Positions 1 through 64,000 of a stretch of DNA of 64,000 nucleotides are shown here, in pieces. Location: IMG/VR virus record IMGVR_UViG_3300031088_000734. One strand, 5' to 3'. How positions within the stretch are numbered: the first letter of the stretch is position 1; every line of letters begins with the position of its first letter. Both the position numbers and the translations under genes were made by a program. The notes beneath the pieces were generated by a model that did not search any database, had not been told where the DNA came from, and worked only from the letters and a program-made list of their open reading frames with translations. The stretch is from a virus.

Positions 1-1
1 A

Positions 2-199
2 GAGATTGCTCAGCTTGTCAAAGCCGCGATGAAAACCTATACGCATGGTTATAAATCGGAATGGTATAACACTTATGGTTTTGATTGTGACGCTATCGAA
101 TTAACACAAATCACTGAAATCGTGGTGGCTTATTTGAAAGAACACTCGATGTATCGAGAAAAAACAGAATATGTAGCAAAATCGATACACACTGTTTAA
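2..199 (+). CDS. hypothetical protein, 5'-truncated by window edge
   Basis: Open frame from base 2 (EIAQLVKAAMKTYTHG...) to TAA at 197-199, followed by a terminator. Confidence 0.7.
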   Translation, partial: EIAQLVKAAMKTYTHGYKSEWYNTYGFDCDAIELTQITEIVVAYLKEHSMYREKTEYVAKSIHTV

Positions 200-220
200 T
201 CTCATTGTCAATTGTTGTGC

Positions 221-249
221 AAAAAGTCCTCTTCGGAGGATTTTTTTTT
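221..249 (+). terminator. intrinsic terminator
   Basis: AGTCCTC-TTCG-GAGGATT hairpin followed by a T-run. Confidence 0.85.
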
Positions 250-382
250 ACTTAAAAGTTACTAAATTCTTATTCTTTGTTTAGACTTTGATTAAAGAAC
301 ATTTATAGAAATTGTTCTAATATCTTTATATATCTTTGTTGATAAAATGCTATAAAATATAATTTTTTTATTGTTGTATTGT

Positions 383-411
383 TTGACAATATATAAATGG
401 AGGCATAAAAT
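383..411 (+). promoter_or_regulatory. sigma70-type promoter
   Basis: TTGACA-17 bp-TAAAAT upstream of the 447 ORF. Confidence 0.75.
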
Positions 412-446
412 AGAAGTACGGATAACTACTCCTATGGAGGCTCAAA

Positions 447-905
447 ATGTCTAAGACCTTTAATCAATTACTTATTGAAGATGTTCTAGAAAGTGACAAC
501 AAAGAGTTCTTTAAACTGGTGGCTTGTCACAACAAGACTCGATTTAGATGGCAAACTGGTGTTTTCTTCTTTATCTTCTTCGGGTATCTCATTCAACGTT
601 CTGTTTTTGGAAATCCATTTCCATACCTTTGGATAGCTCTCGCAGCTCTTGCTGTTTTTATCTTATTTAACTTTGCAAAACAACATTTAACCTTTATCAA
701 GTTCTTTAATTTGAAATATAGAATTAGTCATCTTGAACATGTGTGTGATTGTGCTATTGCAGGTGATGATGAAGAAATTAAGGCAGATGCACGCTCTATA
801 AAAGCTGACATTGAAAAAGGAATTGTTGATAGCAAGTATTTAGAAAAGTTGTTGTTGGATAGAAAACACTTGGAAGAATACATTGACCAAAAATATGGTG
901 ATTAA
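447..905 (+). CDS. hypothetical membrane protein (2 TM)
   Basis: 152 aa ORF, GGAGG RBS, two hydrophobic segments. Confidence 0.8.
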   Translation: MSKTFNQLLIEDVLESDNKEFFKLVACHNKTRFRWQTGVFFFIFFGYLIQRSVFGNPFPYLWIALAALAVFILFNFAKQHLTFIKFFNLKYRISHLEHVCDCAIAGDDEEIKADARSIKADIEKGIVDSKYLEKLLLDRKHLEEYIDQKYGD

Positions 906-1000
906 TCCTTATTGTTAGAAGTAAAACTCTTCGCCAAACCTTGAAAATTTGGCTTTTTAATGTTATAATTAGGCAATTATTCAATACAGGAGCATTCATC

Positions 1001-1186
1001 ATGTCTTCAAGAGCCGAACGATTTGCGAATTGCAAACATGAAAAAGTTCAAGATTTTACAGATATTTGCCTTCAGTGTGGCGAAAGTATCTATGCGACAG
1101 TTGGTGAAATCAACCTAGAAGAACATCGCAAAGAACGTGATAAGAGAGAAAAATCCAAATTCGACCCTGATGATACTGGTTGGTAA
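1001..1186 (+). CDS. small Cys-containing (zinc-ribbon-like) protein
   Basis: ATG 1001 after AGGAG; CKH...CLQCG. Confidence 0.7.
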   Translation: MSSRAERFANCKHEKVQDFTDICLQCGESIYATVGEINLEEHRKERDKREKSKFDPDDTGW

Positions 1187-1267
1187 TCGAATTAACCACA
1201 ATCCAGAATAGCTTCTCTTTTGAGTGGCTTTGTGGTATAATAAACTATCAATTCAGGAGCTATCCCT

Positions 1268-2026
1268 ATGCCTAATTACACGTCTATTTCCAAACAAGAA
1301 GCTATCGCTAAATTTGGTCACTATTTTGTATTGGAAAGCTCTAATAATCGTTGGGGCTATGAAATTGTTGAAAAACTGGGTCAGAATCATTCTATTTTTG
1401 ATGAAGATGATGACACAATGGATTTTGACGAAGCGTGTGGCTCATTGGCAGCAAAAGTAAGGATTGCAGCTCAAAAAACGACCATTAATAATGACTTCAT
1501 GCTTAATTCGTTTTCTCACAAATGGGATCTTTTCTTTTATCGTAAAGGTTGGCTCAATGCACAAACCAGTGAGAAAATTTATAATTTCCTTGCAAAAGAT
1601 GACATTGCTCGAAAAAATTTGGTGGATGAAATCCCATTTGAACAGTTGCTTAAACCGCTTCCTGATCAATTTCATTTGCCAGAAATATGTTTTGAAAAAG
1701 ATAAAATCTATTACCAGTTTAACCACGCTCACAGTGTGTATCAAAAAAGCGAAATGACAGAAATCATTCCAGATGAAATTGACGTTTCTTTTGATGATAA
1801 CAATGTGATTTCTATGAGTGTTTCGTTTACTAAAAAAGATGGTGAAAAAGTCAATGGTTCTGTTTCACGTCAAAATTTTAAAAAACATAATGAACAACCT
1901 TACTTTGAGACAGGTTACACAGGTATTTATGTCTTCACCGACAAGGATGAATGTAAGAAGTTTGCAATTAGTCAACTCAACAAAGACATTGAACATTTTC
2001 AAAAATCAATTGAAGCATTATCTTAA
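1268..2026 (+). CDS. hypothetical protein
   Basis: 252 aa ORF, AGGAG RBS, TGGTATAAT promoter element upstream. Confidence 0.85.
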   Translation: MPNYTSISKQEAIAKFGHYFVLESSNNRWGYEIVEKLGQNHSIFDEDDDTMDFDEACGSLAAKVRIAAQKTTINNDFMLNSFSHKWDLFFYRKGWLNAQTSEKIYNFLAKDDIARKNLVDEIPFEQLLKPLPDQFHLPEICFEKDKIYYQFNHAHSVYQKSEMTEIIPDEIDVSFDDNNVISMSVSFTKKDGEKVNGSVSRQNFKKHNEQPYFETGYTGIYVFTDKDECKKFAISQLNKDIEHFQKSIEALS

Positions 2027-2078
2027 TCATTCTTCTTGGTGTTAACAAAAAGCCTGATTGATTTCAGGCTTTATTGTT

Positions 2079-2957
2079 TTAAATGTTCAGCATGTCTAAA
2101 AATTCAAGATCCCTACTGGTGAAATACTCACTGTCTCTAAAATTATCTTGCAATATATTAGGTTTTAATTCAAACAACACGTCTTTATTAATTAGTCTAT
2201 TTTTGTAATAACAGAACACTTCAAGTGTATTACCTTTCATGTCTTCTACGATAACAGCAGGAATGATCTTATTTTCGTCAGGGTTCATTGTTGTATAGAT
2301 TTGAATACCTAGTTGGATGTAGTGATGAATTTTAAGATAAGTTCCCTCCTTTTCTTCAAATACAAAATGTTGATGACCCGAAATAACATCATATTCTGAT
2401 ATTTCAAAGACACTTGCTGTTTTTTCATCGTAGTAAGGAACTAACCTATCATCTATTTTTCTTTGAATCGTTTTCTTGACTAGGCTCATTAGCCCTTTAC
2501 TTGTTATAAATTCCACATCAAAAACCATGTCATTTTTTAAATTCATTTGATCGAAGTATTGTTGAATGATGTCTTTTTCTTGTATATCGAATGAAAAAGA
2601 AGAATTTTTCAGTATAAGATCTTCAAACTTTTCTAAATTAAGCGTCCCTTTATATTCAGGAGAACATTTGTTTTTATCATAGTTACTGAATTCAATGAGT
2701 TCTACTTCCCTTGTATTAACTTTATTGTTTTTGGTGTTTTGATAATACATTGTTTTCATTCCCATGTTAGGCATAAGACCTACCAACAAATTTTGCAGCG
2801 TTTGAGTTGACCCATGAGCGAATGGGTTAATGCTATTAGACATTTTTTGATTTTGGTCATTTATTGAAATTAATTTATCATAAATGTCATCACTTATTTC
2901 GTAATCTGGATATATATTTACTGTGTGCTTTGATTTTGTTGGCATGTTTTTCTCCAT
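2079..2957 (-). CDS. C-terminal-motif family protein (ends FLDMLNI)
   Basis: 292 aa; tandem paralog of 2960-3844 (shared PDExKIxPAVxVxDxxGNxLEVxCYYK). Confidence 0.85.
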   Translation of the reverse strand: MEKNMPTKSKHTVNIYPDYEISDDIYDKLISINDQNQKMSNSINPFAHGSTQTLQNLLVGLMPNMGMKTMYYQNTKNNKVNTREVELIEFSNYDKNKCSPEYKGTLNLEKFEDLILKNSSFSFDIQEKDIIQQYFDQMNLKNDMVFDVEFITSKGLMSLVKKTIQRKIDDRLVPYYDEKTASVFEISEYDVISGHQHFVFEEKEGTYLKIHHYIQLGIQIYTTMNPDENKIIPAVIVEDMKGNTLEVFCYYKNRLINKDVLFELKPNILQDNFRDSEYFTSRDLEFLDMLNI

Positions 2958-2959
2958 TT

Positions 2960-3844
2960 TTAAATCATTGTCATATTGAGAAATTCAATATCGCGTTTAT
3001 CAAAATAACCATCTGTAATAAAAGATTCTGATAATAAATTGGGCTTCAGCTCTTTCATTATTTCAGGTGAAATACATTTTTTCTTGTAGTAACAATGCAC
3101 TTCCAATGGATTACCCATTAAATCAGTCACCACCACTGCAGGCACTATTTTATCTTCATCTGGGTTCTTGATAAGCTTTACAAGTAAACTTAATTCATTA
3201 TAACAATGCAATTCTAAGTAGCTCGCTGTCTTTTCATAGTCAAAAAGACACGATTCGTTTAATTCTTTTGAACTGTTATATGTAATGTAACTAGGGGTTA
3301 ACTCATCGAAATAATGAACCGATTTATTATTGATTTTTTTTACGAATTTTTTGTGTTTCATGTATAATTTTTGTTTGCTTTTTAATAGTTCTATTTCAAT
3401 CATTAAATCATTTTTGACCGGCAAATTATCTAACAACTCTTTGAAATGATCTTCCATGTCAGCATTTAAAGTTATAAAATCATGACCAAATACAATATCG
3501 TTAAAAATTGATTCATTGAGAGTGTCTATATGTTTGAATTCTATTTTATTTTTAGGATGCTGATTAAATTTGTGTGCTGAACTTGTCCAATTAATCAGCC
3601 ATTCTTCAAAAAAAGGTATAGGTGATATCGGTGGTAGTGCTAAAATAGGGAAAGAAGACGCAAACGTCGATTTTGTACGTGGCTGCACAATATTTTGGCT
3701 TAGACTTTTTATTCTGGAATTCCAAAAATTTGAACAATTTACATTTTTTATCGAGTCGATATTTATATCTAATAATTCAACAGGATCTTCTATTTCAAAA
3801 GTCGGATATATTGTAAGGGTATGTTGTGACATGATAATCTCCAA
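2960..3844 (-). CDS. C-terminal-motif family protein (ends FLNMTMI)
   Basis: 294 aa; paralog of 2079-2957. Confidence 0.85.
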   Translation of the reverse strand: MEIIMSQHTLTIYPTFEIEDPVELLDINIDSIKNVNCSNFWNSRIKSLSQNIVQPRTKSTFASSFPILALPPISPIPFFEEWLINWTSSAHKFNQHPKNKIEFKHIDTLNESIFNDIVFGHDFITLNADMEDHFKELLDNLPVKNDLMIEIELLKSKQKLYMKHKKFVKKINNKSVHYFDELTPSYITYNSSKELNESCLFDYEKTASYLELHCYNELSLLVKLIKNPDEDKIVPAVVVTDLMGNPLEVHCYYKKKCISPEIMKELKPNLLSESFITDGYFDKRDIEFLNMTMI

Positions 3845-3926
3845 AGATCTTACATCTTATCATATTTCTTACTAAAAATCCATCATTTTATTGTGTTTTT
3901 TATTTGTTAAATAACGAAAAAAAATG

Positions 3927-3955
3927 TTGCCATTTCCAAAAAACATTGATAGAAT
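3927..3955 (+). promoter_or_regulatory. sigma70-type promoter with A-rich UP region
   Basis: TTGCCA-17 bp-TAGAAT. Confidence 0.7.
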
Positions 3956-4129
3956 ACAAACACTTAAACAAAAGCAGTAAATAAACGGTTGAAAACACCA
4001 AAGGTCATAAACGCTAGTCGCCTCAAACCATCTTGTAGGCAAGCGGTTCAATAGAATACTTTATGACATCTTAACTATTTATTAACTTGATATTGGAGTA
4101 TTTTGAAATGTAAAATTTTAAAAATAATA

Positions 4130-4158
4130 TTGACAAAAAGACAAAATAGAGATAAAAT
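4130..4158 (+). promoter_or_regulatory. sigma70-type promoter
   Basis: TTGACA-17 bp-TAAAAT ahead of the 39-aa ORF. Confidence 0.7.
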
Positions 4159-4203
4159 TAACCCGCAACAAAATAAAATTTAACAGAATTGGAGATCTAC
4201 AAC

Positions 4204-4323
4204 ATGGCACAAAGCGAAAAAGTAAAACGTGAAATTGAACTGGCTTACCGTAAACGTGAGTCTGAAATCGAAGCCCAAAAAGACCGTGACTGGGCACGTC
4301 ATCAAAAAACTGCTCGCAAGTAA
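4204..4323 (+). CDS. 39-aa small basic helical protein (not in ORF track)
   Basis: MAQSEKVKREIELAYRKRESEIEAQKDRDWARHQKTARK; GGAG RBS, own promoter and terminator, paralog at 37968. Confidence 0.8.
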   Translation: MAQSEKVKREIELAYRKRESEIEAQKDRDWARHQKTARK

Positions 4324-4340
4324 GTCTTGATTGAGACATA

Positions 4341-4366
4341 AAAAAAACCCCTTCTAGGGGTTTTTT
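4341..4366. terminator. bidirectional intrinsic terminator
   Basis: AAAAAAACCCC-TTCTA-GGGGTTTTTT between convergent genes. Confidence 0.85.
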
Positions 4367-4381
4367 GTTTTCTGCACTTAA

Positions 4382-4873
4382 TTAAGTAGAAACTTTATCA
4401 TTGCTTGAGCGAATTAAATTATAAATATCGTGATCTGTCATATCTCTTCTTTTCGTTATTAAATTTGAATAACTTTCTGCAATCTCTTTTTCTATTTCAG
4501 GTTTTCTTCTCTCAATGACTTTTAATACTTTTACTAGATCTGTAATGCTCTCTGAGTAAATTTCACCTTTCAACATTCCGTCTACAATAAATATTATTGC
4601 TTGTGATTCATCCATCAAAGAAACTTTTGATTGTTTTTCTAATATTGATTTTTTATACTTGTTTTTCATTTTTTTGTAGAAAACAAAACAACTAACTGTT
4701 GAGATTGTTAGCCAAATAAGAAATCCATATACGAAATTCATTAGTTGATCGGGCATGGCATAGTACACAGTTGTAAAACATAAAACCAGCACTAAACAAA
4801 TAGAAAGCACTGAAATAAATAATGAAAACATATTAAATCTCCTTTTAAATATATTATTAAAAAATGTTATCAT
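4382..4873 (-). CDS. hypothetical membrane protein
   Basis: 163 aa, two N-terminal hydrophobic helices. Confidence 0.75.
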   Translation of the reverse strand: MITFFNNIFKRRFNMFSLFISVLSICLVLVLCFTTVYYAMPDQLMNFVYGFLIWLTISTVSCFVFYKKMKNKYKKSILEKQSKVSLMDESQAIIFIVDGMLKGEIYSESITDLVKVLKVIERRKPEIEKEIAESYSNLITKRRDMTDHDIYNLIRSSNDKVST

Positions 4874-5006
4874 TTTATTTTTTCATTTCAAATTTTATTT
4901 ATTATATTATAGTTTTTTTTAACAATTAATTAGTAAAAATCATTTAAGATATTCAACTATTTTAAAATTATGATATACTGTTAAAAAAACAATAATAAAT
5001 TTTATA

Positions 5007-6485
5007 ATGAATCGCTTTCAAAAACTTCAAAATATAAAAGAAACATTCGATGATAAACTATACCAGACAGATGATTTTAAAATCACAAAGGGATTGCTTT
5101 ATAATTTTGGAGCTTACATTGAGGCAAATAAAGGTATTTTGTATGGTTTGTTAGGTGCGTCTCTTTTCAATATGGCTACTAATGCTATGCCTGTCCACAA
5201 TACTGTTGCTACACCAGCCTTTAACAATCCTGCACTCATCTCTCAAATGAAAAACAAGCTTGATTCAAATTTGATTAATAGCCGTGGTATGGATGTTTAT
5301 TCCAAGATAGAAGAATTCAAAAAAAATGTAAAGTTGAACAATACTATTCAAAATCATCGTTACGCTGGTAAAGATATACATGCGTTGAATGCTGAATCCA
5401 TTAAAGACTTGAAAAATAATGCTGAAGGTTCTACACAGATATTTGAGAACCCGTTCTGGAAAGGTAACGTTGTTGAAATAGAAGCTTCTAACTATTACAT
5501 GAACAAATTTGTATTCTCTAATTATTATATGGTTAATGACATCAAAGTTAATGCCGATAACGCTCTGTTGTTAACTGATAATAGTGAACAAAAATTATAT
5601 TACAATCATCAAGATGTCAAGGATTTTGCGAATTATAGTGAAACAACGAATATTGATTTGATGACTAAATATGTCGTTTACCACGAAGCTGCACATGGAG
5701 CTTTCAGACAAGCGTATACATTAGGTAGTGATCCTAACGTGTTAAAAAACGAAGTGCATTCCGATATCTCTTCATTGACCATGATAGGTGTTGAATCTAA
5801 AAGTTTGGCTGAATTCAATGAAGCTGTTGATATGGTCATGCAAATGCGAGTGAAATCGTTGAAAGATGGTGATTATGGTCATAATGACTCTTATGCCATC
5901 AGTGAATTAAAGAAAGTCATCAATGACAACCCAGATTTGTTAAAAATGAAAGTTGAAGACATCTCAGAGTTCTCTTATATTTTAACAGACACTTTGTTTA
6001 AAGAAAACGTCAAAAAAAATAATGCAGACTTGCTTGAAAAAATGGGGATAACCCTTGATCAAAAAAGTATATTCAATGATTTAAAAGCTTACAGAAATTT
6101 AGATTTGTATGATGCTGCTGGTGTTAAAATCACAGGTAAATATATGTTTAGAACTGAAGAAATGATTAAAGAAGGTATGGATTCAAGATTAAAAAACTTT
6201 GCTGGTAAAGTTGCAAAAACTTTTGATAAACACATGCAGTTTGATACAACTAGTACATTAATGTTCAGAGATAATGGTGGCAATGTGGCTAAAACCACTC
6301 AGGCTATTCATGACAGCGTTGAAAAGAATCCAATTATTTCTAAAACCGTTATTGATCCGATTAAACAAAAAGTACATATAGATGGATTAGATTATGATTT
6401 ATCAAAAATCAATGACATTCGATTGAAGCAAATTGCAAAAGAAACTCAAACCTATGTCAATAAACATAACCAAAAACTTCAATAA
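5007..6485 (+). CDS. putative zinc metallopeptidase (HExxH)
   Basis: 492 aa; YHEAAHG motif plus downstream NEVHSD; hydrophobic segment near residue 45. Confidence 0.6.
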   Translation: MNRFQKLQNIKETFDDKLYQTDDFKITKGLLYNFGAYIEANKGILYGLLGASLFNMATNAMPVHNTVATPAFNNPALISQMKNKLDSNLINSRGMDVYSKIEEFKKNVKLNNTIQNHRYAGKDIHALNAESIKDLKNNAEGSTQIFENPFWKGNVVEIEASNYYMNKFVFSNYYMVNDIKVNADNALLLTDNSEQKLYYNHQDVKDFANYSETTNIDLMTKYVVYHEAAHGAFRQAYTLGSDPNVLKNEVHSDISSLTMIGVESKSLAEFNEAVDMVMQMRVKSLKDGDYGHNDSYAISELKKVINDNPDLLKMKVEDISEFSYILTDTLFKENVKKNNADLLEKMGITLDQKSIFNDLKAYRNLDLYDAAGVKITGKYMFRTEEMIKEGMDSRLKNFAGKVAKTFDKHMQFDTTSTLMFRDNGGNVAKTTQAIHDSVEKNPIISKTVIDPIKQKVHIDGLDYDLSKINDIRLKQIAKETQTYVNKHNQKLQ

Positions 6486-6578
6486 GACACTTCAGTGTCT
6501 TTTCCAGCAGATCATTTTGCTTGTTTGGTTATTTTAACAGTGGTATAATTCAATCTCTTAAACAGTGGAGTTAACGAC

Positions 6579-6809
6579 ATGACCATCAAATTGAAAGACG
6601 AAGTTGTAATGAAAGCGGCTGTCATTAAACGCACCAACCATTCAGATTTCGCTAAAAACTTTAAAGGTGTCGTGGTTAATCTTGTTGGTAATACGGCTGA
6701 TGTTCAAACTCAAGATGGCCTTCGTTCAGTGCCTACTGCAAACCTTTCAGCAGTTCGCAGTGTCTATGATTCGAGAACTGAAAAAACATCCAGCATTATT
6801 TTTGATTAA
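6579..6809 (+). CDS. hypothetical protein (possible SH3/KOW-like beta barrel)
   Basis: 76 aa, GGAG RBS, TGGTATAAT upstream; fold is a guess from the GVVVNLVGNTADVQT pattern. Confidence 0.7.
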   Translation: MTIKLKDEVVMKAAVIKRTNHSDFAKNFKGVVVNLVGNTADVQTQDGLRSVPTANLSAVRSVYDSRTEKTSSIIFD

Positions 6810-7369
6810 TGCTCTTGGATATACAACATAGGCTTGCCAGACCATACATCTTTGTTTGATAGCATTCTGACAATCATGTAGGCTTCTGTTTGGTCATAGG
6901 TTTCAAATTTTCTGGTTGTATACTCAGTTTTCTCTTTACTATCTAAATTGAAATTGAATGATTCCAATTTGAAACCTTTTTTAACAGCAAGTCGTTCAAT
7001 TGCTTTCGATATTTCAGCTTTAGTAAATGTTTTATGCTCTTGATTAGTTATTTTATCATCACCCGCTTTCTCGACTAAACAAGTTATCAACTTAGGTTTC
7101 TGGTTAGAGACTCTTGAAATACAGATGGTTTCATAATTATCAGTGCTTTCACGTTCTCTCATACTGAATGACGATCCTGACACACTGGTCATAAATCCTA
7201 TACTTAACGACTTTTTGTTGGAAGGTATTGAAATCATCTCGATTCCACTGTCCAATGTCGTTATTTTGTATTCAGGATCTGGATACTTTTCAGCACTTTT
7301 TTCTGGTTGGTTGGAACACGCATTTAGTAGTATTAAAATACTCAAACCTATTAATTTTTTTATGTTCAT
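6806..7369 (-). CDS. putative lipoprotein
   Basis: 187 aa; MNIKK + hydrophobic stretch + LNA|C lipobox. Confidence 0.75.
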   Translation of the reverse strand: MNIKKLIGLSILILLNACSNQPEKSAEKYPDPEYKITTLDSGIEMISIPSNKKSLSIGFMTSVSGSSFSMRERESTDNYETICISRVSNQKPKLITCLVEKAGDDKITNQEHKTFTKAEISKAIERLAVKKGFKLESFNFNLDSKEKTEYTTRKFETYDQTEAYMIVRMLSNKDVWSGKPMLYIQEH

Positions 7370-7500
7370 GCTATAAGTCCTCTATGCTATATTTGCCATT
7401 TATCCTACCACTTATTGCTGTTAAGTCAATATAAATCAATTGATAAAAAATAGAAAATATGCTATAATCCCAACTTAAAAATTTAAATTGAGTATTATTA

Positions 7501-7998
7501 ATGACAATTGACTCTATTAACGGAAAAACGACCAAGTTTAATCGATTATTATTTGGCGAATGCAATGTATTGATATTGAGTAACAAACACATGCAAGTTC
7601 ATAAGGATGTGTATCCATTGCTTCATGAAGCTTTTACCATGTTTACGCCAACAAAAGAAATCATTCAAAAAACAGTTATCAAGTTTGATAGAATGATAGG
7701 TTCTACTATTTGCGTCAAAACAACGCCATCAGATGAAATCGTGTATGCAAAGAGGAAAGGCCGTAAATGGGCGTCTAGAATGGTCAAAAACAGAACACCT
7801 ACGCCATCAGATGAGCTTACTATTGTTGTTAAACGATGCAAAAACAATATTTATCGTCTACTGACAGCCTATGTGGGTGGTCAATCAGAAAGAGAACCCG
7901 ATGATGTCAACATCCGTTCCAATGAGGAATATGACCGTTGTGTTGAATTTTGGTCTAATCATGCATTATTATATATTGAACAAGACATCGCTTTTTGA
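7501..7998 (+). CDS. hypothetical protein
   Basis: 165 aa ORF with upstream TGCTATAAT. Confidence 0.8.
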   Translation: MTIDSINGKTTKFNRLLFGECNVLILSNKHMQVHKDVYPLLHEAFTMFTPTKEIIQKTVIKFDRMIGSTICVKTTPSDEIVYAKRKGRKWASRMVKNRTPTPSDELTIVVKRCKNNIYRLLTAYVGGQSEREPDDVNIRSNEEYDRCVEFWSNHALLYIEQDIAF

Positions 7999-8041
7999 GT
8001 TGTTGAACAATCAGTAAAAAATATTTTAATATCCTTTCTGC

Positions 8042-8229
8042 TGTTACTTTGTGTTACCACATGATTTTATCTCGCGGATGTGTTACCTTGCCATAAAAAA
8101 CACTAAAATAGTGTTACATGTCTGAATTGTGTAACTATATGACACATTACAGTAGTTGATTTCCCTGAAATACTTGATATAATAGGGTTACAAATTAGAT
8201 ATTTTCCATTCTCTGTCAAAAAATGTAAC
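8042..8229. repeat. array of GTTAC-core direct and inverted repeats
   Basis: TGTTAC at 8042, 8052, 8081, 8112; GGTTAC at 8186; inverted GTAAC at 8131 and 8225. Confidence 0.55.
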
Positions 8230-8310
8230 TATTTAATATAATTTATTGAGCTGTTGGTATAACCATAGCTCTGCTTGATTAACTAAACTAAAAAATAAAG
8301 GTGATATAAA

Positions 8311-8562
8311 ATGTTCTTAAATACTATCAGTATAACTAAACAACTTTTAAAGACTGGCCGTCTTGAAATGAACTACAATGAAAAGAATTTTCGTAAGAAA
8401 TATGAGCTTGGATTCTGGGAAGTTTATCAAGATGTTCACGCTGTCTCAAAAAACATTATCAGTGGGCCATACAGAGTGTTCAGACCTATCTACAGAACTG
8501 GCAATCTTGATAAATTGAATTCAAAACTCGCTAAAATGAAAGAAAGTTCATCTCTTTACTAA
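8311..8562 (+). CDS. hypothetical protein
   Basis: 83 aa, AAGGTG RBS. Confidence 0.7.
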   Translation: MFLNTISITKQLLKTGRLEMNYNEKNFRKKYELGFWEVYQDVHAVSKNIISGPYRVFRPIYRTGNLDKLNSKLAKMKESSSLY

Positions 8563-8658
8563 GTAGAGAGTTATGCAAAGCACCTTCTTGAAGGTGTTTT
8601 TTGTTGACTAAATAATAGTAAAGTGCTATTATTAACTTCAATAATTATTAAGGATCTC

Positions 8659-8868
8659 ATGATGCTAATTAAAGAAACTTATAAAGTGCTTGGTGATGAC
8701 TGGTGGAAGGTTCCCAATGGCGAATTTGTTGTGACTACAGATACATTGGTTGTTACCGATATTACCGAAGAAAAAGCTATCTTTGATGTTTTCCGTGATG
8801 GTGTGGTTATTGGCGAAATTCGTGTTCATCATGCCTTTGTAAAAGAAGATTTTGAGAAAATTAAATAA
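8659..8868 (+). CDS. hypothetical protein
   Basis: ATG 8659 after AAGGA; in frame with track ORF 8623-8868. Confidence 0.7.
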   Translation: MMLIKETYKVLGDDWWKVPNGEFVVTTDTLVVTDITEEKAIFDVFRDGVVIGEIRVHHAFVKEDFEKIK

Positions 8869-8883
8869 TTTGAGGATATTCTT

Positions 8884-9117
8884 ATGAGTGTAGGTTGCTG
8901 CAATATTTCAGGCGTTAAATACATCAATGAAAACGGTGAAATGATTCAGTCGGTTTTTCAAAAACATTATGGTGTTTCTGCAAGCCTTTCTGATTCAGAA
9001 GAAATCAATATGTTTACACAAAAACCTGTACACATCAAATTGATTCATATTGATGGTCAAACCAGTAAATTTTGCATGTGTGGTTGTCATAAGGTTGGTA
9101 TCTATATGGATCATTAA
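8884..9117 (+). CDS. small Cys/His-containing protein
   Basis: 77 aa, GAGGA RBS; GCC...CMCGCH. Confidence 0.7.
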   Translation: MSVGCCNISGVKYINENGEMIQSVFQKHYGVSASLSDSEEINMFTQKPVHIKLIHIDGQTSKFCMCGCHKVGIYMDH

Positions 9118-9155
9118 AAAAGAGACTTTTCAAAGTCTCTTTTTTATTATTATCA

Positions 9156-12053
9156 TCACGGTGTGCTACATGCTTGATAAAATGCTCCGCTGACCTGTGG
9201 GCCTCTTGTATATAATTTGCCATCCCATCCAGTAATCTGAGTAATATTCATTGCCCCAGTACCCGCATATTGTGGTGATGTTGCTTTTGTTCCTCCATTC
9301 CAAACCACGTTTACTAAGGATTGAGCACCACCTACAACCACTATTTGCCATTGGTTACCTGAATCATATCTACATACAATTGTTGGTTTAGTACCTACTG
9401 CATATTGTGTGTTAGGTTGGTTGGTTAACGTTTGTGACTCAGTTGCTGATGTAGTGTTTCTTATTTCACCAGTAGCCACTTCTTGTATACGATCTTGACG
9501 TGTTCTGGTTTGATTTAAGTAACAATATTGTGTCTGGTAGAATCCAGTTCCAGCATTCACAGTACTTGCATCAGGCGAAAATGCAGAACAACTGTAGAAA
9601 CCACTGCTGTTAGCCCATGCCGTGTAAGTAGAAGCAATCGCTACCCACTGTTCAACTTTAACGTTACCAGACACTTTTGATGTTGCTGCACCAATTGAGT
9701 TTGTAGCTGTTACTGTATAGTTATAAGTTCCTGCAGCTTGTGGTGTTACTGATAAAGCGGCACCTGTTCCTGTTGATACACCAGCTACGGCTACACCAGA
9801 AGCAGCCACATTACCTTTCACTGTGTAGTTTGCAACGTCTGTTCCACTCCATGATAAGGTAAATGCAGATCCATAATTAATAACCGTTGGAGCTGTAATG
9901 GTTCCAATGGTTGGAGCATTAATGACTGTTACTGTTACTGATCTCAATGCACTGTATTTGTTAACACCATTTACCGTTTTAGCTGCAGCCATGTAATAGG
10001 TGTAAGTCCCTGCTGTTGCAGGAGCGGTGCTTGGGAACGTTAAGTTACCATCGTTACCATTTGTTCTTGCCTGACCTATTGCACCTGCACTGATACCACT
10101 GCCCGCAAAGGTTAATGCGGTATTAGGAGCGACACTTATGGCTGTTGCACCATTCACCGTGAATCCACCTAGTGTTGGTATGTTTTCAACAGTTACAGTA
10201 TAGTCGGCATCTAAAGTGGCACCAGCCGCGTTGGTGGCTACCAATTTATAAGAATATGAACCTGCTACACTTGCACTGGTTGAATAACTAGTACTTGTTC
10301 CTAAATCGACTCCGCTAGGACTAACACCCGATGCTGCCACATTACCATATAAGGTATATTTAGTAACGTTTGTACCTGTCCAGTTAGTATTGATCGGTTC
10401 ATTAACAAATACGGCTGCTGGTCTGTTTAATCCACTTATCGTTGGATAATCAACGGTTGTTACTGTTACGCTTTTTAATGAGCTGTCTCTGGTCACACCA
10501 TTGATTGTTTTTGATCCGGCTCCATAATAAGTGACTGCACCAATGCTGGCAGAAGCTTTTGTTGGTAAGCTGGAAGCTGCACCACCAGATGTTTTACCAA
10601 CCAGTGTTGCTCCACTGCTTAATCCGGTACCCACAAATGATAAAGTTTCATTGGGTGATACATTGATGGATGTTTGACCATTTACTGTCATTCCTGTCAT
10701 GGTTGGATCGGCTTCAACACTAACGGTTGTTTTCTTGATAGTTGTTTTGCTGGCTTCGTTAGTACCTGTCAATGTATATTCTAAGCTACCAACTGCTGTT
10801 GGTGTTGTGGTATACGTCAATGCTGTTCCAACATCTTGTGAACCTGTTATTCCAGAACCTGACACACCCGATAATTTGTAATTGCTAATATTTGTCCCTG
10901 TCCAGTTAAACACGATTGGCGTATTTGAAAATGTAGTGGGCACCGTTGAGAAAGTAGATATAGCACCCGCACCTACTACGTTGACAGTAATAGATTTATT
11001 GACTGATTTTCCAGCTCCATTAATACCTGTTAAGACATAATTTTTAGTGCCTGTTATTGCGTCTGCATTAACAGTGTAGGTATCATTAGAAACTGACACT
11101 CCATTGATATTATAACTGTCATTGTTGGTACCTGACCATGTAAAGTTTAATGTATCATTAGGTTCCACCGTTAATGAAGTGTCATTATTGTTTACTTTGT
11201 AAGCTGTAATTGTAGGTAATCCATACACATTGATATTGATTGGATTTGATGTTTTTGTCATACCACTGAAGCTGGTTGTTTTTAAAGTATAACTGAAATC
11301 ACCCACAGTTCCCATTGTCACTACTTTGCTGGTTGCTGTTTTATCGACGTTACCAAACGGGCTTAACTCTAATCCTTCACTGTCATTGATTGACCAGTTA
11401 AATGTAACGTTGTCACCGATGCTCACTTTGTTTTTATCTGAGGTGAAACTACTGATTGCAGAATCTTTAACCACATCAATCATGAGTGAACGACTAGTAT
11501 TATTTTCGTTGTTGTATCCTGTCACATTCAATTTATAGGTGGTGTCATTGACAGGCGATACCGTCAAACTATTACTTAATCCAGTGAGGCTTGTATTTTC
11601 AAGAGATGCTGATTCGGCGTCGGTTACGTTCCATGTCAATTTTGATGATTGACCTTCACCTATTTTAACTTTATCGGCTGTAAAACTAACGACTGGGGTT
11701 GGTTGCACTACTGTTAGTTTTAATGTTTTTTCTTCAATTTTTTTATTGTTGTCAAGTATGATATCGTAGCTTGTCGTCTTCAAAGGCGACAATGGGTACG
11801 AGCCAAATGACTCAGTTTCATTAAAGTTAACATCATTAGAAGTTACTTTTAATGATTTGAGATAATTATAATTCCAGTTAAGTGTTGTTGACTCTCCACG
11901 ATTGATAGTTGCAGGAGCAAGGTTTATCTCACCTGTTATTTCATCAGGAGTGTCTATATTAATTGATCTTGGATCTAATGGAAAATGTACCATGTAGCTT
12001 GCTGATGTTATTGAGATCGCCAATAGAGACATCATCACTATTTTCTTGTTCAT
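9156..12053 (-). CDS. large Ig-like/beta-repeat protein (fibre- or adhesin-like)
   Basis: 965 aa, Thr/Ser/Gly-rich; repeated PTxxxxTVNG..., LxWSGTxVxxY and YTLTATN units; signal-peptide-like N-terminus. Confidence 0.7.
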   Translation of the reverse strand: MNKKIVMMSLLAISITSASYMVHFPLDPRSINIDTPDEITGEINLAPATINRGESTTLNWNYNYLKSLKVTSNDVNFNETESFGSYPLSPLKTTSYDIILDNNKKIEEKTLKLTVVQPTPVVSFTADKVKIGEGQSSKLTWNVTDAESASLENTSLTGLSNSLTVSPVNDTTYKLNVTGYNNENNTSRSLMIDVVKDSAISSFTSDKNKVSIGDNVTFNWSINDSEGLELSPFGNVDKTATSKVVTMGTVGDFSYTLKTTSFSGMTKTSNPININVYGLPTITAYKVNNNDTSLTVEPNDTLNFTWSGTNNDSYNINGVSVSNDTYTVNADAITGTKNYVLTGINGAGKSVNKSITVNVVGAGAISTFSTVPTTFSNTPIVFNWTGTNISNYKLSGVSGSGITGSQDVGTALTYTTTPTAVGSLEYTLTGTNEASKTTIKKTTVSVEADPTMTGMTVNGQTSINVSPNETLSFVGTGLSSGATLVGKTSGGAASSLPTKASASIGAVTYYGAGSKTINGVTRDSSLKSVTVTTVDYPTISGLNRPAAVFVNEPINTNWTGTNVTKYTLYGNVAASGVSPSGVDLGTSTSYSTSASVAGSYSYKLVATNAAGATLDADYTVTVENIPTLGGFTVNGATAISVAPNTALTFAGSGISAGAIGQARTNGNDGNLTFPSTAPATAGTYTYYMAAAKTVNGVNKYSALRSVTVTVINAPTIGTITAPTVINYGSAFTLSWSGTDVANYTVKGNVAASGVAVAGVSTGTGAALSVTPQAAGTYNYTVTATNSIGAATSKVSGNVKVEQWVAIASTYTAWANSSGFYSCSAFSPDASTVNAGTGFYQTQYCYLNQTRTRQDRIQEVATGEIRNTTSATESQTLTNQPNTQYAVGTKPTIVCRYDSGNQWQIVVVGGAQSLVNVVWNGGTKATSPQYAGTGAMNITQITGWDGKLYTRGPQVSGAFYQACSTP

Positions 12054-12171
12054 ATACTTTGTATTTATTATTTTTTAATATTATTATATACTACTAACTA
12101 AAAAAAACAATATGACGATTATCATTTTACTTGATTTTATAACAATTTTAATGTATTATACAGATTAATTA

Positions 12172-12480
12172 ATGGTAGAAAACGGAGATTATATGAACGC
12201 TACTAGTAAATCTAAAGGCTTTATTCGTTTTGCTTTTTGGGGATTTTTTTCCATGTGTTTTCTGTTTGTTCAAACTTTCTTTTATCACATTTACTATAAA
12301 GGTAAATACAAGTTAAAAGAAAGTAAAACTCAGTTATTTATTTTTATTGTGGTTACAATAGTCACATTCAACATTGCTTGTTTGGTTCATTTTTGGAAAC
12401 AAGCCAAAGAAATTTTACCGAAAATCTATCGAATCAGTCAATATCCAGTTGATAACTCAGCTATCGAGATTAAATCATGA
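12172..12480 (+). CDS. hypothetical membrane protein
   Basis: 102 aa, two hydrophobic segments. Confidence 0.7.
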   Translation: MVENGDYMNATSKSKGFIRFAFWGFFSMCFLFVQTFFYHIYYKGKYKLKESKTQLFIFIVVTIVTFNIACLVHFWKQAKEILPKIYRISQYPVDNSAIEIKS

Positions 12481-12815
12481 AGCTTAAATTCTTGTGGTTA
12501 AAGCTTATCTTGAAATTTATAGGCTTTCGTGTTGTGGAAACCCGTCTGGTTGATTCTTTTGGACGTGTATTGAAGTACACCTTAAACAATGACTATAACA
12601 CTCAGTCTGGTCGCTGTGTAAATTATCCATTCCTCAGTATTTCTGTTGAAACATCAGGTATGTATTCAACTCAAATCTACCAAGACAATCCTATTATTGA
12701 AAACAAGGTTTATACAGACACGTCACCTTATTCTCTTATCCAGTTGTGGTTGACTGTTCAACGTCATTATCGATCAATGCGAAAAGATAAATTTAAATGG
12801 AGTAACTTGAATTGA
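12477..12815 (+). CDS. hypothetical protein
   Basis: 112 aa, ATGA overlap with upstream gene. Confidence 0.75.
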   Translation: MKLKFLWLKLILKFIGFRVVETRLVDSFGRVLKYTLNNDYNTQSGRCVNYPFLSISVETSGMYSTQIYQDNPIIENKVYTDTSPYSLIQLWLTVQRHYRSMRKDKFKWSNLN

Positions 12816-13216
12816 ACTATTCCCATGCAGTGATCATAAACGCTAAAATTTTGGAACCCTATCATCATCATAATGAACGGCTTTTCAATAAGTTGCGGGA
12901 AGCTCATGATTATGCTCCACAAGTTGCACAACATATGGCTTATCAGGCTTTACTGGTAGATGACGGTGCTTTTGCTTCGTTGTTCAAAAAGATTACAGCT
13001 TTTGTGTTGAAGAACCCGTATGAACCTTTGACATTGATCGAATATTCTGTCTTGGATAGAGCTGTTGATTTTTACAAAAAAGGCATTGAAGAAACTAAAA
13101 CAGATTTTGCTTCTCGTATGGTTACATCAGATGTTATTACTGCCTATGTTGAGAGTCAGAATTCTACAGTGATATTGGCTAACAAAATTTTGAATAGAAT
13201 ACTTAAAGTTGTGTAA
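12812..13216 (+). CDS. hypothetical protein
   Basis: 134 aa, translationally coupled. Confidence 0.75.
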   Translation: MNYSHAVIINAKILEPYHHHNERLFNKLREAHDYAPQVAQHMAYQALLVDDGAFASLFKKITAFVLKNPYEPLTLIEYSVLDRAVDFYKKGIEETKTDFASRMVTSDVITAYVESQNSTVILANKILNRILKVV

Positions 13217-13646
13217 TTTCAAGCGTTATTTTTTCTCTTTCAACATCTTTGAATAATTGATCGAAATCAAATAATATTTTTGGAATATCCAGCACCTTGT
13301 ATGTTTTTTTCATTTCCATTTTCTCGTAACATGATAAGTTCATGCGAGGATTTTGATGTGTTTTTCTACTATCAATAATAAATACATCGCCATAGTGTAT
13401 CTGTCCTTTATAAATTTCATTAATGTGTGATCTTCCAGTAATAACGTGATAGATATCGTTTTCTTTGTAAATGTATATTCCGAAATAATGTATCAATTCT
13501 AAATCTGAGTGCATTTCTATTCTGGATAAATCTAACATCTTTTCGTAATAGTTTAATTTAAGTTGAATATACGTCTCATAAACACTTTTATCACTTTCTG
13601 TATCAATATTTGTTTGTAATTTTAAAACTCTTGGTGTGACTTTCAT
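13203..13646 (-). CDS. hypothetical protein
   Basis: 147 aa ORF. Confidence 0.7.
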   Translation of the reverse strand: MKVTPRVLKLQTNIDTESDKSVYETYIQLKLNYYEKMLDLSRIEMHSDLELIHYFGIYIYKENDIYHVITGRSHINEIYKGQIHYGDVFIIDSRKTHQNPRMNLSCYEKMEMKKTYKVLDIPKILFDFDQLFKDVEREKITLEITQL

Positions 13647-13800
13647 TATAAGCCTATTTATTTATTAATCTTTTAACGGTATCATTATTTTCTTCTATGT
13701 AAACAGTCTAGTGAAAAATGATTGATAACATTCTCTTTTTGATGTATAATAAATCAAATGTTTTACTAATATTTGTTGGCTTGAAAATTGGGAGATTAAC

Positions 13801-14286
13801 ATGTCTTTGAGCAAGAAAGAAATTGCCGTACAATTGATCGATAAAGCTTTTGAGAAAGGATTGTCCAATAAAGAACCTGATTTTGCATGGGAGTTTTTTT
13901 GGAAATTTGATATATTCAGTAAGATGTCAGATTATAATTTTGAATTGATGCGAAAAGCTCTGGCTGAACAATGTAAAGATTTTGACACAAGTACACTTTT
14001 GGATGAAAAAGATCCTGATATTATTGAGGCTATCAAGGAGCGTAAGAAAGCTTTGAACAAAAAACATGGTATCAAACGTATTAAATTTGCTGATTATCGT
14101 GAACAAATCGTCGCCTTCTTCAAAGAAAAACGCAACATTGATTTTAATTCTTTGGACGAAGCAGCAGCTCAAAAACTCTTGCAGCATGAAGATATCATGA
14201 GTAGTGACACACCTATCTATGATTTCTTGAACATCACACATATGCAGTTTAAATACCTCTATCAACGTGGTAGTGTTTGGAAATAA
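13801..14286 (+). CDS. hypothetical protein
   Basis: 161 aa, GGAG RBS. Confidence 0.8.
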   Translation: MSLSKKEIAVQLIDKAFEKGLSNKEPDFAWEFFWKFDIFSKMSDYNFELMRKALAEQCKDFDTSTLLDEKDPDIIEAIKERKKALNKKHGIKRIKFADYREQIVAFFKEKRNIDFNSLDEAAAQKLLQHEDIMSSDTPIYDFLNITHMQFKYLYQRGSVWK

Positions 14287-14376
14287 CACCTTTTAATTTT
14301 CGTCTTTTGTTGATAACTTATTGACTTAACGCTTTAATGCCTTAGACTTTAGTTATTAACAAAAAATTTGAATTGA

Positions 14377-14898
14377 ATGTTTCAATTAATAATAAAGCTT
14401 ATTTTGGTCAGTTTTTATGCTCTATTGACAGCTTGTAGTCCTAATGGTCATTTGACTGAGAATTTAGAACCGCAAGGTAAAGCTTTTTTCGATCCAGAAA
14501 ATAGATCTCTGCTGGGTTATAAGCTGTATGAAAAAATGGACAATATCTCGAAAGATACCCATTATACTTTTTTGAAAAAAGAAGATGATGTCACTTATTA
14601 TACTGTTAACAATCAAAAAAATGATCCTCGACAGTTATTGCTAACGATCAGTGTGCGAAATGACAAAATCTATTCGATAGAAACTCGTTATGAATATCCA
14701 CATTTCAGTAGTTGTAATGCGGCCACTCAACAAATCTATGATGAGACAAACGCTTTCTTTCCACTTGCAAAAAGACCTGATGTTAATGATAAAGGATATC
14801 ATTTCGATGGTGTTCATAAGAATTTAATCTTTGTAACCGCCTGTACTGACCTTATTGAAAATGATAAAATTATCCATAGCAGTCTCTATACACGATAG
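14377..14898 (+). CDS. putative lipoprotein
   Basis: 173 aa; hydrophobic N-terminus with LTA|C lipobox; TAG stop. Confidence 0.75.
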   Translation: MFQLIIKLILVSFYALLTACSPNGHLTENLEPQGKAFFDPENRSLLGYKLYEKMDNISKDTHYTFLKKEDDVTYYTVNNQKNDPRQLLLTISVRNDKIYSIETRYEYPHFSSCNAATQQIYDETNAFFPLAKRPDVNDKGYHFDGVHKNLIFVTACTDLIENDKIIHSSLYTR

Positions 14899-14956
14899 AT
14901 GGTTCTTGACTGACGGTGTAATTCGTTGATACTAGTGTTGGATACTTTTAAAATAT

Positions 14957-15033
14957 CTCTGCGTAGCTCAGTTGGATAGAGTGCCCGCTTCCGAAGCGGA
15001 CGGTCGTTGGTTCGAATCCAACCGTAGAGGCCA
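14957..15033 (+). tRNA. trnR: tRNA-Arg (anticodon CCG)
   Basis: 77-nt cloverleaf: acceptor CTCTGCG/CGTAGAG, D loop with GG and A20, loop TT-CCG-AA, T arm GTTGG-TTCGAAT-CCAAC, encoded CCA. Confidence 0.95.
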
Positions 15034-15054
15034 TATCATTATAGGAGACTACTT

Positions 15055-15399
15055 ATGAGCATTCAAAAATATCTATACCTTGCTGTTCTTATTGATACTT
15101 CGCATGATTCTGTTTGTGTAGCCGCTGTAACCAAAGATACATGGGACAACCACCAGATGTATGACAATACTGGTGATATTGAAGATGTAGTTGCTCGCAT
15201 TCAAGTCTCTGGCTATTTCTTAGAGTCCAGCGGATTAGATTTTTCCTTTCTAGACATCATTGAAAAAAACGAGATCCCTTTAACACCAAAAGATGCCCCT
15301 GCTTTAATGAATGAAATTAAAAAAAGTGGGTTCGTTATCAATCATGATTTTGCTCATAAAATACATGAAGATTCTAATGGACAATATACCGTTCCTTAG
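15055..15399 (+). CDS. hypothetical protein
   Basis: 114 aa, AGGAG RBS directly after tRNA; TAG stop. Confidence 0.8.
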   Translation: MSIQKYLYLAVLIDTSHDSVCVAAVTKDTWDNHQMYDNTGDIEDVVARIQVSGYFLESSGLDFSFLDIIEKNEIPLTPKDAPALMNEIKKSGFVINHDFAHKIHEDSNGQYTVP

Positions 15400-15494
15400 A
15401 CTAAATTTGACAAATCACCTCTAAAAAGAAGCACTTTCTAGTGTTTCACCCTTTGACAATTAATTATAAAGTGATTAAATGAAAATATAAATAA

Positions 15495-15947
15495 TTGTAT
15501 AAATATATGTTTGCACTTATTATTACCATCATCTCAATCGCAATGGTGACTGCCTTGTCAGCCGCCACTCTCTATTACATGAGCACTGTTACACTTTCCC
15601 AAACTGTTAAAGTTGATGCGTCTGTTTTTATTTCAGGGGCTGAACAAATTGCGGCTGCTTTTGTTCTTCATAATCTCAATGGTGTTGATAGCACGCCTAC
15701 GCTGGATAGTTTGTTGCCCGACTACTTAACTATAGTTCCCAACTACAAAGGTGCTGAATATACATTTCATTCAACTTATAAGAACTATTTAACAACTAAT
15801 GTTTCGAAAGATGTGTGCTTGGAATTGAACAGTCGAAATGGAATAACTGATGAGACACCTGATATCACTCAATACACCTACTCTTGTTTGATGAGTGATG
15901 ATATTGAACAGCCGCTGGCGTTTTATAAGGTAATGGATAACCATTGA
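15495..15947 (+). CDS. type IV pilin-like protein
   Basis: 150 aa; long N-terminal hydrophobic helix, amphipathic GAEQIAAAFVL, two C-terminal Cys; no canonical G|FxxxE site. Confidence 0.45.
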   Translation: MYKYMFALIITIISIAMVTALSAATLYYMSTVTLSQTVKVDASVFISGAEQIAAAFVLHNLNGVDSTPTLDSLLPDYLTIVPNYKGAEYTFHSTYKNYLTTNVSKDVCLELNSRNGITDETPDITQYTYSCLMSDDIEQPLAFYKVMDNH

Positions 15948-15949
15948 TT

Positions 15950-16729
15950 TTAGATTCCTGCCATTTCTAATACCGACATATTTTCATTAAGTCCATTATC
16001 AAAAACTCCTTTTAAATATAAATCTTTTAATTCCATGTAAAAAATTTCACAATTTTCTGCTGTTCTTATATCACTTATAGAAAAGTGCGGATATATTTCT
16101 AAAAAGGTTTGATTATATAAAAAAGCTTTCCAACTAATTTTATTAAAAAACTGATCGAATTTGTCAATTTCTCCATGACTGATTATATTTAATGGGTCAA
16201 ATGATCTACTAAAATCAATATTTATTTTTTTTTCTATATTTCCTAGCTCATCAAATTTATATTTAATAATGATTACATCAATATCATCATTATTTATATC
16301 TAAAATTCTACTTATTGAATGCTTAATTTTATTAAATTGTGTATCAATAGTGATATTAAAATCAAACATATTGTGTGTTTCTTTGAAAGTCTCTTTATTA
16401 TCAAAAATGTCTCTTTGACCAATTAATCTATAACCTTCTATTTGTTGATTTTTATCATATTCAAAATGAAGAGTTCCAGCAGAATCTTTAACACCAAATG
16501 TAGAGGAAGCATGATTTTTATCACCCACCATATAACGATTAATTCGAATATTCTCAAAGTTAATCGAATTGTCATAATGTTCATTTATTTCATTTAACCA
16601 ATGGATGATTCTATGTTTAAAATAAAAAATGTATTCAGGTTGCATGGAAACCATACAAATTCGTCTACCTTTTAAGATGGAAAAATCTGGTTTTATGTAG
16701 TCAAATTCAACAGTTTCATCAGTTTTCAT
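15950..16729 (-). CDS. C-terminal-motif family protein (ends VLEMAGI)
   Basis: 259 aa; tandem paralog of 16750-17535. Confidence 0.85.
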   Translation of the reverse strand: MKTDETVEFDYIKPDFSILKGRRICMVSMQPEYIFYFKHRIIHWLNEINEHYDNSINFENIRINRYMVGDKNHASSTFGVKDSAGTLHFEYDKNQQIEGYRLIGQRDIFDNKETFKETHNMFDFNITIDTQFNKIKHSISRILDINNDDIDVIIIKYKFDELGNIEKKINIDFSRSFDPLNIISHGEIDKFDQFFNKISWKAFLYNQTFLEIYPHFSISDIRTAENCEIFYMELKDLYLKGVFDNGLNENMSVLEMAGI

Positions 16730-16749
16730 CTTTGCATAATCCTATTTAA

Positions 16750-17535
16750 TTAAATGGCTGCCATTTTAACGACTTCAAAAATATCATCTAAATCATTGAG
16801 AAGACCATTCTCATAAAGGTTTCTTAATTCATCATAAAATACCATTAACGTTTCATCACTGTTTATTTTTCTAACTTTAAATTGAGGCATGGCTTCTAAA
16901 AATGCGTTAGGTGATACAGCGAGTTTATCAACAATATTGTTAAAAAAGTTATCAAATTCATACGTGTTATCAACATTTTTTTTTCTGGCTATATATGTGT
17001 TGTCATCACATGTTATAACCAGTGAATCTTTTGTCTTTTCATTGTATTCGTTAAAATAATAATTGATATCTAGACAATGTTTTTCAAGTGTTCCTACATT
17101 TCGTGTTAAACTATAATTTTCTAGTTGCATATATTGGTTAATTTTAATCGTTAAACTGAATAAATAGTAACATTGTAGATAACGATCTTTGTTTCCATAG
17201 ATCTTTTCACGGAAAACAACAGAAGCTTCTTTAAATTGACTATATCTATCATACTCAATATAAATAGTTCCTGTACCTGCTGGTGTTTTTATGTTGATTG
17301 AAAAGTAATTATCTCCACGTAACGCAGTCTCAGCTAAGGACACTGTATTATAGTTAAAAGCTCCATTCGTAGACTGATTTACCTTGTTTAGCCAATCAAT
17401 CACTTTATGAGAGAGAAAGAAATCAAGTTCAGGAGGCACCGAAAAGTTTAAAGCCACTGCCTCCATAACGTTATCTGTATAAAAAACTGGATTTAGAATG
17501 TCCAGCTTAATTAATTCTTCTTTCTCATATGACAT
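16750..17535 (-). CDS. C-terminal-motif family protein (ends VVKMAAI)
   Basis: 261 aa; shares FFxxHxxIxWLNxxN and GTxxxEYD with 15950-16729. Confidence 0.85.
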   Translation of the reverse strand: MSYEKEELIKLDILNPVFYTDNVMEAVALNFSVPPELDFFLSHKVIDWLNKVNQSTNGAFNYNTVSLAETALRGDNYFSINIKTPAGTGTIYIEYDRYSQFKEASVVFREKIYGNKDRYLQCYYLFSLTIKINQYMQLENYSLTRNVGTLEKHCLDINYYFNEYNEKTKDSLVITCDDNTYIARKKNVDNTYEFDNFFNNIVDKLAVSPNAFLEAMPQFKVRKINSDETLMVFYDELRNLYENGLLNDLDDIFEVVKMAAI

Positions 17536-17546
17536 AGAACAACCTC

Positions 17547-18017
17547 TTATACTTCAGTCGGTTGGTTGGATTCACGTTTAACACTTTCTTCGAGCGATTT
17601 ACGGAATTTTTCGACCATGATATCAACCCCATTAGGGTTTTTACGGAAAAAAGCCTCAATACGTTCAACGTTGATTTCATCATCGCCTTTGCGGTTATAA
17701 AACATCAGTTCAGCTACCGCTTGATAAGCCAGTCCAGTCAGATCTTCATCCGTCAGGTCGAAACCTTGCAGAAGATCATGAAGTTTATGAGCATAAGCAT
17801 ATTCAGTGATTGCTCTCACAATCAGTTCGCTACCATTTTCCATGTAATAACCATAGAGCATATGGATATCTTTACGAGCATCTTCTTCCTTTACGACATC
17901 CATAACACTCCAAATGTAGCTACCATTCGAGTTTTTAAGATTATGTTTAACCACAGAAGGTTCATACAAGCCATCAATGAACTCTTTCATTTCTTCATAA
18001 CTCATCATATCTGCCAT
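17547..18017 (-). CDS. hypothetical protein
   Basis: 156 aa ORF with coding-like codon use. Confidence 0.8.
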   Translation of the reverse strand: MADMMSYEEMKEFIDGLYEPSVVKHNLKNSNGSYIWSVMDVVKEEDARKDIHMLYGYYMENGSELIVRAITEYAYAHKLHDLLQGFDLTDEDLTGLAYQAVAELMFYNRKGDDEINVERIEAFFRKNPNGVDIMVEKFRKSLEESVKRESNQPTEV

Positions 18018-18145
18018 GTTCCATCTCCTAAATAATTTCGAGAATTATACCATATAGCTTCACTATTCGCAACGAAAATATAGGCTTGTCATTTGTTGGA
18101 TATTTTGTTAGAATGCACACCACACTTTAAGAGGATACACCTACT

Positions 18146-18469
18146 ATGTCTACACTCATTGACCTTGCTTTGAAAGACGCTGATGATAATTTGAGCCAAA
18201 CATCATCTGCCCAATATCAAATTAAGCACTATTTGGACAGCACTCTTCGTAACCTTCAAGCTGAGTGTGTGACACTGAATAACGTTATTGCAATGTTGGA
18301 CAAAGACAATGAAGCAAATGCTTTGGTAAAACTGAAGCAAGCCGTAGAAATTAATCGTAATCTTTACAGCGAAACGATTAAAATTACTGAGCAACTGGAT
18401 ACCGCCATTAGTTCACTTTCTCGTGGGAAGCGTTGGGTTTCTGCTATTACTGATGAATTAAAATCATAA
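18146..18469 (+). CDS. coiled-coil hypothetical protein
   Basis: 107 aa, GAGGA RBS, TTGTCA-17-TAGAAT promoter. Confidence 0.8.
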   Translation: MSTLIDLALKDADDNLSQTSSAQYQIKHYLDSTLRNLQAECVTLNNVIAMLDKDNEANALVKLKQAVEINRNLYSETIKITEQLDTAISSLSRGKRWVSAITDELKS

Positions 18470-18501
18470 ATGTCAAGATTAATGATTAATAAAAAACCAT
18501 C

Positions 18502-19050
18502 TTAGGATGGTTTTTTTATTGTCGTCATTAATTTTTTTTGATGATTGATGTAGTTAATTAAATTCGCTTCATTTAAACTAATTCTATCTTGTTTTAATTG
18601 AGTGAGTAATTGCTCTTTATTAGTCTCATTCTGATATTTAGTGTTAACTACCTTTAATAGCTCTTTGTATCCCTTGTCAATTTCATCTTGATGATTACTG
18701 TTGAAAAATACAAGTTGGTAACTTGACAATAGTACCAAGTAAAAACACACAACATACTTTATCATTTTTATCCCATGTTTACTTGCAATATTAGACACCA
18801 AAAATGAAATAGTATAAAAAAGTGTTAATGCAACCGATAATACACTGCACAATATTAATATTCTTAATGTTTTATTCGTATTTATCTGATAACTGTATGC
18901 AAATCCATTGATGTGTAAAAAGATATCGCCTATCAATGCGGAAGACATGTAAAATCCAAACATGAAAATCAATCCAGCGATTATCATATTTTTTCTTTTT
19001 ATTTTAAAGATTGATGTATTGCTATCATCTTGTGGGATATTGGGTTCCAT
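18502..19050 (-). CDS. hypothetical membrane protein (3 TM)
   Basis: 182 aa, hydrophobic segments. Confidence 0.7.
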   Translation of the reverse strand: MEPNIPQDDSNTSIFKIKRKNMIIAGLIFMFGFYMSSALIGDIFLHINGFAYSYQINTNKTLRILILCSVLSVALTLFYTISFLVSNIASKHGIKMIKYVVCFYLVLLSSYQLVFFNSNHQDEIDKGYKELLKVVNTKYQNETNKEQLLTQLKQDRISLNEANLINYINHQKKLMTTIKKPS

Positions 19051-19181
19051 TTTAATACTCAGTTATTCTTACGATTATACGAAGTATTTCATGCAAAGAA
19101 TAAAAGTCAAATCATTAAATTACATTATTTAATCAAATTTATCAAAATCAAGACGAAAAAAAAGGAACTCTTTCAAGTTCC

Positions 19182-19574
19182 TCATTCTTGTCTTACCGAT
19201 ACCGACACTGACTCAGAGTAATAACCGTTTGATGACCCGAAGAATCGTAATACCACCAATCCTCGTTCAGTCGCCATTCGATAATAAGTCCAAGTAAATG
19301 ATTCGCCCTGATAGCAAGATGCTCCAACAACTTCATCATTGCTACAAGTTTCCTCAGCCATAACGACAGTGTGTCCGATTAAATCATCAATGTCGCCAAT
19401 GATCTCTTCCAAATACACATCTTCACAGCAATCTTGGTTATGATAGAACGTAAACACTAAACCACTTGCTGTACGTACTACAAACTCTTCATCGTGACGG
19501 TTACCGCTCACAGATACGATAGTTTCACCCACCATTCTGTTCAATGTTTCGTTTACTTCGTTTTGCATATTCAT
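19182..19574 (-). CDS. phage-type hypothetical protein
   Basis: 130 aa, AGGAG RBS; HNQDCCEDV and GSSNGYYSE motifs. Confidence 0.8.
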   Translation of the reverse strand: MNMQNEVNETLNRMVGETIVSVSGNRHDEEFVVRTASGLVFTFYHNQDCCEDVYLEEIIGDIDDLIGHTVVMAEETCSNDEVVGASCYQGESFTWTYYRMATERGLVVLRFFGSSNGYYSESVSVSVRQE

Positions 19575-19886
19575 AATAATTCTCCTATTCGTTAATCTAC
19601 GAATCCATAAGAGTTTTATTTATTATTGATGAATATGTCGCTACTATATCACGATGTTGTTTTGAACGCAAGCCATTATTTCAAAATCTTCTTTCAGCTT
19701 TCGTGTCGTTCGTCTGGATTGTGAACTTGAAGATGCTATAAGCCCTTTAAAACCTTGCATTGATGGCTGATTTCTTGTAGAATACAGACAGAATTGAGCA
19801 GCTCGCAATGGCGACAAAAAATGCTTTTTTCTCATGTTAAAGCTGATCGCAGACTTTAAATCATAACCTTATTTGGAGATAAACTT

Positions 19887-20291
19887 ATGTATCAATCCTA
19901 TCAAGATTTTTTGAAAGCAACCGAAGAATCCCATGCCGCTATGGTAACTTCTGGTGAAAAAATGAGTGTGGATGCCTATCGTGAAACGGTTGCCAAGTTA
20001 TTTGGTTACGAAACAATCGAGGCTTTCAAAGATGCACTGGACAGCAATTACCAGTCAAGTTACGTCTTGGTGTATATGTGGCAAGGTGTTACTGACACTG
20101 TTCGCACTTACAAAACAACCGAAGCAGGTCGAAATCAGATGTTGGAAGATTTCACCGACAAGGTAAAAGACCGTCTGGATGTATTGCCTGATGGATCATT
20201 GTCGAGCGAAGACCAGTGCATTTTGGATGACGCAATTGATTCTCTGTTCTATGAAGATTCAAAAATTACTGTAACGTGCTATAAGGTTTAA
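19887..20291 (+). CDS. hypothetical protein
   Basis: 134 aa, GGAG RBS, terminator downstream. Confidence 0.8.
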   Translation: MYQSYQDFLKATEESHAAMVTSGEKMSVDAYRETVAKLFGYETIEAFKDALDSNYQSSYVLVYMWQGVTDTVRTYKTTEAGRNQMLEDFTDKVKDRLDVLPDGSLSSEDQCILDDAIDSLFYEDSKITVTCYKV

Positions 20292-20393
20292 GAATAATCA
20301 GTTAAAAAGAAACCATCTTCAGGTGGTTTTTTGTTTTCATGTTAAAGGTTCAATTTTACTCCATATTATGATATAATTCGACCATTCAACCAA

Positions 20394-21353
20394 TTGTTTT
20401 TTATTGAGGATTTAACAATGAAAGTTATCCAGCACAATGCACATTTTAATCGTTCTCTGCCAAAAAATGTAATTTCCGATAACTTGGTTTCATTTTTGGA
20501 GATGATTAATCAAGAATTTTCATTTGAACAAGCTCATCTCTATCATCTGACGAATGAAAATATCAATGATTACAAAAGTGTCGTCATTGAAGCTATTGGT
20601 AATCGTATTAAATTGCTTCGTGGTGTTGGGCCAAGAGAGAACCAAGAGTCATTGGTTAAGGAAATTAATTCTGATTTTGATGAGATCGTGGATTCAAATA
20701 TTTTGCCAGCATCTTTGATTATTTTCGATTATATCTATGGTTCAACAGTAGAATCTTCAATGGTATTTTTTCATGAGCATAATGATATGTTAATGATTAA
20801 CACTAAATTTTCTACATTAAGCTTTAAAAGCAACTATTTTCAGGCTCCACCAATTTCATCATCTGATGGTCGTTATTATCCTCCTGTTGTAGAATCGCTG
20901 GCTTATGAAAGTTCAACGACAAAGGGGACTTTTCCTTTTGCATCATTTTTAATCCCTGTTAATATGGAGAAAAATCAATTTGAATCCCACTACAGAGAAC
21001 GTCATCAGAAAAAAGCAGAACTTCAACTGAGAGAACTGGACGGTGGTCAATTTGATTTTAAACAATTAACACTTCCACCTAATTTCGACATTCATCAATT
21101 TGTTTCTCGACATCATGGTAATCCAAAAGTTCTTAATGCGAAACTTATCTACAATAATGAAGTTATTTTTAATGATTATGAGATTATTGATCGTGATCCA
21201 CAAAAAATGGTCGCTCAAAAGTTGATCCCGTTTTTGACTGATTTTAAGTCGCAATACGAAATCATTGATAGCATTCCTGTTCAGGTTTCTTCCGAATATT
21301 ATCAACATTTTAAAACTAATATCTTGCCTGTCATTGAGATGGCTAAATGTTAA
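20394..21353 (+). CDS. C-terminal-motif family protein (ends VIEMAKC)
   Basis: 319 aa from TTG; ATG at 20418 after GAGGA is the likelier start. Confidence 0.85.
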   Translation: MFFIEDLTMKVIQHNAHFNRSLPKNVISDNLVSFLEMINQEFSFEQAHLYHLTNENINDYKSVVIEAIGNRIKLLRGVGPRENQESLVKEINSDFDEIVDSNILPASLIIFDYIYGSTVESSMVFFHEHNDMLMINTKFSTLSFKSNYFQAPPISSSDGRYYPPVVESLAYESSTTKGTFPFASFLIPVNMEKNQFESHYRERHQKKAELQLRELDGGQFDFKQLTLPPNFDIHQFVSRHHGNPKVLNAKLIYNNEVIFNDYEIIDRDPQKMVAQKLIPFLTDFKSQYEIIDSIPVQVSSEYYQHFKTNILPVIEMAKC

Positions 21354-21371
21354 TATTTTCGAAAAAAAGTC

Positions 21372-21400
21372 TTGCCAAAGGGTTTAAAATGTCGTATAAT
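21372..21400 (+). promoter_or_regulatory. sigma70-type promoter of the ncRNA unit
   Basis: TTGCCA-17 bp-TATAAT. Confidence 0.85.
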
Positions 21401-21422
21401 GGCCCCGTTGTAAAGCAGTAAG

Positions 21423-21744
21423 TAATCTTGGGAAGTTGGCTTAAAAGCAGCCATCTTATAATGAGTAGAGCGGTTGCCATAGGTGTTTGGGATTTAGTGA
21501 TGGTAAGCATCGGGTTTAAATGATTTAGCGGTCATTTGAGGGTATCGGTGACAAGTGAGCCACGGTTTGTCGAAATCGAATCCACATTAAAGTAGATTTT
21601 GCAGATCAAAACGTCTCAGCCAAAAACTCCCAGTTCTTGCAATAATGTAAGAATTCGCCGTGGTTGTGGTCTTGGTAAAGTAAGGAGGCACCCCAGAAAT
21701 GGTAAGGCCGAATTCTCTTTTGGCGTAATAGCACACCATGATTA
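21423..21744 (+). ncRNA. structured RNA containing a split mimic of the 23S rRNA GTPase-associated centre (H43-H44)
   Basis: GGAAGTTGGCTTAAAAGCAGCCATC...GAGT (21431-21466) and GCGTAATAGCACAC (21723-21736) match 23S ~1055-1104; closing helix TAATCTTGG/CCATGATTA. Confidence 0.75.
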
Positions 21745-21764
21745 TGATTGTTTTCGCAACAAAA

Positions 21765-21833
21765 CTGCCACTAAGGCTGACCTTAGCCCTCTAAAAGCTA
21801 AAGGGAACGGTTCGACTCCGTTGTGGTGGGCCA
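21765..21833 (+). tRNA. atypical 69-nt tRNA-like element, anticodon CUA (amber), reduced D arm
   Basis: Acceptor CTGCCAC/GTGGTGG + G + CCA; T arm AACGG-TTCGACT-CCGTT; loop CT-CTA-AA; D arm AGG-CTGA-CCT. Confidence 0.7.
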
Positions 21834-21843
21834 ACTTTAAACT

Positions 21844-21880
21844 AAATGCCAGCTCATAGCGATATGATGTTGGCATTTTT
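21844..21880 (+). terminator. intrinsic terminator ending the ncRNA unit
   Basis: AAATGCCAGC...GTTGGCATTT followed by TT. Confidence 0.75.
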
Positions 21881-21936
21881 ATTGTCTTTATTTTATTTTT
21901 GTGTTATAATCGTCCAAATTTTTGGAGATCCATTGA

Positions 21937-22593
21937 ATGCCTACTCCCGATAGAATTGCTCAGTTAACTGCAGTGATTAATATGAGTCAGCTTGATAAAA
22001 TTGAGCGGTTAACCACTACTATTAAAAAATTCTACGACATTGATGTTGCTGACATAAAACTGGTCAAGAACCAATCTAGCCAGTATGTTGCGAAAACATC
22101 ACTTGGTCCGGCTCGTATTTATGTCTATTCACATTGCATTGATATTAAATTCACATCAACTGTAGAATTTGATGGTCAACAACTTACTCTGAAAAAATCC
22201 ACTGGGGTTATTCAAACCATCTTTGATGACATTAATAAACGAACCGTTATTTTCAATGTCGTAAAATTACGTCAACAGAATGATAAAAATGTCCACTTTT
22301 ATGCGAATACAAAGTTCAGTATTAAGATCGTGGTGCGATTTTCTGCAACTAATCCACAACTGTATTTTAAAGCGACACCTTATTCAACGTATTCTTTCTT
22401 CAACTACATGAATGAATGTGCTATGTCGGGTTATAAAAAGACGATGGAAGTGTATTATTTGAAAGATGAGTTTGATTCAATTACGGGTGTTGACCAAGCG
22501 TTCTCTTTTATTAAAGATTACTTTAAAGGTCGAAATCTAACACTGGATGATGCGAAACGTTTGTCTGACTTACAGGATATGGTGAAAATATGA
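21937..22593 (+). CDS. C-terminal-motif family protein (ends LQDMVKI)
   Basis: 218 aa, GGAG RBS. Confidence 0.85.
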   Translation: MPTPDRIAQLTAVINMSQLDKIERLTTTIKKFYDIDVADIKLVKNQSSQYVAKTSLGPARIYVYSHCIDIKFTSTVEFDGQQLTLKKSTGVIQTIFDDINKRTVIFNVVKLRQQNDKNVHFYANTKFSIKIVVRFSATNPQLYFKATPYSTYSFFNYMNECAMSGYKKTMEVYYLKDEFDSITGVDQAFSFIKDYFKGRNLTLDDAKRLSDLQDMVKI

Positions 22594-23225
22594 GCAGCTT
22601 AGATGAAGCAAATTCTGCGTTTTATAGTGATGGCATTGATGCGGCTAAATCTCTATTAAAGGAACACTTTAATCTTACGTTTTATACTGACCATGACTAT
22701 AAAGCAGATGGAGATTATGCTGTTGATATTTATATTTCAAACAGTGATGTTATCTATCTAACTTTTAAAGACATGATCTCATTAAATGATGGTATCTTGG
22801 TGTCTTCATTTGATCATCCAACTATTAATAAATATTTGGCAGACATGAACGGGCTATTTCATATTTTTGATGCTGTCCGATTTACAACAGAAGATAAGAA
22901 AGTTTTTTATCCAGTTATTAACAACCTGAAACCATCTATCATCTTCAAATATAGCATACTTAATAAAGAAATGGCCATTTCGGTTCAGTTACTTAATACG
23001 ATTCAAAAAGATGGTCAATCTATTTGTACAATAACAAAAGATACGATTATTCAACATACTTATGAACCAGCAGAGTTTCAACATATTTATGGATTGAAAA
23101 GCCCTTTTTATCATAGCGATCTATTGATTTACAAAGAAAGAATTTTAAGAGTGTGGGCAATTTCTCCTGAAGAAACTGTTGACTATAAGCAAATGGGACA
23201 ATTAACTGATATGATTCATATTTAA
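22590..23225 (+). CDS. C-terminal-motif family protein (ends LTDMIHI)
   Basis: 211 aa; paralog of 23236-23892 (PVINNLKP/PVLPNIKP, IQxxYEPxxFxxIY). Confidence 0.85.
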   Translation: MSSLDEANSAFYSDGIDAAKSLLKEHFNLTFYTDHDYKADGDYAVDIYISNSDVIYLTFKDMISLNDGILVSSFDHPTINKYLADMNGLFHIFDAVRFTTEDKKVFYPVINNLKPSIIFKYSILNKEMAISVQLLNTIQKDGQSICTITKDTIIQHTYEPAEFQHIYGLKSPFYHSDLLIYKERILRVWAISPEETVDYKQMGQLTDMIHI

Positions 23226-23235
23226 GGACATTGTA

Positions 23236-23892
23236 ATGACTGATAAATCAACTTATATTGATGAACTTCCCATTGAATATAAAACCTTACAAAGTATCGT
23301 AAGCAATCAATTTGGATTGGTGGTTTCTAATTTTAAACTGGCTCATTATGATGGTTATATTGGACAATCTCAATACAATGAAACAGTTCATATTTTCATG
23401 TCTCGTTCGGTCTATTATACTTTTTCATTTGAAAAAGTTATTACTATTGAAAACAATCAAGTTATTACTTTATTAAATTCACATGTTATTCAACATATTC
23501 TTGATGACATTAACAAGACACTTCATATAACAGAAGCTTTGCGATTTACTTGTGATGGAGTAACTTATATTCCTGTTCTACCTAATATTAAACCTTGGCT
23601 TGTTTTTAAATATAATAATAAACTTGAATTCATGACCATTGAAATACATTTTTCAGTAATTCGTGAAGAAGGATGTGATGAGCCTTATGAATTAACCACA
23701 AAAAATGTATTCATTCAAAATGCCTATGAGCCATCAGGTTTCAAGAAAATTTATTCCATAACGGGAGAACTTATTCAAGATGATTTAGCTGGATATCACA
23801 GTAAATTGTTAGCCATATGGGGACTTCCAGAAGACGCTACTGATATTGATTATCACCGTTTAGGTCTTTTAAGTGACATGATCAGTATTTGA
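23236..23892 (+). CDS. C-terminal-motif family protein (ends LSDMISI)
   Basis: 218 aa; paralog of 22590-23225. Confidence 0.85.
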   Translation: MTDKSTYIDELPIEYKTLQSIVSNQFGLVVSNFKLAHYDGYIGQSQYNETVHIFMSRSVYYTFSFEKVITIENNQVITLLNSHVIQHILDDINKTLHITEALRFTCDGVTYIPVLPNIKPWLVFKYNNKLEFMTIEIHFSVIREEGCDEPYELTTKNVFIQNAYEPSGFKKIYSITGELIQDDLAGYHSKLLAIWGLPEDATDIDYHRLGLLSDMISI

Positions 23893-23947
23893 TTGCTTGA
23901 TTTTTAATATTCTGTTATAATCGTGAACCTTATTGGAGCTATCAATC

Positions 23948-24097
23948 ATGAAAAAATCCCTGTTGGCTATTTGTTTTATGTTTACTGTCAATCAAGCTCA
24001 TTCTGCTGATCGTGTGGTCATTGATATTTTTATGCCTCTGACGGTTTGCATTCCTAAACCGGCTCCTGTTTTGACGTTGAAAAAATGTGAGCTTTAA
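23948..24097 (+). CDS. 49-aa exported peptide (not in ORF track)
   Basis: MKKSLLAICFMFTVNQAHS|ADRVV...; GGAG RBS, TGTTATAAT upstream. Confidence 0.6.
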   Translation: MKKSLLAICFMFTVNQAHSADRVVIDIFMPLTVCIPKPAPVLTLKKCEL

Positions 24098-24589
24098 TTG
24101 ACACATTATACCAGTTTTAAAGAATTGCTTGACTATCCTGTTCAAGCAGTTGTCGATGAGACTTATGCAGTAGAAGATTATTTAGCTCTTCATTTGTGTA
24201 ATTTTGTTGAATTTCCTACTAATTTTAACGTCAATAAAGCCATTAAAGTACATGTCATTCAAGATTTTTGTTATGATGGTCGGCGTGTCTGGCAACTTTT
24301 CTATGTTACCTTCAAAGATGAACTGGTGATGTTTTGCTATTCAGCCGGACGGGAAGGTCGTGATAGTTATTCTAGTAAACTTTTTAATACAAAAGCTTTT
24401 ACTGATATGCTGCTTTTCATTGCGGAACAAGATGATTATTATGACGAATCATTTAAATTAACTGAATTAAATACTATTTGTAACCTCGTCCATCGACAAA
24501 ATATTACAATCACGAATCTTGATGAAAAAGCCGATGATTTCATTAATTTTTACGGCAATAAACTCAATGATGTCTTTAGTAATTGGTAA
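24098..24589 (+). CDS. hypothetical protein
   Basis: 163 aa, abuts upstream stop. Confidence 0.75.
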   Translation: MTHYTSFKELLDYPVQAVVDETYAVEDYLALHLCNFVEFPTNFNVNKAIKVHVIQDFCYDGRRVWQLFYVTFKDELVMFCYSAGREGRDSYSSKLFNTKAFTDMLLFIAEQDDYYDESFKLTELNTICNLVHRQNITITNLDEKADDFINFYGNKLNDVFSNW

Positions 24590-24633
24590 CGTTGTGGTAT
24601 AATACAAGCCACACATGAGAGTAGAGGCGTATC

Positions 24634-25158
24634 ATGACACTATCTATCCGCAAAGAATACGAAACATTAGGGGTTGATACCTATTACAGCGACCATGCTG
24701 AAACGTATCATAATCCTCATGCTGTCTTTGCTTTGACCTGTCTTGACCAGCTTTGGAACCCAGCCTTTAAAAACGTTCTGGATTTGGCTTGTGGTGATGG
24801 GCTTGTCTCTAAACACCTTGCTAAAACGAAACAGGTTAATTCGGTGGTTGGGTGTGATAAATTTCTATTTTCCCGTTATCAAAGAGAAACCCATAATCAA
24901 TGCTTTGACTATTCGTTTGAAGACATTGCTAATGGAAACTTCGAAATGCCAAAAGTCGATGTGATTGTATTGAGCTATGCCATTGACCTTGTAGAATCAT
25001 CGTATTTGAGCACTATGCTTTATGGCTTGTCTACAATTGCTGATCATTTGATTGTTATTCGCCCTAACAATCATGTTGTTGAACACTTTGCTTGGCAATT
25101 GTCGAAAACAGTAAAAGTAGAAAAATCGCGTGGAATGTTGTATACAAAAACCATTTAA
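24634..25158 (+). CDS. class I SAM-dependent methyltransferase
   Basis: VLDLACGDG motif I; VVGCD; DVIVLSYAI. Confidence 0.8.
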   Translation: MTLSIRKEYETLGVDTYYSDHAETYHNPHAVFALTCLDQLWNPAFKNVLDLACGDGLVSKHLAKTKQVNSVVGCDKFLFSRYQRETHNQCFDYSFEDIANGNFEMPKVDVIVLSYAIDLVESSYLSTMLYGLSTIADHLIVIRPNNHVVEHFAWQLSKTVKVEKSRGMLYTKTI

Positions 25159-25172
25159 TTAGGAGTTGTAAA

Positions 25173-25607
25173 ATGATGAAGAAAATTGTTGGTGTTATGT
25201 TGATGACTTTGAGTTTGATGAGTATGAGTGCTCATGCCAATATGGCCGTTATGACAGCTACTAACACAGCTATCATCAATACAGTTGCCGCATCTAGTGT
25301 GATTGATGAACCCGAAGCAGAACGAGTATCTGAGCCAGAAGCGGTATCTGTCAAGGTCGAAGCGAAAGAAAAGACCTATACTATTGAGCCAGCCGGTAGT
25401 TACCTGTTGACTGTCTGCAGTCGTGAACAAGTGCAAACGGCTCTTGCTTGGCAAACGCTCTGTTCCGCTGATCGTAGTAAATCTTTTACGATTAATATGT
25501 GCCCAATCATGTCTTACTTGCGTTACTGTCAACCGGCTACTGCACAAGAAGTTAAAGGTTTAAAACCCGTGAAAGCCAACTACAACAACGTATTCTTGAA
25601 AGAATAA
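25173..25607 (+). CDS. exported hypothetical protein
   Basis: ATG 25173 after AGGAG; signal peptide ...SMSAHA|; four Cys in C-terminal half. Confidence 0.75.
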   Translation: MMKKIVGVMLMTLSLMSMSAHANMAVMTATNTAIINTVAASSVIDEPEAERVSEPEAVSVKVEAKEKTYTIEPAGSYLLTVCSREQVQTALAWQTLCSADRSKSFTINMCPIMSYLRYCQPATAQEVKGLKPVKANYNNVFLKE

Positions 25608-25617
25608 GGGTGATATT

Positions 25618-26100
25618 ATGAACACTACACAACTCATGTATTCGATTACTTTTGAGAAAACTAATGAGTTCTCCGTGAATCATGACGATTTGAAACGAGT
25701 AACCAATACAGTCATTGAGAATTGGGCGAGTGAGGGCGACTTGACCGTTGCCAATGCAAAGCCAGAAGCCTATGAAAATGCTTGGGATTATGTGGATCTA
25801 CATCGTCGCTTGATTTCTGGTAGGCTTTTGCAGTATAATAGCCGGGTTGATGGTAATGACCTTGTGATTGAATTTAACTTGAATGAAATCTTAGGTAGTT
25901 CAGCAGCCATTAAGGCCGATTACTGGGAAGATAAATATCTTCAAGACTACAATGATGTTGAAAAATTGTTTCACCCTTTGATTGATGGCTTTTTCAATAA
26001 TTTTGCAGGAGCCTTTGCTTTTATTATGTTTAAGGAAATGTCTGCCAGTAAAGATTTTAAAGACTATCCAGAAATGCAACACAAATTGTTTAACCAATAA
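25618..26100 (+). CDS. hypothetical protein
   Basis: 160 aa ORF. Confidence 0.8.
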   Translation: MNTTQLMYSITFEKTNEFSVNHDDLKRVTNTVIENWASEGDLTVANAKPEAYENAWDYVDLHRRLISGRLLQYNSRVDGNDLVIEFNLNEILGSSAAIKADYWEDKYLQDYNDVEKLFHPLIDGFFNNFAGAFAFIMFKEMSASKDFKDYPEMQHKLFNQ

Positions 26101-26132
26101 ATTTAACTCTCTTCTTAAAGGAAAAAACTAAA

Positions 26133-26471
26133 ATGCGTAAAATGATGAAACTGATGATTTCTGTTGTTACTTTCTCACTTTGTGGTTTCCAAGCGGTTGC
26201 TTTGGCTGGCCCGGTTATTATCATGCCGCGAGTGTATGTGGCTCCAGTTCGTGTATCCACACCTGCACCGGCTGTTAAAGTAACGCCACCACCTGCCCGT
26301 GTTGCGACTCCTAAAACCAGTCAACCCGAATCAACAGCCAGTAGCCTTGTTCCTATTATGACAGGTATTTCTGTTATGAACGCTACATCGTCAGCGAATG
26401 CAGCCGCTAATCAAGATGAAGACGATAATGAAGACGATAATGTTGACGGTGAAGAAGAACTAGACGAATAA
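26133..26471 (+). CDS. exported low-complexity protein (Pro-rich middle, acidic tail)
   Basis: 112 aa; signal peptide AVALA|; tail EDDNEDDNVDGEEELDE. Confidence 0.7.
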   Translation: MRKMMKLMISVVTFSLCGFQAVALAGPVIIMPRVYVAPVRVSTPAPAVKVTPPPARVATPKTSQPESTASSLVPIMTGISVMNATSSANAAANQDEDDNEDDNVDGEEELDE

Positions 26472-26576
26472 CATTTTTTGTCTATGAGTGACTAGATTTC
26501 TATAATGAACTCTAGTCACCAAGGCATGATTGTGGTATAATACTTCCAATAAAGTAAACAACCATTTTCTACAATT

Positions 26577-27218
26577 GTGTCTATACAGGTAAATGACATG
26601 ACCACTCAAAAAGAATACCCGTTGATTGACAACCTTGAAGCGGTGAAACGTAAAAAGTTCGCCACTGTCGAAGATCGTTTGACCTCTATTATCGCTGTAT
26701 TGGATGAAGAAGTAATATCTCGTGGTCTTGAATATAGCCCTGAAAGAACTGTTCCAGAAGATATGGCTCGACAGTCTAACTTTCGTTGGGATGTGGCTGG
26801 TTGTGTTTTTACTGGTAAAAAAATGCTCAATGCCATGCAAAAACAAAAAGTCACTAATATTGTTACTAAAAACTATTTGCTTTGTGTTAAACATCCAGAA
26901 ATCTTCTATGATTCTGCTGCAATGATGTTTTATAATTTTTATAATAAAGATAGCGGTAGTGGTTTGAGTGCTGATGAAAACAACGAAATCATTAAAAATA
27001 TTTTTGGCGATGACTTTGATAAATTGCAAGTAGCGTTTGATGAGTGGTTGGTGGAGCATATTGAAAAAATGATAATCCCACATCCAGAATGGATTAATGT
27101 TGATCCTGTTAAGCATATCGCAATACAAATCAAATATTATCAAGAAACGTATAAAGGTGCTTTTTTCATGCCTTCTGTTGAAAAAGCCATTCAAAATGTA
27201 ACCAATGTAACAGTTTAA
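26577..27218 (+). CDS. hypothetical protein
   Basis: 213 aa ORF; the 244-aa antisense ORF is a shadow. Confidence 0.8.
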   Translation: MSIQVNDMTTQKEYPLIDNLEAVKRKKFATVEDRLTSIIAVLDEEVISRGLEYSPERTVPEDMARQSNFRWDVAGCVFTGKKMLNAMQKQKVTNIVTKNYLLCVKHPEIFYDSAAMMFYNFYNKDSGSGLSADENNEIIKNIFGDDFDKLQVAFDEWLVEHIEKMIIPHPEWINVDPVKHIAIQIKYYQETYKGAFFMPSVEKAIQNVTNVTV

Positions 27219-27330
27219 CCATCATTTTGTCTTATAATCAGCCTCTTCGGAGGCTTTTTTTTATAAAATTTTCTTCACTTGATTTTTTATCGTTTAGTGC
27301 TATTCTTTTAGTTACACTAATGGAGCCACT

Positions 27331-27915
27331 ATGTTCAGTAAATTTATTAATTACATCAAATTAGATAAAACAACGATTCTTATTCTTATTGCAATCTTGT
27401 CGTTTAAGTCGTTTGCTTATAATCCTTCTTATGTTCCAACTGGCTCAATGATCCCGACGATTGATGAAAAGTCATTTATCTTGGTGGATGTTCATAGTTA
27501 TGGCATCAAGATCCCTTTCACTAAAATTGAACTGTTGAAAACAGGTCATCCAGAACGTGGTGATATTGCTGTTTTTAGAATGCCTTTGGATGAAAGAACT
27601 AATTATGTTAAACGTATTGTGGCTGTTGCTGGCGATACTGTTTATTTCAATGATAACTCTTTCAAAATCAACGAAGTTCCAACGGATATGCCAAACATGA
27701 AGAAAGCGGTTGTGCCGGTTGGTTACTATTTTGCTATCGGTGATAACATCAACCATTCCTATGATAGCCGTTTCTGGGGTTATGTGCCAGAAGCTAACCT
27801 TGTGGGTAAATATGTGACTACGTTACTCAGTTTGAACAAAATATTACCACACTCCGATACTCCTGCAGAACATGAGAAGCATGGCGAAGACAAGCTGAAG
27901 TTGCAAAAACAATAA
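27331..27915 (+). CDS. lepB: signal peptidase I (S26)
   Basis: One TM, VPTGSMIPT (catalytic Ser), RGDIAVF, YVKRIVAVAGD (catalytic Lys), GDNINHSYDSRFWG. Confidence 0.92.
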   Translation: MFSKFINYIKLDKTTILILIAILSFKSFAYNPSYVPTGSMIPTIDEKSFILVDVHSYGIKIPFTKIELLKTGHPERGDIAVFRMPLDERTNYVKRIVAVAGDTVYFNDNSFKINEVPTDMPNMKKAVVPVGYYFAIGDNINHSYDSRFWGYVPEANLVGKYVTTLLSLNKILPHSDTPAEHEKHGEDKLKLQKQ

Positions 27916-27953
27916 ATTATGTTATACTTGGCTCCAACAAAGGAGCCATTTTT

Positions 27954-28229
27954 ATGTCTAATAAAATTTTTATCGCATTCGTCAACTTGGTTGATAAATA
28001 TGAAAAAACATTGAATGAACTCGATGACCCAGAACTGATGAAGTCAGATAAGTCGTTTGCTGGCATGATGGAAGATTTTAAGAAAGAATTTGTGAGCTAT
28101 TGGCTGCTGATTGAACAGTATGGCCGACTTAAAGTGTTTGGCAATCAAGAAGAAATGTTAGCAACTGTTACTGAGATGCAAAAAATCATTACAGCCAAAA
28201 ATGCTCCATCTAACGAAAATTTTTCTTGA
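27954..28229 (+). CDS. hypothetical protein
   Basis: 91 aa, AAGGAG RBS. Confidence 0.8.
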   Translation: MSNKIFIAFVNLVDKYEKTLNELDDPELMKSDKSFAGMMEDFKKEFVSYWLLIEQYGRLKVFGNQEEMLATVTEMQKIITAKNAPSNENFS

Positions 28230-28258
28230 ATTAATTAATTTAATAAGGAGTAGTCTTC

Positions 28259-28387
28259 ATGACTGACAACAATAAACCAAAAACGCCTGAAAAACCGGCT
28301 GGCCCTCCTGTAAGACGTATTATTAATGAAAAAGTCATCAATAAGAAACAAATTGATGAGTGGAGCAAAAACCGGAAACAGACATAA
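28259..28387 (+). CDS. 42-aa basic peptide (not in ORF track)
   Basis: MTDNNKPKTPEKPAGPPVRRIINEKVINKKQIDEWSKNRKQT; AAGGAG RBS. Confidence 0.6.
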   Translation: MTDNNKPKTPEKPAGPPVRRIINEKVINKKQIDEWSKNRKQT

Positions 28388-28452
28388 ACACTGTAGACGT
28401 AGCTTGGTATTCATGGTATAATAACCCCATATTTCGAATAGAGTGAATAACC

Positions 28453-29346
28453 ATGAAAGCTTCCGATTTCAACAAAAACTTCATTAAAGACTTGAAACTG
28501 CCTATCGCCGTGGACAAGTCTCCCTATTTTGAACATTATCTTGAATTGACCAGTCCTTACTATGGTTCTGTTGAAAAATACGAAACCTTTAAGCGTGACT
28601 TCGATAAATTTGGTAGTGAATTCTTTTTTGAACACAACCGTAAAACAGTCAACGCTACGCTAGATGCGATTTCGGCTTCGCCGGAGTATGCTCGTTTCAA
28701 TGCAATGGACATGAGTGTTTTCAACAAAGAAATCAAAATCAGTGCAAAAGAGCTTTATAAGTCGCATAATGCTGACAGGCAGTTTTACAGTATTGATTTG
28801 GTAAAAGCCAACTTCCAGTCGCTGTTGCTGGTAGAGCCTACTATTTTTGATGGTCACACCGATTACACTGAATTTGCAGTTAGTCGTGGTTTTAACGATT
28901 ACATGCTGATCAGTAAGCTGATTCGTCAAATTTTGTTTGGTAACTTGAACCCAAAACGTCAACAAAAGGTTCAGTATTTCATGATGAACCAAATTGCTGA
29001 TCGCTTGATTAAAGCTGGTGTTGATGTATCGTCTGTTTACAGCCTGTCTTCTGATGAACTTGTCTTTGAACAAGGCGACTACAAGAAAGAGGCGATTTTG
29101 GACGCCATTGCACCACTTGGTTATAATGTTCGTGTGGAAGCTTTTACCCTTCGCAAACCATTTGAAAAGCCCTTCTATGTGAAGGAACGTGATGATGGGA
29201 GCATAGAGTTTAAGATGGTTCCTACGGCTGTCATGGCTGAGTTCATCAAACGCTTTGAAGGTCGTGCAGTTGAAGACATTGACCTTTATTTCTACGATGA
29301 AAGTAAAAGGCTCTCTAAATTTGTCGAACCAGCCATCGAAAGTTAA
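28453..29346 (+). CDS. conserved-looking hypothetical protein, possibly palm-domain-like
   Basis: 297 aa; YSIDLVKANF and SLSSDELVF acidic motifs; function is inference only. Confidence 0.55.
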   Translation: MKASDFNKNFIKDLKLPIAVDKSPYFEHYLELTSPYYGSVEKYETFKRDFDKFGSEFFFEHNRKTVNATLDAISASPEYARFNAMDMSVFNKEIKISAKELYKSHNADRQFYSIDLVKANFQSLLLVEPTIFDGHTDYTEFAVSRGFNDYMLISKLIRQILFGNLNPKRQQKVQYFMMNQIADRLIKAGVDVSSVYSLSSDELVFEQGDYKKEAILDAIAPLGYNVRVEAFTLRKPFEKPFYVKERDDGSIEFKMVPTAVMAEFIKRFEGRAVEDIDLYFYDESKRLSKFVEPAIES

Positions 29347-29362
29347 TCTCAGATGGTTAATT

Positions 29363-29387
29363 AAAGCAGTCTTCGGACTGCTTTTTT
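29363..29387 (+). terminator. intrinsic terminator
   Basis: AAAGCAGTC-TTCG-GACTGCTTTTTT. Confidence 0.85.
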
Positions 29388-29448
29388 CTTTCCATACTTC
29401 TTAAACTATGGTATAATCACCATCTTAATCAAACAAACAGGTGACAAC

Positions 29449-30159
29449 ATGATCGGTAGAAAAGTCTATTTTCGCTACGGTGACAAAGTGATGGCTGTTG
29501 AAGTCTATGCTGAGACGCCAGAAGCCTTTAAAGAACGTACAGGCATTGATGTCATTGATCATACAGTAGCCGAAGTCGCCAGCTTGGTGGATTACACAGG
29601 TGTTGTTTCCGAAATTCGTGTCGGAAAATCTGTTGAAAAACTGCGTTATGCCGAAGGGATTGCCGAAGTTATTACTCGACCTCGTTTGCTGATGGCTCAG
29701 CAAGATGTTGATGATGCTATTACTCGTTCCGCTATTTCTTTGGAACTGAAACAGGTTGCTGACATTCCTGATATGCACGAGAATTTCAAAGGTTATTTGA
29801 CTCAATCGTTTTACTTTGATCCAGAAGACCGAAAAGCAGGCAAGGCCAGTTTTGTAGGGTTCGTTGAAATCCCTAACGAAAAGCACCTCATTTTGAATGA
29901 CCTGACCACTTTGGCATGTGCGGCGTTCAGTCTTCCAGATAAGAGACAGTTTATTTCGGTTCATGTGTTTGAAAGCGGTTCATTTGAATTTGATACTGAT
30001 AAAGACTCGATTGAAAAAGGTGAATGGATTGTCTTGATTTACGGTGTGGATAACTATTCAGTAGGTAAACGTTTTAAAACTGAAAACGAAGCAAAAGGAT
30101 TTGTTAGCCTTGGTTGGAAGATGGGTCTTGACGATGACTTACTCTACTATAATTCATAA
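29449..30159 (+). CDS. hypothetical protein
   Basis: 236 aa, AGGTG RBS, TGGTATAAT upstream. Confidence 0.8.
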   Translation: MIGRKVYFRYGDKVMAVEVYAETPEAFKERTGIDVIDHTVAEVASLVDYTGVVSEIRVGKSVEKLRYAEGIAEVITRPRLLMAQQDVDDAITRSAISLELKQVADIPDMHENFKGYLTQSFYFDPEDRKAGKASFVGFVEIPNEKHLILNDLTTLACAAFSLPDKRQFISVHVFESGSFEFDTDKDSIEKGEWIVLIYGVDNYSVGKRFKTENEAKGFVSLGWKMGLDDDLLYYNS

Positions 30160-30272
30160 GTATTAAAATACGACAAAAGGACTAGTGATAGTCCTTTTTT
30201 TATTGACGATTTTCCTTAAAAGTGGTATAATTCTCTCCATTAACTACCATATAAGGTAGATGGAGGCGTGAA

Positions 30273-30452
30273 ATGCGTATGTTTATTTTGAAAGTTCTCA
30301 TTGTTGTGAGTGTTTTGACACTTATTGTGACGGGTAGCGTATGGGCTGCAATTCTTTCAGTTGCCTTCTCTTCTCTATTGGCATTAGAAAAAAATGAAGT
30401 AACGCACTTGTGTCACAAACAATGCACTTATAAATTTAGCCAAAATTACTAG
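30273..30452 (+). CDS. 59-aa membrane peptide (not in ORF track)
   Basis: GGAGG RBS; MRMFILKVLIVVSVLTLIVTGSVWAAIL...; TAG stop. Confidence 0.55.
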   Translation: MRMFILKVLIVVSVLTLIVTGSVWAAILSVAFSSLLALEKNEVTHLCHKQCTYKFSQNY

Positions 30453-30463
30453 GGAATAACACA

Positions 30464-30781
30464 ATGACTATTCAATATGTAATGACCCACGACGAATGGA
30501 TTGCTCACACAGTCAGCCTAATTCCAGACGCTTGTGCAAAACATGATACAAAGGACAGTATTGCTTTTGACTTGGCACTTGAATTTGGTATATTGAGTGG
30601 TCTTGTGCCTAGTGGCTGGTATCCTGATGAAGCGGTTGGTCATCTGGTTGACCGTGAAGAAGAAAAAGGGAATCTTGAAGACAGTGACCTTGATGAATAT
30701 GAAGCAAAGGTTGCTGTCTATCATGAAAAAATGAAAGCGAAATATGAAGCCGAAGCTGCAGAACAAAAAGGAAACGTGTAA
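30464..30781 (+). CDS. acidic hypothetical protein
   Basis: 105 aa ORF. Confidence 0.8.
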   Translation: MTIQYVMTHDEWIAHTVSLIPDACAKHDTKDSIAFDLALEFGILSGLVPSGWYPDEAVGHLVDREEEKGNLEDSDLDEYEAKVAVYHEKMKAKYEAEAAEQKGNV

Positions 30782-31935
30782 TGACCCATCAAGCGAACAA
30801 TCAAGTTGTCGATATCGTTAACACCCTGACTGATTATCTTTTCTCAGAGCGTTTTGATCAAAGTTTGATTGAAAGCAAAGAATATCATTTGCGTGCTCCC
30901 CGTGTTGAAATGACAATGGAGCTGATGCGAGCTATTATTGATAAGACTGCTACACCAGAGCAATTGGATTTGATGGAACAGATCACACTCCAAAGTTTGA
31001 ATAAAATCAATGACGTTCATAACTCTCTTGTGTTCAATCTGGATGGAACTCGTTATCATGTTAAACAAGAATATGATCAATACACCGTTTATTCTAAGTA
31101 CAAAGCACCAAATTTCTCAAACTTACCCGAAGAATTTAAAGAATCTGTAGTGGATGATGTTAGTGTTATTCACGAAAAATTTGTTAAATTGACCAGTCTT
31201 TATCCTGCACAAGATTTCATGAAGTTTAAAAATAAAGACCGATACAGTAGTAATGAATTTTCAGAATATTGCATTGTTCGTCTAAGCAGTGCATACCCTG
31301 TTGCCTATGCTTCGAAAGATTTCTTTGAGCTATGTGATCGTTTTCCAGAAGCGTTCACGGCTGAACAACTTTCCTTCATTGAAACGCACCGAGTTGAAAG
31401 TTTTCAAGCTTCTGGAAAGGCTCAGAATTCCCTCGAAGCGATGTTTAAAGAATGGCAAAAATTGCTTAAAAAGAAAAAAGCGACACCCGCCAAACAGTTT
31501 GCTTTTAATGACATGGATAATTATGCGTTCTTGAATGAAAATGAAACCCATCTTTTGATGTCTCAACGTAGTCAAAATACGCTGTATGCTTATGTTTTTG
31601 AAAAAGCGACTGGGCGTTATAAAGTTTGGACAGCCGCCCATGAAGTGGATGCAGAACCCGATGACTTCTACTATTCAGAAATGGTCGAAGACTGTGCTAA
31701 TTACTTGGAAATGGTTCAATATTACATTGGACGTGATTACGGCCCTAAAAGCTATCCAGTGATGATTGCTCACGATGGTTATATCAAATCAGCTCAATAT
31801 CATTTGGATAACTTCAATGATGATGATGGCTTGGTGTATGACTCGGTGCGTGGTTGTAATCTTCATTCACCTGATTGTGGCAACTTGTTGGGTGATTTTG
31901 ACCTCTTACTGAGTGTTATTGACCATTATCGTTAA
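30781..31935 (+). CDS. hypothetical protein
   Basis: 384 aa, TAATG overlap with upstream gene. Confidence 0.85.
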   Translation: MTHQANNQVVDIVNTLTDYLFSERFDQSLIESKEYHLRAPRVEMTMELMRAIIDKTATPEQLDLMEQITLQSLNKINDVHNSLVFNLDGTRYHVKQEYDQYTVYSKYKAPNFSNLPEEFKESVVDDVSVIHEKFVKLTSLYPAQDFMKFKNKDRYSSNEFSEYCIVRLSSAYPVAYASKDFFELCDRFPEAFTAEQLSFIETHRVESFQASGKAQNSLEAMFKEWQKLLKKKKATPAKQFAFNDMDNYAFLNENETHLLMSQRSQNTLYAYVFEKATGRYKVWTAAHEVDAEPDDFYYSEMVEDCANYLEMVQYYIGRDYGPKSYPVMIAHDGYIKSAQYHLDNFNDDDGLVYDSVRGCNLHSPDCGNLLGDFDLLLSVIDHYR

Positions 31936-32025
31936 TTCATTATTACTTTTATAAAAAGCCCATCAGTGCTTTTTTTATTATTCAAAAAGTGTTATTATAG
32001 GCTTTCTTAATTTAGGATATAAATC

Positions 32026-32457
32026 ATGTCTAGAACATACAATGGTGGTCAGTATACGTTTTCATTTGAAGTCAGTGGTTCTGTTGACTCAGAAAATCTT
32101 TCAAGAGATTTCTTTAAGAAATTGAGAAATCCTGAATCATTGCAATCACTGTTGACAGATGAACAATATGCGGTCTATGACACGCTTATCTTGTTCAAAG
32201 AGCATGTTGAAGATGATTATGTTTTTCGCACGCTTGATGGCATTGAACAACTTGATGATTTTGATGAGCGTGGTTTCTCAATTGGTTTTGCATCGCCACG
32301 TTTTTTTACCACTGACCAAGTGAAAGATATCTATCTCAATGTGGTCATTCCAATCTTCATTTCATGTGATATTGCAAGCAAACCTACTGGTGAATTTACC
32401 GAGTATCACACGTATACAGAAACGACTGGTAAAGCTCATAAAATCTCATTTAATTAA
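32026..32457 (+). CDS. hypothetical protein
   Basis: 143 aa, AGGA RBS. Confidence 0.8.
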   Translation: MSRTYNGGQYTFSFEVSGSVDSENLSRDFFKKLRNPESLQSLLTDEQYAVYDTLILFKEHVEDDYVFRTLDGIEQLDDFDERGFSIGFASPRFFTTDQVKDIYLNVVIPIFISCDIASKPTGEFTEYHTYTETTGKAHKISFN

Positions 32458-32544
32458 ATTTAAATATTGAGCTAAATTGGGTTTATTTTTCTTGATTTAG
32501 CCCGCCTTCAATGGTAAAATTACTCCATATTTGGAGTTTCTTTC

Positions 32545-32739
32545 ATGGTTCGCATTTTGAAATCTGTTAGATCAATATACAGCAAAAAAACAATGATATT
32601 GGGCACCTTTAGACTGCATAATAATCAAATAACGTACACTGTTATTGAAAAAGATGTCGTTCATAAGCTGTTTGGATTTCCTGTTTTTAAACATGCTGGC
32701 AAATTGACTGATGAAGACTGGAACCGTATCATTTCTTAA
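32545..32739 (+). CDS. hypothetical protein
   Basis: 64 aa, GGAG RBS, TTGATT-17-TAAAAT promoter. Confidence 0.65.
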   Translation: MVRILKSVRSIYSKKTMILGTFRLHNNQITYTVIEKDVVHKLFGFPVFKHAGKLTDEDWNRIIS

Positions 32740-32757
32740 TCGTTTAGGTATTGTATT

Positions 32758-32967
32758 TTGGCCCACTTTATTAAAAATTATCTCATGCTGCTTGAATCCT
32801 ATGCTGGCGGGATTTTGATTGCCTTCTTTATTAGTTTGTCAGTGTTCTATAATCTGCCTGAGAAAACAGCTTTACTTTTCTTGGGTATTTTTAGCATACC
32901 GTTCGTCGCTCTGCCTGCATTTATCAAAATCTTACTCATTTTATTTGAAAAAAAAGAGTTTAACTAG
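32758..32967 (+). CDS. small membrane protein
   Basis: 69 aa, two hydrophobic helices; TAG stop. Confidence 0.55.
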   Translation: MAHFIKNYLMLLESYAGGILIAFFISLSVFYNLPEKTALLFLGIFSIPFVALPAFIKILLILFEKKEFN

Positions 32968-33077
32968 TTGATTTTTGGCGATTTTTTCAAGTCTTAAAAA
33001 TAGATGAAAAAAGTTTAAAATATTTTGTAAGTTCTTGATTTTAAAAGGTTTTAAACCATAATAAATATGAGAAAAAG

Positions 33078-33106
33078 TTGCTTTTTTATGATTTTCTTGG
33101 TATAAT
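33078..33106 (+). promoter_or_regulatory. sigma70-type promoter with extended -10
   Basis: TTGCTT-17 bp-TATAAT (TGGTATAAT), AT-rich upstream. Confidence 0.8.
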
Positions 33107-33132
33107 ACTCACACACAAACAGGAGAGCAAAT

Positions 33133-33342
33133 ATGACTATTACTATGAACACCGTTGAATCCAGCTCAATTTTCAAAGTTGGATATCGTCGTCGCGTCAT
33201 GCAAGTGCAGTTCAATTCCGGTCGTGTTTATGAGTTCCGTAAAGTGCCGCGTGCTACTTATGACCAGTTGATGCGTTCTCATTCCAAAGGTGAGTTCTTC
33301 AACCGCGAAATCAAAGACGCTTTTGTTTCGACTGAAATCTAA
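33133..33342 (+). CDS. KTSC domain protein
   Basis: VESSSIFKVGY...LxVQFNSGRVYEFRKVP...LMRSHSKGEFFNREIK matches the KTSC pattern. Confidence 0.9.
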   Translation: MTITMNTVESSSIFKVGYRRRVMQVQFNSGRVYEFRKVPRATYDQLMRSHSKGEFFNREIKDAFVSTEI

Positions 33343-33435
33343 TACCTTTACGACAAAGGCACTTAGGTGCCTTTTGTTGTTATTGTTACTTTTAAAATAT
33401 GTGCTATAATAGCTCAAAATTCGTAGGAGATTACC

Positions 33436-33759
33436 ATGTCGAATGCAAGCCCTTGTAATGAGTGTCCTTTCAAACAATCTATTCCCGGCGATTGCCATTC
33501 AGCGTGTGGTCATCCAGTGGCTGTTGAGAAACAGATGTTGCTGATGTCTCTTGTGTTTACTGGCCGTCTTGGCGTGATTGAACAAGCGTTGGGGCTTCGA
33601 ATTGATCCTCATGCAGTCAGTCAAGGTTGGGCTAACTTCCCTATGAATTTTGACCCTATTTGGGTGACTGGTTCTTGTTCGATGTTGAACAGCTACAAAC
33701 AGTCAGTAGCGAAGTTCATGGCAGAACAAGACGCGGAACTTATTCATAAGGAATCCTAA
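33436..33759 (+). CDS. Cys-rich phage-type hypothetical protein
   Basis: 107 aa; CNECP...HSAC, GWANFPMNFDPIW. Confidence 0.8.
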   Translation: MSNASPCNECPFKQSIPGDCHSACGHPVAVEKQMLLMSLVFTGRLGVIEQALGLRIDPHAVSQGWANFPMNFDPIWVTGSCSMLNSYKQSVAKFMAEQDAELIHKES

Positions 33760-33852
33760 TTCTTTTTCAATGAGTTAATATTAAAGGCTTGAGCGATCAA
33801 GCCTTTTTTGTTATAATATCAACCACTATTAACATATAACGGTTTATTCACA

Positions 33853-34311
33853 ATGATTGATACGATTACTGACAAAGAACGCCTTCATATTGATAAGGTT
33901 GTGAACTTTGCCAAACATATTGATGACAACGGCTTTCAACATAAAGTCGCTGCAGCTATTGTGTACAAAAATAAAATCATCAGTCTTGAACATAACCTTG
34001 ATAAAAGTCATACCTTTCAAAAACGTTTTGCAAAAAACGAACATGCTATTTTCTTTCATGCTGAAACCAGTGCTATTCATACCGCTCTCAAAATCTTGGG
34101 TGAAGATAAGCTCAGTAAAGCCACTCTGGTGGTGGTTCGGTTATCGGCAGTTAAGAGTAAGTATCGTCAACGTTTGTTACACCACACATTAGCGACTAGT
34201 AAGCCTTGTGAGGGTTGTGCATCGTGTATTAATCATTATGGCATTAAGAAAGTAATTCATAGTGTGATTGATGGATTTGAAGTGTATGACACCTTGAAGA
34301 TGATCAACTAA
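33853..34311 (+). CDS. cytidine/deoxycytidylate deaminase family protein
   Basis: HKVAAAIV, HAETSAI and KPCEGC zinc-binding motifs. Confidence 0.85.
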   Translation: MIDTITDKERLHIDKVVNFAKHIDDNGFQHKVAAAIVYKNKIISLEHNLDKSHTFQKRFAKNEHAIFFHAETSAIHTALKILGEDKLSKATLVVVRLSAVKSKYRQRLLHHTLATSKPCEGCASCINHYGIKKVIHSVIDGFEVYDTLKMIN

Positions 34312-34363
34312 GTCGCTTGATAGTTTTGCATTTTTATGGTATAATTGCCTTCAACTTATAACT

Positions 34364-34570
34364 ATGGTGATTACAATGTCCTATAATTTTGACGAATCGT
34401 CTGGCACTTATGTGATTGCTGATGATCTTCCTGAGAATGACCTTTATGATGCTTTGTTAGCCATCGCAAAAGATAACGACCTTATTGAAGCCAATCATGC
34501 TTCGGATAGTTCTCATATCATGGCTATCTTGCGAAATAATTCGGTTGAAGTTGAGTTCGAAACTGCATAA
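34364..34570 (+). CDS. small acidic protein
   Basis: 68 aa ORF, TGGTATAAT upstream. Confidence 0.7.
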   Translation: MVITMSYNFDESSGTYVIADDLPENDLYDALLAIAKDNDLIEANHASDSSHIMAILRNNSVEVEFETA

Positions 34571-34596
34571 CCTATCATTTAACAAGGGTATACATT

Positions 34597-34914
34597 ATGA
34601 CTTTCACGCCTAGACTGCCTACTGATACTGTTGCGATTGTTGGAGCCTTTAACAAGAAATGGCTTATTCAGTTTCAGAATCGTCGTAAGCATCATCGAGA
34701 ATTCTTGTGTGATGTTTTTAGCATTTTTACGCCTGTTTCATTTGAAACCTTGGAAGAAGCTTTCGAAAGAGCTGAACATTACAACCTTCAAGTGGTGGAT
34801 GTTCGTATTCATCAGGCTTATCATCAACATGATCAAGTGAATGCTGAAATGCAGGAACGCATTAAAAAGATGAGAGCCGAATTTGATGGCACTTATGTCA
34901 AAAAAATAGCTTGA
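34597..34914 (+). CDS. hypothetical protein
   Basis: 105 aa ORF. Confidence 0.75.
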   Translation: MTFTPRLPTDTVAIVGAFNKKWLIQFQNRRKHHREFLCDVFSIFTPVSFETLEEAFERAEHYNLQVVDVRIHQAYHQHDQVNAEMQERIKKMRAEFDGTYVKKIA

Positions 34915-34948
34915 TTTTTAACTTTAACTCTTACATAAGGATGGATTT

Positions 34949-35527
34949 ATGAAAAAGATTGCATTAATTATATTCTCTTGGTTAATTGCCTTTTCGACAG
35001 CTTTTGGTGATGAATTCAAAAGTATCAAAGAATTTAATTACAAAGGTATTAGCTTTTCATCGTCTATGGAGGATTTGAAGGCACACGGTTTTAATTGTCA
35101 AGACAATACTTGCATTGTTGGTGATGATTTTTTCAAATATAAATCACCGGGATTATTTTCTGTTCAGCAATTGGCTCGTAATGGTAAAACAGTGACTTTT
35201 CATGAAAATCATGTCATTAAAATTACGATTGATCAACTGTATCCTTATATGGGGGAAGGTTGTCAGAATATTATGAATGATCTTCAAACTCGATTTAATG
35301 CTAAGTACAAGGCAGACATTAAATTTCATACTTATGCAAGTCGTGCTGGGCCAGTCACTGATTATGATAACCTTATTGGATCGGTAAAGTTAGGCGAAGA
35401 TGTTTTAAGAGTTCATTTTTCTTGTAGTGAAGTCAAAAAACCAGACACAGAAGAAATGTTAACCTTTATTCATGCTCTTTTTCACTATGAAAACCTTGCT
35501 TCACGATTGTTGGTTGACGATATTTAA
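34949..35527 (+). CDS. exported hypothetical protein
   Basis: 192 aa; MKK + hydrophobic + TAFG| signal peptide. Confidence 0.8.
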   Translation: MKKIALIIFSWLIAFSTAFGDEFKSIKEFNYKGISFSSSMEDLKAHGFNCQDNTCIVGDDFFKYKSPGLFSVQQLARNGKTVTFHENHVIKITIDQLYPYMGEGCQNIMNDLQTRFNAKYKADIKFHTYASRAGPVTDYDNLIGSVKLGEDVLRVHFSCSEVKKPDTEEMLTFIHALFHYENLASRLLVDDI

Positions 35528-35572
35528 AAAACCTTTGTAACGATTTGAATTATTACAGCAAGGAGAAAGATT

Positions 35573-36148
35573 TTGAATACATTTGAAAGATTTAAAGAAG
35601 ATTGCAAGAAATTATTTTCTGAGGAAAAGGCTTATACCGAACCAAAAGATGATGGTAAACGTATTATTGTTAAAGCTCATCTAAAACGGGCACGTAATGG
35701 ATTGGCAGTCGGAACTATCATCTATATTGATCGAAATGATTGGCTGAATCCTAACGATGACAGAGTTTGGGGATATACCAAACTTGAATACTTTGGACAA
35801 GGCAATCATGCGTATAGTGGTATGGAAAAAGCGGATCTTGAATATTTACCGACTAATGAGCCATCCTATTCTGTTGTCATTGAACACGTTAAGAAAAGCA
35901 TGGCTGGCTTTACACCCGATCCTGATTATCCAGAAGACAATATTGCTAATGTTAAGGATTCAGTCGTTTCGTCTATTGTCATCGAAAGCTGTCTATCTGA
36001 GCAGGAAGCTGTTTCAAGAGCATCCGTGGTCGCAACAGCTTTTAAAATTCCAAGAATTGAGACGCCTAAGCATGTAGGTAATCTATATATTTGGAATACG
36101 CTTGATGATATTGGTTCAGGTATTAAAATCTATGTTAGACCTGATTAA
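35573..36148 (+). CDS. hypothetical protein
   Basis: 191 aa, AAGGAG RBS, TTG start. Confidence 0.8.
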   Translation: MNTFERFKEDCKKLFSEEKAYTEPKDDGKRIIVKAHLKRARNGLAVGTIIYIDRNDWLNPNDDRVWGYTKLEYFGQGNHAYSGMEKADLEYLPTNEPSYSVVIEHVKKSMAGFTPDPDYPEDNIANVKDSVVSSIVIESCLSEQEAVSRASVVATAFKIPRIETPKHVGNLYIWNTLDDIGSGIKIYVRPD

Positions 36149-36220
36149 AGACTAACCAAATAGTATCATTGACTTTTTTTATGAAATTGATTAACCTACC
36201 TTATTCAAAGGAGAATAGCG

Positions 36221-36520
36221 ATGACTGGTGACGATTTAAGAACCCTTTTTCAAGAATATGGTGAGACGGATGAGTCTCATAAATTTGAGAGAGTAGCTGT
36301 AAAGTTTAGTAAACGTGATGATTTACATGCTTTTATATTGTTGGATAAAATCATGCCTGATGGGCATACAATGGTTTCTGCAGCAGCACATGATGAAATC
36401 TTCTTGGGCTTTGATATGGAAGAACTGGCCGCTGTTATTACCCCAGAACAAGTCTTGGAGCTTGTGCGTTGTGGTGTATCTTATGACAGTCACCATGACT
36501 GCTTGTATATGTTCGTTTAA
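36221..36520 (+). CDS. phage-type hypothetical protein
   Basis: 99 aa, AAGGAG RBS; SKRDDLHAFILLD and SAAAHDEIFL motifs. Confidence 0.8.
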   Translation: MTGDDLRTLFQEYGETDESHKFERVAVKFSKRDDLHAFILLDKIMPDGHTMVSAAAHDEIFLGFDMEELAAVITPEQVLELVRCGVSYDSHHDCLYMFV

Positions 36521-36588
36521 CGAACAGTTGCTTTTTGATGGCTCATTTGGTATAATGGGCCTTCTTAATTCAACAAGGTAACTTTATC

Positions 36589-37014
36589 ATGACTTTTAAA
36601 TGGATCGCGTCTAATGAGACTTCGCACCTTCATGCTCATTCTTATGAGACAACTGTTATGGTTGAGTGCTTGGATAAACTCTTTCCAGAAGAAAAAGACA
36701 ACTATCAATATCTTTCAAAAGCCAAAGTAGATAAGCTTAAAGAGCTTGTGGCTGCACAGTACGTTGTGCTTTATTTTGTTGATTCTTACACTTATCCAGT
36801 TGAAAATTACCATGACAAGGATGGTGATTACACTCATTCGGATTCTGAAACCAATTCCTACAAAACTCCAACCGAAGAAATGATTGCGGCTTTGAATGAA
36901 ATGGGGTATACTGACACCACTGAAATGATTAAGAATGCTGTTCGTGTTAATCATGACATCAATCTCTATTATGGTGAGTCTATCTTGCTTGAATCCTACT
37001 GCATCAAAATTTAA
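36589..37014 (+). CDS. hypothetical protein
   Basis: 141 aa; weak similarity to the next ORF (LxxLFPE...YYGxS). Confidence 0.8.
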   Translation: MTFKWIASNETSHLHAHSYETTVMVECLDKLFPEEKDNYQYLSKAKVDKLKELVAAQYVVLYFVDSYTYPVENYHDKDGDYTHSDSETNSYKTPTEEMIAALNEMGYTDTTEMIKNAVRVNHDINLYYGESILLESYCIKI

Positions 37015-37024
37015 GGATATTATC

Positions 37025-37537
37025 ATGGCTATTCGTTTCGCAGCAGACATCAACGCAGAACAAGGCACTGATCTTGGATGGACTTTTGAAAATGGTGTTC
37101 TGTTTGAATCCGTCAGTTACATGCTGAAAGAGATCTTTCCAGAATTCCTTTCTATGCTTAAAGTTGACGACGAACATCGTTATATTCCAGAAGTTCATGT
37201 GCAAAAGAAAATTGAATTTCATGACAAGATTGATACTGAATTTTTCTTGTTTTACTATCCCGAAAAAGAAACGTCTGGTCATGATCCTTATGTGGATGAA
37301 AATGGTGCTCAGTGCCGTGCTTCCAGTAAAGAAATTGAACTTGAAGTACCGATGTTTGAACTTCGTGAAGCGGTTCGAGAAGAATTTCCACAGGTTGTCA
37401 ATGTAGAAAAGTTTGTTGAGAATGTTTTGAAACTGCACAGTGGTGATACTTATTGCATGAATCATTATTATGGTGATAGTGTCAACTATGCTTACATTAA
37501 AATCAAAAAAGATGCTGACCTTAGTCGTTATCTTTAA
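37025..37537 (+). CDS. hypothetical protein
   Basis: ATG 37025 after AAGGA, in frame with track ORF 36935-37537. Confidence 0.8.
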   Translation: MAIRFAADINAEQGTDLGWTFENGVLFESVSYMLKEIFPEFLSMLKVDDEHRYIPEVHVQKKIEFHDKIDTEFFLFYYPEKETSGHDPYVDENGAQCRASSKEIELEVPMFELREAVREEFPQVVNVEKFVENVLKLHSGDTYCMNHYYGDSVNYAYIKIKKDADLSRYL

Positions 37538-37552
37538 TTAAAAGGAAACTGT

Positions 37553-37858
37553 ATGAGTCGCATGACTGTTCGATTTGACCGCGTATTTAACAAGAAAGGT
37601 AACTTTGATCTTAAAGAGTTTGAGCTTCGTCATTTTGACCCTTATCGTCCTGACACTGACAATAAGAACTATGTTGATTTGTATGAACTCTTGTTTGATA
37701 GCAATGGCAACGTGCTGGATGAAGTTCGTTATGAACTTGAAGCTTATATCAAACTCAAAAACTTCCCAGCTTTGTCAGATGCAGTAAAATTGTTTTATGC
37801 CGGTATCCACGGTAGCAATACTGGTGGGTCTTATCCCGCCGTTTACATGTTTCGCTGA
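37553..37858 (+). CDS. hypothetical protein
   Basis: 101 aa, AAGGA RBS. Confidence 0.8.
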   Translation: MSRMTVRFDRVFNKKGNFDLKEFELRHFDPYRPDTDNKNYVDLYELLFDSNGNVLDEVRYELEAYIKLKNFPALSDAVKLFYAGIHGSNTGGSYPAVYMFR

Positions 37859-37905
37859 TTCAAACAAACACTTCAAAAATAAATTTTAAATTGTTTAAAT
37901 AATAG

Positions 37906-37934
37906 TTGTTTTAAGATAAAAACGTTGATATAAT
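37906..37934 (+). promoter_or_regulatory. sigma70-type promoter with extended -10
   Basis: TTGTTT-17 bp-TATAAT (TGATATAAT). Confidence 0.7.
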
Positions 37935-37967
37935 AACCCCACACTAACTAAAAAAGGAAATACAATC

Positions 37968-38093
37968 ATGGCAACAGTAAATTCAGCAAAAAAAGCACAA
38001 GAAATCGAACAAGCCTACGCACAGGTTGCTGAAACCAAGCGTCGTCAAGAAGAAAAAATGTGGTCGCAACACGAAAAAGCAAACAAGCGTTAA
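37968..38093 (+). CDS. 41-aa small helical protein, paralog of 4204-4323 (not in ORF track)
   Basis: MATVNSAKKAQEIEQAYAQVAETKRRQEEKMWSQHEKANKR; AAGGA RBS. Confidence 0.8.
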   Translation: MATVNSAKKAQEIEQAYAQVAETKRRQEEKMWSQHEKANKR

Positions 38094-38119
38094 TCACCAT
38101 CATTCAAAAAGGATTTACA

Positions 38120-38455
38120 ATGTCACAAGCCACTGCAGTCATTGAGTTTGATAACCTGAACAACCCACCAGAAGGGTTTTATGCTTCGGCAATGGGCTGG
38201 TATTTTCATGGTGAGCTTGAAGACATGGTAGGATATGATATTCCATCAGCTTCCGTTGATCTAATGAAAGTTCCTGATGGTATCTATGCCGGTTCTTACA
38301 AAGGGCTGGACTGCACTTTCTTTAACTGGTCTGTTATTGAAGAGTATGGATCTGTCAAAAAGCGTCGTCATCGTGGGTTCATTGTCCTTAATACGGACAA
38401 AAAAGCTTACGAATTTGCCGAGTTGGCTTATCGGACTAAACGTCAAAATCTTTAA
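38120..38455 (+). CDS. hypothetical protein
   Basis: ATG 38120 after AAGGA, in frame with track ORF 38060-38455. Confidence 0.8.
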   Translation: MSQATAVIEFDNLNNPPEGFYASAMGWYFHGELEDMVGYDIPSASVDLMKVPDGIYAGSYKGLDCTFFNWSVIEEYGSVKKRRHRGFIVLNTDKKAYEFAELAYRTKRQNL

Positions 38456-38486
38456 TGTTGTCAATTAAAAAAGAGATCAAGTTCGC

Positions 38487-38987
38487 TTGATCTTTTTTTT
38501 GCCTTTATTTTTTGTTTATGCTATAATCAATCATTACCTAATTTGGAGCTTTCTTATGTATAATATCGTAGCATCAAGTGTGATTAATGACCTAATCCTT
38601 AACAATGACCGTACCAGTCATCTTATTTTAGAAGAAATTAACAAGGCTCAAAGCCTTGTTGGTCAAACTGAACTGTTGATTCAAATTGATTCCGATGATG
38701 ATTTTGCAGTTGACGGAAAGTCGGTTTTCTCCAAGTCGTTTGTGATTGGTGAACGTGATCTGGTGGAAGTCTACAAAGCCGCTATTAAAAGTATCACTTT
38801 CGGTCACCACAATCAAAAGAACTACAAGCTTGAACGTTTCTTGGAAGACATCATGACAGAAGATTTCTTGGAAGAAGTTGCTAGCGGCCATGCGTCCACT
38901 GGTGGTAATCAAACCATTGATGTGTACGTTATTCCAGCTCCTACAGTGTTGACTATCGGGGCAATCAAGATTGATTTAACAAAATAA
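38487..38987 (+). CDS. hypothetical protein
   Basis: Track ORF 166 aa; ATG 38556 after GGAG is the likelier start. Confidence 0.75.
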   Translation: MIFFLPLFFVYAIINHYLIWSFLMYNIVASSVINDLILNNDRTSHLILEEINKAQSLVGQTELLIQIDSDDDFAVDGKSVFSKSFVIGERDLVEVYKAAIKSITFGHHNQKNYKLERFLEDIMTEDFLEEVASGHASTGGNQTIDVYVIPAPTVLTIGAIKIDLTK

Positions 38988-39043
38988 CACTTTCAATTAT
39001 TGCTCCATTATGTTAAAATAAGCCCACTTGAGGGCTTTTTTTT

Positions 39044-39691
39044 ATGAGAAAATCAATTACTGTCAATACCATTGAAGAACTGAAATCAGTTGCATTTGAT
39101 TATAATGCTCCTGTTTTTGTTGGCCCTGACATTCTGATTAGCGATTTTATTTCGACGGATGATGAATGTGATAAACTTATTGAAAAATTGAAACCTTATC
39201 ATACAAATGTGATTGCTTTCTGTTTTCATCATGATGGTTTTCGTGTTCATTTTTTGATGATTGATAGCTTTGTCGTCTTAAAAAAATATGGAATTGAAAA
39301 TGTAACGATTATGAATTTGAAAAAATTTGTCGTTCACTCTATTCGTTTTGATTCTGGAACTCATGAGTGGAATGAGAAGGAGTTTTATTCATACAAACGT
39401 GGAAATAAACCTGTCAGTGTGAGTCGAAACTATGCTTCGTTTATTGCAAAATACGCTCATGTTTATGATAAGACCTATGTCAGTGAGATCAGAGTTACAG
39501 ATAACTCTCAATACCTGATTGATATGACGTTTAGTCACAATGGTCGCAAGATTACATTGAATGAGTTGGGTGCAGAATATCCAGAGATGGTAACAGCATT
39601 GCGTGGTAAGGTTCGATCAGTTGAAAACTTGACCAACAAAAGTAAATTGATTAAATCATTTTTACCCATCATTGATATGATACTTATTTAA
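39044..39691 (+). CDS. C-terminal-motif family protein (ends IIDMILI)
   Basis: 215 aa ORF. Confidence 0.85.
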   Translation: MRKSITVNTIEELKSVAFDYNAPVFVGPDILISDFISTDDECDKLIEKLKPYHTNVIAFCFHHDGFRVHFLMIDSFVVLKKYGIENVTIMNLKKFVVHSIRFDSGTHEWNEKEFYSYKRGNKPVSVSRNYASFIAKYAHVYDKTYVSEIRVTDNSQYLIDMTFSHNGRKITLNELGAEYPEMVTALRGKVRSVENLTNKSKLIKSFLPIIDMILI

Positions 39692-39695
39692 AGGA

Positions 39696-40331
39696 TTGAT
39701 TATGCTTCATATAAAAAACATTGCACAATTAAAGGAATGCTTGTTATCAGATAAATTGACAGGCTTATTTATTACTCCAGTTGAAGAATTTGTAAAATCA
39801 GGTGACATTATTAAATATGATAATCGTGCTGAATATTTTTATCAACTTGATGATGTGTCTTTTATTAAATTTCAAATCAGTCAAAATGTTATTGTCTTCA
39901 AAGGTTATTGCATTAAACCTGAAAAACATTATGTATACCATCGTTTAAATAATAAGCCAGCCACATTGTTTTACTTAAAAAATGGTGAACTCAATACAAC
40001 GAGTTGGTTTATTAATGGAAGCTCTGTTCGAGAACACCCTATGCAACCTGTCATGGTTGAACATTGTGATGGCGATTACTGGAAATTTCAATACGCAAAA
40101 ACAGAAGATGAGTTCTTTGAAATATCTTATATCATTTTTGACAAGAAAAAGACTGGAACATTAAAGATCTTGGATATGTTAGTTCGATACCGTGGAGAAA
40201 ACCTTAATCTTAAACATATCAAAAAACGTTATCCTTTCATTGAAGACCTTACATTTGAAGATTGCTATGATCTCAGTATCAACATTTTTACAGATGATCA
40301 AATTACTTTAATGAGAATGATTGATATTTGA
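39696..40331 (+). CDS. C-terminal-motif family protein (ends LMRMIDI)
   Basis: 211 aa; distant paralog of 39044-39691 (xxxNIEELK, xxKPV/PM). Confidence 0.85.
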   Translation: MIMLHIKNIAQLKECLLSDKLTGLFITPVEEFVKSGDIIKYDNRAEYFYQLDDVSFIKFQISQNVIVFKGYCIKPEKHYVYHRLNNKPATLFYLKNGELNTTSWFINGSSVREHPMQPVMVEHCDGDYWKFQYAKTEDEFFEISYIIFDKKKTGTLKILDMLVRYRGENLNLKHIKKRYPFIEDLTFEDCYDLSINIFTDDQITLMRMIDI

Positions 40332-40336
40332 AATCA

Positions 40337-40434
40337 GCAATATAATGCAGGTTATTCATTCATTTTGGCACCTAATCGGCAATATAATGCAGATTAAGGT
40401 GCTTTTTAGTATCAAAAACTGCAATATAATGCAG
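40337..40434. repeat. three identical 14-bp direct repeats with exact 42-bp period
   Basis: GCAATATAATGCAG at 40337, 40379 and 40421; two different 28-bp spacers. Confidence 0.9.
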
Positions 40435-40436
40435 TC

Positions 40437-41270
40437 TCAACACTCAATCATCTCAATCAATTTTAAATAATCCATAAAAGCCACTTTGTTTGGACCGTTT
40501 AAATTTTCATAAAATATTTTGTTTACAATTTTGAACCAGTTTCTGTTTTCAAAATCAATACTGGTATAATCTAGAATGCTAGTATCCACATCGGTTTTCA
40601 TAGCATTCACATGGTTCACAAACTTTATCAGTAAGTGTTCATTTTCTGGTGTCCCATAGTCATCAAGATAATATTTAATGCCAGTTGACTCTAAAAAATT
40701 CTTAGTTTCAAAGTTTTTCTTACAAATTTTATGGTCTTTATCAAAAAAATAAGTCATAGAGTTTGCATGAAATTGTTGTTTTTTTATTTTGTCTAATAGA
40801 TCTGGGGTTTTGAAACAATGTTTTTTTATTAAAGAATAAATGGAGCCTGTAAGATCAGTGTCGAGATAAAAATTTAAATTCATAGATGGATCATTGAAAT
40901 GATCGATGTTTAAATGTTTTATGAGTCCTGTTTCTGACTGTCCACCTTCATAATGAGAACTGTAATGTGTTTGTCTCCCATTTTCATCATAATAGACATA
41001 GATTGGCATTTCAAAATAACAATCAAACAGTTCATACAGGTTAAAAGTAAAGGTAATGATAATACAATCTTTTGTTTTCTCATTTGCGTGAAAAGATGTT
41101 TCATTTTCTTCTAAATGTAGATGTTCTTGAATCAATTCAAGTGTGATATCTGGATTATTGTTGATTGCATTTATTTTCTCACACATTAAGGCATGCACAA
41201 TTTGAAAATGCCTAGGTTTAAGCATTTCCTTAGTGGATAATTCTTTGTAGTGTGGAAAAAATAATTTCAT
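40437..41270 (-). CDS. C-terminal-motif family protein (ends LIEMIEC)
   Basis: 277 aa; one of a tandem triplet (IVHALxCxKxNAINNN, LNxDHF). Confidence 0.85.
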   Translation of the reverse strand: MKLFFPHYKELSTKEMLKPRHFQIVHALMCEKINAINNNPDITLELIQEHLHLEENETSFHANEKTKDCIIITFTFNLYELFDCYFEMPIYVYYDENGRQTHYSSHYEGGQSETGLIKHLNIDHFNDPSMNLNFYLDTDLTGSIYSLIKKHCFKTPDLLDKIKKQQFHANSMTYFFDKDHKICKKNFETKNFLESTGIKYYLDDYGTPENEHLLIKFVNHVNAMKTDVDTSILDYTSIDFENRNWFKIVNKIFYENLNGPNKVAFMDYLKLIEMIEC

Positions 41271-41289
41271 TTTGGTGTCCTTTTATTTC

Positions 41290-42063
41290 TTAAATTGTCA
41301 TCATCTCTATTAATTTTATATTATCACCTTTTAATGCATTTAAAAATGCATTATAAACTTTTTTAAACCATTCTGGCTTACTGAAATCTAATTTTGAATA
41401 GTTAAAAAACATAGCGTCAACACTTTCTTTTTGAATGATTATATGATTGACAAACATTAAAAATAGACGTTCTGTCTTCAAATTTTCAAATCCTTTAAAT
41501 GAATAAATTGTCTCATGCATTGTATTATTATCAGTAGTTTTGAATTTTTTATACTTTACTTTATGACTGTTATCAAAATAATATCTTAACGTTACTGTTT
41601 TTAAATGAGACATTGGTGTTTGTATGTAATCGTGTTTTACAATTTGATAACCTAATTCTAATTCGCTTTTATTTAAATGAAATTCAAGATAAGAATGCCC
41701 ATCATCAAAATGATCAAGGTTTAACAGCTTCATAATTTCTGATCTTTTTATTGAACCCACATAACGTGATTTCCATTTTTTGAATTTTCCGTCCGCATTG
41801 AAGAAAATAGTAAAAGGTATTCTAAATTTTAAATCAAATAAAACAATATCAAAATTAATGATTACAAACTCTTCTATTGAATAAGAATGAATTTGATGAT
41901 CTACTATTTTTAAACTTTCGATAATCAAGTTTTTGTTAAGTGCTACATTATTATTTATTGCATTTAATTTATCGCATATTAATGCATGCACAATTTCAAT
42001 ATGTTCACTTTTCAACACTTTTTCAGTTGACAAATCTTTATAATCTGGATTCCAAAATTTCAT
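41290..42063 (-). CDS. C-terminal-motif family protein (ends LIEMMTI)
   Basis: 257 aa; tandem triplet member. Confidence 0.85.
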   Translation of the reverse strand: MKFWNPDYKDLSTEKVLKSEHIEIVHALICDKLNAINNNVALNKNLIIESLKIVDHQIHSYSIEEFVIINFDIVLFDLKFRIPFTIFFNADGKFKKWKSRYVGSIKRSEIMKLLNLDHFDDGHSYLEFHLNKSELELGYQIVKHDYIQTPMSHLKTVTLRYYFDNSHKVKYKKFKTTDNNTMHETIYSFKGFENLKTERLFLMFVNHIIIQKESVDAMFFNYSKLDFSKPEWFKKVYNAFLNALKGDNIKLIEMMTI

Positions 42064-42078
42064 TTTTTTATATCCTTT

Positions 42079-42882
42079 TTAAATATTTATCATATCAATC
42101 ATTTTCATGTAATCCAAGAATGCAACACGTTTATCACCTGTTAATAGTCTAAAAAATGTTGCATGTGCTTTTTTTGCCCAATATGTATCATCAAAATTGA
42201 ATGTATTATAATCAATAAACCCAATATCAGTATGTTCTTGTGCATTTGTAATGTGTCGCAAGAAGCTAAGAAATAAAATTTCTGATGATACTTTTTCAAA
42301 ACCATCAATAGAATAACTTGATGTTCCAGCACCATTAACAGTATAGTTCACTGTTTCAAAACTTTTGCAGTGAACTGTGTGATTTTTATTGAAATAGTAT
42401 TTTAATTTTAATCTTTTCTTAGGATAATCTGGCAACTTAACATCGTTTAATTTTATAATCGTATACACTTCATTGATGCTGTCGTCTTTCAATGAAAACT
42501 CAAGATGTGATCGGTCATCTTTAAAATGATTTATATTCAATATATTCATTATTTCTGGATATCTTGGATCACCTTCATAATAGGATAGCCATTGAGTATA
42601 TTGACCACTATTATTAAAATAGGCATTCACTGCCAAACAGAAGGTAAAATCGAAAAATTTAACGTATAGATTGAAGGTTACATACTCTTTTGATTTGTAA
42701 AAATTTGTATTGGTATTAATAATTTTAACATTTTCTTTAATGATTTCTTTATTTAATTTAGGATTATTATTCATGATAGCAAACTTATCACATAACATTG
42801 ATTGTAAAATGTCTTTTTGATTGTCTGTCAAATTAGGAAATTTTTCTAATTCGTAATGGTTTGAAAATGTTAGTGACATCAT
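42079..42882 (-). CDS. C-terminal-motif family protein (ends MIDMINI)
   Basis: 267 aa; tandem triplet member. Confidence 0.85.
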   Translation of the reverse strand: MMSLTFSNHYELEKFPNLTDNQKDILQSMLCDKFAIMNNNPKLNKEIIKENVKIINTNTNFYKSKEYVTFNLYVKFFDFTFCLAVNAYFNNSGQYTQWLSYYEGDPRYPEIMNILNINHFKDDRSHLEFSLKDDSINEVYTIIKLNDVKLPDYPKKRLKLKYYFNKNHTVHCKSFETVNYTVNGAGTSSYSIDGFEKVSSEILFLSFLRHITNAQEHTDIGFIDYNTFNFDDTYWAKKAHATFFRLLTGDKRVAFLDYMKMIDMINI

Positions 42883-43020
42883 AAATCCTCAATTTTTCGA
42901 ATCTTTAAATTATACACTATTTTCCTATTTTAGTCTAGTTTTTCATGAAACAAAAACTAAAAAATAGTTGCTTTTATCTATTGGTTTATGTTAAAATGAT
43001 CGTCTCAAAGAGGTGATTGT

Positions 43021-43455
43021 ATGGAACTAGATATCAAAATTATAAAAGAGTTAGGCCCACATGTGGGGACAAAAGTTTGGATTTGTGATTATCGTCAACC
43101 TGACTTGGATAAGAAAGCTATCCGCCATGTCCCGCCAACTGAAGTATTCATTGTGTCCAATGAAGAAAATAAAACCAATAAGAAAATTTATTATTCTGAC
43201 ACTCATTTTAGACCTGTTGGTAAAAATGGTGAAGCTAGCAGTAAAATGATTGCTATTTTTGACAACACTGGCTACCGAGCTTATCCGGGTATTCCACTGC
43301 ACGTTTTTGACAACAAGGAAGAGTGTGTTGATTTTTATAATGATCAAGCTGATAAAATTATTTCAGCAATTGATGACAAACTCAGTTGGGTTGTGGTAGG
43401 ATTGAACAATTATAAAAACGAAATTCTCGACAACAAACTCAAATCAAGGAAATAA
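43021..43455 (+). CDS. phage-type hypothetical protein
   Basis: 144 aa, GAGG RBS; VWICDYR...IRHVPPTEV. Confidence 0.8.
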   Translation: MELDIKIIKELGPHVGTKVWICDYRQPDLDKKAIRHVPPTEVFIVSNEENKTNKKIYYSDTHFRPVGKNGEASSKMIAIFDNTGYRAYPGIPLHVFDNKEECVDFYNDQADKIISAIDDKLSWVVVGLNNYKNEILDNKLKSRK

Positions 43456-43458
43456 TCA

Positions 43459-43896
43459 ATGACCAGTCCAGTAGAAATCGGTGTTAAAGATCGTCATGGT
43501 GTAGAAATCGTTCAAGGTGATTATGTAAAATTTGATTTTGCTGATTTGATGGATACGCCATTCAGCAACAGTCACTTTGGTCAACTGATTCGCAAGCATA
43601 GCCTTGAAAAGTGTGTTATTCACTTTATGGCTGCAAAAACCTTTCAACCTGATTACGGCTGGCATAACACCTTGTGCTATGTCATTTACTTTTTGAAAAA
43701 TGATGATGTATTCCTTCGTCGTGAAGACATTGAAGAAGGTGAACCTCCTTATGTTCGGACAGGTGATGAACCACCTTACTTTACTTACGATTTTGACGCT
43801 CGTTTCTTGGTCTACATCAAACAGAAAGACCGTTTCAGCATTGCTGGTCATTCTGATAATACGCTTTTGACATTGTATGAAATTAAATCCGCTTAA
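43459..43896 (+). CDS. hypothetical protein (YopX-like N-terminal motif)
   Basis: 145 aa; GVKDRHGVEIVQGDYVKF resembles the GxKDxNGxEIYEGD motif. Confidence 0.6.
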   Translation: MTSPVEIGVKDRHGVEIVQGDYVKFDFADLMDTPFSNSHFGQLIRKHSLEKCVIHFMAAKTFQPDYGWHNTLCYVIYFLKNDDVFLRREDIEEGEPPYVRTGDEPPYFTYDFDARFLVYIKQKDRFSIAGHSDNTLLTLYEIKSA

Positions 43897-43944
43897 CTAT
43901 TTATAAAGATGGCTTAGGTCATCTTTTCACTTGGAGTTTAAACC

Positions 43945-44274
43945 ATGCTTAACTTTCTTTTTAAAAAAGTGATTGTTGTTGAATATGATGACCGTATCAG
44001 TATCTATGACACCTTTGAAAAGGTGAAACGCAATGATTCCCTGTTAGAGTATGTGAACAGCAATTTAACGCTTAAAAGTGGTTCGAAGTCGATGACAGCA
44101 GAACTACACACGGGGGCCGAATTTTATTACCCTGTCACTCTGTATGCGGCACATCGTTTTAATTTCTTGCACCTTAGCGATGCAGCATCTTGTGCTTATC
44201 ATCAGTTTAAATCTATTCTGACACGTTCTTCCTGTGATTGGGATAATTTTTCTGCTTATTCTTTCAAAAAATAA
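43945..44274 (+). CDS. hypothetical protein
   Basis: 109 aa, GGAG RBS. Confidence 0.75.
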   Translation: MLNFLFKKVIVVEYDDRISIYDTFEKVKRNDSLLEYVNSNLTLKSGSKSMTAELHTGAEFYYPVTLYAAHRFNFLHLSDAASCAYHQFKSILTRSSCDWDNFSAYSFKK

Positions 44275-44296
44275 TTGTTTATTCATATAAAGAGAG

Positions 44297-44740
44297 GTGT
44301 TTAAGATGTCTATTAAAAATGATACCATGAGCAAAGGTGAGCAAATTTATTTTTCGTGTCTCTTTGGTTTATTGGCAACTCTTTTATTTGTACTCTTTTA
44401 TCTAGTTCTTTTTGTATTTACAACAACAACAACCTATAAAGTAAAGATGGATATTTTTACAATTGATAGGTCATTTGATTCCCATTCCAATCAGTGGATT
44501 GTTGGTGTTAAAGACATGGATAATATCAGACTTGGATCTTTTGTTTGCTCAGTGGAGCCAATCAATAAAAATCCAGCCCTATATTATCAAATGACTAAAA
44601 AAGAAACGTTAACTTCTTTTAAATATAGTTTTTATTTTAGTTACAATGAAAATTGTGATAGTGTAAGCAATCAACAGCAGAAATCAAAGCCAAATACTCG
44701 GCTTGCTCCACAAAGACAAAAAGGCGAATTCATACTATAG
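44297..44740 (+). CDS. membrane-anchored hypothetical protein
   Basis: 147 aa, one TM; TAG stop. Confidence 0.75.
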   Translation: MFKMSIKNDTMSKGEQIYFSCLFGLLATLLFVLFYLVLFVFTTTTTYKVKMDIFTIDRSFDSHSNQWIVGVKDMDNIRLGSFVCSVEPINKNPALYYQMTKKETLTSFKYSFYFSYNENCDSVSNQQQKSKPNTRLAPQRQKGEFIL

Positions 44741-44800
44741 TGGTTGATTTTTTCTCATTTCATGATATAATGACCTTCTAAATTATTAGAGGTCTTTATC

Positions 44801-45280
44801 ATGGGCATTACCTTTCAGGCTCAAATCAATCACAATGATTATCCAGAAGTTAAAGTCTTCATGGCGGATCGTTACCCTGATCTTGATGAAGAATACTTCA
44901 AGCTTGAAGGTTACTGCAGTTTTGATGAGGAAACTCAACGTCACTACCAGTTAGAGCGAGTCATTGACTTCAAACAAAGTCGTGATTTTAGCTATGCTAA
45001 TTTCTATTTAGTTTTGGATCTTGTTGACCGCAATATTCGTATTGCTACCCAAGCAGATGGCGGATACTACGCTATTGATCATGCTGACATTCAAATTTTC
45101 CGTAAAAAGGTTTTCATGGCGTTGAATAAGGTCAATGAAAGCCATGCTGTTGAACCGTCTCAAAACGGTAACTTTTATGATGGTGGTGCATCAACCGATT
45201 ATATTCGTGATGCCTTAACGGACATGCTTGAAATCATTGATCAGGCATATAAGAAAAACTTAAACGTATTTTGGGCTTAA
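44801..45280 (+). CDS. hypothetical protein
   Basis: 159 aa, GAGG RBS. Confidence 0.8.
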   Translation: MGITFQAQINHNDYPEVKVFMADRYPDLDEEYFKLEGYCSFDEETQRHYQLERVIDFKQSRDFSYANFYLVLDLVDRNIRIATQADGGYYAIDHADIQIFRKKVFMALNKVNESHAVEPSQNGNFYDGGASTDYIRDALTDMLEIIDQAYKKNLNVFWA

Positions 45281-45630
45281 TTATGATTAAATCAAACAGT
45301 TTATTTAAAGCTGGACTATGCACCATTCTTGGTTCAGTAGTCTTTTCAATCTTTTTCTGGAATGGTTACATGATGAGCACGGGTCGTTATATGATTTGGG
45401 AAACCTTTGAAGGGCGTTCTCATTTTATTATGTTTATGTCTTTCCTTATGCCATTATTAATGGGATTACCCACTGGTTTTGGACTGATCTTGTATTCCAT
45501 TCGTAAAGAAAGCATTGAAAGAGAAGATGAAATTAACGAACGAATTGCAATTAGGAATCAAAAATTAGAAAATCCAAATTTAACACAAACAGAACGTCTA
45601 GAAATTATTCTCGACACTCACAAACATTAA
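45271..45630 (+). CDS. membrane protein (2 TM)
   Basis: 119 aa ORF. Confidence 0.75.
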   Translation: MGLIMIKSNSLFKAGLCTILGSVVFSIFFWNGYMMSTGRYMIWETFEGRSHFIMFMSFLMPLLMGLPTGFGLILYSIRKESIEREDEINERIAIRNQKLENPNLTQTERLEIILDTHKH

Positions 45631-45653
45631 TTTACCAAAGCTTAGTAAAAAGA

Positions 45654-46079
45654 ATGCCCCTTGATTCATCTATGGGGTGGATGTCAAGGAGGCTTCATAT
45701 GACAATTGCTCAAAAAGACAATGAAAGTTTTGTTAACGCCATACGTTCAATGACTGAAAAGTTTATTGTTCTCTATGAAAGTAAATCTGTATCCCAAGAT
45801 TTTTCTTGGTTTAAATTCCGTGATCACACCCTTTTATCCGCTATTCGACATTCCTTTGGAGAATTGACCAAAGAAGAACGTGAGCAGTATGATCATGTGT
45901 TTAATAATGTCATGAATCTTCATGGTTATGTTCAGAAAAAGGTCAGCATGTTTGATGATGAAGTCGAAGTGTGGCACACAACACCCACTTTAAATGTCGA
46001 GCTTCATGAATACCTTGGCATTGCTTCGGGGGATTATTCACATTTCATGTTTGGCCTCCCTGTTTACTCAAAACAATAA
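45654..46079 (+). CDS. hypothetical protein
   Basis: 141 aa track ORF; ATG after AGGAGG near 45699 is the likelier start. Confidence 0.75.
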   Translation: MPLDSSMGWMSRRLHMTIAQKDNESFVNAIRSMTEKFIVLYESKSVSQDFSWFKFRDHTLLSAIRHSFGELTKEEREQYDHVFNNVMNLHGYVQKKVSMFDDEVEVWHTTPTLNVELHEYLGIASGDYSHFMFGLPVYSKQ

Positions 46080-46109
46080 AATACGTTAATCCAGAAGATG
46101 AGGTGCTAA

Positions 46110-46733
46110 TTGTTAAGTCCAACAGAAAGAAACACATTCATAAAAACGGCACTTCAATTCGCTGAGAAACATAAACTTCCAACGAATAATTATCTAGGCA
46201 AGTCTCGCCTTTCATTTCATAATGATAAACATGAAGAATTTGTGCCAAATCATTATTTTGATTATTCAGCGTATGCTTCAATTATCTTTAAAGACTTCAA
46301 ATTACAACATTCGAATTTAAAACTCATACAAATGTTAGATCCTTATATTAAGAATTTGAATATTAAAATTGATTTTGAGCGACTTAGATTGCATCAGTAT
46401 TACAAAATTGGTTTAAAGCCAGATTACACATCACTTGAAGATGTCTTATATTTAAGCACTCAACTGGTTAGTATTAATCCTACTAAAGAAGTTCAAGATA
46501 GAATAACGATTCGATATTATTTGACACCTATCGAAACGTATTTTAAACAATCGATTTTCCCACGCTCTTTTAATATTGATGGTTTTGTGTTGCATGTTTA
46601 TTACAAGGATATTGAGTCATCTCTCTTTGCTCTGCTAGAAGCGAATAAACAAAAAATTGAAGATATTCTTGGATACCATATTGATCATATTAATCAAGAT
46701 ACGGTGAATCTCTTAGATATGACAATGATTTGA
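46110..46733 (+). CDS. C-terminal-motif family protein (ends LLDMTMI)
   Basis: 207 aa; paralog of 46816-47457 (LKxDYTSLxDV, VYYKDxES). Confidence 0.85.
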   Translation: MLSPTERNTFIKTALQFAEKHKLPTNNYLGKSRLSFHNDKHEEFVPNHYFDYSAYASIIFKDFKLQHSNLKLIQMLDPYIKNLNIKIDFERLRLHQYYKIGLKPDYTSLEDVLYLSTQLVSINPTKEVQDRITIRYYLTPIETYFKQSIFPRSFNIDGFVLHVYYKDIESSLFALLEANKQKIEDILGYHIDHINQDTVNLLDMTMI

Positions 46734-46815
46734 AGCTAGCTCATTTTTGTTGACGACATTTATAAAATATGCCATAATATAGCATCATTAACTGTCACTA
46801 CAGACAACAGACTTC

Positions 46816-47457
46816 TTGGGCTTTTTTATGACTACAACAAACCCTGACATCGACTATTTCAAATCAATTTTTGCAGAGTTCTCTGCTGAGCATCAATTGA
46901 AAGTGGACAAGTATTCATCACGAAGACTTTTGAGCTTTTATACACATGAGTTCAAACCACTTATGCTGCATAAATTGGACATTGATGCTGTTGCTCCACT
47001 GGTGTTAAAGCCTTTCAAAGCTTTTAATGTCGAAAGACTGGTCAAAAAAGCAAAAATCATCTTTGATGAGTTTGTTGATGAACGTCTTGAAGGTTTTATA
47101 TTACCCGATTTTTACGATACCTTTGAAACGCATACTATTCAATCTGTTGTATTGAAGAAGGATTATACCAGCCTTCAAGATGTGGCTTATTATCAGGTCG
47201 AATTGATTAGTGACAAAAAACCTACTCGCATTTTTATTAATTTTCATACTGAGCCTGTTACACCATCTTATCGTAGAGACAGCAATAAACGAGGCTCTAT
47301 TAAATATCTCATTGCTGATGTTTACTATAAAGATATGGAATCTATTAAAGAACCTATGTTTGCTTATTATTTAACTGAAGTGAGCGAATTTCTCCAAACT
47401 CCGGTTACTGACATGAGTGAAAATGTCTTAACTTTGATTGAAATGGCAAAAATCTAA
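46816..47457 (+). CDS. C-terminal-motif family protein (ends LIEMAKI)
   Basis: 213 aa; paralog of 46110-46733. Confidence 0.85.
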   Translation: MGFFMTTTNPDIDYFKSIFAEFSAEHQLKVDKYSSRRLLSFYTHEFKPLMLHKLDIDAVAPLVLKPFKAFNVERLVKKAKIIFDEFVDERLEGFILPDFYDTFETHTIQSVVLKKDYTSLQDVAYYQVELISDKKPTRIFINFHTEPVTPSYRRDSNKRGSIKYLIADVYYKDMESIKEPMFAYYLTEVSEFLQTPVTDMSENVLTLIEMAKI

Positions 47458-47536
47458 AAACATATCCTTTTTTCTTGACGAATTTATATTTTTTTAGTAT
47501 AATTACGAGATTGAAAATAAAAGAGGATTTCATAAC

Positions 47537-48622
47537 ATGTCTACGTTTAAAGCTACTGTTCTTTCAGTCATTGTTGAGCCACATCCTAACGCTGATGCGA
47601 TTGAACTGGCTCGCGTTGGTGATTTCTTTTCGATTATCCAAAAGGGATACTTGAAAACTGGCGACTTGGCTGTTTATATCCCAGAAGGTGCTCTTGTTCC
47701 TGAATTCATTCAAGAAGAAGTAGGTTGCCTTGGTAAATTGGCAGGTTCCAAGAAAAACCGTTTGAAACCATCTATGCTTCGTGGCGTCCTTAGCCAAGGT
47801 CTTTGCTTTAAGGCCCGTGAAGGCTGGGAAATCGGTGATGATAAAGCCGAAGAATTGGGTATCGTGAAATACGAAGCTCCTATTCCAGCATCCATGAATG
47901 GTGAGATTACCAACGTAGGCATTGAAAACACTTTCCACTTTGACATTGAAAACGTTAAACGCTACCCTGATGTATTGGTAGCAGGTGAAGAAGTCATTAT
48001 GACTGAAAAATTGCACGGCACGTTCACTGTTGCGGGTAGTGTGTATGGTAAAGATCCAATCCCACACACTGTTAATGGTCGCTCTTTCGTGAGTAGCAAA
48101 GGGTTCTTTAACAAAGGTTTGGTGCTTCGTGATAACGAACAAAATGCTCATAACATTTACATTCGTGTAGCGAAGAAATTTAACCTTTACGACATTACGG
48201 CTATCCTGTCAGACCGTTACAAAACCAACGCTTACATTTCAGGTGAAACGTTTGGTGCTGTTCAAGACTTGACTTATGGTCTTGAAGCTGGTGTGTTTGA
48301 TTTCCGTGTGTTCAACGTGTTCCTTGGAAATCGTAGTGATGCAAAAGGCGTGTTTGCAGTTAATGATGATGTGTTGGAAGAGATTCTTGCTGAATTCAAC
48401 TTGAAACGTGTGCCAGTGCTTTACAAAGGGCCATTCAGTAAAGAAGTGATGTTGAAACACACTGATGGTCTTGAAACCTACTCAGGTCAAGAAACGCACA
48501 TTCGTGAAGGGCTTGTTATTGAGCCACTTATTCAGCGTCGTGACCCAACTATTGGGCGTGTTGTCTTGAAAAGTGTTTCAACTGCTTACTTGTCGCGTAA
48601 AGGTGGCACTGAGCTTAACTAA
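47537..48622 (+). CDS. RNA ligase, DRB0094 / Rnl2-type with N-terminal OB-like domain
   Basis: HPNADAIEL...GDLAVYIPEG N-domain; TEKLHGT (motif I), GETFG, FDFRVFNV, REGLVI (IV), VLKSVS (V). Confidence 0.88.
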   Translation: MSTFKATVLSVIVEPHPNADAIELARVGDFFSIIQKGYLKTGDLAVYIPEGALVPEFIQEEVGCLGKLAGSKKNRLKPSMLRGVLSQGLCFKAREGWEIGDDKAEELGIVKYEAPIPASMNGEITNVGIENTFHFDIENVKRYPDVLVAGEEVIMTEKLHGTFTVAGSVYGKDPIPHTVNGRSFVSSKGFFNKGLVLRDNEQNAHNIYIRVAKKFNLYDITAILSDRYKTNAYISGETFGAVQDLTYGLEAGVFDFRVFNVFLGNRSDAKGVFAVNDDVLEEILAEFNLKRVPVLYKGPFSKEVMLKHTDGLETYSGQETHIREGLVIEPLIQRRDPTIGRVVLKSVSTAYLSRKGGTELN

Positions 48623-48636
48623 TTGCAATACTTATA

Positions 48637-48660
48637 GGAGCCTTCGGGTTCCTTTTTTTT
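48637..48660 (+). terminator. intrinsic terminator
   Basis: GGAGCC-TTCG-GGTTCC followed by T8. Confidence 0.85.
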
Positions 48661-48673
48661 TGAGGTTCTAATT

Positions 48674-49012
48674 ATGATTACCATGACATGCGAACAAATT
48701 AAAGCGGCTGTTGGTTTGGTGGCTTTAAAACATAACCTAGATATTCAATGGAGTTCCGAGGATTCTTTTACATGGATTACCATGTGGCGTGATGGCTTGA
48801 AATTCAAAGCAGCCGAAGCAGATCAGATTTCGCAAGAGATTGCAGACGCCAGTGGTTGTGACTTCTACTTAAACAAAATCATTGCTGATGGTTTTGAAGG
48901 TGCCTTAGATGCCTACTTCCGCAAAGTGTTGCCTGATGAAGTTCCAAAAAAATACATCGACTATGGTAATACACACATTGATGAATATGGCGAAAAATTC
49001 ATTGCCAAATAA
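48674..49012 (+). CDS. hypothetical protein
   Basis: 112 aa, GAGG RBS. Confidence 0.75.
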   Translation: MITMTCEQIKAAVGLVALKHNLDIQWSSEDSFTWITMWRDGLKFKAAEADQISQEIADASGCDFYLNKIIADGFEGALDAYFRKVLPDEVPKKYIDYGNTHIDEYGEKFIAK

Positions 49013-49045
49013 CGTATTTAAAGGAGCCGGGAGGTTCCTTTTTTA

Positions 49046-49696
49046 TTGCTGTCATGGTATAATAATTCATCAAATTATCAAGAGAACACCTTAATCATGA
49101 ACGAAAAAATTAGTCGCTTGCTCAACGCTTTTTATCACATCAGCTTTGATGGAACCGATTACTTCGCCATTTCACCTACAGTACCTCATGATGGCCTTTC
49201 AGAATTGGCTATTTGCATTGCTCATGATTGTGACATTCATGTTATGCCTTGCATGAATCCAGATGTCACTTCATTGCGTGATGCCGATGGCACCATGAAT
49301 GATATTTATCAAGACATGTTCTTTTCCTTTGAACAATATCCCACTCTGACAGGCTTTTTGAAAATTGCGGCCCGTGGTATTGGAATGGACAACATGATTG
49401 GTCGTATTACCAGTGGTGTGGATCTTAAAAATCCTGTTGAATTGATCAATGCAATTGTAGAAGAACAAGATTATCCAGATATTATTGAAGGCTTTGTCTA
49501 CTCTCGACTACAAGACGATAATGATGGTGAAGAGACTTCTACGTTGGACATCAGCTTTGACCGTATGGGAGCTTATGTGAAGGTTCGTTCTCTGGATAGC
49601 CTTCGTTATCGGACAAGCTATGGCGGCGGCAAAAGTGACCGTCTTCGTAACTCTTTGTTGTTGATTTGCTATATCATCCATCATAACCTTGTCTAA
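49046..49696 (+). CDS. hypothetical protein
   Basis: Track ORF 216 aa; ATG near 49097 (MNEKIS) is the likelier start. Confidence 0.75.
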   Translation: MLSWYNNSSNYQENTLIMNEKISRLLNAFYHISFDGTDYFAISPTVPHDGLSELAICIAHDCDIHVMPCMNPDVTSLRDADGTMNDIYQDMFFSFEQYPTLTGFLKIAARGIGMDNMIGRITSGVDLKNPVELINAIVEEQDYPDIIEGFVYSRLQDDNDGEETSTLDISFDRMGAYVKVRSLDSLRYRTSYGGGKSDRLRNSLLLICYIIHHNLV

Positions 49697-49746
49697 TCCA
49701 GTCTAAACTGCTATAATAGGCCATACTTTTTCATCGGAGATACATT

Positions 49747-50175
49747 ATGACTACTTTGCACAAAGGTTTCAACAAAATCATGGAAAGCGAATCTATCTTG
49801 AGTGGTAACGTTCACTCAACCGTTCAGCGTTCGATGTATGTTCGCGGTGTTCATAATGTTGAATGTAATGGTTATGATTTCAAGACAGGTGAACTACACC
49901 AGCGTGACATGAACATTTTTACTGATTGGATGCAGCGTCATGTTTGTGCTGATTACCTTGTTCGTGATGATTTCTACAAACGAGTGTCAGACCTCGCTTT
50001 CAAAGGTGATGTCTGCTTGTATATCTTCCACAGTTCGCCTAAATCGGCTGCTATTGCCATTGCGGTTTCGGATAAAACAGGTTTGCAATATTTCTACGAA
50101 CTCAAAGGCGACATTAAAAACCGCAGTATTGTCAACTACATTAAAAGTGAATTGAACACCAAAGGCTGGTTTTAA
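49747..50175 (+). CDS. hypothetical protein
   Basis: 142 aa, GGAG RBS. Confidence 0.8.
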   Translation: MTTLHKGFNKIMESESILSGNVHSTVQRSMYVRGVHNVECNGYDFKTGELHQRDMNIFTDWMQRHVCADYLVRDDFYKRVSDLAFKGDVCLYIFHSSPKSAAIAIAVSDKTGLQYFYELKGDIKNRSIVNYIKSELNTKGWF

Positions 50176-50267
50176 CTAGCCTTCATCTAGCTCCTAGTTG
50201 ATTTTTGACTTTTACTTAGATTATAGTATACTGAGTTGAAGTTAAAAGAAAACAACTAGGAGTATTT

Positions 50268-50768
50268 ATGTTAAAGAAAACCCTATTAGCGTGTCTTTTG
50301 ATCAGTAGTTCATTAGCTGTTCAAGCCGAAGAATTTGCACCTTTCGGAATCAAAATTGGAGAGACTAGCTCTTTCTATCCAAAAAATCTTCAACCCACTG
50401 TTCTTGAACCTGTTAAAGTTCAACCACCAGCCCCTGTTGATGACTTTTTTAATGAATACAACATTTACTTTAATGACGATCAATTGGTTCGCAAAGTAGA
50501 AGCGTCTGGTGATTTAACCTCTGGTAAATACAGTTGTGTCGATATTGCCAATTCACTCAATGATACATTCATCAAGACTTATAAAAACGCTCAACCGGGT
50601 GTTCAAAATGGTGCAATGTATGCGTACACTGTTGAAAGTGGAACAGACACTTATTCGGCTTATATCTCATGTGACGATACGTCTATTCATTATGTAATGT
50701 TCAATCCCGGTCTTGAAAAAATACGCGACAACATTGAAAATCCACCAAAACCAGATGTAAAATTGTAA
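50268..50768 (+). CDS. exported hypothetical protein
   Basis: 166 aa; signal peptide AVQA|; AGGAG RBS. Confidence 0.8.
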   Translation: MLKKTLLACLLISSSLAVQAEEFAPFGIKIGETSSFYPKNLQPTVLEPVKVQPPAPVDDFFNEYNIYFNDDQLVRKVEASGDLTSGKYSCVDIANSLNDTFIKTYKNAQPGVQNGAMYAYTVESGTDTYSAYISCDDTSIHYVMFNPGLEKIRDNIENPPKPDVKL

Positions 50769-50798
50769 CCTATTTTATTTTAAATAATTAGCCAGCCT

Positions 50799-51245
50799 TT
50801 GTGTTGGCTTTTTTGTTTTTTCTGTTATATTAAATATTTTAAGGAGAACAAAAAAATGTCAAGCATACCAAAATTAAGCGTTAGATTAAGTGACAACTAT
50901 AAATCTGCACTCGATGAAATTAAAACCGCTATTACTGATTTCAGAGCAATGGTTGAGTTGCATGATCCTTATATGGTTGAAATGGTTGTCAGAGATGGCT
51001 GTGTGGACAGTGATGAAAGTATTCCAGATGATTATGATTTTGAGTTGGATCAAGAATCTTTGTATATTAATATCTCGAATCTTCCTAAGCTAAAACAATG
51101 CACACCGGCTGAACTTAGTTTGTTAGAATATTCATTTAAAGATTCTGAATTGAAATTGTGGTTTTATGTTACGCATGATGATAAGTCTTTTCTCTTTATT
51201 CAAGCTCCATTGTCGCATATAATTGAGAATTCTAGGCACTATTGA
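50799..51245 (+). CDS. hypothetical protein
   Basis: Track ORF 148 aa; ATG near 50856 after AAGGAG is the likelier start. Confidence 0.75.
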   Translation: MCWLFCFFCYIKYFKENKKMSSIPKLSVRLSDNYKSALDEIKTAITDFRAMVELHDPYMVEMVVRDGCVDSDESIPDDYDFELDQESLYINISNLPKLKQCTPAELSLLEYSFKDSELKLWFYVTHDDKSFLFIQAPLSHIIENSRHY

Positions 51246-51676
51246 TGACTGACATTGTTCCTTTACTTCCAAAGCTGATACATACACATGCTATCACAAA
51301 AGCCATTGATACCATCACAGGCTTGATTACTGCTGTCCAATCGGCACATGACCTTTTTTCAAAAAAAGACATTATTGATAGAGCAACTGAAATGGATTAT
51401 CGTATGTATTATGAGAAAAAACTACCTAATGATATGTTATTCATTCCTATTCCTTTTGATATACTCAACATTTCAAACGCTGAAATTGAAGTGGTTAAAC
51501 GCCACTTTGAGATTAGATCCGGTATCGTTTTTTCAATCAAGAATATAAAAATTAAGCAGGATTATAATCACTGTATTGGATTTTCAATGGCTATTTTGTA
51601 TCCAGCACCAGAAAAAGTAGAGAAACCTGAACCTGTTAAAGAAGTCGCTAAGGTTCCAGCAAAAAAAGGAAAATAA
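51242..51676 (+). CDS. hypothetical protein
   Basis: 144 aa, coupled to upstream gene; Lys/Pro-rich tail. Confidence 0.75.
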   Translation: MMTDIVPLLPKLIHTHAITKAIDTITGLITAVQSAHDLFSKKDIIDRATEMDYRMYYEKKLPNDMLFIPIPFDILNISNAEIEVVKRHFEIRSGIVFSIKNIKIKQDYNHCIGFSMAILYPAPEKVEKPEPVKEVAKVPAKKGK

Positions 51677-51704
51677 AAACCCCGCTCTTGTGAGCAGGGC
51701 TTTT

Positions 51705-51910
51705 GGAATGAGGTAAGAGTGGCGATGAATTGCCGATAAAGAACCCTTATGATCCCCGCGATAAGACGGCCCTTGGTGGCTATAATATCACTGGTTACTT
51801 TTTATAACTCCCTTCCAGAATAACCACGACCAGTTAGGATGTTAGATTTTATATTAATACTGGCGACGAGGAAAAAATCTTCGAGACGTAAAAAACCTTT
51901 CGTCCAGTGA
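51705..51910. ncRNA. candidate structured non-coding RNA
   Basis: ORF-free, relatively GC-rich, with helices CTGGCGACGAGG/CCTTTCGTCCAG and ACTGGT/ACCAGT; family and strand unresolved. Confidence 0.3.
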
Positions 51911-52017
51911 ATTTTTTTTTAACAACTATGAAGTATACGGCCTGAAAAACTTCAATAAAAAAATCCGATATACTCAACCAAGATCTAAATCATATCACAA
52001 ATAATACCCTTGTCAAT

Positions 52018-52653
52018 TCAGCTATAACCAAGAATAACGTTGGTAGGTGCGTAGCTGGTTTTGTTCAATGACGGGAGATGTTTTACAATCTCTTCTGGCA
52101 CAACTACTTCAATCAGGTAGCATGATTCATTCTCAGTCATCATAAAATCTTGAAGTAGTCGAATAAATTCACGGCTGTCAAACAAGGCATTAGGCACAAA
52201 GACATTTCTATCTTCCAGCTTCAAAAAAGCTGGCTTGTTGATTTCTTCACCGACAATCAAGGTCAGGTATGTTTCATGTTGACGTGGCTCATGAAGACAG
52301 ACACCAATGTTTTTGCAAGCGGCCCAATAAGCGTCCTGAATGACACTGACTTCTTCAATATGATAAGGAAGCTTAAATGCAATGGTCTTTGCGGCCAAAC
52401 CTTTACCCACAGTAATAGTAAACACATCGTCATATTCTTCATTTATGAGTGCTTTAATTTCGCAGTAATGGATGGCGTTATTGATTACATCATCTTGCGA
52501 TGAGCCATGAAGCACACGATAATCCGATTCATGCCAAAAACGAATCCAAAACGCATCATCAGTAGATTGTTTGATTTTACTCTCATCAAAATCAATCTCA
52601 GGTTCATTTGCCAGAATCCAAGTCAGACGTTGTTCAGCCGTGTAGTTTTTCAT
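52018..52653 (-). CDS. hypothetical protein
   Basis: 211 aa, AAGG RBS. Confidence 0.8.
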   Translation of the reverse strand: MKNYTAEQRLTWILANEPEIDFDESKIKQSTDDAFWIRFWHESDYRVLHGSSQDDVINNAIHYCEIKALINEEYDDVFTITVGKGLAAKTIAFKLPYHIEEVSVIQDAYWAACKNIGVCLHEPRQHETYLTLIVGEEINKPAFLKLEDRNVFVPNALFDSREFIRLLQDFMMTENESCYLIEVVVPEEIVKHLPSLNKTSYAPTNVILGYS

Positions 52654-52799
52654 GTGATTTACCTTGTTGGAAATAGATGGTTATTATACCAATATTTGAG
52701 CAGATACGCAATTTTGTTTTTCTGTTTCAAAGTAATGTATTTACTTTTATTTTGTTTGTCGCTATGGTATAATTAGACATCCTTTTAGAGAGCTTAATT

Positions 52800-53393
52800 A
52801 TGTTCGACATTAAGTATACAGAATTCCATGACATCCGTAAGATGGCTAGCCTCATCAAACGTCATAAGTTGTTTGAAAAAGAGCACCGTTCAAGCCGCTT
52901 TGAAAACAATGCCAATGATATTTTGGCCGGTGATGAAATTCGCCCTATGGGTGATGTTAATTTTATCAAGATCAGCCATTTCTCTACAGTGGTTTGTCGT
53001 GTTGATAAAAAACCTGTTGGTTTGCTGGTGTTGGAACATTACATCGTTGATGACAAGATTGACCCAGCCTTTATGTTGAATCATAAAAAACGTCGTTACT
53101 CAATGATTGGTTTAGTGGGCACCTATGTGAAGCCAGAGTTTCGTAAACGGGGTATTGGTCATTCCATGATGAATCTTTTGAATGACAACCTTCAAGATTT
53201 TTATATCAGTGATGATACTCATGTACCGATGTTGGCGGCGACTGGGAAATCATTTGATTTGGTTCAGTCTGAAATGCCTTCGTTTTGTCCTGTTGTCGCA
53301 CCTTACAATGCGAACAAATGGAAAGACACTGCAAAGAGCTGGTATACTTACAGTCGTCGCAATACCGAAACAGATGTGGTAGAATTCGTTTAA
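52800..53393 (+). CDS. GNAT-family acetyltransferase
   Basis: YVKPEFRKRGIGHSMM acetyl-CoA-binding motif A. Confidence 0.75.
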   Translation: MFDIKYTEFHDIRKMASLIKRHKLFEKEHRSSRFENNANDILAGDEIRPMGDVNFIKISHFSTVVCRVDKKPVGLLVLEHYIVDDKIDPAFMLNHKKRRYSMIGLVGTYVKPEFRKRGIGHSMMNLLNDNLQDFYISDDTHVPMLAATGKSFDLVQSEMPSFCPVVAPYNANKWKDTAKSWYTYSRRNTETDVVEFV

Positions 53394-53419
53394 TTCTGCT
53401 ATAATACAACCACACATAT

Positions 53420-53719
53420 TTGAGGATTAAAGCCATGTTCAATAAAATTCTTTTTGGTCTTGGTGCGGCTTGGGCTTGGTTCTGGTATAACACCGTCACT
53501 CGCTTTCTGGTTGTCTTGATTCCAACTTATATGATTGCTGTTATTCCATTTTTCATCCATGTTGTGAAGGTTCCACCTTCTGATATGGCTAATTCATTAT
53601 CCGCCGTCTATTTGATAGTTTTTGGGTGGGCTGTTTTCGATAATGATTTTTCTAAACGTAAAAAATACGGCATTCCTGAACGGGTTTTCTTTAAGAAGAA
53701 AGCAAAAAAAGTCAAATAA
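53420..53719 (+). CDS. membrane protein
   Basis: 99 aa, 2-3 hydrophobic segments, basic tail. Confidence 0.75.
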   Translation: MRIKAMFNKILFGLGAAWAWFWYNTVTRFLVVLIPTYMIAVIPFFIHVVKVPPSDMANSLSAVYLIVFGWAVFDNDFSKRKKYGIPERVFFKKKAKKVK

Positions 53720-53751
53720 TTTATCTATTTCAGTCACTTTGGAGTTTTACT

Positions 53752-54012
53752 ATGATTTCGGAACCACTTAATTATTATGACGAACAGGTCATTGCTTTGG
53801 ATTTGACACGACTCTATAAGCGAGAACAAGAATTGTTGGCAGAAATGATTCAGAAGCAATCTACGGCAACTTCGATGGCTGAACAAAAACAAATTATGCA
53901 AGCCTATCGAGAAAAAGAAGACGTAATTAAATTTTCTGACCGCAAAGATGAAATTATGCGTCGTCAACAGGTCGCAAATGCTCGAAAAGATGCCGCTAAA
54001 ATCAAAAGTTAA
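53752..54012 (+). CDS. coiled-coil hypothetical protein
   Basis: 86 aa, GGAG RBS. Confidence 0.75.
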   Translation: MISEPLNYYDEQVIALDLTRLYKREQELLAEMIQKQSTATSMAEQKQIMQAYREKEDVIKFSDRKDEIMRRQQVANARKDAAKIKS

Positions 54013-54076
54013 TGATTGCGTTGTTTCATCATTTTTGTTATAATTATCGCATCTTAATCAACACGAGAATTCAATC

Positions 54077-54451
54077 ATGAAAATTGCACACGTTATTATT
54101 AAAGAAGCTGTCACTCATTTTCTGGCTAACCAGCCTATCAATAAGCTGATCAGTCAATTATTTCGTAATGGCAGACAAGTTCACGACGATTTTGAACCTT
54201 TTAAACAAGTGTCTTTTATGAAATTTGAAAATGGTGTGGGTACCCTGCGTCTGCATTGGAATGATATTATGCCGCGTGTCCTTGATCAGATTGAAAAACA
54301 TGATGACATGGATACTGTCTTTACCATTGAAGTTAAAGGTCTTGAAGCCGAAATCGTTGTAAGTTATGACAAGCCTTCGATGTGGTTTAACATCACTTCG
54401 AAGACATTTGATAATCTCTTTGCACTGGCCGTGGAACGGTCGAAGGAGTAA
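54077..54451 (+). CDS. hypothetical protein
   Basis: 124 aa ORF. Confidence 0.75.
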   Translation: MKIAHVIIKEAVTHFLANQPINKLISQLFRNGRQVHDDFEPFKQVSFMKFENGVGTLRLHWNDIMPRVLDQIEKHDDMDTVFTIEVKGLEAEIVVSYDKPSMWFNITSKTFDNLFALAVERSKE

Positions 54452-54453
54452 CT

Positions 54454-54882
54454 ATGGAATTTAGAGAATTTTTAGAAAAAGCCTCAGAAGAAGTCTCATT
54501 GCTGTCGAATAGCCAAGTTTTGTATGGTTATGTACCATCAGATAAGCTATCTTCGATGAGTGATGATGACCTTGAATCGCTTATTTTCGAGCGTTCATGG
54601 ATTTCGGGTGGATCAACAGGTAAAAGCTGCTGGGGTGGTGAAGCTTATAGCCGATCAGCAGATGCTCCCGAAGATATTACACCTGATGTCGCCAAAGTTT
54701 TGAAGGCTGTTGGTAAAGAAGATATCAGTTTTGTTGCTTACATGGCAGACATTCAGCCTTTGGTTCAATCAACTGATTTGTCTGATCACAGTGACTATTA
54801 TGGTAATTACACCACTTATTCGCGGGTTTATGTAAATTTGAAAGCGTTGTATGATGTGTTGTATGGCGAGCGAGCTGATTAA
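54454..54882 (+). CDS. acidic hypothetical protein, tandem paralog A
   Basis: WISGGSTGKSCW...DYYGNY...VNLKALYD, shared with the next gene. Confidence 0.8.
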   Translation: MEFREFLEKASEEVSLLSNSQVLYGYVPSDKLSSMSDDDLESLIFERSWISGGSTGKSCWGGEAYSRSADAPEDITPDVAKVLKAVGKEDISFVAYMADIQPLVQSTDLSDHSDYYGNYTTYSRVYVNLKALYDVLYGERAD

Positions 54883-54917
54883 TAGCTAACAATCCATAAT
54901 TAGAACCTATAAATCTT

Positions 54918-55361
54918 ATGCGATTATATAAGGAGAAAATTATGATTGAGTTTAAAGAGTTTGTAAAAAAAGCTATTGTGTTTGCAAATGTATCTGTTGA
55001 TGTGTTGCATTCACGGGATTACTCGTTAACCGAAGCCTGCGTCGAAGCGTTAGATGACAAAGTACTGGAAACTGCAGTGATTGAAAAAGTATGGGTTTCT
55101 GGTGGTGTTTCTGGCAACGATTGCTATGAATATTTGAATAGAGACGTAGAGAGTGAAGGCGAACAAGACATTGTACCAGAGGTTTTGGGCTTGTTGAAAA
55201 GTTTAGGTCGTGATGACGTTGACAGTTCATCTGTTAGTGGTTTGGTAGAGGCTTATAGCTTCGATGAAGAACCAGATTACTATTTCAACTACTACGAGTA
55301 TTCAAAAGTGTATGTCAGCTTGAAAGCGTTGTATGATAAGTTTTTGGCGAAAGCTGTATAA
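54918..55361 (+). CDS. acidic hypothetical protein, tandem paralog B
   Basis: WVSGGVSGNDCY...DYYFNY...VSLKALYD. Confidence 0.8.
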   Translation: MRLYKEKIMIEFKEFVKKAIVFANVSVDVLHSRDYSLTEACVEALDDKVLETAVIEKVWVSGGVSGNDCYEYLNRDVESEGEQDIVPEVLGLLKSLGRDDVDSSSVSGLVEAYSFDEEPDYYFNYYEYSKVYVSLKALYDKFLAKAV

Positions 55362-55486
55362 TTTATCAATTCTATCTGTCAAAGAAAAACCTCATTTCGG
55401 TGGGGTTTTTTGTTGTCTACTCCTTTCAATTCTGTTATACTGTTGATATTGACTTAATTTGCTAAGACAGCAAAGGAGAAAAACAC

Positions 55487-55720
55487 ATGAGTCGCGGCGA
55501 ATCCACTGAAATGATTTCAACCACATTCTATATCGGATGGTTTTACATGAGAACTGTTCGTGACTATTTGAATGATATCATTGAAAATAAAAAATGGCCG
55601 GTTCGCTATGAAGAATCCATTAGTTTCTTCGAAAACAAGTTTGTTTTGTATGGCCCACAACGTGACATTATGTATATTCATTCCAAAATTGAACATTATT
55701 TGAAAAATCTTCAGTTTTAA
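55487..55720 (+). CDS. hypothetical protein
   Basis: 77 aa, AAGGAG RBS. Confidence 0.7.
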   Translation: MSRGESTEMISTTFYIGWFYMRTVRDYLNDIIENKKWPVRYEESISFFENKFVLYGPQRDIMYIHSKIEHYLKNLQF

Positions 55721-55761
55721 CTCAAAAAAAAAAGAGTGTTATCCACTCCATTTTTTTTCTA

Positions 55762-56757
55762 TTAAATTTTTATACTTGCTTCAAAGTCTTTTTTCTTTTC
55801 AAATAACATCATAATAAATGATCGTTTTTCTGGATTAATTTCTCTCATTGCTTCATCAACACCTTTTGTCTTATAGGTATTGAGCAATTGTATGTCATAT
55901 TCATTTAATTTTGAAATTTTGTTATATTTATAAACTTTCGTCCAATAAAAATCATCACCTAATTTTTCTTTCAAGTAGCTTTCGTCCTTTAACTTATAAT
56001 TCGTAGACATTTTTTCAGCTAAGTCAAAAATTTCTTTGTTAGTTGTTTTGTTAATTAATGGATAATAGGTGATTGCGAGTATATCGGTATAATTGTTTGT
56101 TATTTTCTCAATAGTCGCAACACCATCATCTATTATCTCAGCCCCTAAAAGAGTAGGCTTATATTGATGGACTTGATAATCCACTTTTGTAAACTGTAAG
56201 CTTGCTTTGACGACTTGATTGGCTATATCAACTTTCAATATATTCTTTTGTAAATTTAGCATTAAAAAGACTGCTAGGCATGACATTGTTGTAATGAGCA
56301 CTAATTTCATGTTGAATGGTTGTTTTCTTTTTGCAAACAATGCAGCAACAAGTGGAACTAGTAAATAAAGCAAACTTATATTTTCAGGTGCATATTCATC
56401 AAATCTATAACTTTTTGGATGATTGATGTTGATTAATCTAATAATAAGATCAATCACAACAAAAAACAGTATTTGATATTTTAAACCTCTGGATATCATA
56501 ATAGACGTTGGGGTATTGCCTTTATGCAATAAGATTACAAGATAACTGGTTGCTAGTAGCCCAATATACATAATACTGTAATAGTAATCTATTTTTAATT
56601 TCCAGTATTCATATGGAGTTCCTAATTCATATTTAAAATTTCCAACTATGCTATAAAAATATCCAGCCGAATTTAACAATCCAAAATATCCGACAGCCAC
56701 AAACAAAACATTAACCAGTAAAAAGGTTAAGGCAACTCTATTATTTACTAGTTTCAT
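55762..56757 (-). CDS. polytopic membrane protein, tandem paralog A
   Basis: 331 aa, ~5 TM plus soluble C-terminal domain; KVDIAN, TLLGAE and YLKEKxGD shared with the neighbour. Confidence 0.8.
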   Translation of the reverse strand: MKLVNNRVALTFLLVNVLFVAVGYFGLLNSAGYFYSIVGNFKYELGTPYEYWKLKIDYYYSIMYIGLLATSYLVILLHKGNTPTSIMISRGLKYQILFFVVIDLIIRLININHPKSYRFDEYAPENISLLYLLVPLVAALFAKRKQPFNMKLVLITTMSCLAVFLMLNLQKNILKVDIANQVVKASLQFTKVDYQVHQYKPTLLGAEIIDDGVATIEKITNNYTDILAITYYPLINKTTNKEIFDLAEKMSTNYKLKDESYLKEKLGDDFYWTKVYKYNKISKLNEYDIQLLNTYKTKGVDEAMREINPEKRSFIMMLFEKKKDFEASIKI

Positions 56758-57766
56758 TTCTATTCACATCCGCGTTCTTTTCATCATGTTTTGTGGCCCT
56801 AATAAGTAAAGCTATTAGAGAGCCTTTTTTTGAAACATCTATTTCTTTTAGTGCATCGTTTAAACCTTTATTTTTATAAATATCAATAATTTTCATATCA
56901 TTTTCTTTGTATCTAGCATTCATTTTATTGTTAAGAGATAATTTTGTTAGCTGATAATTATCTCCCATTTTTTCCTTCAAATAAGTTTCATCATAATTAA
57001 CATGATTGGCGTAAAATTTTTCCACCATTGTAAATATTTCTTCATTACTTGGTTTGTTGGTTGAAACATACATTAAGAGATCAAGAAAATTCGTTTGATT
57101 ATCTGTTAATCTATCTAAGGTTGACACACCATCTTCATAACTTTCAGCTCCTAATAGAGTGACTTTATGTTTCATAATCGGTGACCCAACAGGTTTTAGT
57201 TTACTTATATTGATTGCTGATTTATTTGCTATATCTACTCTTAAAATATTATTTTCTATATTTAAAATAAATGAAACCAGTAAACATGCAAAGGCTACAT
57301 AAACTAGACCTTTTTTATTTTTAAAATCAAAATTATAGGCTAATAAAGCACTTATTATTGCAATAATTAAATAATAAACACCAAATATAGAAGCTTCAAA
57401 CTCTTCAATTGACGTTTTATTATAACCATCAATGGCATATATTTTAATTAGGCTAATTATACCCGTTATAATTAATTGTATGATTAACGCTTTAGATAAT
57501 TTTCTCATTATTTCGCCTTGTCCGCGATATAAAATGATAATTAAATAATTAATCACAAAAAATGTTATAAAAACAATACTGAAGTAATAATCTTTTTTTA
57601 CCTTAAAATACTCTTCGGCTGTTCCTGTTGATAATTCTGATGTAGAAATTATCCCATTTAAAAATCCGGCTGAGTCCATTATTCCAAAATATCCAATTAT
57701 AATCAATGCTAAATTTATTATCAAAAATGCCAATGCTACTTTATTACCTATTAATTTCATTTTCAC
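56741..57766 (-). CDS. polytopic membrane protein, tandem paralog B
   Basis: 341 aa; paralog of 55762-56757. Confidence 0.8.
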   Translation of the reverse strand: MKMKLIGNKVALAFLIINLALIIIGYFGIMDSAGFLNGIISTSELSTGTAEEYFKVKKDYYFSIVFITFFVINYLIIILYRGQGEIMRKLSKALIIQLIITGIISLIKIYAIDGYNKTSIEEFEASIFGVYYLIIAIISALLAYNFDFKNKKGLVYVAFACLLVSFILNIENNILRVDIANKSAINISKLKPVGSPIMKHKVTLLGAESYEDGVSTLDRLTDNQTNFLDLLMYVSTNKPSNEEIFTMVEKFYANHVNYDETYLKEKMGDNYQLTKLSLNNKMNARYKENDMKIIDIYKNKGLNDALKEIDVSKKGSLIALLIRATKHDEKNADVNRNETSK

Positions 57767-58244
57767 TCCCTAATTTAAATTCTATGAATGGTTGATTTCC
57801 TTTTATATACAATGGGTGTTTGGGCATACCCGCCTTAGTTGTTCCTAAACAATACATTTCAACGCCTAATTCATTAAGCATGTTGTACACTTCGACTACT
57901 CTGTCCATCTTGGCATTCCCGCCCCACGCACAGATGATTCTTTTATGTTTGCTGAATAAATTCATAAGGTATGCATCATTATCTGTTCCTACTGGGTCAT
58001 CTGTTAACCACAAGCTTTTCGGAGTCGGTGAACGAAAGGCGTATAAATTAACCACTTTCAATGAATCATGCCCATTGTCTTTGGCAAACTGTATACACCT
58101 TCTAATAGTAGGGTCATCAATCATTGCATCGGCTGTACTGGGGTTTAGCATACAAAAGATAGCTGGGTTATGTGCGTTCTCTACAAAGTCACGTCCCAAC
58201 TCATAACGAAATTTTAGGCATTGACTAATAATGGCTGTTTTCAT
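57744..58244 (-). CDS. DUF1643 family protein
   Basis: ATG 58244 after AAGGAG; MLNPSTAD...DDPTIRRC...NLYAFRS...CAWG...PKHPLY. Confidence 0.85.
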   Translation of the reverse strand: MKTAIISQCLKFRYELGRDFVENAHNPAIFCMLNPSTADAMIDDPTIRRCIQFAKDNGHDSLKVVNLYAFRSPTPKSLWLTDDPVGTDNDAYLMNLFSKHKRIICAWGGNAKMDRVVEVYNMLNELGVEMYCLGTTKAGMPKHPLYIKGNQPFIEFKLGSENEINR

Positions 58245-58434
58245 ATTTATTTTCTCCTTATGGCAGAATATATGACAAACCAACTACAGTCAAATAAATC
58301 AATATTATAAGGATAATACATAATGTTTTAATATAAAAATATAATTAATTAAAATCAAAGTATTATACATAAAGTATGATTGAAATCTTAACGAAAAAGA
58401 TGTAAAGTTTAAGTCCTTAACAAAGGATTAAATT

Positions 58435-58944
58435 ATGAAATTCTTTCTGTTGGTCAGTGTTGGAATACTCAGTGTTTTGTTAGCCACTGCCAATGAGCCA
58501 TTCAACAGAAAATTACCTTATACTTTGTCTATTACTGACAGTCAAAAACAATTGAATTTTTCTGTTCCTACCTCTGTTGGTACCATTTCATACTTTTCTA
58601 CCAATGAAAACAACGAAACATTGTTGACGCAGTGTTTGGCTGGTATTGATGTTATGAACCAAGAACATATCAAGCGTTTAAACTACAACAATAAACAGAT
58701 AGATGCAGACATCACGGTTTTTGTCATGTCAAAAAATGATGACCTATTTAAAGCAATGGTTATTTATTCAAAATTAGATGATAATTCTATTCAAAACAAA
58801 TCAACTGAAAACCTCTGCAATTCTTTAAATGGTTCTTATTCAACAAAAAAATGGATGGTTGATCTTTCGTTCAACAAAATTACTTCAATTGCATTGAATG
58901 AGAACAATCAGCTATATTTGAAGATAGCCAAATATACTGACTAA
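58435..58944 (+). CDS. exported protein, tandem family member 1
   Basis: 169 aa, signal peptide, two Cys. Confidence 0.75.
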   Translation: MKFFLLVSVGILSVLLATANEPFNRKLPYTLSITDSQKQLNFSVPTSVGTISYFSTNENNETLLTQCLAGIDVMNQEHIKRLNYNNKQIDADITVFVMSKNDDLFKAMVIYSKLDDNSIQNKSTENLCNSLNGSYSTKKWMVDLSFNKITSIALNENNQLYLKIAKYTD

Positions 58945-59003
58945 CTAGAATTGTAATCAGTATTTAACCTAGTATACTACTTATACAATTAGGAGGATTT
59001 ATC

Positions 59004-59510
59004 ATGTTTAAAAATTTTATTGCTGCTAGTCTTTTAATATCATCAGGTTTTGTGTATGCAGAAAATATTGTGGATGAAAAACCTTATATTCTTTATGTGA
59101 CAGATAAACAACATAAAATTAGCAATGTTTTAAGACTTGATGTTGATGGATTTCCATCTTCTGGTGGTGGAATACTTAAAGAAAAAAATAAAACCACTGA
59201 TTGTAACCTAGAACCTTATGATTTTGAAGTTTATTCGTCCACTGATCAATTTTCTGGTATGTCTGTAAGAACCTTATCTCAAACTAGAGAGATTTTTCAT
59301 ATTGTGTTTAAATTAACCTACACTGAAGACTTTTCTACTGAAAATGCTATTAAGTTGAACGATACTTGCACTATTGCGAATAATGTCTCTACTTCTGTTG
59401 ATGTCCAATGGGCGGGTGATATTCAGTTTGGAGAAAAGAAAGTTATTAAGCTTCCTAACAAGAATGAACTCTATATGGAAGTGTTGAAAGGATATCCGAT
59501 TGACATTTAA
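59004..59510 (+). CDS. exported protein, tandem family member 2
   Basis: 168 aa, signal peptide VYA|; DVQWAGDIQFG. Confidence 0.8.
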   Translation: MFKNFIAASLLISSGFVYAENIVDEKPYILYVTDKQHKISNVLRLDVDGFPSSGGGILKEKNKTTDCNLEPYDFEVYSSTDQFSGMSVRTLSQTREIFHIVFKLTYTEDFSTENAIKLNDTCTIANNVSTSVDVQWAGDIQFGEKKVIKLPNKNELYMEVLKGYPIDI

Positions 59511-59579
59511 ATATATATTTTAATATGATTGTATTAATCATTTAATTAACTTATAATAAAATTTTATTAGGAGTTAATT

Positions 59580-60110
59580 ATGCTAAAAACCATATTTATA
59601 ACAAGTTCTTTACTTATATCATCTATGTCTGCATATGCGGATGTTGCGTCTTACAAAATTGACATCAAAGAGAAACTTGATGACAGTTCATTTTCAATTA
59701 CAACACCGATGGGCAGCATTGTTCCATTCCAAAAAGGTGGAAATCCATTAAAAAATGAAAAGTGTTCTATTGTCTTGAATGATGGCACTACAAAAACAGA
59801 ATTTGAAACGAACCAAATAAAGTCAGATAAAAATAATACCTTAACTGCATCTGTATATCCTGTTTCTATTGATGGTGATAAAGTTAAATTTGTATTGGTG
59901 TATAGTAAGCAAGATATGATGACTTCACAAGAGGCTCAAGACTTCATGCAGATTGGTGAAAACTGTAAGTTCCATAACTCAGTTGTTCATGCAGTCTCTA
60001 CTGATGTCCATTGGGCTGGTGATGTAACGTTAGGTAAACATACCACTATTCCAGTATCTTCAAATAATTCAATTGATGTACTTATTACAGAAGTTAAACC
60101 AACTAAATAA
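59580..60110 (+). CDS. exported protein, tandem family member 3
   Basis: 176 aa, AYA|; VYPVSIDGDKVK, DVHWAGDVTLG. Confidence 0.8.
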   Translation: MLKTIFITSSLLISSMSAYADVASYKIDIKEKLDDSSFSITTPMGSIVPFQKGGNPLKNEKCSIVLNDGTTKTEFETNQIKSDKNNTLTASVYPVSIDGDKVKFVLVYSKQDMMTSQEAQDFMQIGENCKFHNSVVHAVSTDVHWAGDVTLGKHTTIPVSSNNSIDVLITEVKPTK

Positions 60111-60137
60111 TAGCTCACTCATTTCTGGAGATTTACA

Positions 60138-60671
60138 ATGTTAAAAAAAATGTTAATTGCAAGTTCATTGACACTTATTTCATTATCAGCTTTTGCTGAT
60201 GTCGTTGCACCACCTTTATACAGTATTGAGGTTATAGATACTGATGGGGTCGTTAACCATTCTGTCTTTTCGGTTACCACACCTATCGGTAAAGTAATGC
60301 CTGTTAAAGTGACACAAGAAAATAAAGATAATTCGACTAATTGTTCACTTTCTCTAAAAGACAATAACGAACTTACAGAATTAAACGTTGAACAAAAAAA
60401 CAGTATAGGCATTACATCAACGGTTTATCCGATGTCTATTGATGGTGATAACGTTAAACTTATGTTGACTTACAGTAAACAAGATGATGTCTCTTCAGAT
60501 AAAGCTATTGAATTAAGCAATACCTGTCATTTTGCGAATGCTGTTTCAACAACGACTAATGTTCAATGGTTAGGTAATGTTGAGCTTAATGAAAAAACAA
60601 AAATCCCATTAACTGGTAAAAACAGCTTGTTTGTTCTTATCAAGAAAGTTAATCCTAATGACAACCATTAA
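60138..60671 (+). CDS. exported protein, tandem family member 4
   Basis: 177 aa, AFA|; VYPMSIDGDNVK, NVQWLGNVELN. Confidence 0.8.
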   Translation: MLKKMLIASSLTLISLSAFADVVAPPLYSIEVIDTDGVVNHSVFSVTTPIGKVMPVKVTQENKDNSTNCSLSLKDNNELTELNVEQKNSIGITSTVYPMSIDGDNVKLMLTYSKQDDVSSDKAIELSNTCHFANAVSTTTNVQWLGNVELNEKTKIPLTGKNSLFVLIKKVNPNDNH

Positions 60672-61311
60672 TATCAATCAAGCCGTTAAACATAGCTGTC
60701 AACAACTAGGCTTTCCACAAGAATTTGTGGACTGCTTAGATATTGAGGCTGTATTGGCTGCAGAAAAACAACAAAAAACCATTTTAGCCATCAATTCGAA
60801 TTATTCTGGTTCAATTGACATTCATTCTAAACTGACTGATTCTGTTAACAAGTATAGTATTTGCGTAACATTTGATAATCCAGTTGATTTTCTAGAAAAA
60901 CGATCTTTATTTAATCAAATACACGAAGATTCATTTTGTTTCTTTAATCTTATTTTTGATCATAATTTCAACTTTGTGTCTTTTTCATTACCCTATTGTT
61001 TCCATGCCGAGCATGTATATGAAGAAATTGAGCATGATTTTGTCATCTTTTTTAAATTTGATATTGATAATCAATTAATAGGTTTAGAAGTCCGTGAATT
61101 TCGAGAAAACGATGAATTTTTTATGACCTCAAAGTCAAGCCATCTGTTAATGCCGATTGCTGATGAACTTTTATTGGTTGAATTCCTACGTTACAAATAC
61201 AGTCCAGAAATGATAGAACTCATTCCCGAATTTACCATACCAACAGCTTATGATTTTACATCTTCAGATCTTGAAAGTCGAATACAACTTGCCAGAATGA
61301 TAAAGTTTTAA
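60658..61311 (+). CDS. C-terminal-motif family protein (ends LARMIKF)
   Basis: ATG 60658, in frame with track ORF 60631-61311. Confidence 0.8.
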   Translation: MTTININQAVKHSCQQLGFPQEFVDCLDIEAVLAAEKQQKTILAINSNYSGSIDIHSKLTDSVNKYSICVTFDNPVDFLEKRSLFNQIHEDSFCFFNLIFDHNFNFVSFSLPYCFHAEHVYEEIEHDFVIFFKFDIDNQLIGLEVREFRENDEFFMTSKSSHLLMPIADELLLVEFLRYKYSPEMIELIPEFTIPTAYDFTSSDLESRIQLARMIKF

Positions 61312-61997
61312 TAATCAAACTCTTTATTTTGTAATCTTTCAAGAATTGTCATATCACCTTTATAATGTTTATCAATTACTTGTTTAAAAGCTTCAGTATC
61401 CCTGAAAAACAGATGATTTGATGGCTTACATATTTTGACATTCATGGCGTCTTCATAACTGTTAGAATGGCTAAATAATTTTTCATATTCCTTACCACGT
61501 TTTGACCATTCTCGTTTAGTCATACCTTCTGGTAAATCGGAATTATCATAATAGTCGTAACTGATTAAAGGCACATTGGCTTTTACATGCTCTATGATGT
61601 CTTTATACGCCGAGTTATTGTAGATGCGGTAGAATGTTTTCTTACCTTGTGTTTTAAAATAGATTTGGGTCATCTTGTTTAACGCACAACTGGATTGGAC
61701 TTTGGCTGCAAGATCAATCACCGCATAATAGAACTCATGCAGCTCAACTTGCCGTCCTTTGTATTTTTCGTGGATGATACTGAACAGTAATTGATTTTGA
61801 TAAGTTGCATATTTCTTTTCAAACACCCCTTTGAGAGAGGTTTCATGCTCAAATAATACAAAGTCATCAATAATTGATTTGTAAATGGCTTCTCTGGCGA
61901 TTTTGTTGGCAATTTCTTCAATCACCTTATTATGGCTATCAATTTCTGCCATTTTATTGGTATTCAGCACAAAGAAATTATCAATTACTGTTGACAT
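61308..61997 (-). CDS. hypothetical protein
   Basis: 229 aa, GAGG RBS; YYDNSDLPEGMTKREWSKRG. Confidence 0.8.
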   Translation of the reverse strand: MSTVIDNFFVLNTNKMAEIDSHNKVIEEIANKIAREAIYKSIIDDFVLFEHETSLKGVFEKKYATYQNQLLFSIIHEKYKGRQVELHEFYYAVIDLAAKVQSSCALNKMTQIYFKTQGKKTFYRIYNNSAYKDIIEHVKANVPLISYDYYDNSDLPEGMTKREWSKRGKEYEKLFSHSNSYEDAMNVKICKPSNHLFFRDTEAFKQVIDKHYKGDMTILERLQNKEFDY

Positions 61998-62168
61998 AGA
62001 TTACCCCTCAAATAATATGTTATTTTACGTTAAATATAATAGAAAGTCAATATTCCACACTATTTTCAATTTATTTCTTTATTTTTAACTTTTTTGTGAT
62101 TAAACACGTTGCTTTATAGGCTCTATTTTGATACAATGTCGTCAATGAAAACAACGGAGATACACCAC

Positions 62169-63323
62169 ATGTCAATTTTCCCAACTATCCGCCACATTGA
62201 TGACATCTTGCCAGCTTTGGTTGGTAAAGATTACATCGGCATCAACAAGCAATCTAACGGTGCAACCGTCATTTGCTATAACATCAGCAATGCTGAAGGT
62301 TTTGCTACGTCTTTTGAAAAAGAGTGCCGTGGTATCACTTTTGACCGTGATGGTAAAATTGTATCCCGTCCTTTGCATAAGTTCTTCAACTTGGCAGAGC
62401 GTGAGGAAGTATTGCCACAAAACTTGAATTGGGACGATGTTGTTGCTGTCTTTGATAAAATGGACGGTTCGATGATTACAGGTGGTGTATTCCACGGTGA
62501 AGTCTTCGTAAAATCGAAAAAATCCTTTGAATCGGATGTGGCTGTCTCTGCTTTGGCGTATGTGAAAGCAAACCAGAAATATTATGATTTCATCAAGCAT
62601 TGTGCTGATGTGGATTTGACACCTGTTTTTGAATACACTTCGCCAAATAACCGCATCGTGTTGCGTTACGATGAAGAAAAAATGACTGTCTTGCATGTTC
62701 GTCATAACATCACTGGTGTGTACCATACTCCAGATGAAGTGGCAGCATTGGCTAAGTCTTTTGATATTCCAGTGAACGCTCCATTGTTTGGTAAAGGCTT
62801 TGATTTGAAAGCATTGTTGGAATCTTTGAATACTGTTGAAGGTATAGAAGGTTATGTTATTCAGTTTAAAAACGGCGATATGGTGAAAGTCAAAACTCGC
62901 TGGTATGTAAATTTGCACCACGCTGTTACTTTCGTGCGTATCCGTGATATTGCTCGTTTGGTATTGTCGGAGAAAATTGACGACTACATTGCATTTGTTG
63001 CTTTGAATGCACCAGAAGCCGATTTGACTCAAATCCATCATATCAACGACACTATCAAAGGTGAAATTGAAGGAATCAAGAAAGAAGTTGATACTATTTT
63101 GGCTCAGCATCAAGATGCAGATTTCAAAACGTTGGCAACTACTTACTTGGGTCATCCATACTTCTCTTTCATCATGACAACTGCTCGTGGTAAAGAAGTG
63201 GATTATTTGGACTACTACGAACGTAACCGTTTGAAAGAAGTTTGGTCTTTGGATCAAGTGGATTTGGGTGACTTCACTGGCACCGACGAATCAGACGATG
63301 AAGTTCAAGTAGACGAAGACTGA
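62169..63323 (+). CDS. rnlA: RNA ligase, T4 Rnl1 (RnlA) family
   Basis: ATG 62169 after GGAG; KECRGITFD...SRPLHKFFN, DKMDGS (motif I), FEYTSPNNRIV, EGYVI (IV), VKVKTRWY (V). Confidence 0.88.
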   Translation: MSIFPTIRHIDDILPALVGKDYIGINKQSNGATVICYNISNAEGFATSFEKECRGITFDRDGKIVSRPLHKFFNLAEREEVLPQNLNWDDVVAVFDKMDGSMITGGVFHGEVFVKSKKSFESDVAVSALAYVKANQKYYDFIKHCADVDLTPVFEYTSPNNRIVLRYDEEKMTVLHVRHNITGVYHTPDEVAALAKSFDIPVNAPLFGKGFDLKALLESLNTVEGIEGYVIQFKNGDMVKVKTRWYVNLHHAVTFVRIRDIARLVLSEKIDDYIAFVALNAPEADLTQIHHINDTIKGEIEGIKKEVDTILAQHQDADFKTLATTYLGHPYFSFIMTTARGKEVDYLDYYERNRLKEVWSLDQVDLGDFTGTDESDDEVQVDED

Positions 63324-63340
63324 CATACAGTAACACCAAT

Positions 63341-63365
63341 AAAAGGCGGCTATGTCGCCTTTTTT
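63341..63365 (+). terminator. intrinsic terminator
   Basis: AAAAGGCGGC-TAT-GTCGCCTTTTTT. Confidence 0.85.
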
Positions 63366-63453
63366 CAGTTTGTTTTAATAGTTAAGAATAATATTTTCAT
63401 TGACCATATCTACAAAAAATAGTATAATTAGCCAAATCCTACGGAGTTATGCG

Positions 63454-64000
63454 ATGAATACCATTATCTCAAAAACCAAAGAAAAAACCGTCAATTCTAT
63501 TCTTTTTTCATGCACTTTAAACATAGCACTCATCATTGGTGGAGTTTACTTGGCTTACCTATCGTTAGTATGGACGTATCAACACTGGGCGATGATTTCT
63601 GGTTCTGTTGCTTCGTTCTTCTTGATGTTTAAACCTGCCAAAGATTTTTTGGTTAGTCATCTTGGAAAACTCTTTATCGTATGGGCAGTGATGACGGCTT
63701 GGTTTTTTTGCTTAAATTCTAAACTGGACAAAGAAAATCTTGAATTCGACTCCGTAGCAATGAATATCACTGATATTTTCATGTTCTTGGTTCCTTTCTT
63801 GGGTTTTATTGTCTTTGGAACAGTGCCCTTTAAACTCGATAGTTCATTGATTTTAATCAGCGTTATATCAAGTGTTATTTCTTTTGTGTGTTGTCTATTT
63901 TGGATTTGTATTGTCGGAATGCATCTTGAGAATATTTTTTCGAAAAAAGAATATGGTACAGTAATGGAAGATAATCCAGAACAATTGAAATTAGACTTGC
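63454..64000 (+). CDS. polytopic membrane protein, 3'-truncated by window edge
   Basis: ATG 63454 after GGAG; open to the end with several hydrophobic helices (MNTIISKTKEKTVNSILFSC...). Confidence 0.7.
   Translation, partial: MNTIISKTKEKTVNSILFSCTLNIALIIGGVYLAYLSLVWTYQHWAMISGSVASFFLMFKPAKDFLVSHLGKLFIVWAVMTAWFFCLNSKLDKENLEFDSVAMNITDIFMFLVPFLGFIVFGTVPFKLDSSLILISVISSVISFVCCLFWICIVGMHLENIFSKKEYGTVMEDNPEQLKLDL

Follow-up and report, generated by a model that had tools for sequence, protein, structure and literature searches.

Across five records of a large low-GC genetic element, about 20% of the open reading frames (ORFs) end in the same short helix, which is attached to many unrelated or very distantly related protein bodies. 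The tail is very probably read by one partner. Tentatively, we take it for a signal that marks cargo for the coupling complex of a type IVB system encoded on the element.

Divergent proteins share a C-terminal tail

The window analysed here is a stretch of 64,000 nucleotides. It belongs to a 179-kb record, which is part of a megaplasmid-like element of approximately 1.86 Mb. The initial annotation had listed 16 ORFs with a common ending. All 16 positions and all last seven residues were correct, and the proposed pattern had no further match in the window among ORFs of at least 60 aa. The starts needed partial revision. Five ORFs open at TTG; four have a likelier downstream ATG (3832, 20418, 39702, 46828), while 60658 stands as given. 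Profile comparison of the 16 proteins yielded nine families (W1 to W9) instead of the about seven sub-families assumed before. Assignments below are based on the ORF and family comparison unless another observation is given.

2079..2957, minus strand, tagged protein of family W1, 292 aa
2960..3832, minus strand, tagged protein of family W1; likely ATG start at 3832, ORF opens at 3844
15950..16729, minus strand, tagged protein of family W2, 259 aa
16750..17535, minus strand, tagged protein of family W2, 261 aa
20418..21353, plus strand, tagged protein of family W3, single copy; ORF opens at 20394
21937..22593, plus strand, tagged protein of family W4, 218 aa
22590..23225, plus strand, tagged protein of family W4, 211 aa
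23236..23892, plus strand, tagged protein of family W4, 218 aa
39044..39691, plus strand, tagged protein of family W5, 215 aa
39702..40331, plus strand, tagged protein of family W6, 209 aa
40437..41270, minus strand, tagged protein of family W7, 277 aa; modelled as beta-meander and three helices with the tail as last helix 262-276 (pLDDT 86.5)
41290..42063, minus strand, tagged protein of family W7, 257 aa
42079..42882, minus strand, tagged protein of family W7, 267 aa
46110..46733, plus strand, tagged protein of family W8, 207 aa, start uncertain
46828..47457, plus strand, tagged protein of family W8, 209 aa; ORF opens at 46816
60658..61311, plus strand, tagged protein of family W9, 217 aa; modelled as helices, beta-meander and helices with the tail as last helix 203-216 (pLDDT 79.9)

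Family W9 has 8 paralogs in the 179-kb record. Judged from sequence, W5 is possibly a remote paralog of the adjoining W6 (hhalign: 21% when the tail is removed, 56% over the 55 residues that precede it). By eye, the W6 consensus looks like MORN-type beta-hairpin repeats.

The tail was found to spread far beyond the 16 ORFs first noted. Among the 233 ORFs of at least 100 aa in the 179-kb record 34 matched the strict pattern, with 0.08 expected from its frequency at internal positions (3.2e-4). Met at position -4 was present in 61 of these 233 ORFs (background 2.4%). An iterated profile separated 44 proteins of this record, scoring 16-30, from a next score of 2.9; with approximately 6 near variants, about 50 ORFs carry the tail. 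The signal is also longer than the seven residues originally described, as information runs from -13/-11 to -1. It consists of a terminal helix of about 13 residues with hydrophobic residues at -9, -7, -6, -3 and -1, Glu or Asp at -5 and Met at -4. Acidic positions are single ones, at -5 and -11/-15, and two thirds of the helix surface are hydrophobic. Throughout approximately 75 families the tail lies at the same distance from the end, with Met -4 in 73 of 75 families and hydrophobic residues in 71% at -3 and 91% at -1. Tagged soluble families span 170-416 residues; membrane families with 3-4 hydrophobic segments carry the same tail as the soluble members.

The tail is conserved at the protein level on fast-evolving bodies

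In tagged proteins the last 13 residues were 67% identical versus 49% for the body (p-value of 1e-7), compared to 71% for other proteins. Met -4 was retained at 97% in the tagged proteins compared. A dN/dS of 0.20 versus 0.12 was obtained for the tagged bodies, and the maximum of 0.47 gave no support for positive selection on them. Their conserved columns were chiefly structural hydrophobic residues. Tail codons were mixed and synonymous change was equal in tail (0.43) and body (0.42), hence the constraint acts on the protein and not on the DNA. A DNA-level cause, such as a shared DNA motif or a ribosome site, was ruled out by the codon mixing.

After removal of the tail, none of the 36 pairs among the nine window families exceeded 21% probability. 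In a wider profile comparison, covering 164 of 300 family pairs and complete for the nine window families, 2 of 164 pairs were above 50% versus 1 of 164 in the control. The initial picture of a constant C-terminal helix on variable bodies was thus borne out, with the tail conserved at the protein level and no confident alignment between families lacking it. The modelled W7 and W9 proteins share a beta-meander plus helical end, and in both the tail is predicted as a folded helix closing a helical subdomain; on such models, some tagged families may be very remotely related.

Known domains were absent. Pfam domains were found in 0 of 131 tagged proteins of this element and 0 of 79 on pMPPla107, a PHROGs search of tagged proteins gave nothing credible, and PADLOC anti-phage defence models matched none of the 81 tagged proteins in record G009. 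For the gene at 40437-41270, tblastn against phages and plasmids gave no match; its protein has 13 database relatives, all 51-96% identical. Structure prediction and fold search, suggested earlier for the bodies, matched no known fold for the two models (W7, W9): results were at noise level, with best Z values of 5.7 (cystatin-like) and 4.5, no E below 0.001 in the viral structure library and an Atlas TM of at most 0.32. Atlas feature searches with tagged proteins yielded no usable family. Inhibitor folds (Ugi, PsiB, BLIP-like) gave weak matches only, which were not counted as evidence.

The element resembles a megaplasmid

The DNA had been taken as that of a phage, and a giant phage with the tail as capsid-loading or compartment-import signal would agree with the classification of the fragments as virus records by IMG/VR and with RNA ligase and tRNA genes, which occur in large phages too. 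We regard this as very improbable. The same proteins were found on contigs of 1.28 to 1.92 Mb, no virion family was detected among the larger proteins scanned, the genes for pilus adhesins, DnaK, GatAB, a chemoreceptor and efflux suit megaplasmids, and an analogous tag is present on the proven conjugative plasmid pMPPla107. The scan included capsid, portal and terminase families in fragments covering part of the element. As the element is megaplasmid-like and none of these families was seen among the proteins scanned, the suggested portal or capsid packaging role of the tail is unlikely.

The GC content of the element is 34%. The fragments examined displayed traits of Dot/Icm-type giant plasmids in a wide sense, namely megabase size, lack of virion genes, multi-copy pilus tips and host-like translation and NAD genes; multi-copy pilus-tip adhesins are common to the element and pMPPla107. 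IcmB and DotH were not found in five fragments, the sequence examined amounting to about a third of the element, and no IcmB homologue was found linked to the element's contigs; at this coverage, the result is no sign that the element lacks Dot/Icm. The DnaK of a sister record was 66-68% identical to gammaproteobacterial DnaK, and the best DNA matches of the element were phyllosphere samples, which may be its source; no RNA sample was among the matches listed. The tails resemble the CheZ and FliM peptides, which bind CheY; this parallel was rejected, with no receiver domain in five fragments and a shared pattern corresponding to a generic helix cap.

Pseudomonas Dot/Icm plasmids carry analogous tails

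Plasmid pMPPla107, which carries Dot/Icm plus a type IVb pilus cluster, has 123 DLGL-stop ends versus 3 in the control. Only 2 of its ends matched the tail of our element, and its core region is free of DLGL ends. Drifted tags, F-x-x-[DE]-L-G-V and T-x-x-M-x-x-x-[LF]-[DE]-[LIFM], were found on two further Pseudomonas Dot/Icm-type contigs (IcmB 68% and 62% identical). In the latter variant T at -10 was counted 23 times versus 5.9 expected and M at -7 17 times versus 3.0. These Pseudomonas analogues, from contigs which had been chosen for carrying Dot/Icm, and the tail described here are all hydrophobic at -7, -3 and -1. In 280 kb of a plasmid contig from Psychromonas, which has a related Dot/Icm, no such tag was seen. 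The megaplasmid pMEGA4 encodes T4CP, DotM, IcmW and DotN.

A separate class, a basic tail, was observed in record G009 (20 of 153 versus 2.1% background, p-value of 1e-10). G009 proteins with PBECR5 and ART-PolyVal, typical of conjugation-delivered polyvalent proteins, end in this basic tail. In the 179-kb record the class was weak, with 2 of 40 by a strict rule. Given the basic tail on polyvalent-type proteins of G009 and the core of pMPPla107 without DLGL ends, conjugation may rely on a different signal, which speaks against the cargo reading described below.

A candidate cargo signal and its alternatives

The tag, its protein-level conservation and spread, the fast-evolving bodies and the lineage-specific analogues on Dot/Icm megaplasmids were seen directly. 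In the reading that we tentatively prefer, the tail would be recognized sequence-specifically by one element-encoded partner, most likely a Dot/Icm-type conjugation coupling complex (DotL/DotM/IcmW or an LvgA-like adaptor). Genes dispersed over the replicon would supply the donor with several hundred binders, all small, rapidly evolving and without enzymatic activity, whose terminal helix, with its free carboxyl end, would engage the coupling complex. The tagged proteins would then reach the recipient together with the DNA or ahead of it, and would probably block its defences. We infer the coupling complex as partner, the export and the targets of the tagged proteins. Like Dot/Icm substrates, the tail has a hydrophobic residue near the extreme C-terminus. 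Such a residue is among the Legionella signals, as is a helical motif that LvgA recognizes (PMC7251119). Moreover, effectors that span the membrane several times and have their C-terminus facing inward get exported (PMC11602083); tagged families containing 3-4 hydrophobic segments would be consistent with this. Neither an E-block nor an FxxxLxxxK consensus was found in the tail across 75 families; both mark only subsets of Legionella effectors (PMC7251119). Several observations speak against the cargo reading: the lack of a Dot/Icm gene in the approximately one third of the element examined, the Psychromonas Dot/Icm plasmid contig without the tag, the missing consensus of Legionella signals, the tail modelled as a folded helix and the lack of Pfam domains in the tagged proteins searched. 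Legionella and antibacterial effectors, unlike these, often carry enzyme or eukaryote-like domains.

Possibly, though with considerable doubt, the tail instead lets the proteins bind to a single hub within the cell that carries the plasmid, in an F-box- or SspB-like manner. The bodies might then bind phage, rival-plasmid or host defence proteins, which the helix might deliver to a shared executor; plasmid-encoded ClpXP or FtsH, or a shared defence effector that is switched on, could be considered as such. Enzyme domains in 0 of 210 tagged proteins, the largely structural conserved columns, a tail common to soluble and membrane-bound members and the marking of likely conjugation cargo in G009 by the separate basic tail all agree with this. 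Furthermore, pMEGA4 encodes ClpP and three FtsH proteins, and alpha-solenoid binders make up approximately 20% of its genes, equal to the tagged share here. However, no protease or receiver-domain partner was found in the DNA examined, which is part of the element, the basic-tail class is weak in the 179-kb record, and the tag analogues come from contigs selected for Dot/Icm. Giant conjugative plasmids could conceivably carry an F-box-like modular adaptor system. In it, several hundred rapidly evolving target binders without enzymatic function, some soluble and some in the membrane, would each end in a lineage-specific helix fitting one plasmid-encoded inner hub, a protease or defence executor, and helix and hub would change together from one plasmid lineage to the next.

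Improbable in our view is a degradation signal, by which a non-polar C-terminus would confer a short life via Tsp/Prc, FtsH or Lon and let tagged proteins act only briefly after transfer or stress. Non-polar C-terminal degrons and PDZ ligands have hydrophobic end residues, which those at -1, -3 and -4 resemble, but such signals are tolerant and unstructured, whereas a near-invariant Met, a 13-residue helix and a lineage consensus demand a specific pocket. We likewise give little credence to one very old, diverged superfamily with the last helix as a buried structural element and no outside partner. Both models do run from beta-meander through helices to a terminal helix, faint profile hints connect a few families, and the helix surface is largely hydrophobic. 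Nevertheless, tail-less profiles hardly exceeded the control, membrane families and soluble families of very different length carry the same tail, and the same design sits on unrelated bodies of Pseudomonas plasmids. Buried sites exchange Leu, Ile and Met, which is at odds with a Met that is invariant and always lies equally far from the end.

Comparison with known systems

Through this tail, a fifth of the unknown genes in one class of megabase plasmids can be approached together, and its simplicity allows the complete tagged set to be compiled from sequence data only. Should it be a secretion signal, the plasmids would hold an injected set of Legionella size, and the strict consensus would make type IVB substrate recognition easier to study than in Legionella. 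Should it bind a hub within the cell, it would represent a novel type of bacterial adaptor system. As an analogous tag sits on the cultured plasmid pMPPla107, already transferred to a laboratory strain of Pseudomonas stutzeri, both readings are testable now.

Poxvirus ankyrin F-box/PRANC tails and the C-terminal docking peptides of SspB and RcdA combine a variable binding body with a constant C-terminal dock. The tagged proteins would follow the same plan in large families, without sequence or Pfam similarity (0 of 131), and bacterial protease adaptors come as individual genes instead of by the hundreds. The element shares megabase size, low GC, a mostly unknown gene content, multi-copy pilus tips, tandem paralogs and translation and NAD genes with pMEGA (Guitor et al., 10.1101/2025.09.30.679422) and pMPPla107/pBASL58 (10.1101/385575). 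It differs from pMEGA clades 1 and 2 (GC 26% and 29%, 1.3-1.6 Mb, each clade with high internal ANI) in GC and in contigs of up to 1.86-1.92 Mb, and from pMPPla107 in its tail. A shared C-terminal tag is unmentioned in both papers, and literature searches found no published report of the tail. According to PMC8740702, the XVIPCD of Xanthomonas antibacterial T4SS effectors is likewise a shared C-terminal element passing diverse proteins to the coupling ATPase; as described there, it forms a complete domain of toxin enzymes that have immunity partners, whereas our tail is a 13-residue helix on proteins free of toxin domains. Also comparable are the Legionella Dot/Icm signals (RalF-type hydrophobic end, DotM-read E-block, LvgA-read FxxxLxxxK), which also lie at the extreme C-terminus with key hydrophobic residues (PMC7251119, PMC11602083). 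Legionella effectors likewise form a large, unrelated, fast-evolving set with membrane members, amounting to approximately 10% of the proteome there versus approximately 20% here. In contrast to their signals without sequence consensus, the tail described here is strict with an invariant Met; the tagged proteins are plasmid-borne and free of known effector domains, and their export is a proposal. Dot/Icm itself is encoded on related plasmids.

Conserved C-Terminal Tail of the Tagged Proteins

All 16 ORFs listed in the initial annotation were found with the C-terminal ends it gave, and a pattern search matched these 16 only, in agreement with its claim of no further such ending in the window. 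Across the complete record that contains the window (G000, 179,373 bases), 34 of 233 ORFs of at least 100 amino acids matched the pattern strictly, where 0.08 would be expected. Scoring the final 16 residues with a profile left a broad gap between 44 proteins and the remainder; roughly six others were near variants. The tail is real and large in scale. Using a consensus with one vote per family (n = 75 families), Met was found at position -4, counted back from the last residue, in 73 families, accompanied by a hydrophobic residue at -3 and Ile or Tyr at -1. Farther from the end, the consensus showed frequent Asp at -11, hydrophobic residues at -9, -7, and -6, and Glu, Asp, or Lys at -5. A helix-cap motif stands immediately before the tail in 13 of 75 families (background 1.7%), and the tail codons are mixed. 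AlphaFold models of two tagged proteins (pLDDT 86.5 and 79.9) both predict helices, a long beta-meander, and a few helices, with the tail as last helix; fold searches with these models yielded no known fold above noise. No paper on the Met -4 tail was found in the literature.

Divergence of the Protein Bodies

The tail was observed on 20–22% of ORFs in four related records and on about 19% in a more distant 400-kb stretch. Comparing this record with the related record G002, the bodies of tagged proteins were 49% identical versus 71% for other proteins (p-value of 7e-12), while the last 13 residues of tagged proteins were 67% identical (p-value of 1e-7) and Met -4 was retained in 97% of them. 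Synonymous change was equal in tail and body. Body dN/dS of tagged proteins was raised (0.20 versus 0.12), yet below 1. A total of 286 collected tagged proteins fell into about 95 BLAST families. For the window, about seven sub-families that cannot be aligned outside the tail had been proposed; nine families were found instead, while the lack of alignment was borne out by tail-less profile probabilities of at most 21% for every pair. In the wider set 2 of 164 pairs joined, close to the control rate. Some tagged families outside the window combine three to four hydrophobic segments with a small soluble part followed by the tail. Pfam domains were found in none of 131 tagged proteins, and none of 81 matched in PADLOC. 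The largest tagged family forms a tandem array:

L003 7370-12821, also L038 (G002 169-181 kb): 6 copies here, 14 in G001 and G002

Its copy number therefore changes fast. A paralog of the 60658-61311 family (L003 18427-18939, minus strand) no longer has the helical end or the tail, and in a few other paralogs the tail is longer or shorter by one residue.

In G009 (1-400000, L177–L196), another record carrying the Met -4 tail, 20 of 153 larger proteins end in a lysine-rich basic tail, versus 2.1% background. Their domains include PBECR5, ART-PolyVal, DEDDh exonuclease, PNKP (kinase), and GNAT, and delivery alongside DNA was proposed for domains of the PBECR5/ART-PolyVal kind (PMC5512222). None of the scored Met -4 class in G009 followed the basic-tail rule. 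In G000 itself, the basic-tail class is only weakly apparent.

Analogous Tags on Pseudomonas Megaplasmids

The Pseudomonas megaplasmid pMPPla107 carries its own shared ending, with 123 exact DLGL-stop ends versus 3 in the control. The Met -4 pattern is matched there just 2 times. None of 79 DLGL-tagged proteins contained a Pfam domain, and no DLGL end lies in the core region bearing Dot/Icm and pilus genes. Two more Pseudomonas megaplasmids bear about 100 and about 50 DLGL ends. For pPLMAXa and a P. nitroreducens contig, IcmB is 68% and 62% identical; DLGL is absent from both, and drifted forms occur instead, borne by tandem orphan genes of 400–750 amino acids. The pPLMAXa tag (L197–L208) reads by eye F-x-x-[DE]-L-G-V, LGV being the commonest ending (7 of 189). 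The tag of the P. nitroreducens S00179 contig (L209–L216) is T-x-x-M-x-x-x-[LF]-[DE]-[LIFM], with T at -10 in 23 versus 5.9 expected and Met at -7 in 17 versus 3.0 expected. Hydrophobic positions -7, -3, and -1 are common to all four tag lineages. A Psychromonas plasmid contig whose Dot/Icm core is related yielded no such tag in 280 kb. Several large core proteins of pMPPla107 (22-79 kb, L157–L161) and the Psychromonas SP041 contig (L101–L105) have proline-rich or P-S-F/M ends, not DLGL, possibly the signal of ordinary conjugation substrates.

Nature of the DNA Element

Proteins identical to those of the record sit on contigs of 1,281,823 and 1,859,102 bases, with close relatives located on contigs of 1.07, 1.84, and 1.92 Mb. 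IMG/VR files fragments as virus records, with G000 filed as provirus; G000 nevertheless looks like a segment of a plasmid-like element of about 1.86 Mb, probably hosted by a proteobacterium. The larger untagged proteins include tRNA synthetases, RNA ligases, NAD kinase, Sir2, signal peptidase, efflux, TnpB, DnaK, GatAB, and a chemoreceptor; no virion families were among those scanned. Further window features are:

9156-12053, minus strand: 965-aa exported protein, last 200 residues matching multi-copy pilus-tip (shufflon-like) proteins of Pseudomonas megaplasmids
14957-15033, plus strand: lone tRNA-Arg(CCG)
47537-48622, plus strand: RNA ligase (PF09414)
55762-57766, minus strand: paralogous pair (331/341 aa) with N-terminal membrane anchor, without known family
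58435-60671, plus strand: four ORFs in tandem, each about 170 aa long, with signal-peptide-like starts

The 965-aa protein has matches at ten places on pMPPla107. By eye, two successive pMPPla107 ORFs (L022 39898-41015) resemble those at 58435-60671. A second, T4-type RNA ligase family lies elsewhere in the record. The non-coding gap at 21372-21880 between tagged genes gave no Rfam match at gathering thresholds and no ARAGORN tRNA.

Proposed Function of the Tail

A conserved, sequence-specific C-terminal helix on many unrelated, fast-changing bodies very probably binds one partner. Our tentative first choice for this partner is the type IVB coupling complex, because tags occur on Dot/Icm megaplasmids, because pMEGA4 encodes T4CP, DotM, IcmW, and DotN, and because Legionella offers precedents, namely signals with a hydrophobic end plus a helical adaptor-binding motif (PMC7251119) and exported membrane effectors with inward C-terminus (PMC11602083). 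The helix, with its free C-terminus, would be bound by the coupling complex, and transfer in protein form would allow genes spread across 1.9 Mb to take effect in the recipient ahead of their own DNA. Counting against it, Dot/Icm genes were not found in the examined part of the element (about a third of its length), tagged proteins contain no effector domain, and the likely conjugation cargo bears another, basic tail. Close behind stands docking on a hub inside the cell, as in F-box or protease-adaptor systems, a somewhat less probable explanation which suits binder-like tagged proteins without enzymes, a tail on membrane and soluble members alike, and the plasmid-borne ClpP and FtsH of pMEGA4 (10.1101/2025.09.30.679422). 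A plain degron and a purely structural helix fit less well, and both are improbable; a phage packaging signal is the least credible.

Binding by the coupling complex, if true, would make the tail a type IVB signal of strict consensus, carried by a plasmid-borne repertoire, while a hub would mean a novel type of system. The tail idea is testable in a cultured plasmid. Neither the pMEGA paper (10.1101/2025.09.30.679422) nor the pMPPla107 paper (10.1101/385575) mentions a C-terminal motif. The element fits the Dot/Icm-type giant plasmids of Guitor et al. (10.1101/2025.09.30.679422), however, with a GC content (34%) and size unlike either clade of these Enterobacteriaceae megaplasmids (pMEGA).

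Follow-up and report, generated by a model that had tools for sequence, protein, structure and literature searches.

The window analyzed in this work is a 64,000-nucleotide stretch of DNA from a large phage (IMGVR_UViG_3300031088_000734). It contains on its plus strand, between 21372 and 21880, a transcription unit without a credible open reading frame (ORF). The unit opens with a sigma-70-type promoter (TTGCCA-17-TATAAT, 21372–21400), which agrees with the consensus at 11 of 12 positions and is the best site within 20800–22400; its position predicts a transcription start near 21407. At the other end, folding recognized an intrinsic terminator (21844–21880), made of a hairpin (21844–21878) and a T run, that was missed by a simple terminator scanner. 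The downstream gene has a separate promoter at 21882–21910. Only short ORFs are present in the unit, their frames are not conserved, and homologues differ through inserts of any length. A non-coding unit bracketed by a promoter and a terminator had been proposed in an earlier note on this DNA, and the consensus match, the hairpin with its T run, and the ORF analysis all support it. As judged from the sequence, the RNA gene proper runs from 21407 to about 21764 (roughly 360 nt) and is a promoter-driven non-coding gene, predicted to be co-transcribed with a tRNA-like 3' module. The flanking ORFs matched only domains of unknown function in Pfam and PHROGs. The same phage carries two RNA ligase genes, one T4 Rnl1-like and the other belonging to PF09414; no L11 domain (PF00298) was found in the phage record, whose estimated completeness is only 55%.

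The tRNA-like module (21765–21833, 69 nt) is predicted to adopt a cloverleaf with a 7-bp acceptor stem containing G3.U70, an arm of 5 bp and a 4-nt loop where the D arm would be, an anticodon-like arm with the loop CUCUAAA, a canonical T arm, and a G-CCA end. The z-score of this fold is -3.76, and none of 200 shuffled sequences folded as well. The cloverleaf was absent from the account of the unit in the earlier note. ARAGORN detected neither a tRNA nor a tmRNA in the unit, and the Rfam tRNA model, searched at E up to 10, gave no hit to the module; a 'tRNA-Leu' spanning 92 nt, proposed by ARAGORN under relaxed settings, was an inconsistent call and was rejected. A tmRNA was considered because of the T arm and the CCA end, but neither ARAGORN nor Rfam gave a match and the module is a contiguous 3' cloverleaf. 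We also considered a stop-codon reassignment, which would give the module with its CUA-containing loop a job. Yet, no sign of recoding was found: read-through of TAG raises the coverage by long ORFs only from 70.5% to 73.3%, and TAG terminates 3 of the 72 long ORFs.

A split copy of the GTPase-associated center

In bacterial 23S rRNA, the GTPase-associated center (GAC) consists of the top of H42, H43, and H44 (E. coli 1051–1108), a 58-nt fragment that binds uL11 and thiostrepton. Comparison of the window with an actual E. coli 23S gene (L256, taken as its reverse complement) gave 29 of 36 identical nucleotides for 21431–21466 against positions 1055–1090, and 13 of 14 for 21723–21736 against positions 1091–1104. 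With both strands of the whole window considered, the runner-up ungapped matches reached 23/36 and 11/14. The core as a whole has the same nucleotide as E. coli at 42 of 50 positions. Two base pairs, 1058:1080 and 1082:1086, are both A-U in the window versus U-A in E. coli, and the equivalents of A1067 (21443) and A1095 (21727) are retained. The identity counts, the two compensatory swaps, and the retention of both adenosines had all been put forward in the earlier note and were reproduced exactly.

The RNA is predicted to start with an outer closing helix (21407–21419, pairing with about 21745–21761), which begins at the predicted transcription start and comes from minimum-free-energy folds of the single sequence only. 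Inside it lies a long-range H42-like helix, P1 (21423–21431 with 21736–21744), in which eight of nine positions are paired, with one U.U mismatch, and which begins with G1055:C1104 (G21431 being the equivalent of G1055). There follow the H43 mimic (21433–21457, corresponding to 1057–1081, with its loop at 21441–21449) and the 1082–1086 turn, continued by G1087-A1088-G-U (21458–21466). The H44 mimic (21723–21736, corresponding to 1091–1104) is composed of GC, the loop GUAAUA, GC, and ACAC. Since position 1101 is A (U in E. coli) and position 1090' is a purine, H44 would have only two Watson-Crick pairs, plus G1087:C1102. The base triple is present as C1072 with C1092-G1099. Single-sequence folding finds the closing helices as well as the tRNA-like module but mispairs H43; it was therefore not used for the core, which was assigned by comparison with 23S rRNA, by the covariance model, and by covariation. 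Taken together, the two ends of the RNA are predicted to fold as a GAC, complete with H43, the 1082–1086 turn, G1087-A1088, H44, the 1072/(1092-1099) triple, and an H42-like closing helix.

Alignments place an insert of 244 nt (21471–21714) at the junction of the 1090 and 1091 equivalents. It is closed by a 4-bp helix, Pi, formed by AGAG (21467–21470) and CTCT (21715–21718), and all four of its pairs covary across the family of homologues described below. The linker TTTG that follows (through 21722) conforms to a family trait, UUU(U)R after Pi. The 3' part of the insert (about 21673–21712) is the commonest module of the family, a hairpin with a GNRA-type tetraloop (GAAA, 21696–21699) that sits inside GGCA-CC...GG-UAAGGC; both helices of this module covary. 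The window's insert also has motifs in common with other long forms. A short-word blastn search yielded no significant likeness of the inserts, that of the window included, to other 23S regions. A sarcin-ricin loop (SRL) was looked for in the insert and rejected, the best match having 5 mismatches in 14 positions; among 61 members, a convincing SRL-like hairpin was found only in the insert of L208.

The phage RNA and the 23S GAC thus have in common the H43 stem with its 9-nt loop, the U1060.U1078 juxtaposition, the 1082:1086 pair, G1087, A1088, an H44 hairpin with a GUARNA loop, the G1087:C1102 pair, and the 1072/(1092-1099) triple. In contrast with the ribosomal domain, the phage RNA is a free-standing gene outside any rRNA, it has in place of H42 a short helix whose sequence is arbitrary, and its two halves are separated by a domain whose length ranges from 38 nt (in L143) to more than 400 nt across the family, the insertion point between 1090 and 1091 being fixed in all members. 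It also differs in having A at 1101, a purine ahead of G1091, and variable nucleotides at 1096 and 1097.

A widespread phage RNA family

A covariance model (R1) was built from 30 other phage elements. The window, which is absent from the seed alignment (A1), matched this model end to end (21424–21744, model positions 1–181) with 120.8 bits (E about 7e-40), and the model also detected the true E. coli GAC (48.8 bits). The family comprises at least 75 distinct confirmed members, found in viral contigs and in cultured Pseudomonas and Aeromonas phages. Confirmed carriers in culture include the Pseudomonas phages Astolliot and UNO-G1W1 and the Aeromonas phage 4_4572; the Pseudomonas phages pf16 and Milchi gave nearly full-length matches and are probable carriers. 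Short matches to the 5' block were seen in Xanthomonas phages and are outside the count of confirmed members. A specific pattern run on 596 Gb of prokaryote genomes gave 7 matches, every one on metagenome-assembled contigs. The family is, therefore, essentially viral, and the G+C content of its members ranges from 0.38 to 0.67.

Across 30 members, 88.9% of the cells were paired versus 70.9% after shuffling, and double changes occupied 167 cells versus 52. The covariation score was 0.487 versus 0.166 for the shuffled alignments (reached by none of 500 shuffles), and slid controls gave at most 0.178. The covarying helices were the closing helix (7 of 8 P1 pairs), H43 (at 1058:1080), the 1082:1086 pair, and the helix at the insertion point. 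The pair 1058:1080 was GC in 13 members, UA in 8, and AU in 7, while 1082:1086 was UA in 17, CG in 6, and AU in 2; G1087:C1102 was paired in 29 of 30. Furthermore, 1092:1099 covaried jointly with 1072. Family-wide, C1072/(C1092-G1099) was found 45 times and U1072/(U1092-A1099) 15 times, with one artefactual exception. The U1072 set was gathered by the H43 loop alone, and its 15 triples may derive from few events. A natural covariation of 1072 with 1092-1099 was reportedly described by Conn, Gutell and Draper in 1998. The earlier note had made its proposal depend on homologues conserving or covarying at the H43 and H44 pairs, and they do so. Its split H43/H44 mimic, closed by a long-range helix in the place of H42, is strongly supported as a stand-alone element, and the retention of the tertiary triple in the family goes beyond what the note had proposed.

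A1088 was kept in 51 of 51 members, though conservation within the conserved blocks is partly by construction, as the patterns used to gather members fix parts of them; cross-ascertainment and the model were used as an offset. Among the loop positions, 1096 and 1097 were the most variable. A1095 or A1067 was altered in a few members, an observation more easily reconciled with recognition of the fold than with recognition by a factor. At position 1061, 20 of the 51 members had a purine (A or G), U1061A being the substitution used for stabilizing the tertiary fold of the free RNA (PMC1802607).

Many members lie inside tRNA arrays, and 40 of 61 have a tRNA within 2 kb. A tRNA starts 11–35 nt past H44 in 17 members and ends 17–27 nt ahead of the H43 loop in 15; tRNAs may be present on either side of an element or on neither. 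The element in the window has no canonical tRNA within 2 kb and is followed by the aberrant tRNA-like module at 21765–21833. This module probably serves to define or protect the 3' end of the RNA via tRNA-processing enzymes, a role that would parallel the position of the relatives slotted between tRNA genes. When ORFs within 5 kb of the elements were clustered, no protein cluster occurred in more than 5 of 59 loci, and no conserved partner protein was encoded beside the elements at these loci.

We searched Rfam 15 with the window and ten other members at gathering thresholds, and with 21200–22000 at E up to 10. The hits were limited to tRNAs and one chance match to frnS over the terminator, the ten other members giving tRNAs only. 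An LSU match was obtained neither in the window nor elsewhere in the 179-kb record. A bacterial 23S rRNA gene (RF02541) was accordingly rejected, there being no flanking rRNA domains, no LSU match, and an insert unlike 23S. GOLLD, ROOL, and the other curated large non-coding RNAs in Rfam gave no match at E up to 10. These RNAs resemble the phage element in being structured phage RNAs of several hundred nucleotides, often beside tRNA genes and of unknown function, but their architecture is unrelated, whereas the core of the GAC mimic is recognizably ribosomal. No description of this RNA family was found in the searchable literature, and a survey of 10,006 viral structured RNAs reports no rRNA-like candidate. 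These searches include the covariance-model check against LSU and large non-coding RNA models suggested in the earlier note, and they agree with its statements that the element is not an rRNA gene and that no described family with this layout is known. The element belongs to a large and widespread phage RNA family for which no published description was found.

Possible functions of the GAC mimic

The C-terminal domain of uL11 contacts 1058–1060, 1062–1065, 1075–1083, and 1088 (PMC1802607). All these nucleotides lie within the uninterrupted 5' block; at the level of sequence, they are invariant or covarying in the family, and they are kept in the window's RNA. On balance, we lean toward the view that the element is a phage RNA with a GAC fold, imitating the uL11-binding, factor-docking site off the ribosome and diverting a factor that recognizes this surface. 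The earlier note had suggested a decoy that could titrate L10/L11, EF-G, or RelA, or absorb ribosome-targeting defense enzymes. The RNA would fold by itself into the tertiary structure of the GAC and act away from the ribosome; being a closed, self-contained fold, it is unable to take the place of the ribosomal GAC. Host uL11 would be the most likely partner, and the resulting RNA-uL11 particle would divert RelA, a translational GTPase, or else a toxin or defense enzyme directed at the GAC; one toxin aimed at this site, Tre23, is documented (see below). The freedom of the H42-like stem in sequence and length argues against uL10 as the partner. Free uL11 is scarce, so its simple titration may be too slow to matter, and a decoy aimed at an enzyme would face competition from tens of thousands of ribosomes.

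If this reading is correct, phages imitate a functional center of the ribosome itself, beyond tRNAs and proteins, and do so faithfully enough to retain a tertiary base triple. This would begin a new line of research on phage takeover or counter-defense, in which the likely themes are how the stringent response is controlled or how toxins directed at the ribosome are warded off, and it would suggest that host factors yet to be discovered read the GAC site. The RNA would also represent a natural self-folding GAC variant with built-in stabilizing changes, of use for structures of uL11, of thiopeptides, and of GTPase docking. As confirmed carriers are already in culture, the question is directly testable.

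More tentatively, such RNAs could form a class of decoys in which large phages copy the factor site of the 50S subunit, that is the GAC and, in some members, the SRL too. Together with host uL11, they might act during infection as traps for RelA, for a translational GTPase, or for a defense toxin directed at ribosomes. In the present phage, such a decoy would be fused to a CCA-ended module resembling an uncharged tRNA, and the whole transcript could therefore imitate the complex that activates RelA, in which a tRNA in the A site lies next to the stalk base with uL11.

We considered the possibility that the RNA is a substrate decoy, absorbing or inhibiting an enzyme that attacks the GAC (a Tre23-type ADP-ribosyltransferase, a nuclease, or a methyltransferase), whether from the host or from a competitor. 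A toxin of this kind is documented: Tre23 ADP-ribosylates H44 at 1095–1098 (PMC8661411). The location of the elements among phage tRNA genes fits this possibility, and the two RNA ligase genes would represent an investment in the repair of translation RNAs. The insert of L208 adds an SRL-like hairpin, the SRL being, besides the GAC, the site that toxins classically attack. Such a decoy would mirror the phage tRNAs that counter tRNA-directed defenses. Like the tRNAs evading anticodon nucleases and like pseudo-ToxI, which are phage-borne copies of host translation RNA or antitoxin RNA, the GAC mimic is a copy carried by a phage, though of an rRNA domain and not of a tRNA. It occurs in tRNA arrays, and its maturation probably depends on the tRNA-processing enzymes. 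However, we know of no anti-phage defense system that targets the GAC, and 1096 and 1097, the most variable loop positions, fall within the Tre23 target. The stoichiometry relative to ribosomes would moreover be unfavorable unless the decoy bound much more tightly. We consider this explanation unlikely.

Still less probable, in our opinion, is that the GAC fold merely provides a compact, self-folding frame for the insert, which would be the working part with a function unrelated to the ribosome. The constant insertion point, the covarying closing helix, and the presence in most members of an insert with its own conserved module and GNRA-type tetraloop would all be expected of such a scaffold, as would the long insert of the window, with its motifs in common with other long forms. 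Yet, the inserts differ wholly between subgroups and shrink to 38 nt in L143, leaving the GAC as the sole constant, and the conserved GAC nucleotides include loop bases and uL11 contacts, beyond the needs of a fold.

Imitation of rRNA in mRNA leaders is a classic device of ribosomal-protein autoregulation, and many members touch tRNA genes, which raised the question of a cis-acting element, either a ribosomal-protein-binding leader for the downstream gene or a processing signal for tRNA arrays. The leaders, such as the rplJ leader that binds L10(L12)4 (L10_leader), are likewise extra-ribosomal imitations of a protein site on rRNA, and from the same stalk-base region. They regulate in cis, from sites that precede ribosomal-protein genes in cellular genomes, and their resemblance to rRNA is loose, whereas the phage RNA is a separate transcript with near-exact H43 and H44 and no conserved downstream gene. 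L10_leader and the other Rfam leader families gave no match at E up to 10, and the flanking ORFs are devoid of ribosomal-protein domains. The terminator and a separate promoter intervene before the next gene, no neighbor is conserved (any protein cluster being confined to at most 5 of 59 loci), and the tRNAs stand on either side of the members or on neither, which makes a cis-acting role very improbable.

Finally, local identity to 23S is all that would suggest that a 23S rRNA gene was captured and left a functionless fragment now in decay, an explanation that we regard as having virtually no chance of being correct: only the 50-nt core is present and its split falls at the same fixed point in all members, the members differ from the E. 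coli-type sequence at 1058:1080, 1089–1090, and 1101, and the element has its own promoter, a G+C content that varies from 0.38 to 0.67 in the family, and pervasive compensatory changes, the covariation data being in direct contradiction with decay.

The transcription unit at 21372-21880

Positions 21372-21880 form a transcription unit that is complete in itself. It opens with a near-consensus promoter, TTGCCA-17-TATAAT (21372-21400, plus strand, 11 of 12 consensus positions), and its predicted fold closes with a terminator made of a strong hairpin and a T run (21844-21878, plus strand); the next gene has a separate promoter (21882-21910). Overlapping ORFs are short, without conserved frames, which agrees with the earlier description of a bracketed region lacking a credible ORF. 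The earlier note had also claimed that 21431-21466 and 21723-21736 match positions 1055-1090 and 1091-1104 of E. coli 23S rRNA, in its GTPase-associated centre (GAC), at 29/36 and 13/14 nucleotides. An ungapped comparison of the whole window with the real E. coli 23S gene gave the same counts, the runner-up matches anywhere in the window being 23/36 and 11/14. The compensatory changes were found as described (1058:1080 and 1082:1086 are both A-U here and U-A in E. coli), as were the retained equivalents of A1067 (21443) and A1095 (21727) and the closing helix (21423-21431/21736-21744), in which 8 of 9 pairs are formed. In a single-sequence fold, an outer helix starts at the predicted transcription start. 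A search of the window and of the whole 179-kb record found no further rRNA; the earlier note had stated that none flanks the unit.

The observation on 21372-21880 was thus confirmed. Of its interpretation, the structural part, a GAC-mimic RNA, is strongly supported by covariation and by R1, a covariance model built from 30 other phage elements; its function stays inferred. The parent record (G+C about 34%) is classed by IMG/VR as a provirus. The genes flanking the unit are orphans, no L11 domain is encoded in the record, and an R1 search detected the element there in single copy.

A family of phage RNAs and its covarying structure

Pieces of the unit were found by blastn in isolate phages (Pseudomonas phages Astolliot and UNO-G1W1, Aeromonas phage 4_4572), in unannotated gaps adjoining tRNA genes. 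In a later search, the Pseudomonas phages pf16 and Milchi matched over nearly the full length; the Xanthomonas jumbo phages XacN1 and XaC1, together with a Paenibacillus phage, gave short matches, of the 5' block only. Viral contigs were scanned with four patterns that differed in the block they fixed: the 3' block, the insert module, the 5' block plus GAGTRG, and the H43 loop with U at 1072. Combined, these regular expressions retrieved 61 distinct members, and model-confirmed additions brought the family to at least 75. Since every scan fixes part of what appears conserved, conservation has to be judged by cross-ascertainment: loci retrieved through the 3' block also have the 5' block, and the H44 motif (18 bits) was present in 30 of 130 loci retrieved through the 5' block, with about 0.3 expected by chance. 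R1 aligned end to end with 21424-21744 of the window (120.8 bits); it also detected the true E. coli GAC, skipping the insert (48.8 bits). Most carrier contigs are 90 to 440 kb long, and element G+C ranges from 0.38 to 0.67. A specific pattern matched prokaryote genomes 7 times in 596 Gb, always on metagenome-assembled contigs, and four of these matches score as family members.

The H43 loop of the query was also matched by four short phage-filed records (OR845016.1, OR850018.1, CAKLQF020000045.1 and CAKLQH020000072.1), which are Staphylococcus 'Kay' fragments and Acinetobacter phage MD-2021a contigs. The two Acinetobacter contigs were rejected, their matches lying inside annotated 23S ribosomal RNA and so representing host rRNA; the two 'Kay' records carry no annotation.

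Members begin with P1, a helix that closes the fold over 5 to 15 bp and stands in the place of H42; its sequences are unrelated among members and its first pair is G1055:C1104. Then come H43, with an almost invariant loop, the 1082:1086 pair and G1087-A1088-G-U. The 5' strand of Pi, a 4-bp helix, opens an insert of 38 nt (in the member L143) to more than 400 nt, with 244 nt in the window. The 3' strand of Pi is followed by UUU(U) and a purine, by H44 (GC, GUARNA, GC), and by A-C-A-C and the 3' strand of P1.

This structure was the one specified for testing, in an alignment of 30 short members from which the window was excluded. Paired cells made up 88.9% (70.9% in shuffled alignments), double-change cells numbered 167 (52 shuffled), and the covariation score was 0.487 (0.166 shuffled), a value reached by none of 500 shuffles; a control in which the partners were shifted by 1 to 3 columns gave scores of at most 0.178. 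Covariation was seen in 7 of 8 pairs of P1 and all four of Pi, at 1058:1080 (GC 13, UA 8, AU 7), at 1082:1086 (UA 17, CG 6, AU 2) and at 1092:1099 (CG 25, UA 5).

In the rRNA GAC, the H43-loop base C1072 reportedly touches the H44 pair C1092-G1099, a triple that is swapped to U with U-A in some natural rRNAs (Conn, Gutell and Draper, 1998, and the 1999 crystal structures). The family shows the same two states, C1072 with C-G (n = 45) and U1072 with U-A (n = 15), and no member combines C1072 with U-A. The U1072 members were gathered on the H43 loop alone, leaving the H44 state free to vary, and the lack of mixed states is expected of a real contact, though the 15 U-type triples may stem from few events. 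The single exception was an artefact, an upstream half-copy in Astolliot that the script had paired with the H44 of the neighbouring copy. These results show that the RNA is under selection for GAC secondary and tertiary structure as a closed, independent domain.

Some phages have two copies: L024 (4036-4342 and 6152-6385, minus strand), L383 (3173-3267 and 4976-5092, plus strand) and L111, whose tandem pair (3846-4335, minus strand) has one C/(C-G) and one U/(U-A) triple. In Astolliot, an additional H43-like hairpin of the U1072 type (1058-1110 of locus L001, plus strand) lies upstream of the complete copy.

Inserts and tRNA surroundings

Most members, including that of the window, have a conserved module at the end of the insert, a GNRA-type (or UAAC) tetraloop hairpin within GGCA-CC...GG-UAAGGC; other subgroups have quite different inserts. 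In L208, a long-insert member, the insert contains a hairpin resembling the sarcin-ricin loop (SRL) of 23S rRNA (7818-7866, minus strand); it matches 11 bases of the universal core exactly, GUACGAGAGGA, and a complementary stem flanks this stretch. L208 thus combines both halves of the ribosomal factor-binding site in a single RNA, which suggests that the entire site is the theme. This hairpin occurs in L208 only among 61 members, and the window's insert contains no SRL copy.

A tRNA gene lies within 2 kb in 40 of the 61 members. In 17, a same-strand tRNA begins 11-35 nt past H44, and in 15 one ends 17-27 nt before the H43 loop. Members placed beside tRNAs in this way occupy a tRNA slot and would presumably be released by RNase P and RNase Z. 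Unlike them, the window copy has its own promoter and terminator, and a tRNA-like module replaces the tRNA. This aberrant 69-nt module (21765-21833), co-transcribed with the mimic, has an acceptor stem of 7 bp containing G3.U70, a tiny arm with a 4-nt loop where the D arm would be, an anticodon-like loop, CUCUAAA, and a canonical T arm, and it encodes G-CCA at its 3' end. Its fold is far better than those of shuffled sequences (z = -3.76); ARAGORN and the Rfam tRNA model both leave it uncalled. A CUA anticodon would read amber. Few long ORFs of the window (3 of 72) end in TAG, and there is no sign of TAG recoding there, ORFs not being lengthened by TAG readthrough. The sole canonical tRNA gene of the window, tRNA-Arg(CCG) (14957-15033, plus strand), lies 6.4 kb upstream, so that in this phage the mimic has no surrounding tRNA array.

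Proposed function, alternatives and novelty

Several features of the RNA point to uL11, which it probably binds. The contacts of the uL11 C-terminal domain (1058-1060, 1062-1065, 1075-1083 and 1088; PMC1802607) all fall within the 5' block, which the insert leaves uninterrupted, and each is either invariant or covarying. At position 1061, 20 of 51 members have A or G, and U1061A is the change used for stabilising the free GAC fragment (PMC1802607), which fits an RNA that needs to fold without the ribosome. Recognition by uL10 is unlikely, since neither the sequence nor the length of the H42 equivalent is constrained. Most likely, the RNA would act as a free particle that mimics the stalk base and draws away a factor reading this surface, candidates being RelA, a translational GTPase and a GAC-directed toxin. 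RelA depends on uL11 together with an uncharged tRNA in the A site; in this respect the CCA-ended module fused to the mimic is suggestive, and it was not counted as evidence. GAC-directed toxins exist, as Tre23 ADP-ribosylates H44 at 1095-1098 (PMC8661411).

We considered the possibility that the RNA is a substrate decoy for a toxin. We also weighed whether the GAC fold serves only to scaffold the insert. A cis-regulatory or processing element fits poorly with the unit's own promoter and terminator, and no conserved neighbour protein was found beside family elements. A dead rRNA fragment is at odds with the covariation of the helices and, again, with the promoter.

The mimic comes closest to the rRNA GAC itself and, in concept, to the mimicry of rRNA by ribosomal-protein leaders. 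Neither the element of the window nor those of ten other members match any Rfam 15 family. A survey of 10,006 viral structured RNAs and a paper on virus-encoded ribosomal proteins do not describe the family, and no description was found in the searchable literature, which covers few subscription journals and so leaves such absence unproven. The element represents a genuine and new kind of phage RNA gene.

The window also contains two RNA ligase genes (47537-48622 and 62109-63323, both plus strand), one combining PF09414 RNA_ligase with a PHA02142 OB fold, the other T4 Rnl1-like (PF09511, 110 bits). The phage appears equipped for the repair of cleaved tRNAs or other RNAs, and the ligase pair would fit a concern with damage to the RNAs of translation.

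Follow-up and report, generated by a model that had tools for sequence, protein, structure and literature searches.

The described RNA domain closest to the one reported here is the GTPase-associated centre of 23S rRNA (the end of H42 with H43 and H44; E. coli 1051-1108), and the two have in common their sequence, their helices, the 1082:1086 pair, U1060/A1088, the G.A pair 1056/1103 and both loops. However, the phage RNA stands alone, with a 10-bp closing stem of its own and a place among tRNA genes, and between 1090 and 1091 it always carries an extra helix with a UUUR return linker; position 1101 is A, which can pair with U1090. Parallels for such an interruption are found in rRNA itself: variable arms, expansion segments and intervening sequences likewise occupy a fixed point in a conserved core, are closed by a helix and hold hypervariable content, whereas the phage insert is never absent, is placed within H44 and not at the tip of a helix and, in its commonest class, has a junction core of its own. 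Group I introns in LSU rRNA genes are also inserted in conserved rRNA-type sequence, between the same U and G bounds as are found at our locus, but the phage insert has no catalytic core, guide or conserved terminal G, its homologues are far too short, and intron-free alleles do not occur. Imitation of an rRNA protein-binding site by RNA off the ribosome is itself familiar from the mRNA leaders of ribosomal protein genes, such as the L10 leader. Whereas these leaders are cis-acting parts of bacterial mRNAs and loose mimics, the phage RNA appears to be free-standing and near-exact, with an arm inserted; no Rfam leader family of this kind matches the locus.

The genomic niche has precedents too. 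GOLLD and ROOL are phage non-coding RNAs of tRNA islands, probably released by tRNA processing (PMC12286853). The family described below occupies the same niche, phage tRNA arrays, as GOLLD, ROOL and the T4 RNAs rnaC and rnaD; our locus contains no Rfam GOLLD or ROOL match, and rnaC and rnaD, which we considered as relatives, contain no rRNA-like domain.

Here we consider a 64,000-nt stretch of viral DNA (IMG/VR record IMGVR_UViG_3300031088_000734; hereafter the window), in which 256 nt interrupt a copy of this ribosomal domain. From comparison of the sequence with its relatives, we think it probable that this interruption is an accessory arm, permanent and with a fold of its own, and that the phage non-coding RNA to which it belongs imitates the uL11/thiostrepton-binding GTPase-associated centre.

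An rRNA-like shell interrupted within H44

The tract 21360-21900 is non-coding, with short and spurious-looking ORFs only. The rRNA-like halves, which we call the shell, and the signals around them are as follows (23S positions in E. coli numbering throughout):

21372-21400, + strand: candidate sigma-70-type promoter of the RNA unit (TTGCCA, 17-nt spacer, TATAAT; 11/12 of the consensus, a consensus match only)
21422-21466, + strand: 5' half of the shell (gapless 23S alignment, Rfam LSU match, family covariation)
21422-21431, + strand: 5' strand of the closing stem, in the 5' half (family covariation)
21433-21457, + strand: H43 equivalent, in the 5' half
21458-21462 and 21463-21466, + strand: the 1082-1086 loop and G1087-U1090, in the 5' half
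21723-21745, + strand: 3' half of the shell (23S alignment and family comparison)
21723-21732, + strand: top of H44 and its loop, GCGUAAUAGC, in the 3' half
21733-21735 and 21736-21745, + strand: A1101 to A1103 and the 3' strand of the closing stem, in the 3' half
21765-21839, + strand: tRNA-like 3' module (CUGCCAC ... T arm ... GUGGUGG G CCA; read by eye)

The insert (21467-21722, 256 nt) lies between U1090 (21466) and G1091 (21723) of H44. Its coordinates and junction were exact as first proposed: deletion restores a gapless 23S match, in which 21427-21466 and 21723-21740 join into 58 nt, 50 of them aligning with 23S positions 1054-1103 at 42/50 identities to Salmonella 23S and 44/50 to a Paenibacillus 23S fragment (84-88%). 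Alignment scores of the joined shell are 60-70, against 18.4 +/- 2.2 for shuffles. When the insert is retained, the 23S alignment is confined to the 5' half, which is also all that the Rfam LSU model matches.

Judged by its sequence, the shell copies the GTPase-associated centre faithfully, with H43, H44 and both the 1067 and the 1095 loops in place, together with U1060/A1088, the 1082:1086 pair and the two base triples, 1071/(1091:1100) and 1072/(1092:1099). Across the family, the 5' half covaries at 1058:1080, 1062:1076, 1064:1074, 1082:1086 and the closing stem. Among 71 elements, all four Watson-Crick combinations are seen at 1058:1080, covariation extends to each position of the closing stem (the 1047-1055 / 1104-1112 equivalent), U1060/A1088 is kept in 71/71, as is G1056.A1103 in general, and G1071 with G1091:C1100 does not vary. 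A wider sample shows U:A, C:G or A:U at 1082:1086 (A:U in the window instead of U:A), C:G or A:U at 1064:1074, and G:C or A:U at 1062:1076. The tertiary triple 1072/(1092:1099) covaries as well, with two or three exceptions: C with C:G becomes U with U:A in four independent elements (L010, L008, L013 and the first of two in Pseudomonas phage Astolliot). In an alignment of 34 elements that joins the shell to the conserved core of the window's insert class, 95.7% of cells are paired, as compared with ~44% in a slid-partner control, and both sides have changed in 22 of the 30 pairs.

The shell departs from rRNA exactly at the insert, position 1101 being A in 68 of 72 elements. U1090 can consequently pair with A1101 directly beneath the insert, which would then exit between two stacked pairs.

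A phage family with a single insertion site

Among phage records, partial BLAST matches came from Aeromonas phage 4_4572 and from the Pseudomonas phages Astolliot and UNO-G1W1, in every case from unannotated DNA adjoining tRNA genes. A search pattern based on the 3' portion of the insert retrieved 15 IMG/VR contigs, and one blind to the insert, built from rRNA positions 1071-1090 only, retrieved 98 IMG/VR loci; in every one of the latter (98/98) an insert follows GAGU, between 1090 and 1091, and is itself followed by H44 sequence of the GCGUAA type. A looser scan over all loci, phage and metagenome contigs together, yielded 157 elements with 117 unique inserts, and an uninterrupted element was found in 0/157. 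Further named carriers are phages pf16, Milchi, XacN1, XaC1, GAP32 and CBB, the element having been read directly in pf16, GAP32 and XacN1 only, with BLAST matches to the H43 half alone in Milchi, XaC1 and CBB; the named examples are phages of Pseudomonas, Aeromonas, Xanthomonas, Cronobacter and Pectobacterium. The insert class of the window occurs in at least 119 metagenome contigs according to a metagenome pattern scan. Its pattern matched 16 times in 185,579 species genomes, about the number estimated by chance, and a real element was present only in L119 and L125, both metagenome-assembled contigs.

The family has no entry in Rfam 15 (window and 19 other loci scanned), is unannotated in the GenBank phage records examined, and is not described in any text that we found in the searchable full-text literature; it is apparently a large and undescribed family of phage RNAs. 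A match in Paenibacillus phage Pd_22F (L260; positions 83276-84708 of the record, an unannotated region) was rejected as a member, being an ordinary uninterrupted 23S fragment that is probably host DNA or an assembly artefact. Two members have unusual layouts: L013 (2869-3260) has, besides the insert between 1090 and 1091, a second large insertion between the 3' strand of H43 and the 1082-1086 loop, and L153 (430-510) has a 5' half with no recognisable H43 hairpin and a canonical insert, H44 and 3' strand, so that it is either a degenerate copy or one with H43 displaced further upstream.

The elements lie among tRNA genes: in 40 of 72, a true tRNA gene on the same strand is no more than 100 nt away, often 2-15 nt, and 58 of the 72 have a tRNA within 3 kb. 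Between the mimic and the tRNA-like module of the window, for which ARAGORN makes no call, there is a small hairpin (21748-21762, UUGUU-UUCGC-AACAA); after the module, a hairpin followed by a U run (21845-21885) is terminator-like by eye and was missed by the terminator scanner because of its long loop. Elsewhere, a member with a minimal, 66-nt insert shares its tRNA array with a full GOLLD RNA (L019, 1582-2047; 185 bits), which is situated some 100 nt upstream of it; L032 has a GOLLD gene that does not adjoin its family element; and the rRNA-mimic element of Xanthomonas phage XacN1 (L262, 29-679) is preceded, at a distance of about 20 nt, by the end of a gene with the annotation 2'-5' RNA ligase. 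No L11 homologue is encoded in the phage record.

Certain rules hold for all classes of insert. The 70 unique inserts of the first scans range from 27 to 338 nt and fall into ~38 unrelated sequence clusters; inserts of 27, 45, 62 and 66 nt are found at the same site as the longest, and the smallest is a plain hairpin. In every class, the first bases of the insert pair with those just before a 4-nt 3' linker, which reads UUUG in 52 of the 70, UUUA in 15 and otherwise in 3. This closing helix has at least two pairs in 71/71 elements and at least three in 68/71, and runs uninterrupted for 3-5 bp in 60/71.

Astolliot (L001, 1060-1570) has two elements in tandem upstream of tRNA-Met, with different insert classes. 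The second is of the window's class; the first, which carries the variant U1072 with U1092:A1099, belongs to a second recurrent class (UGCGAGU ... AAGACCC.UAGAGCA-UUUG) also present in XacN1, GAP32, L025, L027 and L043. In L079 (IMGVR_UViG_3300009873_000002), the insert, which follows locus position 3145 and is 318 nt long, opens with a strong ribosome-binding site (AAGGAGG) placed 5 nt before the ATG of a 41-codon ORF; deeper inside is a sarcin-ricin-loop-like hairpin, with 12/14 positions of the E. coli SRL core and the GAGA loop intact. In L037 (IMGVR_UViG_3300007354_000004), whose 313-nt insert is of another class, the hairpin GCAU-AGUA-C-GGGA-G-GAA-AUGC at insert position ~224 is a textbook sarcin-ricin (bulged-G) motif with a GNRA cap. 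These two hairpins would fit with arms that add to the imitation of a factor site. Comparison of the inserts with Salmonella 23S and 5S rRNA gave best BLAST scores of 18.9 bits, against 18.7 for shuffles, and general rRNA mimicry by the inserts was rejected accordingly.

A conserved class core with a long arm

The insert of the window belongs to the largest and commonest class, with 68 unique members of 65-332 nt. Minimal members of 66 nt reveal the class core, which consists, in order, of a 4-bp P1, P2 as either a hairpin or a long arm, an AAGU strand, P3, a 5-nt strand, the 3' strand of P1 and UUUR. In the window these parts are:

21467-21470, + strand: P1 5' strand, AGAG, pairing with 21715-21718
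21471-21674, + strand: P2 arm, a long variable branch
21675-21686, + strand: junction strand J2/3, GUAAAGUAAGGA, containing the class-conserved AAGU
21687-21709, + strand: P3 hairpin (GGC/GCC, 21687-89 / 21707-09; ACC/UAAG internal loop; CCA/UGG, 21693-95 / 21700-02; GAAA tetraloop, 21696-99)
21710-21714, + strand: junction strand J3/1, GAAUU, 5 nt long in 61/68 class members
21715-21718, + strand: P1 3' strand, CUCU, pairing with 21467-21470
21719-21722, + strand: UUUG linker from insert to H44 (UUUR conserved in every insert class)

All four pairs of P1 are Watson-Crick in each of the 68 members, with two to four pair types per position, and P1 is 100% paired in the 34-element alignment of shell and core. 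Most of the 68 have AAGU or UAGU 5 nt ahead of P3. The consensus of P3 itself runs G-N-N, ACC, C-C-N, tetraloop, N'-G-G, UAAG, N'-N'-Y; the middle pair of its outer helix is G:C in 32 members, U:A in 28, A:U in 5 and C:G in 3 (L135, for example, has GAC/GUC), the loop-closing pair is standard in 62/68, and the loops are of GNRA or UAAN type (GAAA, GAGA or UAAC/UAAA/UAAU). The ACC/UAAG loop was required by the search patterns, and its invariance is overstated for that reason. In L108 (92-331), the window's long P2 arm is kept and P3 is replaced by an unrelated A/U-rich hairpin, which indicates that the two modules of the insert are separable.

Several other readings of this core were tried and set aside. 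P3 is not a sarcin-ricin loop, as its tetraloop is flanked by ACC/UAAG and not by AGUA/GAA, and the GAA that follows P3 is not conserved. By eye, none of an 11-nt receptor, a UAA/GAN motif or a k-turn fits the sequence of the ACC/UAAG loop, and the idea of a tetraloop-receptor contact found at most 0.15 bit of mutual information between loop type and any shell position. Of two alternative helices offered by RNAalifold, AGAGC/GUCUU breaks in the AGAG sequences, where P1 covaries perfectly, and UAAAG/YUUUG breaks in L135 and across the class.

The architecture of the P2 arm is common to six relatives, two of them near-identical to the window: L135 (93% identical to the window), L011, L108, L153, L188 and L042. 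Its helices in the window are:

P2a, 21471-73 / 21672-74: CGG/UUG (CAA/UUG in relatives)
P2b, 21476-79 / 21661-64: GCCA/UGGU (no change in relatives)
P2c, 21482-85 / 21656-59: GGUG/CGCC (wobble-type change only)
P4, 21487-91 / 21629-33: UUGGG/CCCAG (GGG/CCC becomes GAGG/CCUC or GCGG/CCGC)
Xa, 21499-21511, + strand: hairpin of the comparative model
Xb, 21515-21540, + strand: hairpin AAATGA/TCATTT (four substitutions in L135, all keeping the pairing)
P6, 21556-59 / 21615-18: UGAG/CUCA (UGGG/CCCA)
P7, 21564-69 / 21602-07: GGUUUG/CAGAUC (GGUAGA/UCUAUC)
P8, 21573-77 / 21595-99: AAAUC/GAUUU (AUGAA/UUCAU in L108, AAAUU/GAUUU in L135)
P9, 21634-41 / 21646-53: hairpin 21634-21653, UUCUUGCA/UGUAAGAA (sequence differs in every relative)

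Compensatory changes occur in P4, P6, P7, P8, Xb and P9, and the changes in P2a, P2b and P2c are only of wobble type. A scan of IMG/VR with the motif pattern of the P2 arm returned almost only chance matches; a scan for CTCAGCCAAAA...GCCGTGGT added one new full relative, L135. Folding energy gives no signal of its own: the minimum free energy of the 256 nt is -65.5 kcal/mol, no better than chance (z = -0.5 against shuffles), so that the case for structure rests on the comparison with relatives. The comparative model, which covers the P2 arm in part, comes to -39 kcal/mol.

How, then, does the single-sequence view of this insert compare with the family? The original prediction had listed five helices, three of which hold: the AGAG/CTCT helix (21467-70 / 21715-18), which is P1 and covaries; the AAATGA/TCATTT hairpin, with its compensated changes in L135; and the TTCTTGCA/TGTAAGAA helix, in whose place five relatives have a hairpin of unrelated sequence. 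The remaining two, CGGTTGCCA/TGGTAAGGCCG and GGTGTT/GGCACC, give way to better-supported pairings. Both use strands of P3, a local hairpin that covaries with itself and contains their 3' partners, their 5' partners pair elsewhere, and both break in L188, L042 and L153 and across the class. The minimum free energy fold contains one of these unsupported helices, which shows that folding a single sequence misleads here. The broader proposal, of an independently folded domain attached to an rRNA mimic, is borne out by the conserved, covarying core and by the long arm common to six relatives.

A probably retained arm and its possible roles

The family does not support an intron reading of the 256-nt stretch. 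The original prediction had offered, as the alternative to a folded domain, an excisable sequence of group I type, and the U before the junction, the G that ends the insert and the presence of two RNA ligase genes in the window spoke for it. Both ligase genes are indeed there (Rnl1-like at ~62.3-62.9 kb, Rnl2-like at ~48.0-48.6 kb), although we take them to be the T4-type tRNA-repair pair, which needs no role in splicing. The boundary bases are likewise present in the window; however, the U is simply the ordinary U1090, and the terminal G is not conserved, the last base being A in 15 of the 70 unique inserts (16 counting one UUAA ending). No P1 internal guide had been noticed, and the family agrees: in 68/68 class members the first four bases of the insert are taken up by pairing with its own 3' end, leaving no room for one. 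A cmscan of 21300-21920 against Rfam at E <= 10 reported only frnS, the leu-phe leader and LSU rRNA fragments, with no match to group I, group II or ribozyme models, and no intron, ribozyme, riboswitch or known large RNA was found in any insert (Rfam gathering threshold and E <= 10, window; 19 related loci). Across the family, the features of a group I intron (catalytic core, guide P1, universal terminal G, ribozyme size and intron-free alleles) are all lacking, and a catalytic core could not fit into homologous inserts of 27-66 nt. Group II introns, with their domain V/VI and exon-binding architecture, find no Rfam match in the window or the 19 loci. Nor is there a bulge-helix-bulge, the junction strands (0 nt and UUUR) facing each other at one three-way junction as read from the sequence, and no RtcB is encoded in the phage record. 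Insert length does vary among homologues, as the intron reading had expected; yet none of the 157 elements is insert-free, contrary to what one would expect of a mobile or optional intron. Self-splicing or enzymatic splicing, with the exons rejoined into a contiguous mimic, possibly by the phage ligases, is on these grounds extraordinarily improbable.

Removal without rejoining deserves separate thought. Host RNases could excise the insert as they do an rRNA-type intervening sequence, the halves of the mimic being held together by pairing, for which the 10-bp closing stem and H44 could suffice. The fixed site, the hypervariable sequence and length (27-338 nt, 38 clusters) and the invariable closure by a helix all fit, a pattern similar to that of the intervening sequences found in helices 25 and 45 of bacterial 23S rRNA. 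However, the closing helix extends for just 3-5 bp before branching (60/71 elements), a length insufficient for RNase III; the insert interrupts a helix and does not replace a loop; and it is always present, whereas intervening sequences of rRNA are sporadic. Moreover, a class core with covarying helices and conserved junction strands implies selection on the fold of the arm itself, and we regard excision of this kind as quite improbable. Or could the roles be reversed or coupled, with the insert as the working part (an aptamer, decoy or sensor) and the shell as a nuclease-resistant scaffold, or as a mimic switched on when the insert folds and closes the short P1? A single type of shell combined with many unrelated inserts would suit such an arrangement, as would the two adjacent Astolliot elements with their different insert classes, a P1 that is short in all classes, a minimal class core of 66 nt, close to the size of a small aptamer, and the separable modules seen in L108, where P3 is replaced and the arm kept. 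Against it, the shell retains essentially every universally conserved base of the rRNA domain, both loops included, which suggests that it is recognised as a ribosomal site; we found no alternative pairing conserved across classes, and no ligand or riboswitch family matches in Rfam (window and 19 loci). We consider this reading unlikely.

As the shell preserves the features on which the fold and the recognition of the real domain depend, we favour the view that the RNA is a free imitation of the uL11/factor site and bears a permanent accessory arm. The two ends of the RNA would rebuild the uL11/thiostrepton-binding centre, H43-H44 on a 10-bp closing stem. The arm would leave H44 between the pairs 1090:1101 and 1091:1100, out through the 4-bp P1 and back through UUUR, a route by which H44 can stay stacked in a three-way junction, and internally it would form a three-way junction of its own, from P1, the long variable P2 and the short conserved P3. 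The RNA is probably cut from tRNA-array transcripts by tRNA-processing enzymes, and once released it may work away from the ribosome by imitating the factor-binding site. The arm would then offer a second surface that varies between phage lineages, for example a tetraloop for docking or a platform to which protein or RNA binds.

A bolder, rather improbable idea is that the junction between 1090 and 1091 is a plug-in slot for dozens of interchangeable sensor or effector domains; in the commonest class, that of the window, the compact three-way-junction core would bind a ligand or protein and, in folding, close the 4-bp P1 and switch the decoy on. Were this so, the RNA would be a natural allosteric rRNA mimic that tunes host translation factors, uL11 or ribosome-directed defences.

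For experimental work, a retained arm, and not an intron, would mean that the full-length RNA is what should be built, rather than a 'spliced' 58-mer, and P1, the tetraloop and internal loop of P3 and the UUUR linker would provide handles. The family is, besides, a natural example of a modular RNA scaffold. If the RNA is indeed a ribosomal imitation with a permanent arm, then near-exact, free-standing copies of the ribosome's factor-docking domain occur in large phages of many hosts, each copy fitted at one fixed point with a structured arm particular to its lineage; and as the insert is the variable half of the molecule, it would be the most likely source of functional differences between members of the family.

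Follow-up and report, generated by a model that had tools for sequence, protein, structure and literature searches.

The window, which is the whole 64,000-nt stretch of viral DNA that was analysed, carries on its + strand a noncoding RNA (ncRNA) unit with its own promoter and terminator, the last part of which is a 69-nt tRNA-like element (21765-21833) as read from the sequence. A sigma-70-type promoter (TTGCCA-17-TATAAT, 11/12 matches) lies at 21372-21400 (+), with a predicted transcription start at about G21407. The core ncRNA that follows (21407-21760, +) is, by the Rfam LSU model and the minimum free energy (MFE) fold, a mimic of the GTPase-associated centre (GAC) of 23S rRNA, with the LSU model matching H43/H44 (the uL11/GTPase-associated centre) at 21429-79. 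In the MFE global fold, the mimic RNA is closed by a helix of 21407-21431 with 21736-21760, in which G21407 pairs with C21760; an AAAA linker (21761-21764, +) is left unpaired and would constitute the 5' leader of the element, and the tRNA-like domain folds independently after this linker, its start at 21765 being separated from the end of the closing helix at 21760 by a gap of 4 nt. An intrinsic terminator, comprising a hairpin and a U tract in the global fold (21844-21880, hairpin 21844-78, +), begins 10 nt past the CCA of the element, and the next promoter is located at 21882-21910. Both the promoter and the terminator of the unit are conserved in G001, the only DNA relative found, which is 97% identical across the unit. 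From the promoter, the terminator hairpin and one RNA contig across 21421-21805, we infer that the element is co-transcribed with the mimic RNA. Two other pairings within this region were considered and rejected: 1) a second 5' acceptor strand, TCGCCGT (21655-61), was judged to be due to chance, with 4 of its 7 pairs being G.U; 2) a pairing of the 3' GGGCCA of the element with DNA just upstream of the start shows one apparent compensatory change in G001 but was discarded because a second change in G001 breaks the pairing and because transcription probably starts only after these bases.

The outer half of the element is that of a canonical elongator tRNA. The 7-bp acceptor stem (21765-71 / 21823-29, +) is made up of C1-G72, U2.G71, G3.U70, C4-G69, C5-G68, A6-U67 and C7-G66, with two G.U pairs, of which G3.U70 is formed by G21767 and U21827; the T arm (21806-22, +) is canonical, with a 5-bp stem (AACGG/CCGUU) around the TPsiC-type loop UUCGACU, and the 3' end (+) supplies a discriminator, G73 at 21830, followed by an encoded CCA at 21831-33. 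A canonical tRNA D arm has a 4-bp stem and a 7-11-nt loop carrying G18G19, plus nucleotide 26, and here the element departs from the elongator pattern. U8 and A9 sit between the acceptor strand and a D hairpin (21774-83, +) that has a stem of 3 bp (AGG/CCU) and a loop of 4 nt (CUGA), without G18G19 or position 20; nucleotide 26 is missing as well, with the D stem abutting the anticodon stem directly. The anticodon arm (21784-800, +; UAGC(C)/(A)GCUA) runs through U-A, A-U, G-C and C-G pairs to a closing C31.A39 mismatch, its loop CUCUAAA holding the anticodon CUA (21791-93) together with U33, A37 and A38, and a variable region of 5 nt (21801-05, +) leads to the T arm. The anatomy put forward in the earlier, sequence-only reading (7-bp acceptor, G3-U70, G73, CCA, a perfect T arm and CUCUAAA) matches the sequence at 21765-21833, and the reduced D arm lacking GG that it described is borne out as the 3-bp stem and 4-nt loop.

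ARAGORN, to which the same reading had pointed, is silent on the element in its default mode but in its metazoan-mitochondrial mode, which tolerates reduced D arms, reproduces this very cloverleaf as a 69-nt 'mtRNA-Pyl(cta)'. Rfam yields no match to the element at the gathering score. When 86 nt were searched with the Rfam tRNA model (RF00005), positions 21765-21830 were aligned over the full length at 19.8 bits vs. a gathering threshold of 29, a score that leaves the element outside RF00005 and that compares with 58.6 bits for the tRNA-Arg of the phage; this alignment recovers the same anticodon arm and skips the D arm. For an estimate of chance, we defined a frame in which a 5-bp stem carrying the T loop TTCRANY is immediately succeeded by a 7-nt acceptor strand and then NCCA, with a pairing partner for this 7-nt strand required 25-65 nt upstream. 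Within the 179-kb genome this frame occurs at 4 sites, all on one strand, comprising the element and the three true tRNAs of the phage as called by ARAGORN (Arg-CCG, Leu-UAG and Cys-GCA, with CCA encoded in them as in the element), and shuffling the genome to a total of 21.5 Mb produced no match at all, which places the acceptor/T-arm/CCA frame well outside what chance would give. When only the 34 nt inside this frame were shuffled, ARAGORN -mt reported a 'tRNA' with unchanged ends in 81 of 1000 trials (8%), a rate at which the D and anticodon arms alone are weak evidence, and we regard these two arms as weakly supported and the decoding half, going by its sequence, as plausible. The MFE fold of the element (-21.6 kcal/mol vs. 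-16.8 kcal/mol for the cloverleaf) retains the acceptor, the T arm and the D hairpin and pairs CCC (21787-89) with GGG (21803-05), which places CUA inside a helix.

In the element, G001 differs from the window at 2 of 69 positions, namely 21785 (A->G), which turns an A-U pair into G.U in either fold, and 21830 (G73->A73), giving a 3' end of GCCA in the window and ACCA in G001; the anticodon loop is unchanged, G3.U70 is kept, and neither of the two has lost any of the 12 acceptor/T-stack pairs, the T-loop consensus or the CCA. As the divergence in the element equals that in the rest of the RNA, selection is not measurable, and conservation judged from a single 97% relative carries no statistical power. 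The switch between G73 and A73 speaks against a fixed aminoacylation identity, AlaRS excepted, since both relatives retain its major determinant, G3.U70. Pattern searches of viral, metagenome and genome collections, using exact and degenerate patterns for the T arm plus acceptor, the 3' end of the core (GAC-mimic motif and closing-helix strand), the 5' half of the element and the insert, returned only G001 or random matches. Likewise, global alignment against 472 distinct tRNAs from the loci of the mimic family revealed no clear parent tRNA type. Among the five canonical CUA tRNAs in these loci, those of L095 and L060 share both the C31.A39 mismatch and the CUCUAAA loop with the element; based on this identity, the anticodon arm of the element probably descended from, or converged on, that of a real amber-suppressor-type tRNA.

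The family of the mimic RNA was gathered with a 21-nt GAC motif, yielding 103 viral loci (of which 2 are real 23S rRNA), and 66 distinct cores were compared. A canonical same-strand tRNA starts 9-42 nt past the 3' motif in 16/66 cores, with 12 anticodons represented, a tRNA ends 10-36 nt upstream in 16/66, and a tRNA is found on at least one of the two sides in 27/66. Altogether, 532 tRNAs are present in the 0.92 Mb around the family loci, and many odd tRNA-like remnants were seen in the arrays around family members. We folded the spacers of the five loci that have tRNAs flanking both sides: in four of them (142-296-nt spacer), the upstream tRNA and the start of the closing helix are 3-6 nt apart and the helix stops 3-9 nt before the downstream tRNA, and the fifth, L089, has a similar downstream distance and an extra hairpin on the upstream side. 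With its start 4 nt past the helix end, the element thus stands where such loci have their downstream 'punctuating' tRNA. Downstream of the core in the L050 group, the L005 group and L071 are tRNA-shaped elements, 15, 38 and 68 nt past the 3' motif, respectively, in which the acceptor, D and T arms are good and the anticodon regions are expanded or aberrant; tRNA-intron models for these downstream elements were unconvincing. Many other members of the family are followed by an ORF or a terminator without any tRNA partner, so a terminator alone can do the job, and the tRNA partner is common but not obligatory. No description of the mimic family or of such an element was found in the literature, and the GAC-mimic RNA family is apparently an undescribed one that is widespread among phages.

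Contigs from 4 RNA libraries in 4 studies, all of them from 95-99% relatives, together cover 21421/25-21760 of the locus. One contig, X19, runs to 21760, the last pair of the closing helix, and there passes into one C and then Illumina adapter, so the fragment itself ended at this pair. A second contig, X15, crosses the boundary and extends from 21421 to 21805, covering the core and half of the element, which implies that unprocessed RNA or DNA was also present. A third, X16, derived from a relative, departs from the window sequence after 21781, and its 45-nt divergent tail, which was searched and found nowhere else, may come from a chimeric read. That no contig reaches 21806-33 (T arm and CCA) is not evidence of absence. 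Since assembled contigs cannot prove ends or absence, and there is no read-level 5' end at 21765, we take them as a weak but consistent hint of a 3' end at 21760. The contigs also bear on the idea that the element is an inert pseudo-tRNA without a present role, a decaying remnant of a tRNA that formerly stood behind the mimic RNA, with the terminator setting the 3' end of the RNA. A relic of this kind would explain the shrunken D arm, the two acceptor G.U pairs and the sub-threshold model score, would have company in the remnants of nearby arrays, and would be in keeping with a 2/69 divergence no different from the rest of the RNA and with the divergence of X16 after 21781. We nevertheless think that decay is rather improbable, given that 12/12 acceptor/T-stack pairs, the T-loop consensus and the CCA have survived in both relatives, that the element starts 4 nt past the helix end as real family tRNAs do, and that the X19 fragment stops at 21760 and not at the terminator.

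Taken with the position of family tRNAs, these data lead us to surmise, at a rough probability of 55%, that the element is a tRNA-derived module giving RNase P a site at which to make the 3' end of the mimic RNA. It is most likely a cutting signal and not a working suppressor, because it sits where relatives carry ordinary tRNA genes. According to this model, the unit would be transcribed from its own promoter to its terminator, and RNase P would cut between A21764 and C21765; this cut would free a helix-closed GAC-mimic RNA of ~355 nt, in which the promoter-set 5' end at G21407 pairs with C21760, and the short 3' tail of the mimic RNA would be trimmed back. The 69-nt tRNA-like piece would be a by-product, trimmed to its encoded CCA. 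In this scheme the tRNA half recognised by RNase P (the 7+5-bp stack, the T loop and RCCA) would have been kept while the D arm shrank, and the CUA loop would have been inherited from the tRNA ancestor and not used on UAG. In relatives, mimic RNAs lying inside tRNA arrays would be released by tRNA processing, with the element filling the same slot here. Bacterial RNase P requires no more than the acceptor/T-stem stack, the T loop and an RCCA end, to which it pairs, and it has been shown to cleave model hairpins consisting of an acceptor and T-stem-loop at the canonical site (PMC11143913). The element has the structure that defines an RNase P substrate: a 12-bp coaxial stack, the loop UUCGACU, an AAAA leader and GCCA (ACCA in G001). 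A processing signal for the upstream RNA had been among the options of the sequence-only reading; family tRNAs in the same slot and the X19 end at 21760 now speak in its favour, and from these we infer RNase P cleavage as well as the lack of decoding. The following observations count against a processing handle: 1) the CUCUAAA loop with C31.A39, as in L095/L060, fits a retained function no less well than recent descent; 2) X15 crosses to 21805; 3) the partner tRNA in the family is not obligatory.

The IMG/VR record has a length of 179 kb, a G+C content of 34% and an estimated completeness of 55%, with the record and G001 each being ~50-55% complete. In the greedy ORF set (code 11), stops are distributed as TAA 200, TGA 55 and TAG 16. 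Coding coverage is 0.876 with code 11 and 0.890 with TAG as sense, vs. control values of 0.879 with TGA and 0.894 with TAA as sense, and there was no TAG-specific gain in coverage, either overall or in any 10-kb block of the 179 kb (~55% of the genome). No ORFs broken by TAG were found, and read-through extensions past TAG amount to 0-35 codons; one extension of 158 codons, outside the window, translates into junk and was dismissed as a read-through candidate. TAG is an ordinary, rare stop in this genome, and the in-frame TAG codons lengthening ORFs that characterise TAG-recoded phages (code-15 type) do not occur in the available ~55%. What the sequence-only reading said of TAG, i.e. that long ORFs are unbroken, TAG stops few and extensions short, therefore holds, and of the two features it raised for the rest of the genome, code-15-type reassignment is not seen in the 179-kb record and pylS is not found by TIGR02367, the model for PylS, which has no match in the record or G001, both partial. 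Genes for a class-I release factor and AlaRS were likewise not found in these two partial records.

With these findings, we regard it as unlikely that the element works as an amber-suppressor tRNA in miniature, freed by RNase P and charged most plausibly by AlaRS via G3.U70. The proposal draws its strength from the anticodon arm, in which CUCUAAA and C31.A39 are the same as in the canonical CUA tRNAs of L095 and L060 and with which the Rfam tRNA model aligns the whole element, and from the CCA being encoded, as in the three true tRNAs of the phage. In addition, G3.U70 is present in both relatives, AlaRS being the one synthetase known to be tolerant of other contexts (PMC9976931), a compact D loop works with bacterial elongation factors in tRNA-Pyl (PMC9976931), and, with records ~50-55% complete, recoded genes could reside in the missing parts. 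Arrayed against decoding are the score of 19.8 bits vs. 58.6 for the phage tRNA-Arg, the lack of G18G19 and of nucleotide 26 beside a 3-bp D stem, the burial of CUA in the MFE fold, a discriminator that is G in the window and A in G001, and the absence of the minor bacterial alanine determinants (A73 in the window, G2-C71, G4-C69 and G20); at the genome level, there is neither TAG recoding nor a TAG-sense gain in 179 kb, TAG extensions are short with the sole long one being junk, and no PylS, release factor or AlaRS gene is present in either partial record. The conditional amber suppressor offered as one option in the sequence-only reading keeps a loop identical to that of phage suppressors, but in the two records, each about half complete, it lacks TAG recoding, the three genes and a constant discriminator. 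Phage amber suppressors (CUA; TAG-recoded phages) resemble the element in CUCUAAA and, for L095 and L060, in C31.A39; however, they are full cloverleaves with a GG D loop and are called by default ARAGORN, none of which applies to the element, and unlike TAG-recoded phages the genome here has no TAG reassignment. Were the element, with its minimised D arm, to function as an amber-suppressor tRNA, a standard-code jumbo phage would make a GTPase-centre decoy and a UAG-reading tRNA from one transcript, a combination to which we assign a slightly lower likelihood still. If the suppressor reading were true, interference with termination or translation factors would be coupled to stop-codon read-through, and a shrunken tRNA that had kept its decoding ability would, for a suppressor of bacterial type, be unusually small and of interest for genetic-code expansion and for phage control of translation.

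The identity elements of the putative tRNA allow a comparison with two charging systems. The likeness to tRNA-Pyl noted in the sequence-only reading is one of shape: a compact size, a small D loop lacking GG, CUCUAAA and, in the window, G73. Major identity elements of tRNA-Pyl are G73 and G1-C72 (PMC9976931), whereas the element has C1-G72 at 1-72 and its G73 is A73 in G001; it further differs in having a canonical T loop (UUCGA) and an anticodon stem of 5 bp with a mismatch vs. 6 bp in tRNA-Pyl, and pylS is absent from the two partial records. The element is not a member of tRNA-Pyl. The G3-U70 pair, which had been singled out as the AlaRS identity element, is indeed there as the major determinant in both the element and G001, but of the minor determinants of bacterial tRNA-Ala, namely A73, G2-C71, G4-C69 and G20 (PMC9976931), none accompanies it in the window, which has G73 (A73 in G001), U2.G71, C4-G69 and no position 20.

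The window also encodes two RNA ligases, one of which is T4 Rnl1-like. By this Rnl1, the best cultured relative is the Ralstonia jumbo phage RsoM2USA (43% identity), which does not have the RNA; the largest protein of the phage has no phage match, and the ORF upstream of the unit has no relatives in viral contigs. The ligases point to tRNA damage and repair during infection and thereby raise the idea that the released tRNA-like RNA is a non-decoding mimic, acting as a decoy or sponge for a tRNA-targeting host factor or as a stable mascRNA-like effector. In line with this, the acceptor, T arm and CCA are intact, and the phage tRNAs for Cys, Leu-UAG and Arg-CCG do not look like codon-usage supplements. 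We find such a role doubtful to a considerable degree: no binding partner can be named, and no sequence feature tells a decoy from a processing handle. A decoy had also been among the options of the sequence-only reading; its targets could be nucleases acting on the anticodon or the acceptor end, or nucleotidyltransferase toxins, but CUA is present on no host tRNA and the loop is accordingly unlike any natural anticodon-nuclease target.

Another arrangement would leave the element on the mimic RNA as an aminoacylatable 3' tRNA-like structure that, in the manner of tmRNA or a plant-virus TLS, brings the mimic to EF-Tu or the ribosome. Like the element, tmRNA has both G3.U70 and CCA; in L023, the mimic is closely followed by a genuine tmRNA gene; and X15 contains the core together with half of the element. 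We hold this arrangement to be very improbable all the same, as the acceptor stem is local and not built from the two RNA termini, lowering the ARAGORN threshold still yields no tmRNA, family partner tRNAs are ordinary and of many identities, and X19 stops before the element. With the tRNA-like domain of tmRNA and with AlaRS minihelices the element has in common G3.U70, a reduced D region, a canonical T arm and the CCA end, but no mRNA-like domain or tag frame is tied to it and its acceptor stem is formed within the 69 nt. ARAGORN was negative for tmRNA at default settings as well, and no Rfam tmRNA family matched even at E<=10; the element is not a tmRNA.

Going back to the processing handle, the element would work most like a 3'-end processing element of the mascRNA type. 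In MALAT1/mascRNA and NEAT1/menRNA, an RNase P cut at a tRNA-like structure makes the 3' end of the upstream RNA and, as described for the MALAT1-type cut, also sets free a small tRNA-like RNA with a CCA end that has no part in decoding (PMC8457004, PMC4824109). As in MALAT1/mascRNA, a tRNA-like structure here directly follows a long ncRNA. The MALAT1 system, however, is eukaryotic and nuclear with CCA added after cleavage, whereas ours is from a phage with CCA encoded and cleavage predicted, and the mimic RNA is closed by a terminal helix instead of the MALAT1 triple helix. A second parallel lies in tRNA-punctuated arrays, where RNase P at the 5' end of a downstream tRNA sets the 3' end of the upstream RNA (PMC11143913). 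Similar to such arrays, whose RNase P substrates include pre-4.5S RNA, pre-tmRNA and phage RNAs, family mimics lie between tRNAs with 3-9-nt spacers; the window differs in that the partner is non-canonical and the unit stands apart from any array, with a promoter and a terminator to itself. The YrlA bacterial Y RNAs are modular ncRNAs of which one module mimics tRNA (PMC4201824), an architecture that the present RNA resembles, except that an rRNA mimic takes the place of the Ro-binding helix as its other module, that there is no Rfam match, and that the tRNA-like part is here probably cut off.

Our data suggest how phage mimic RNAs of the uL11/GTPase-associated centre mature, in that they appear to ride the tRNA-processing machinery. 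A mimic RNA that leaves a tRNA array seems to keep a stripped-down tRNA as the maker of its 3' end, and the MALAT1/mascRNA arrangement would then have a counterpart in a bacterial virus. The element also gives exact predicted ends for the mimic RNA, at ~21407-21760.

In the predicted fold of the non-coding RNA that copies the GTPase-associated centre (GAC) of 23S rRNA, positions 21407-21431 are paired with 21736-21760, placing G21407, the predicted transcription start, opposite C21760. The helix closing the mimic RNA, about 22 pairs long, would thus be nearly blunt, combining a promoter-defined 5' end with a processed 3' end. The 3' strand of this helix and the 5' leader are found in permuted order in a single RNA-library contig (X18), in which 26 nt precede position 21422 and the first 15 of these are identical to 21738-21752; the 3' strand of the helix is joined here to the 5' leader, with 21408-21413 meeting 21747-21752 across a junction that carries a 5-nt microhomology (TTGTT). 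A circular or tandem form of the RNA could account for this junction, as could template switching by reverse transcriptase. We mention beside it that two RNA ligases are encoded in the window.

These ligase genes, both on the plus strand, lie at 47537-48622 and 62109-63323, one product harboring PF09414 together with the PHA02142 OB fold and the other PF09511. The PF09511 ligase is T4 Rnl1-like, and its best phage match is in the Ralstonia jumbo phage RsoM2USA (43% identity). The presence of the two enzymes suggests a capacity for tRNA/RNA repair.

A second RNA contig, X16, derived from a plant-metagenome library and representing a relative akin to the 97% identical one, matches the window up to 21781, within the tRNA-like element (21765-21833, plus strand). 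From the position of 21782 onward, it continues with 45 unrelated bases, beginning GCTGTTAAACTTTACAGGGGGTTCTGCTCC, which do not contain the CUA loop and have no match in viral contigs. Either a variant 3' module or a chimeric read may account for this tail.

The same phage also carries a second degenerate tRNA-like element, positioned outside the window on the minus strand of contig C1 of the 179-kb record (about 65457-65552), with a canonical T arm (TGGGTTCGAGTCCCA) and an acceptor-like pairing of 7 bp; it lacks CCA and was called by ARAGORN at a lowered threshold only. As in the element at 21765-21833, C1-G72, G73 and an encoded CCA are present in the tRNA-Arg(CCG) of the phage (14957-15033), and the rare TAG stop terminates both of the ORFs that flank this tRNA, at 14377-14898 and 15055-15399.

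Among the other viral loci retrieved with the 21-nt GAC motif, odd CCA-ended or armless tRNA-like elements occur in the tRNA arrays of L011 (309 to 386), L027 (-343 to -273) and L071 (-278 to -220), as counted from the start of the GAC motif in each locus. In one, the D arm is missing and the variable region is long; another displays a 6-8-nt loop containing CUA, and one of 58 nt is wholly devoid of an anticodon arm. Canonical CUA amber-suppressor tRNAs were also noticed within the tRNA arrays of other GAC-mimic phages, five in all: L095:6207-6279 and L008:3087-3162 on the minus strand, and L030:6487-6562, L023:2606-2679 and L060:11864-11940 on the plus strand. In L023, a phage-encoded tmRNA gene, with the tag ANTNFALAA, is located directly downstream of the mimic RNA, 211 nt past its 3' motif.

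A search of sequencing runs recovered 21380-21900, whole and exact, in 14 DNA runs from 9 studies. Metagenomes of phyllosphere, soil and surfaces are among them, as are small runs that each bear the label of a single organism, with four organisms represented. It would therefore seem that the phage or provirus is widespread, and it occurs in isolate sequencing as well.
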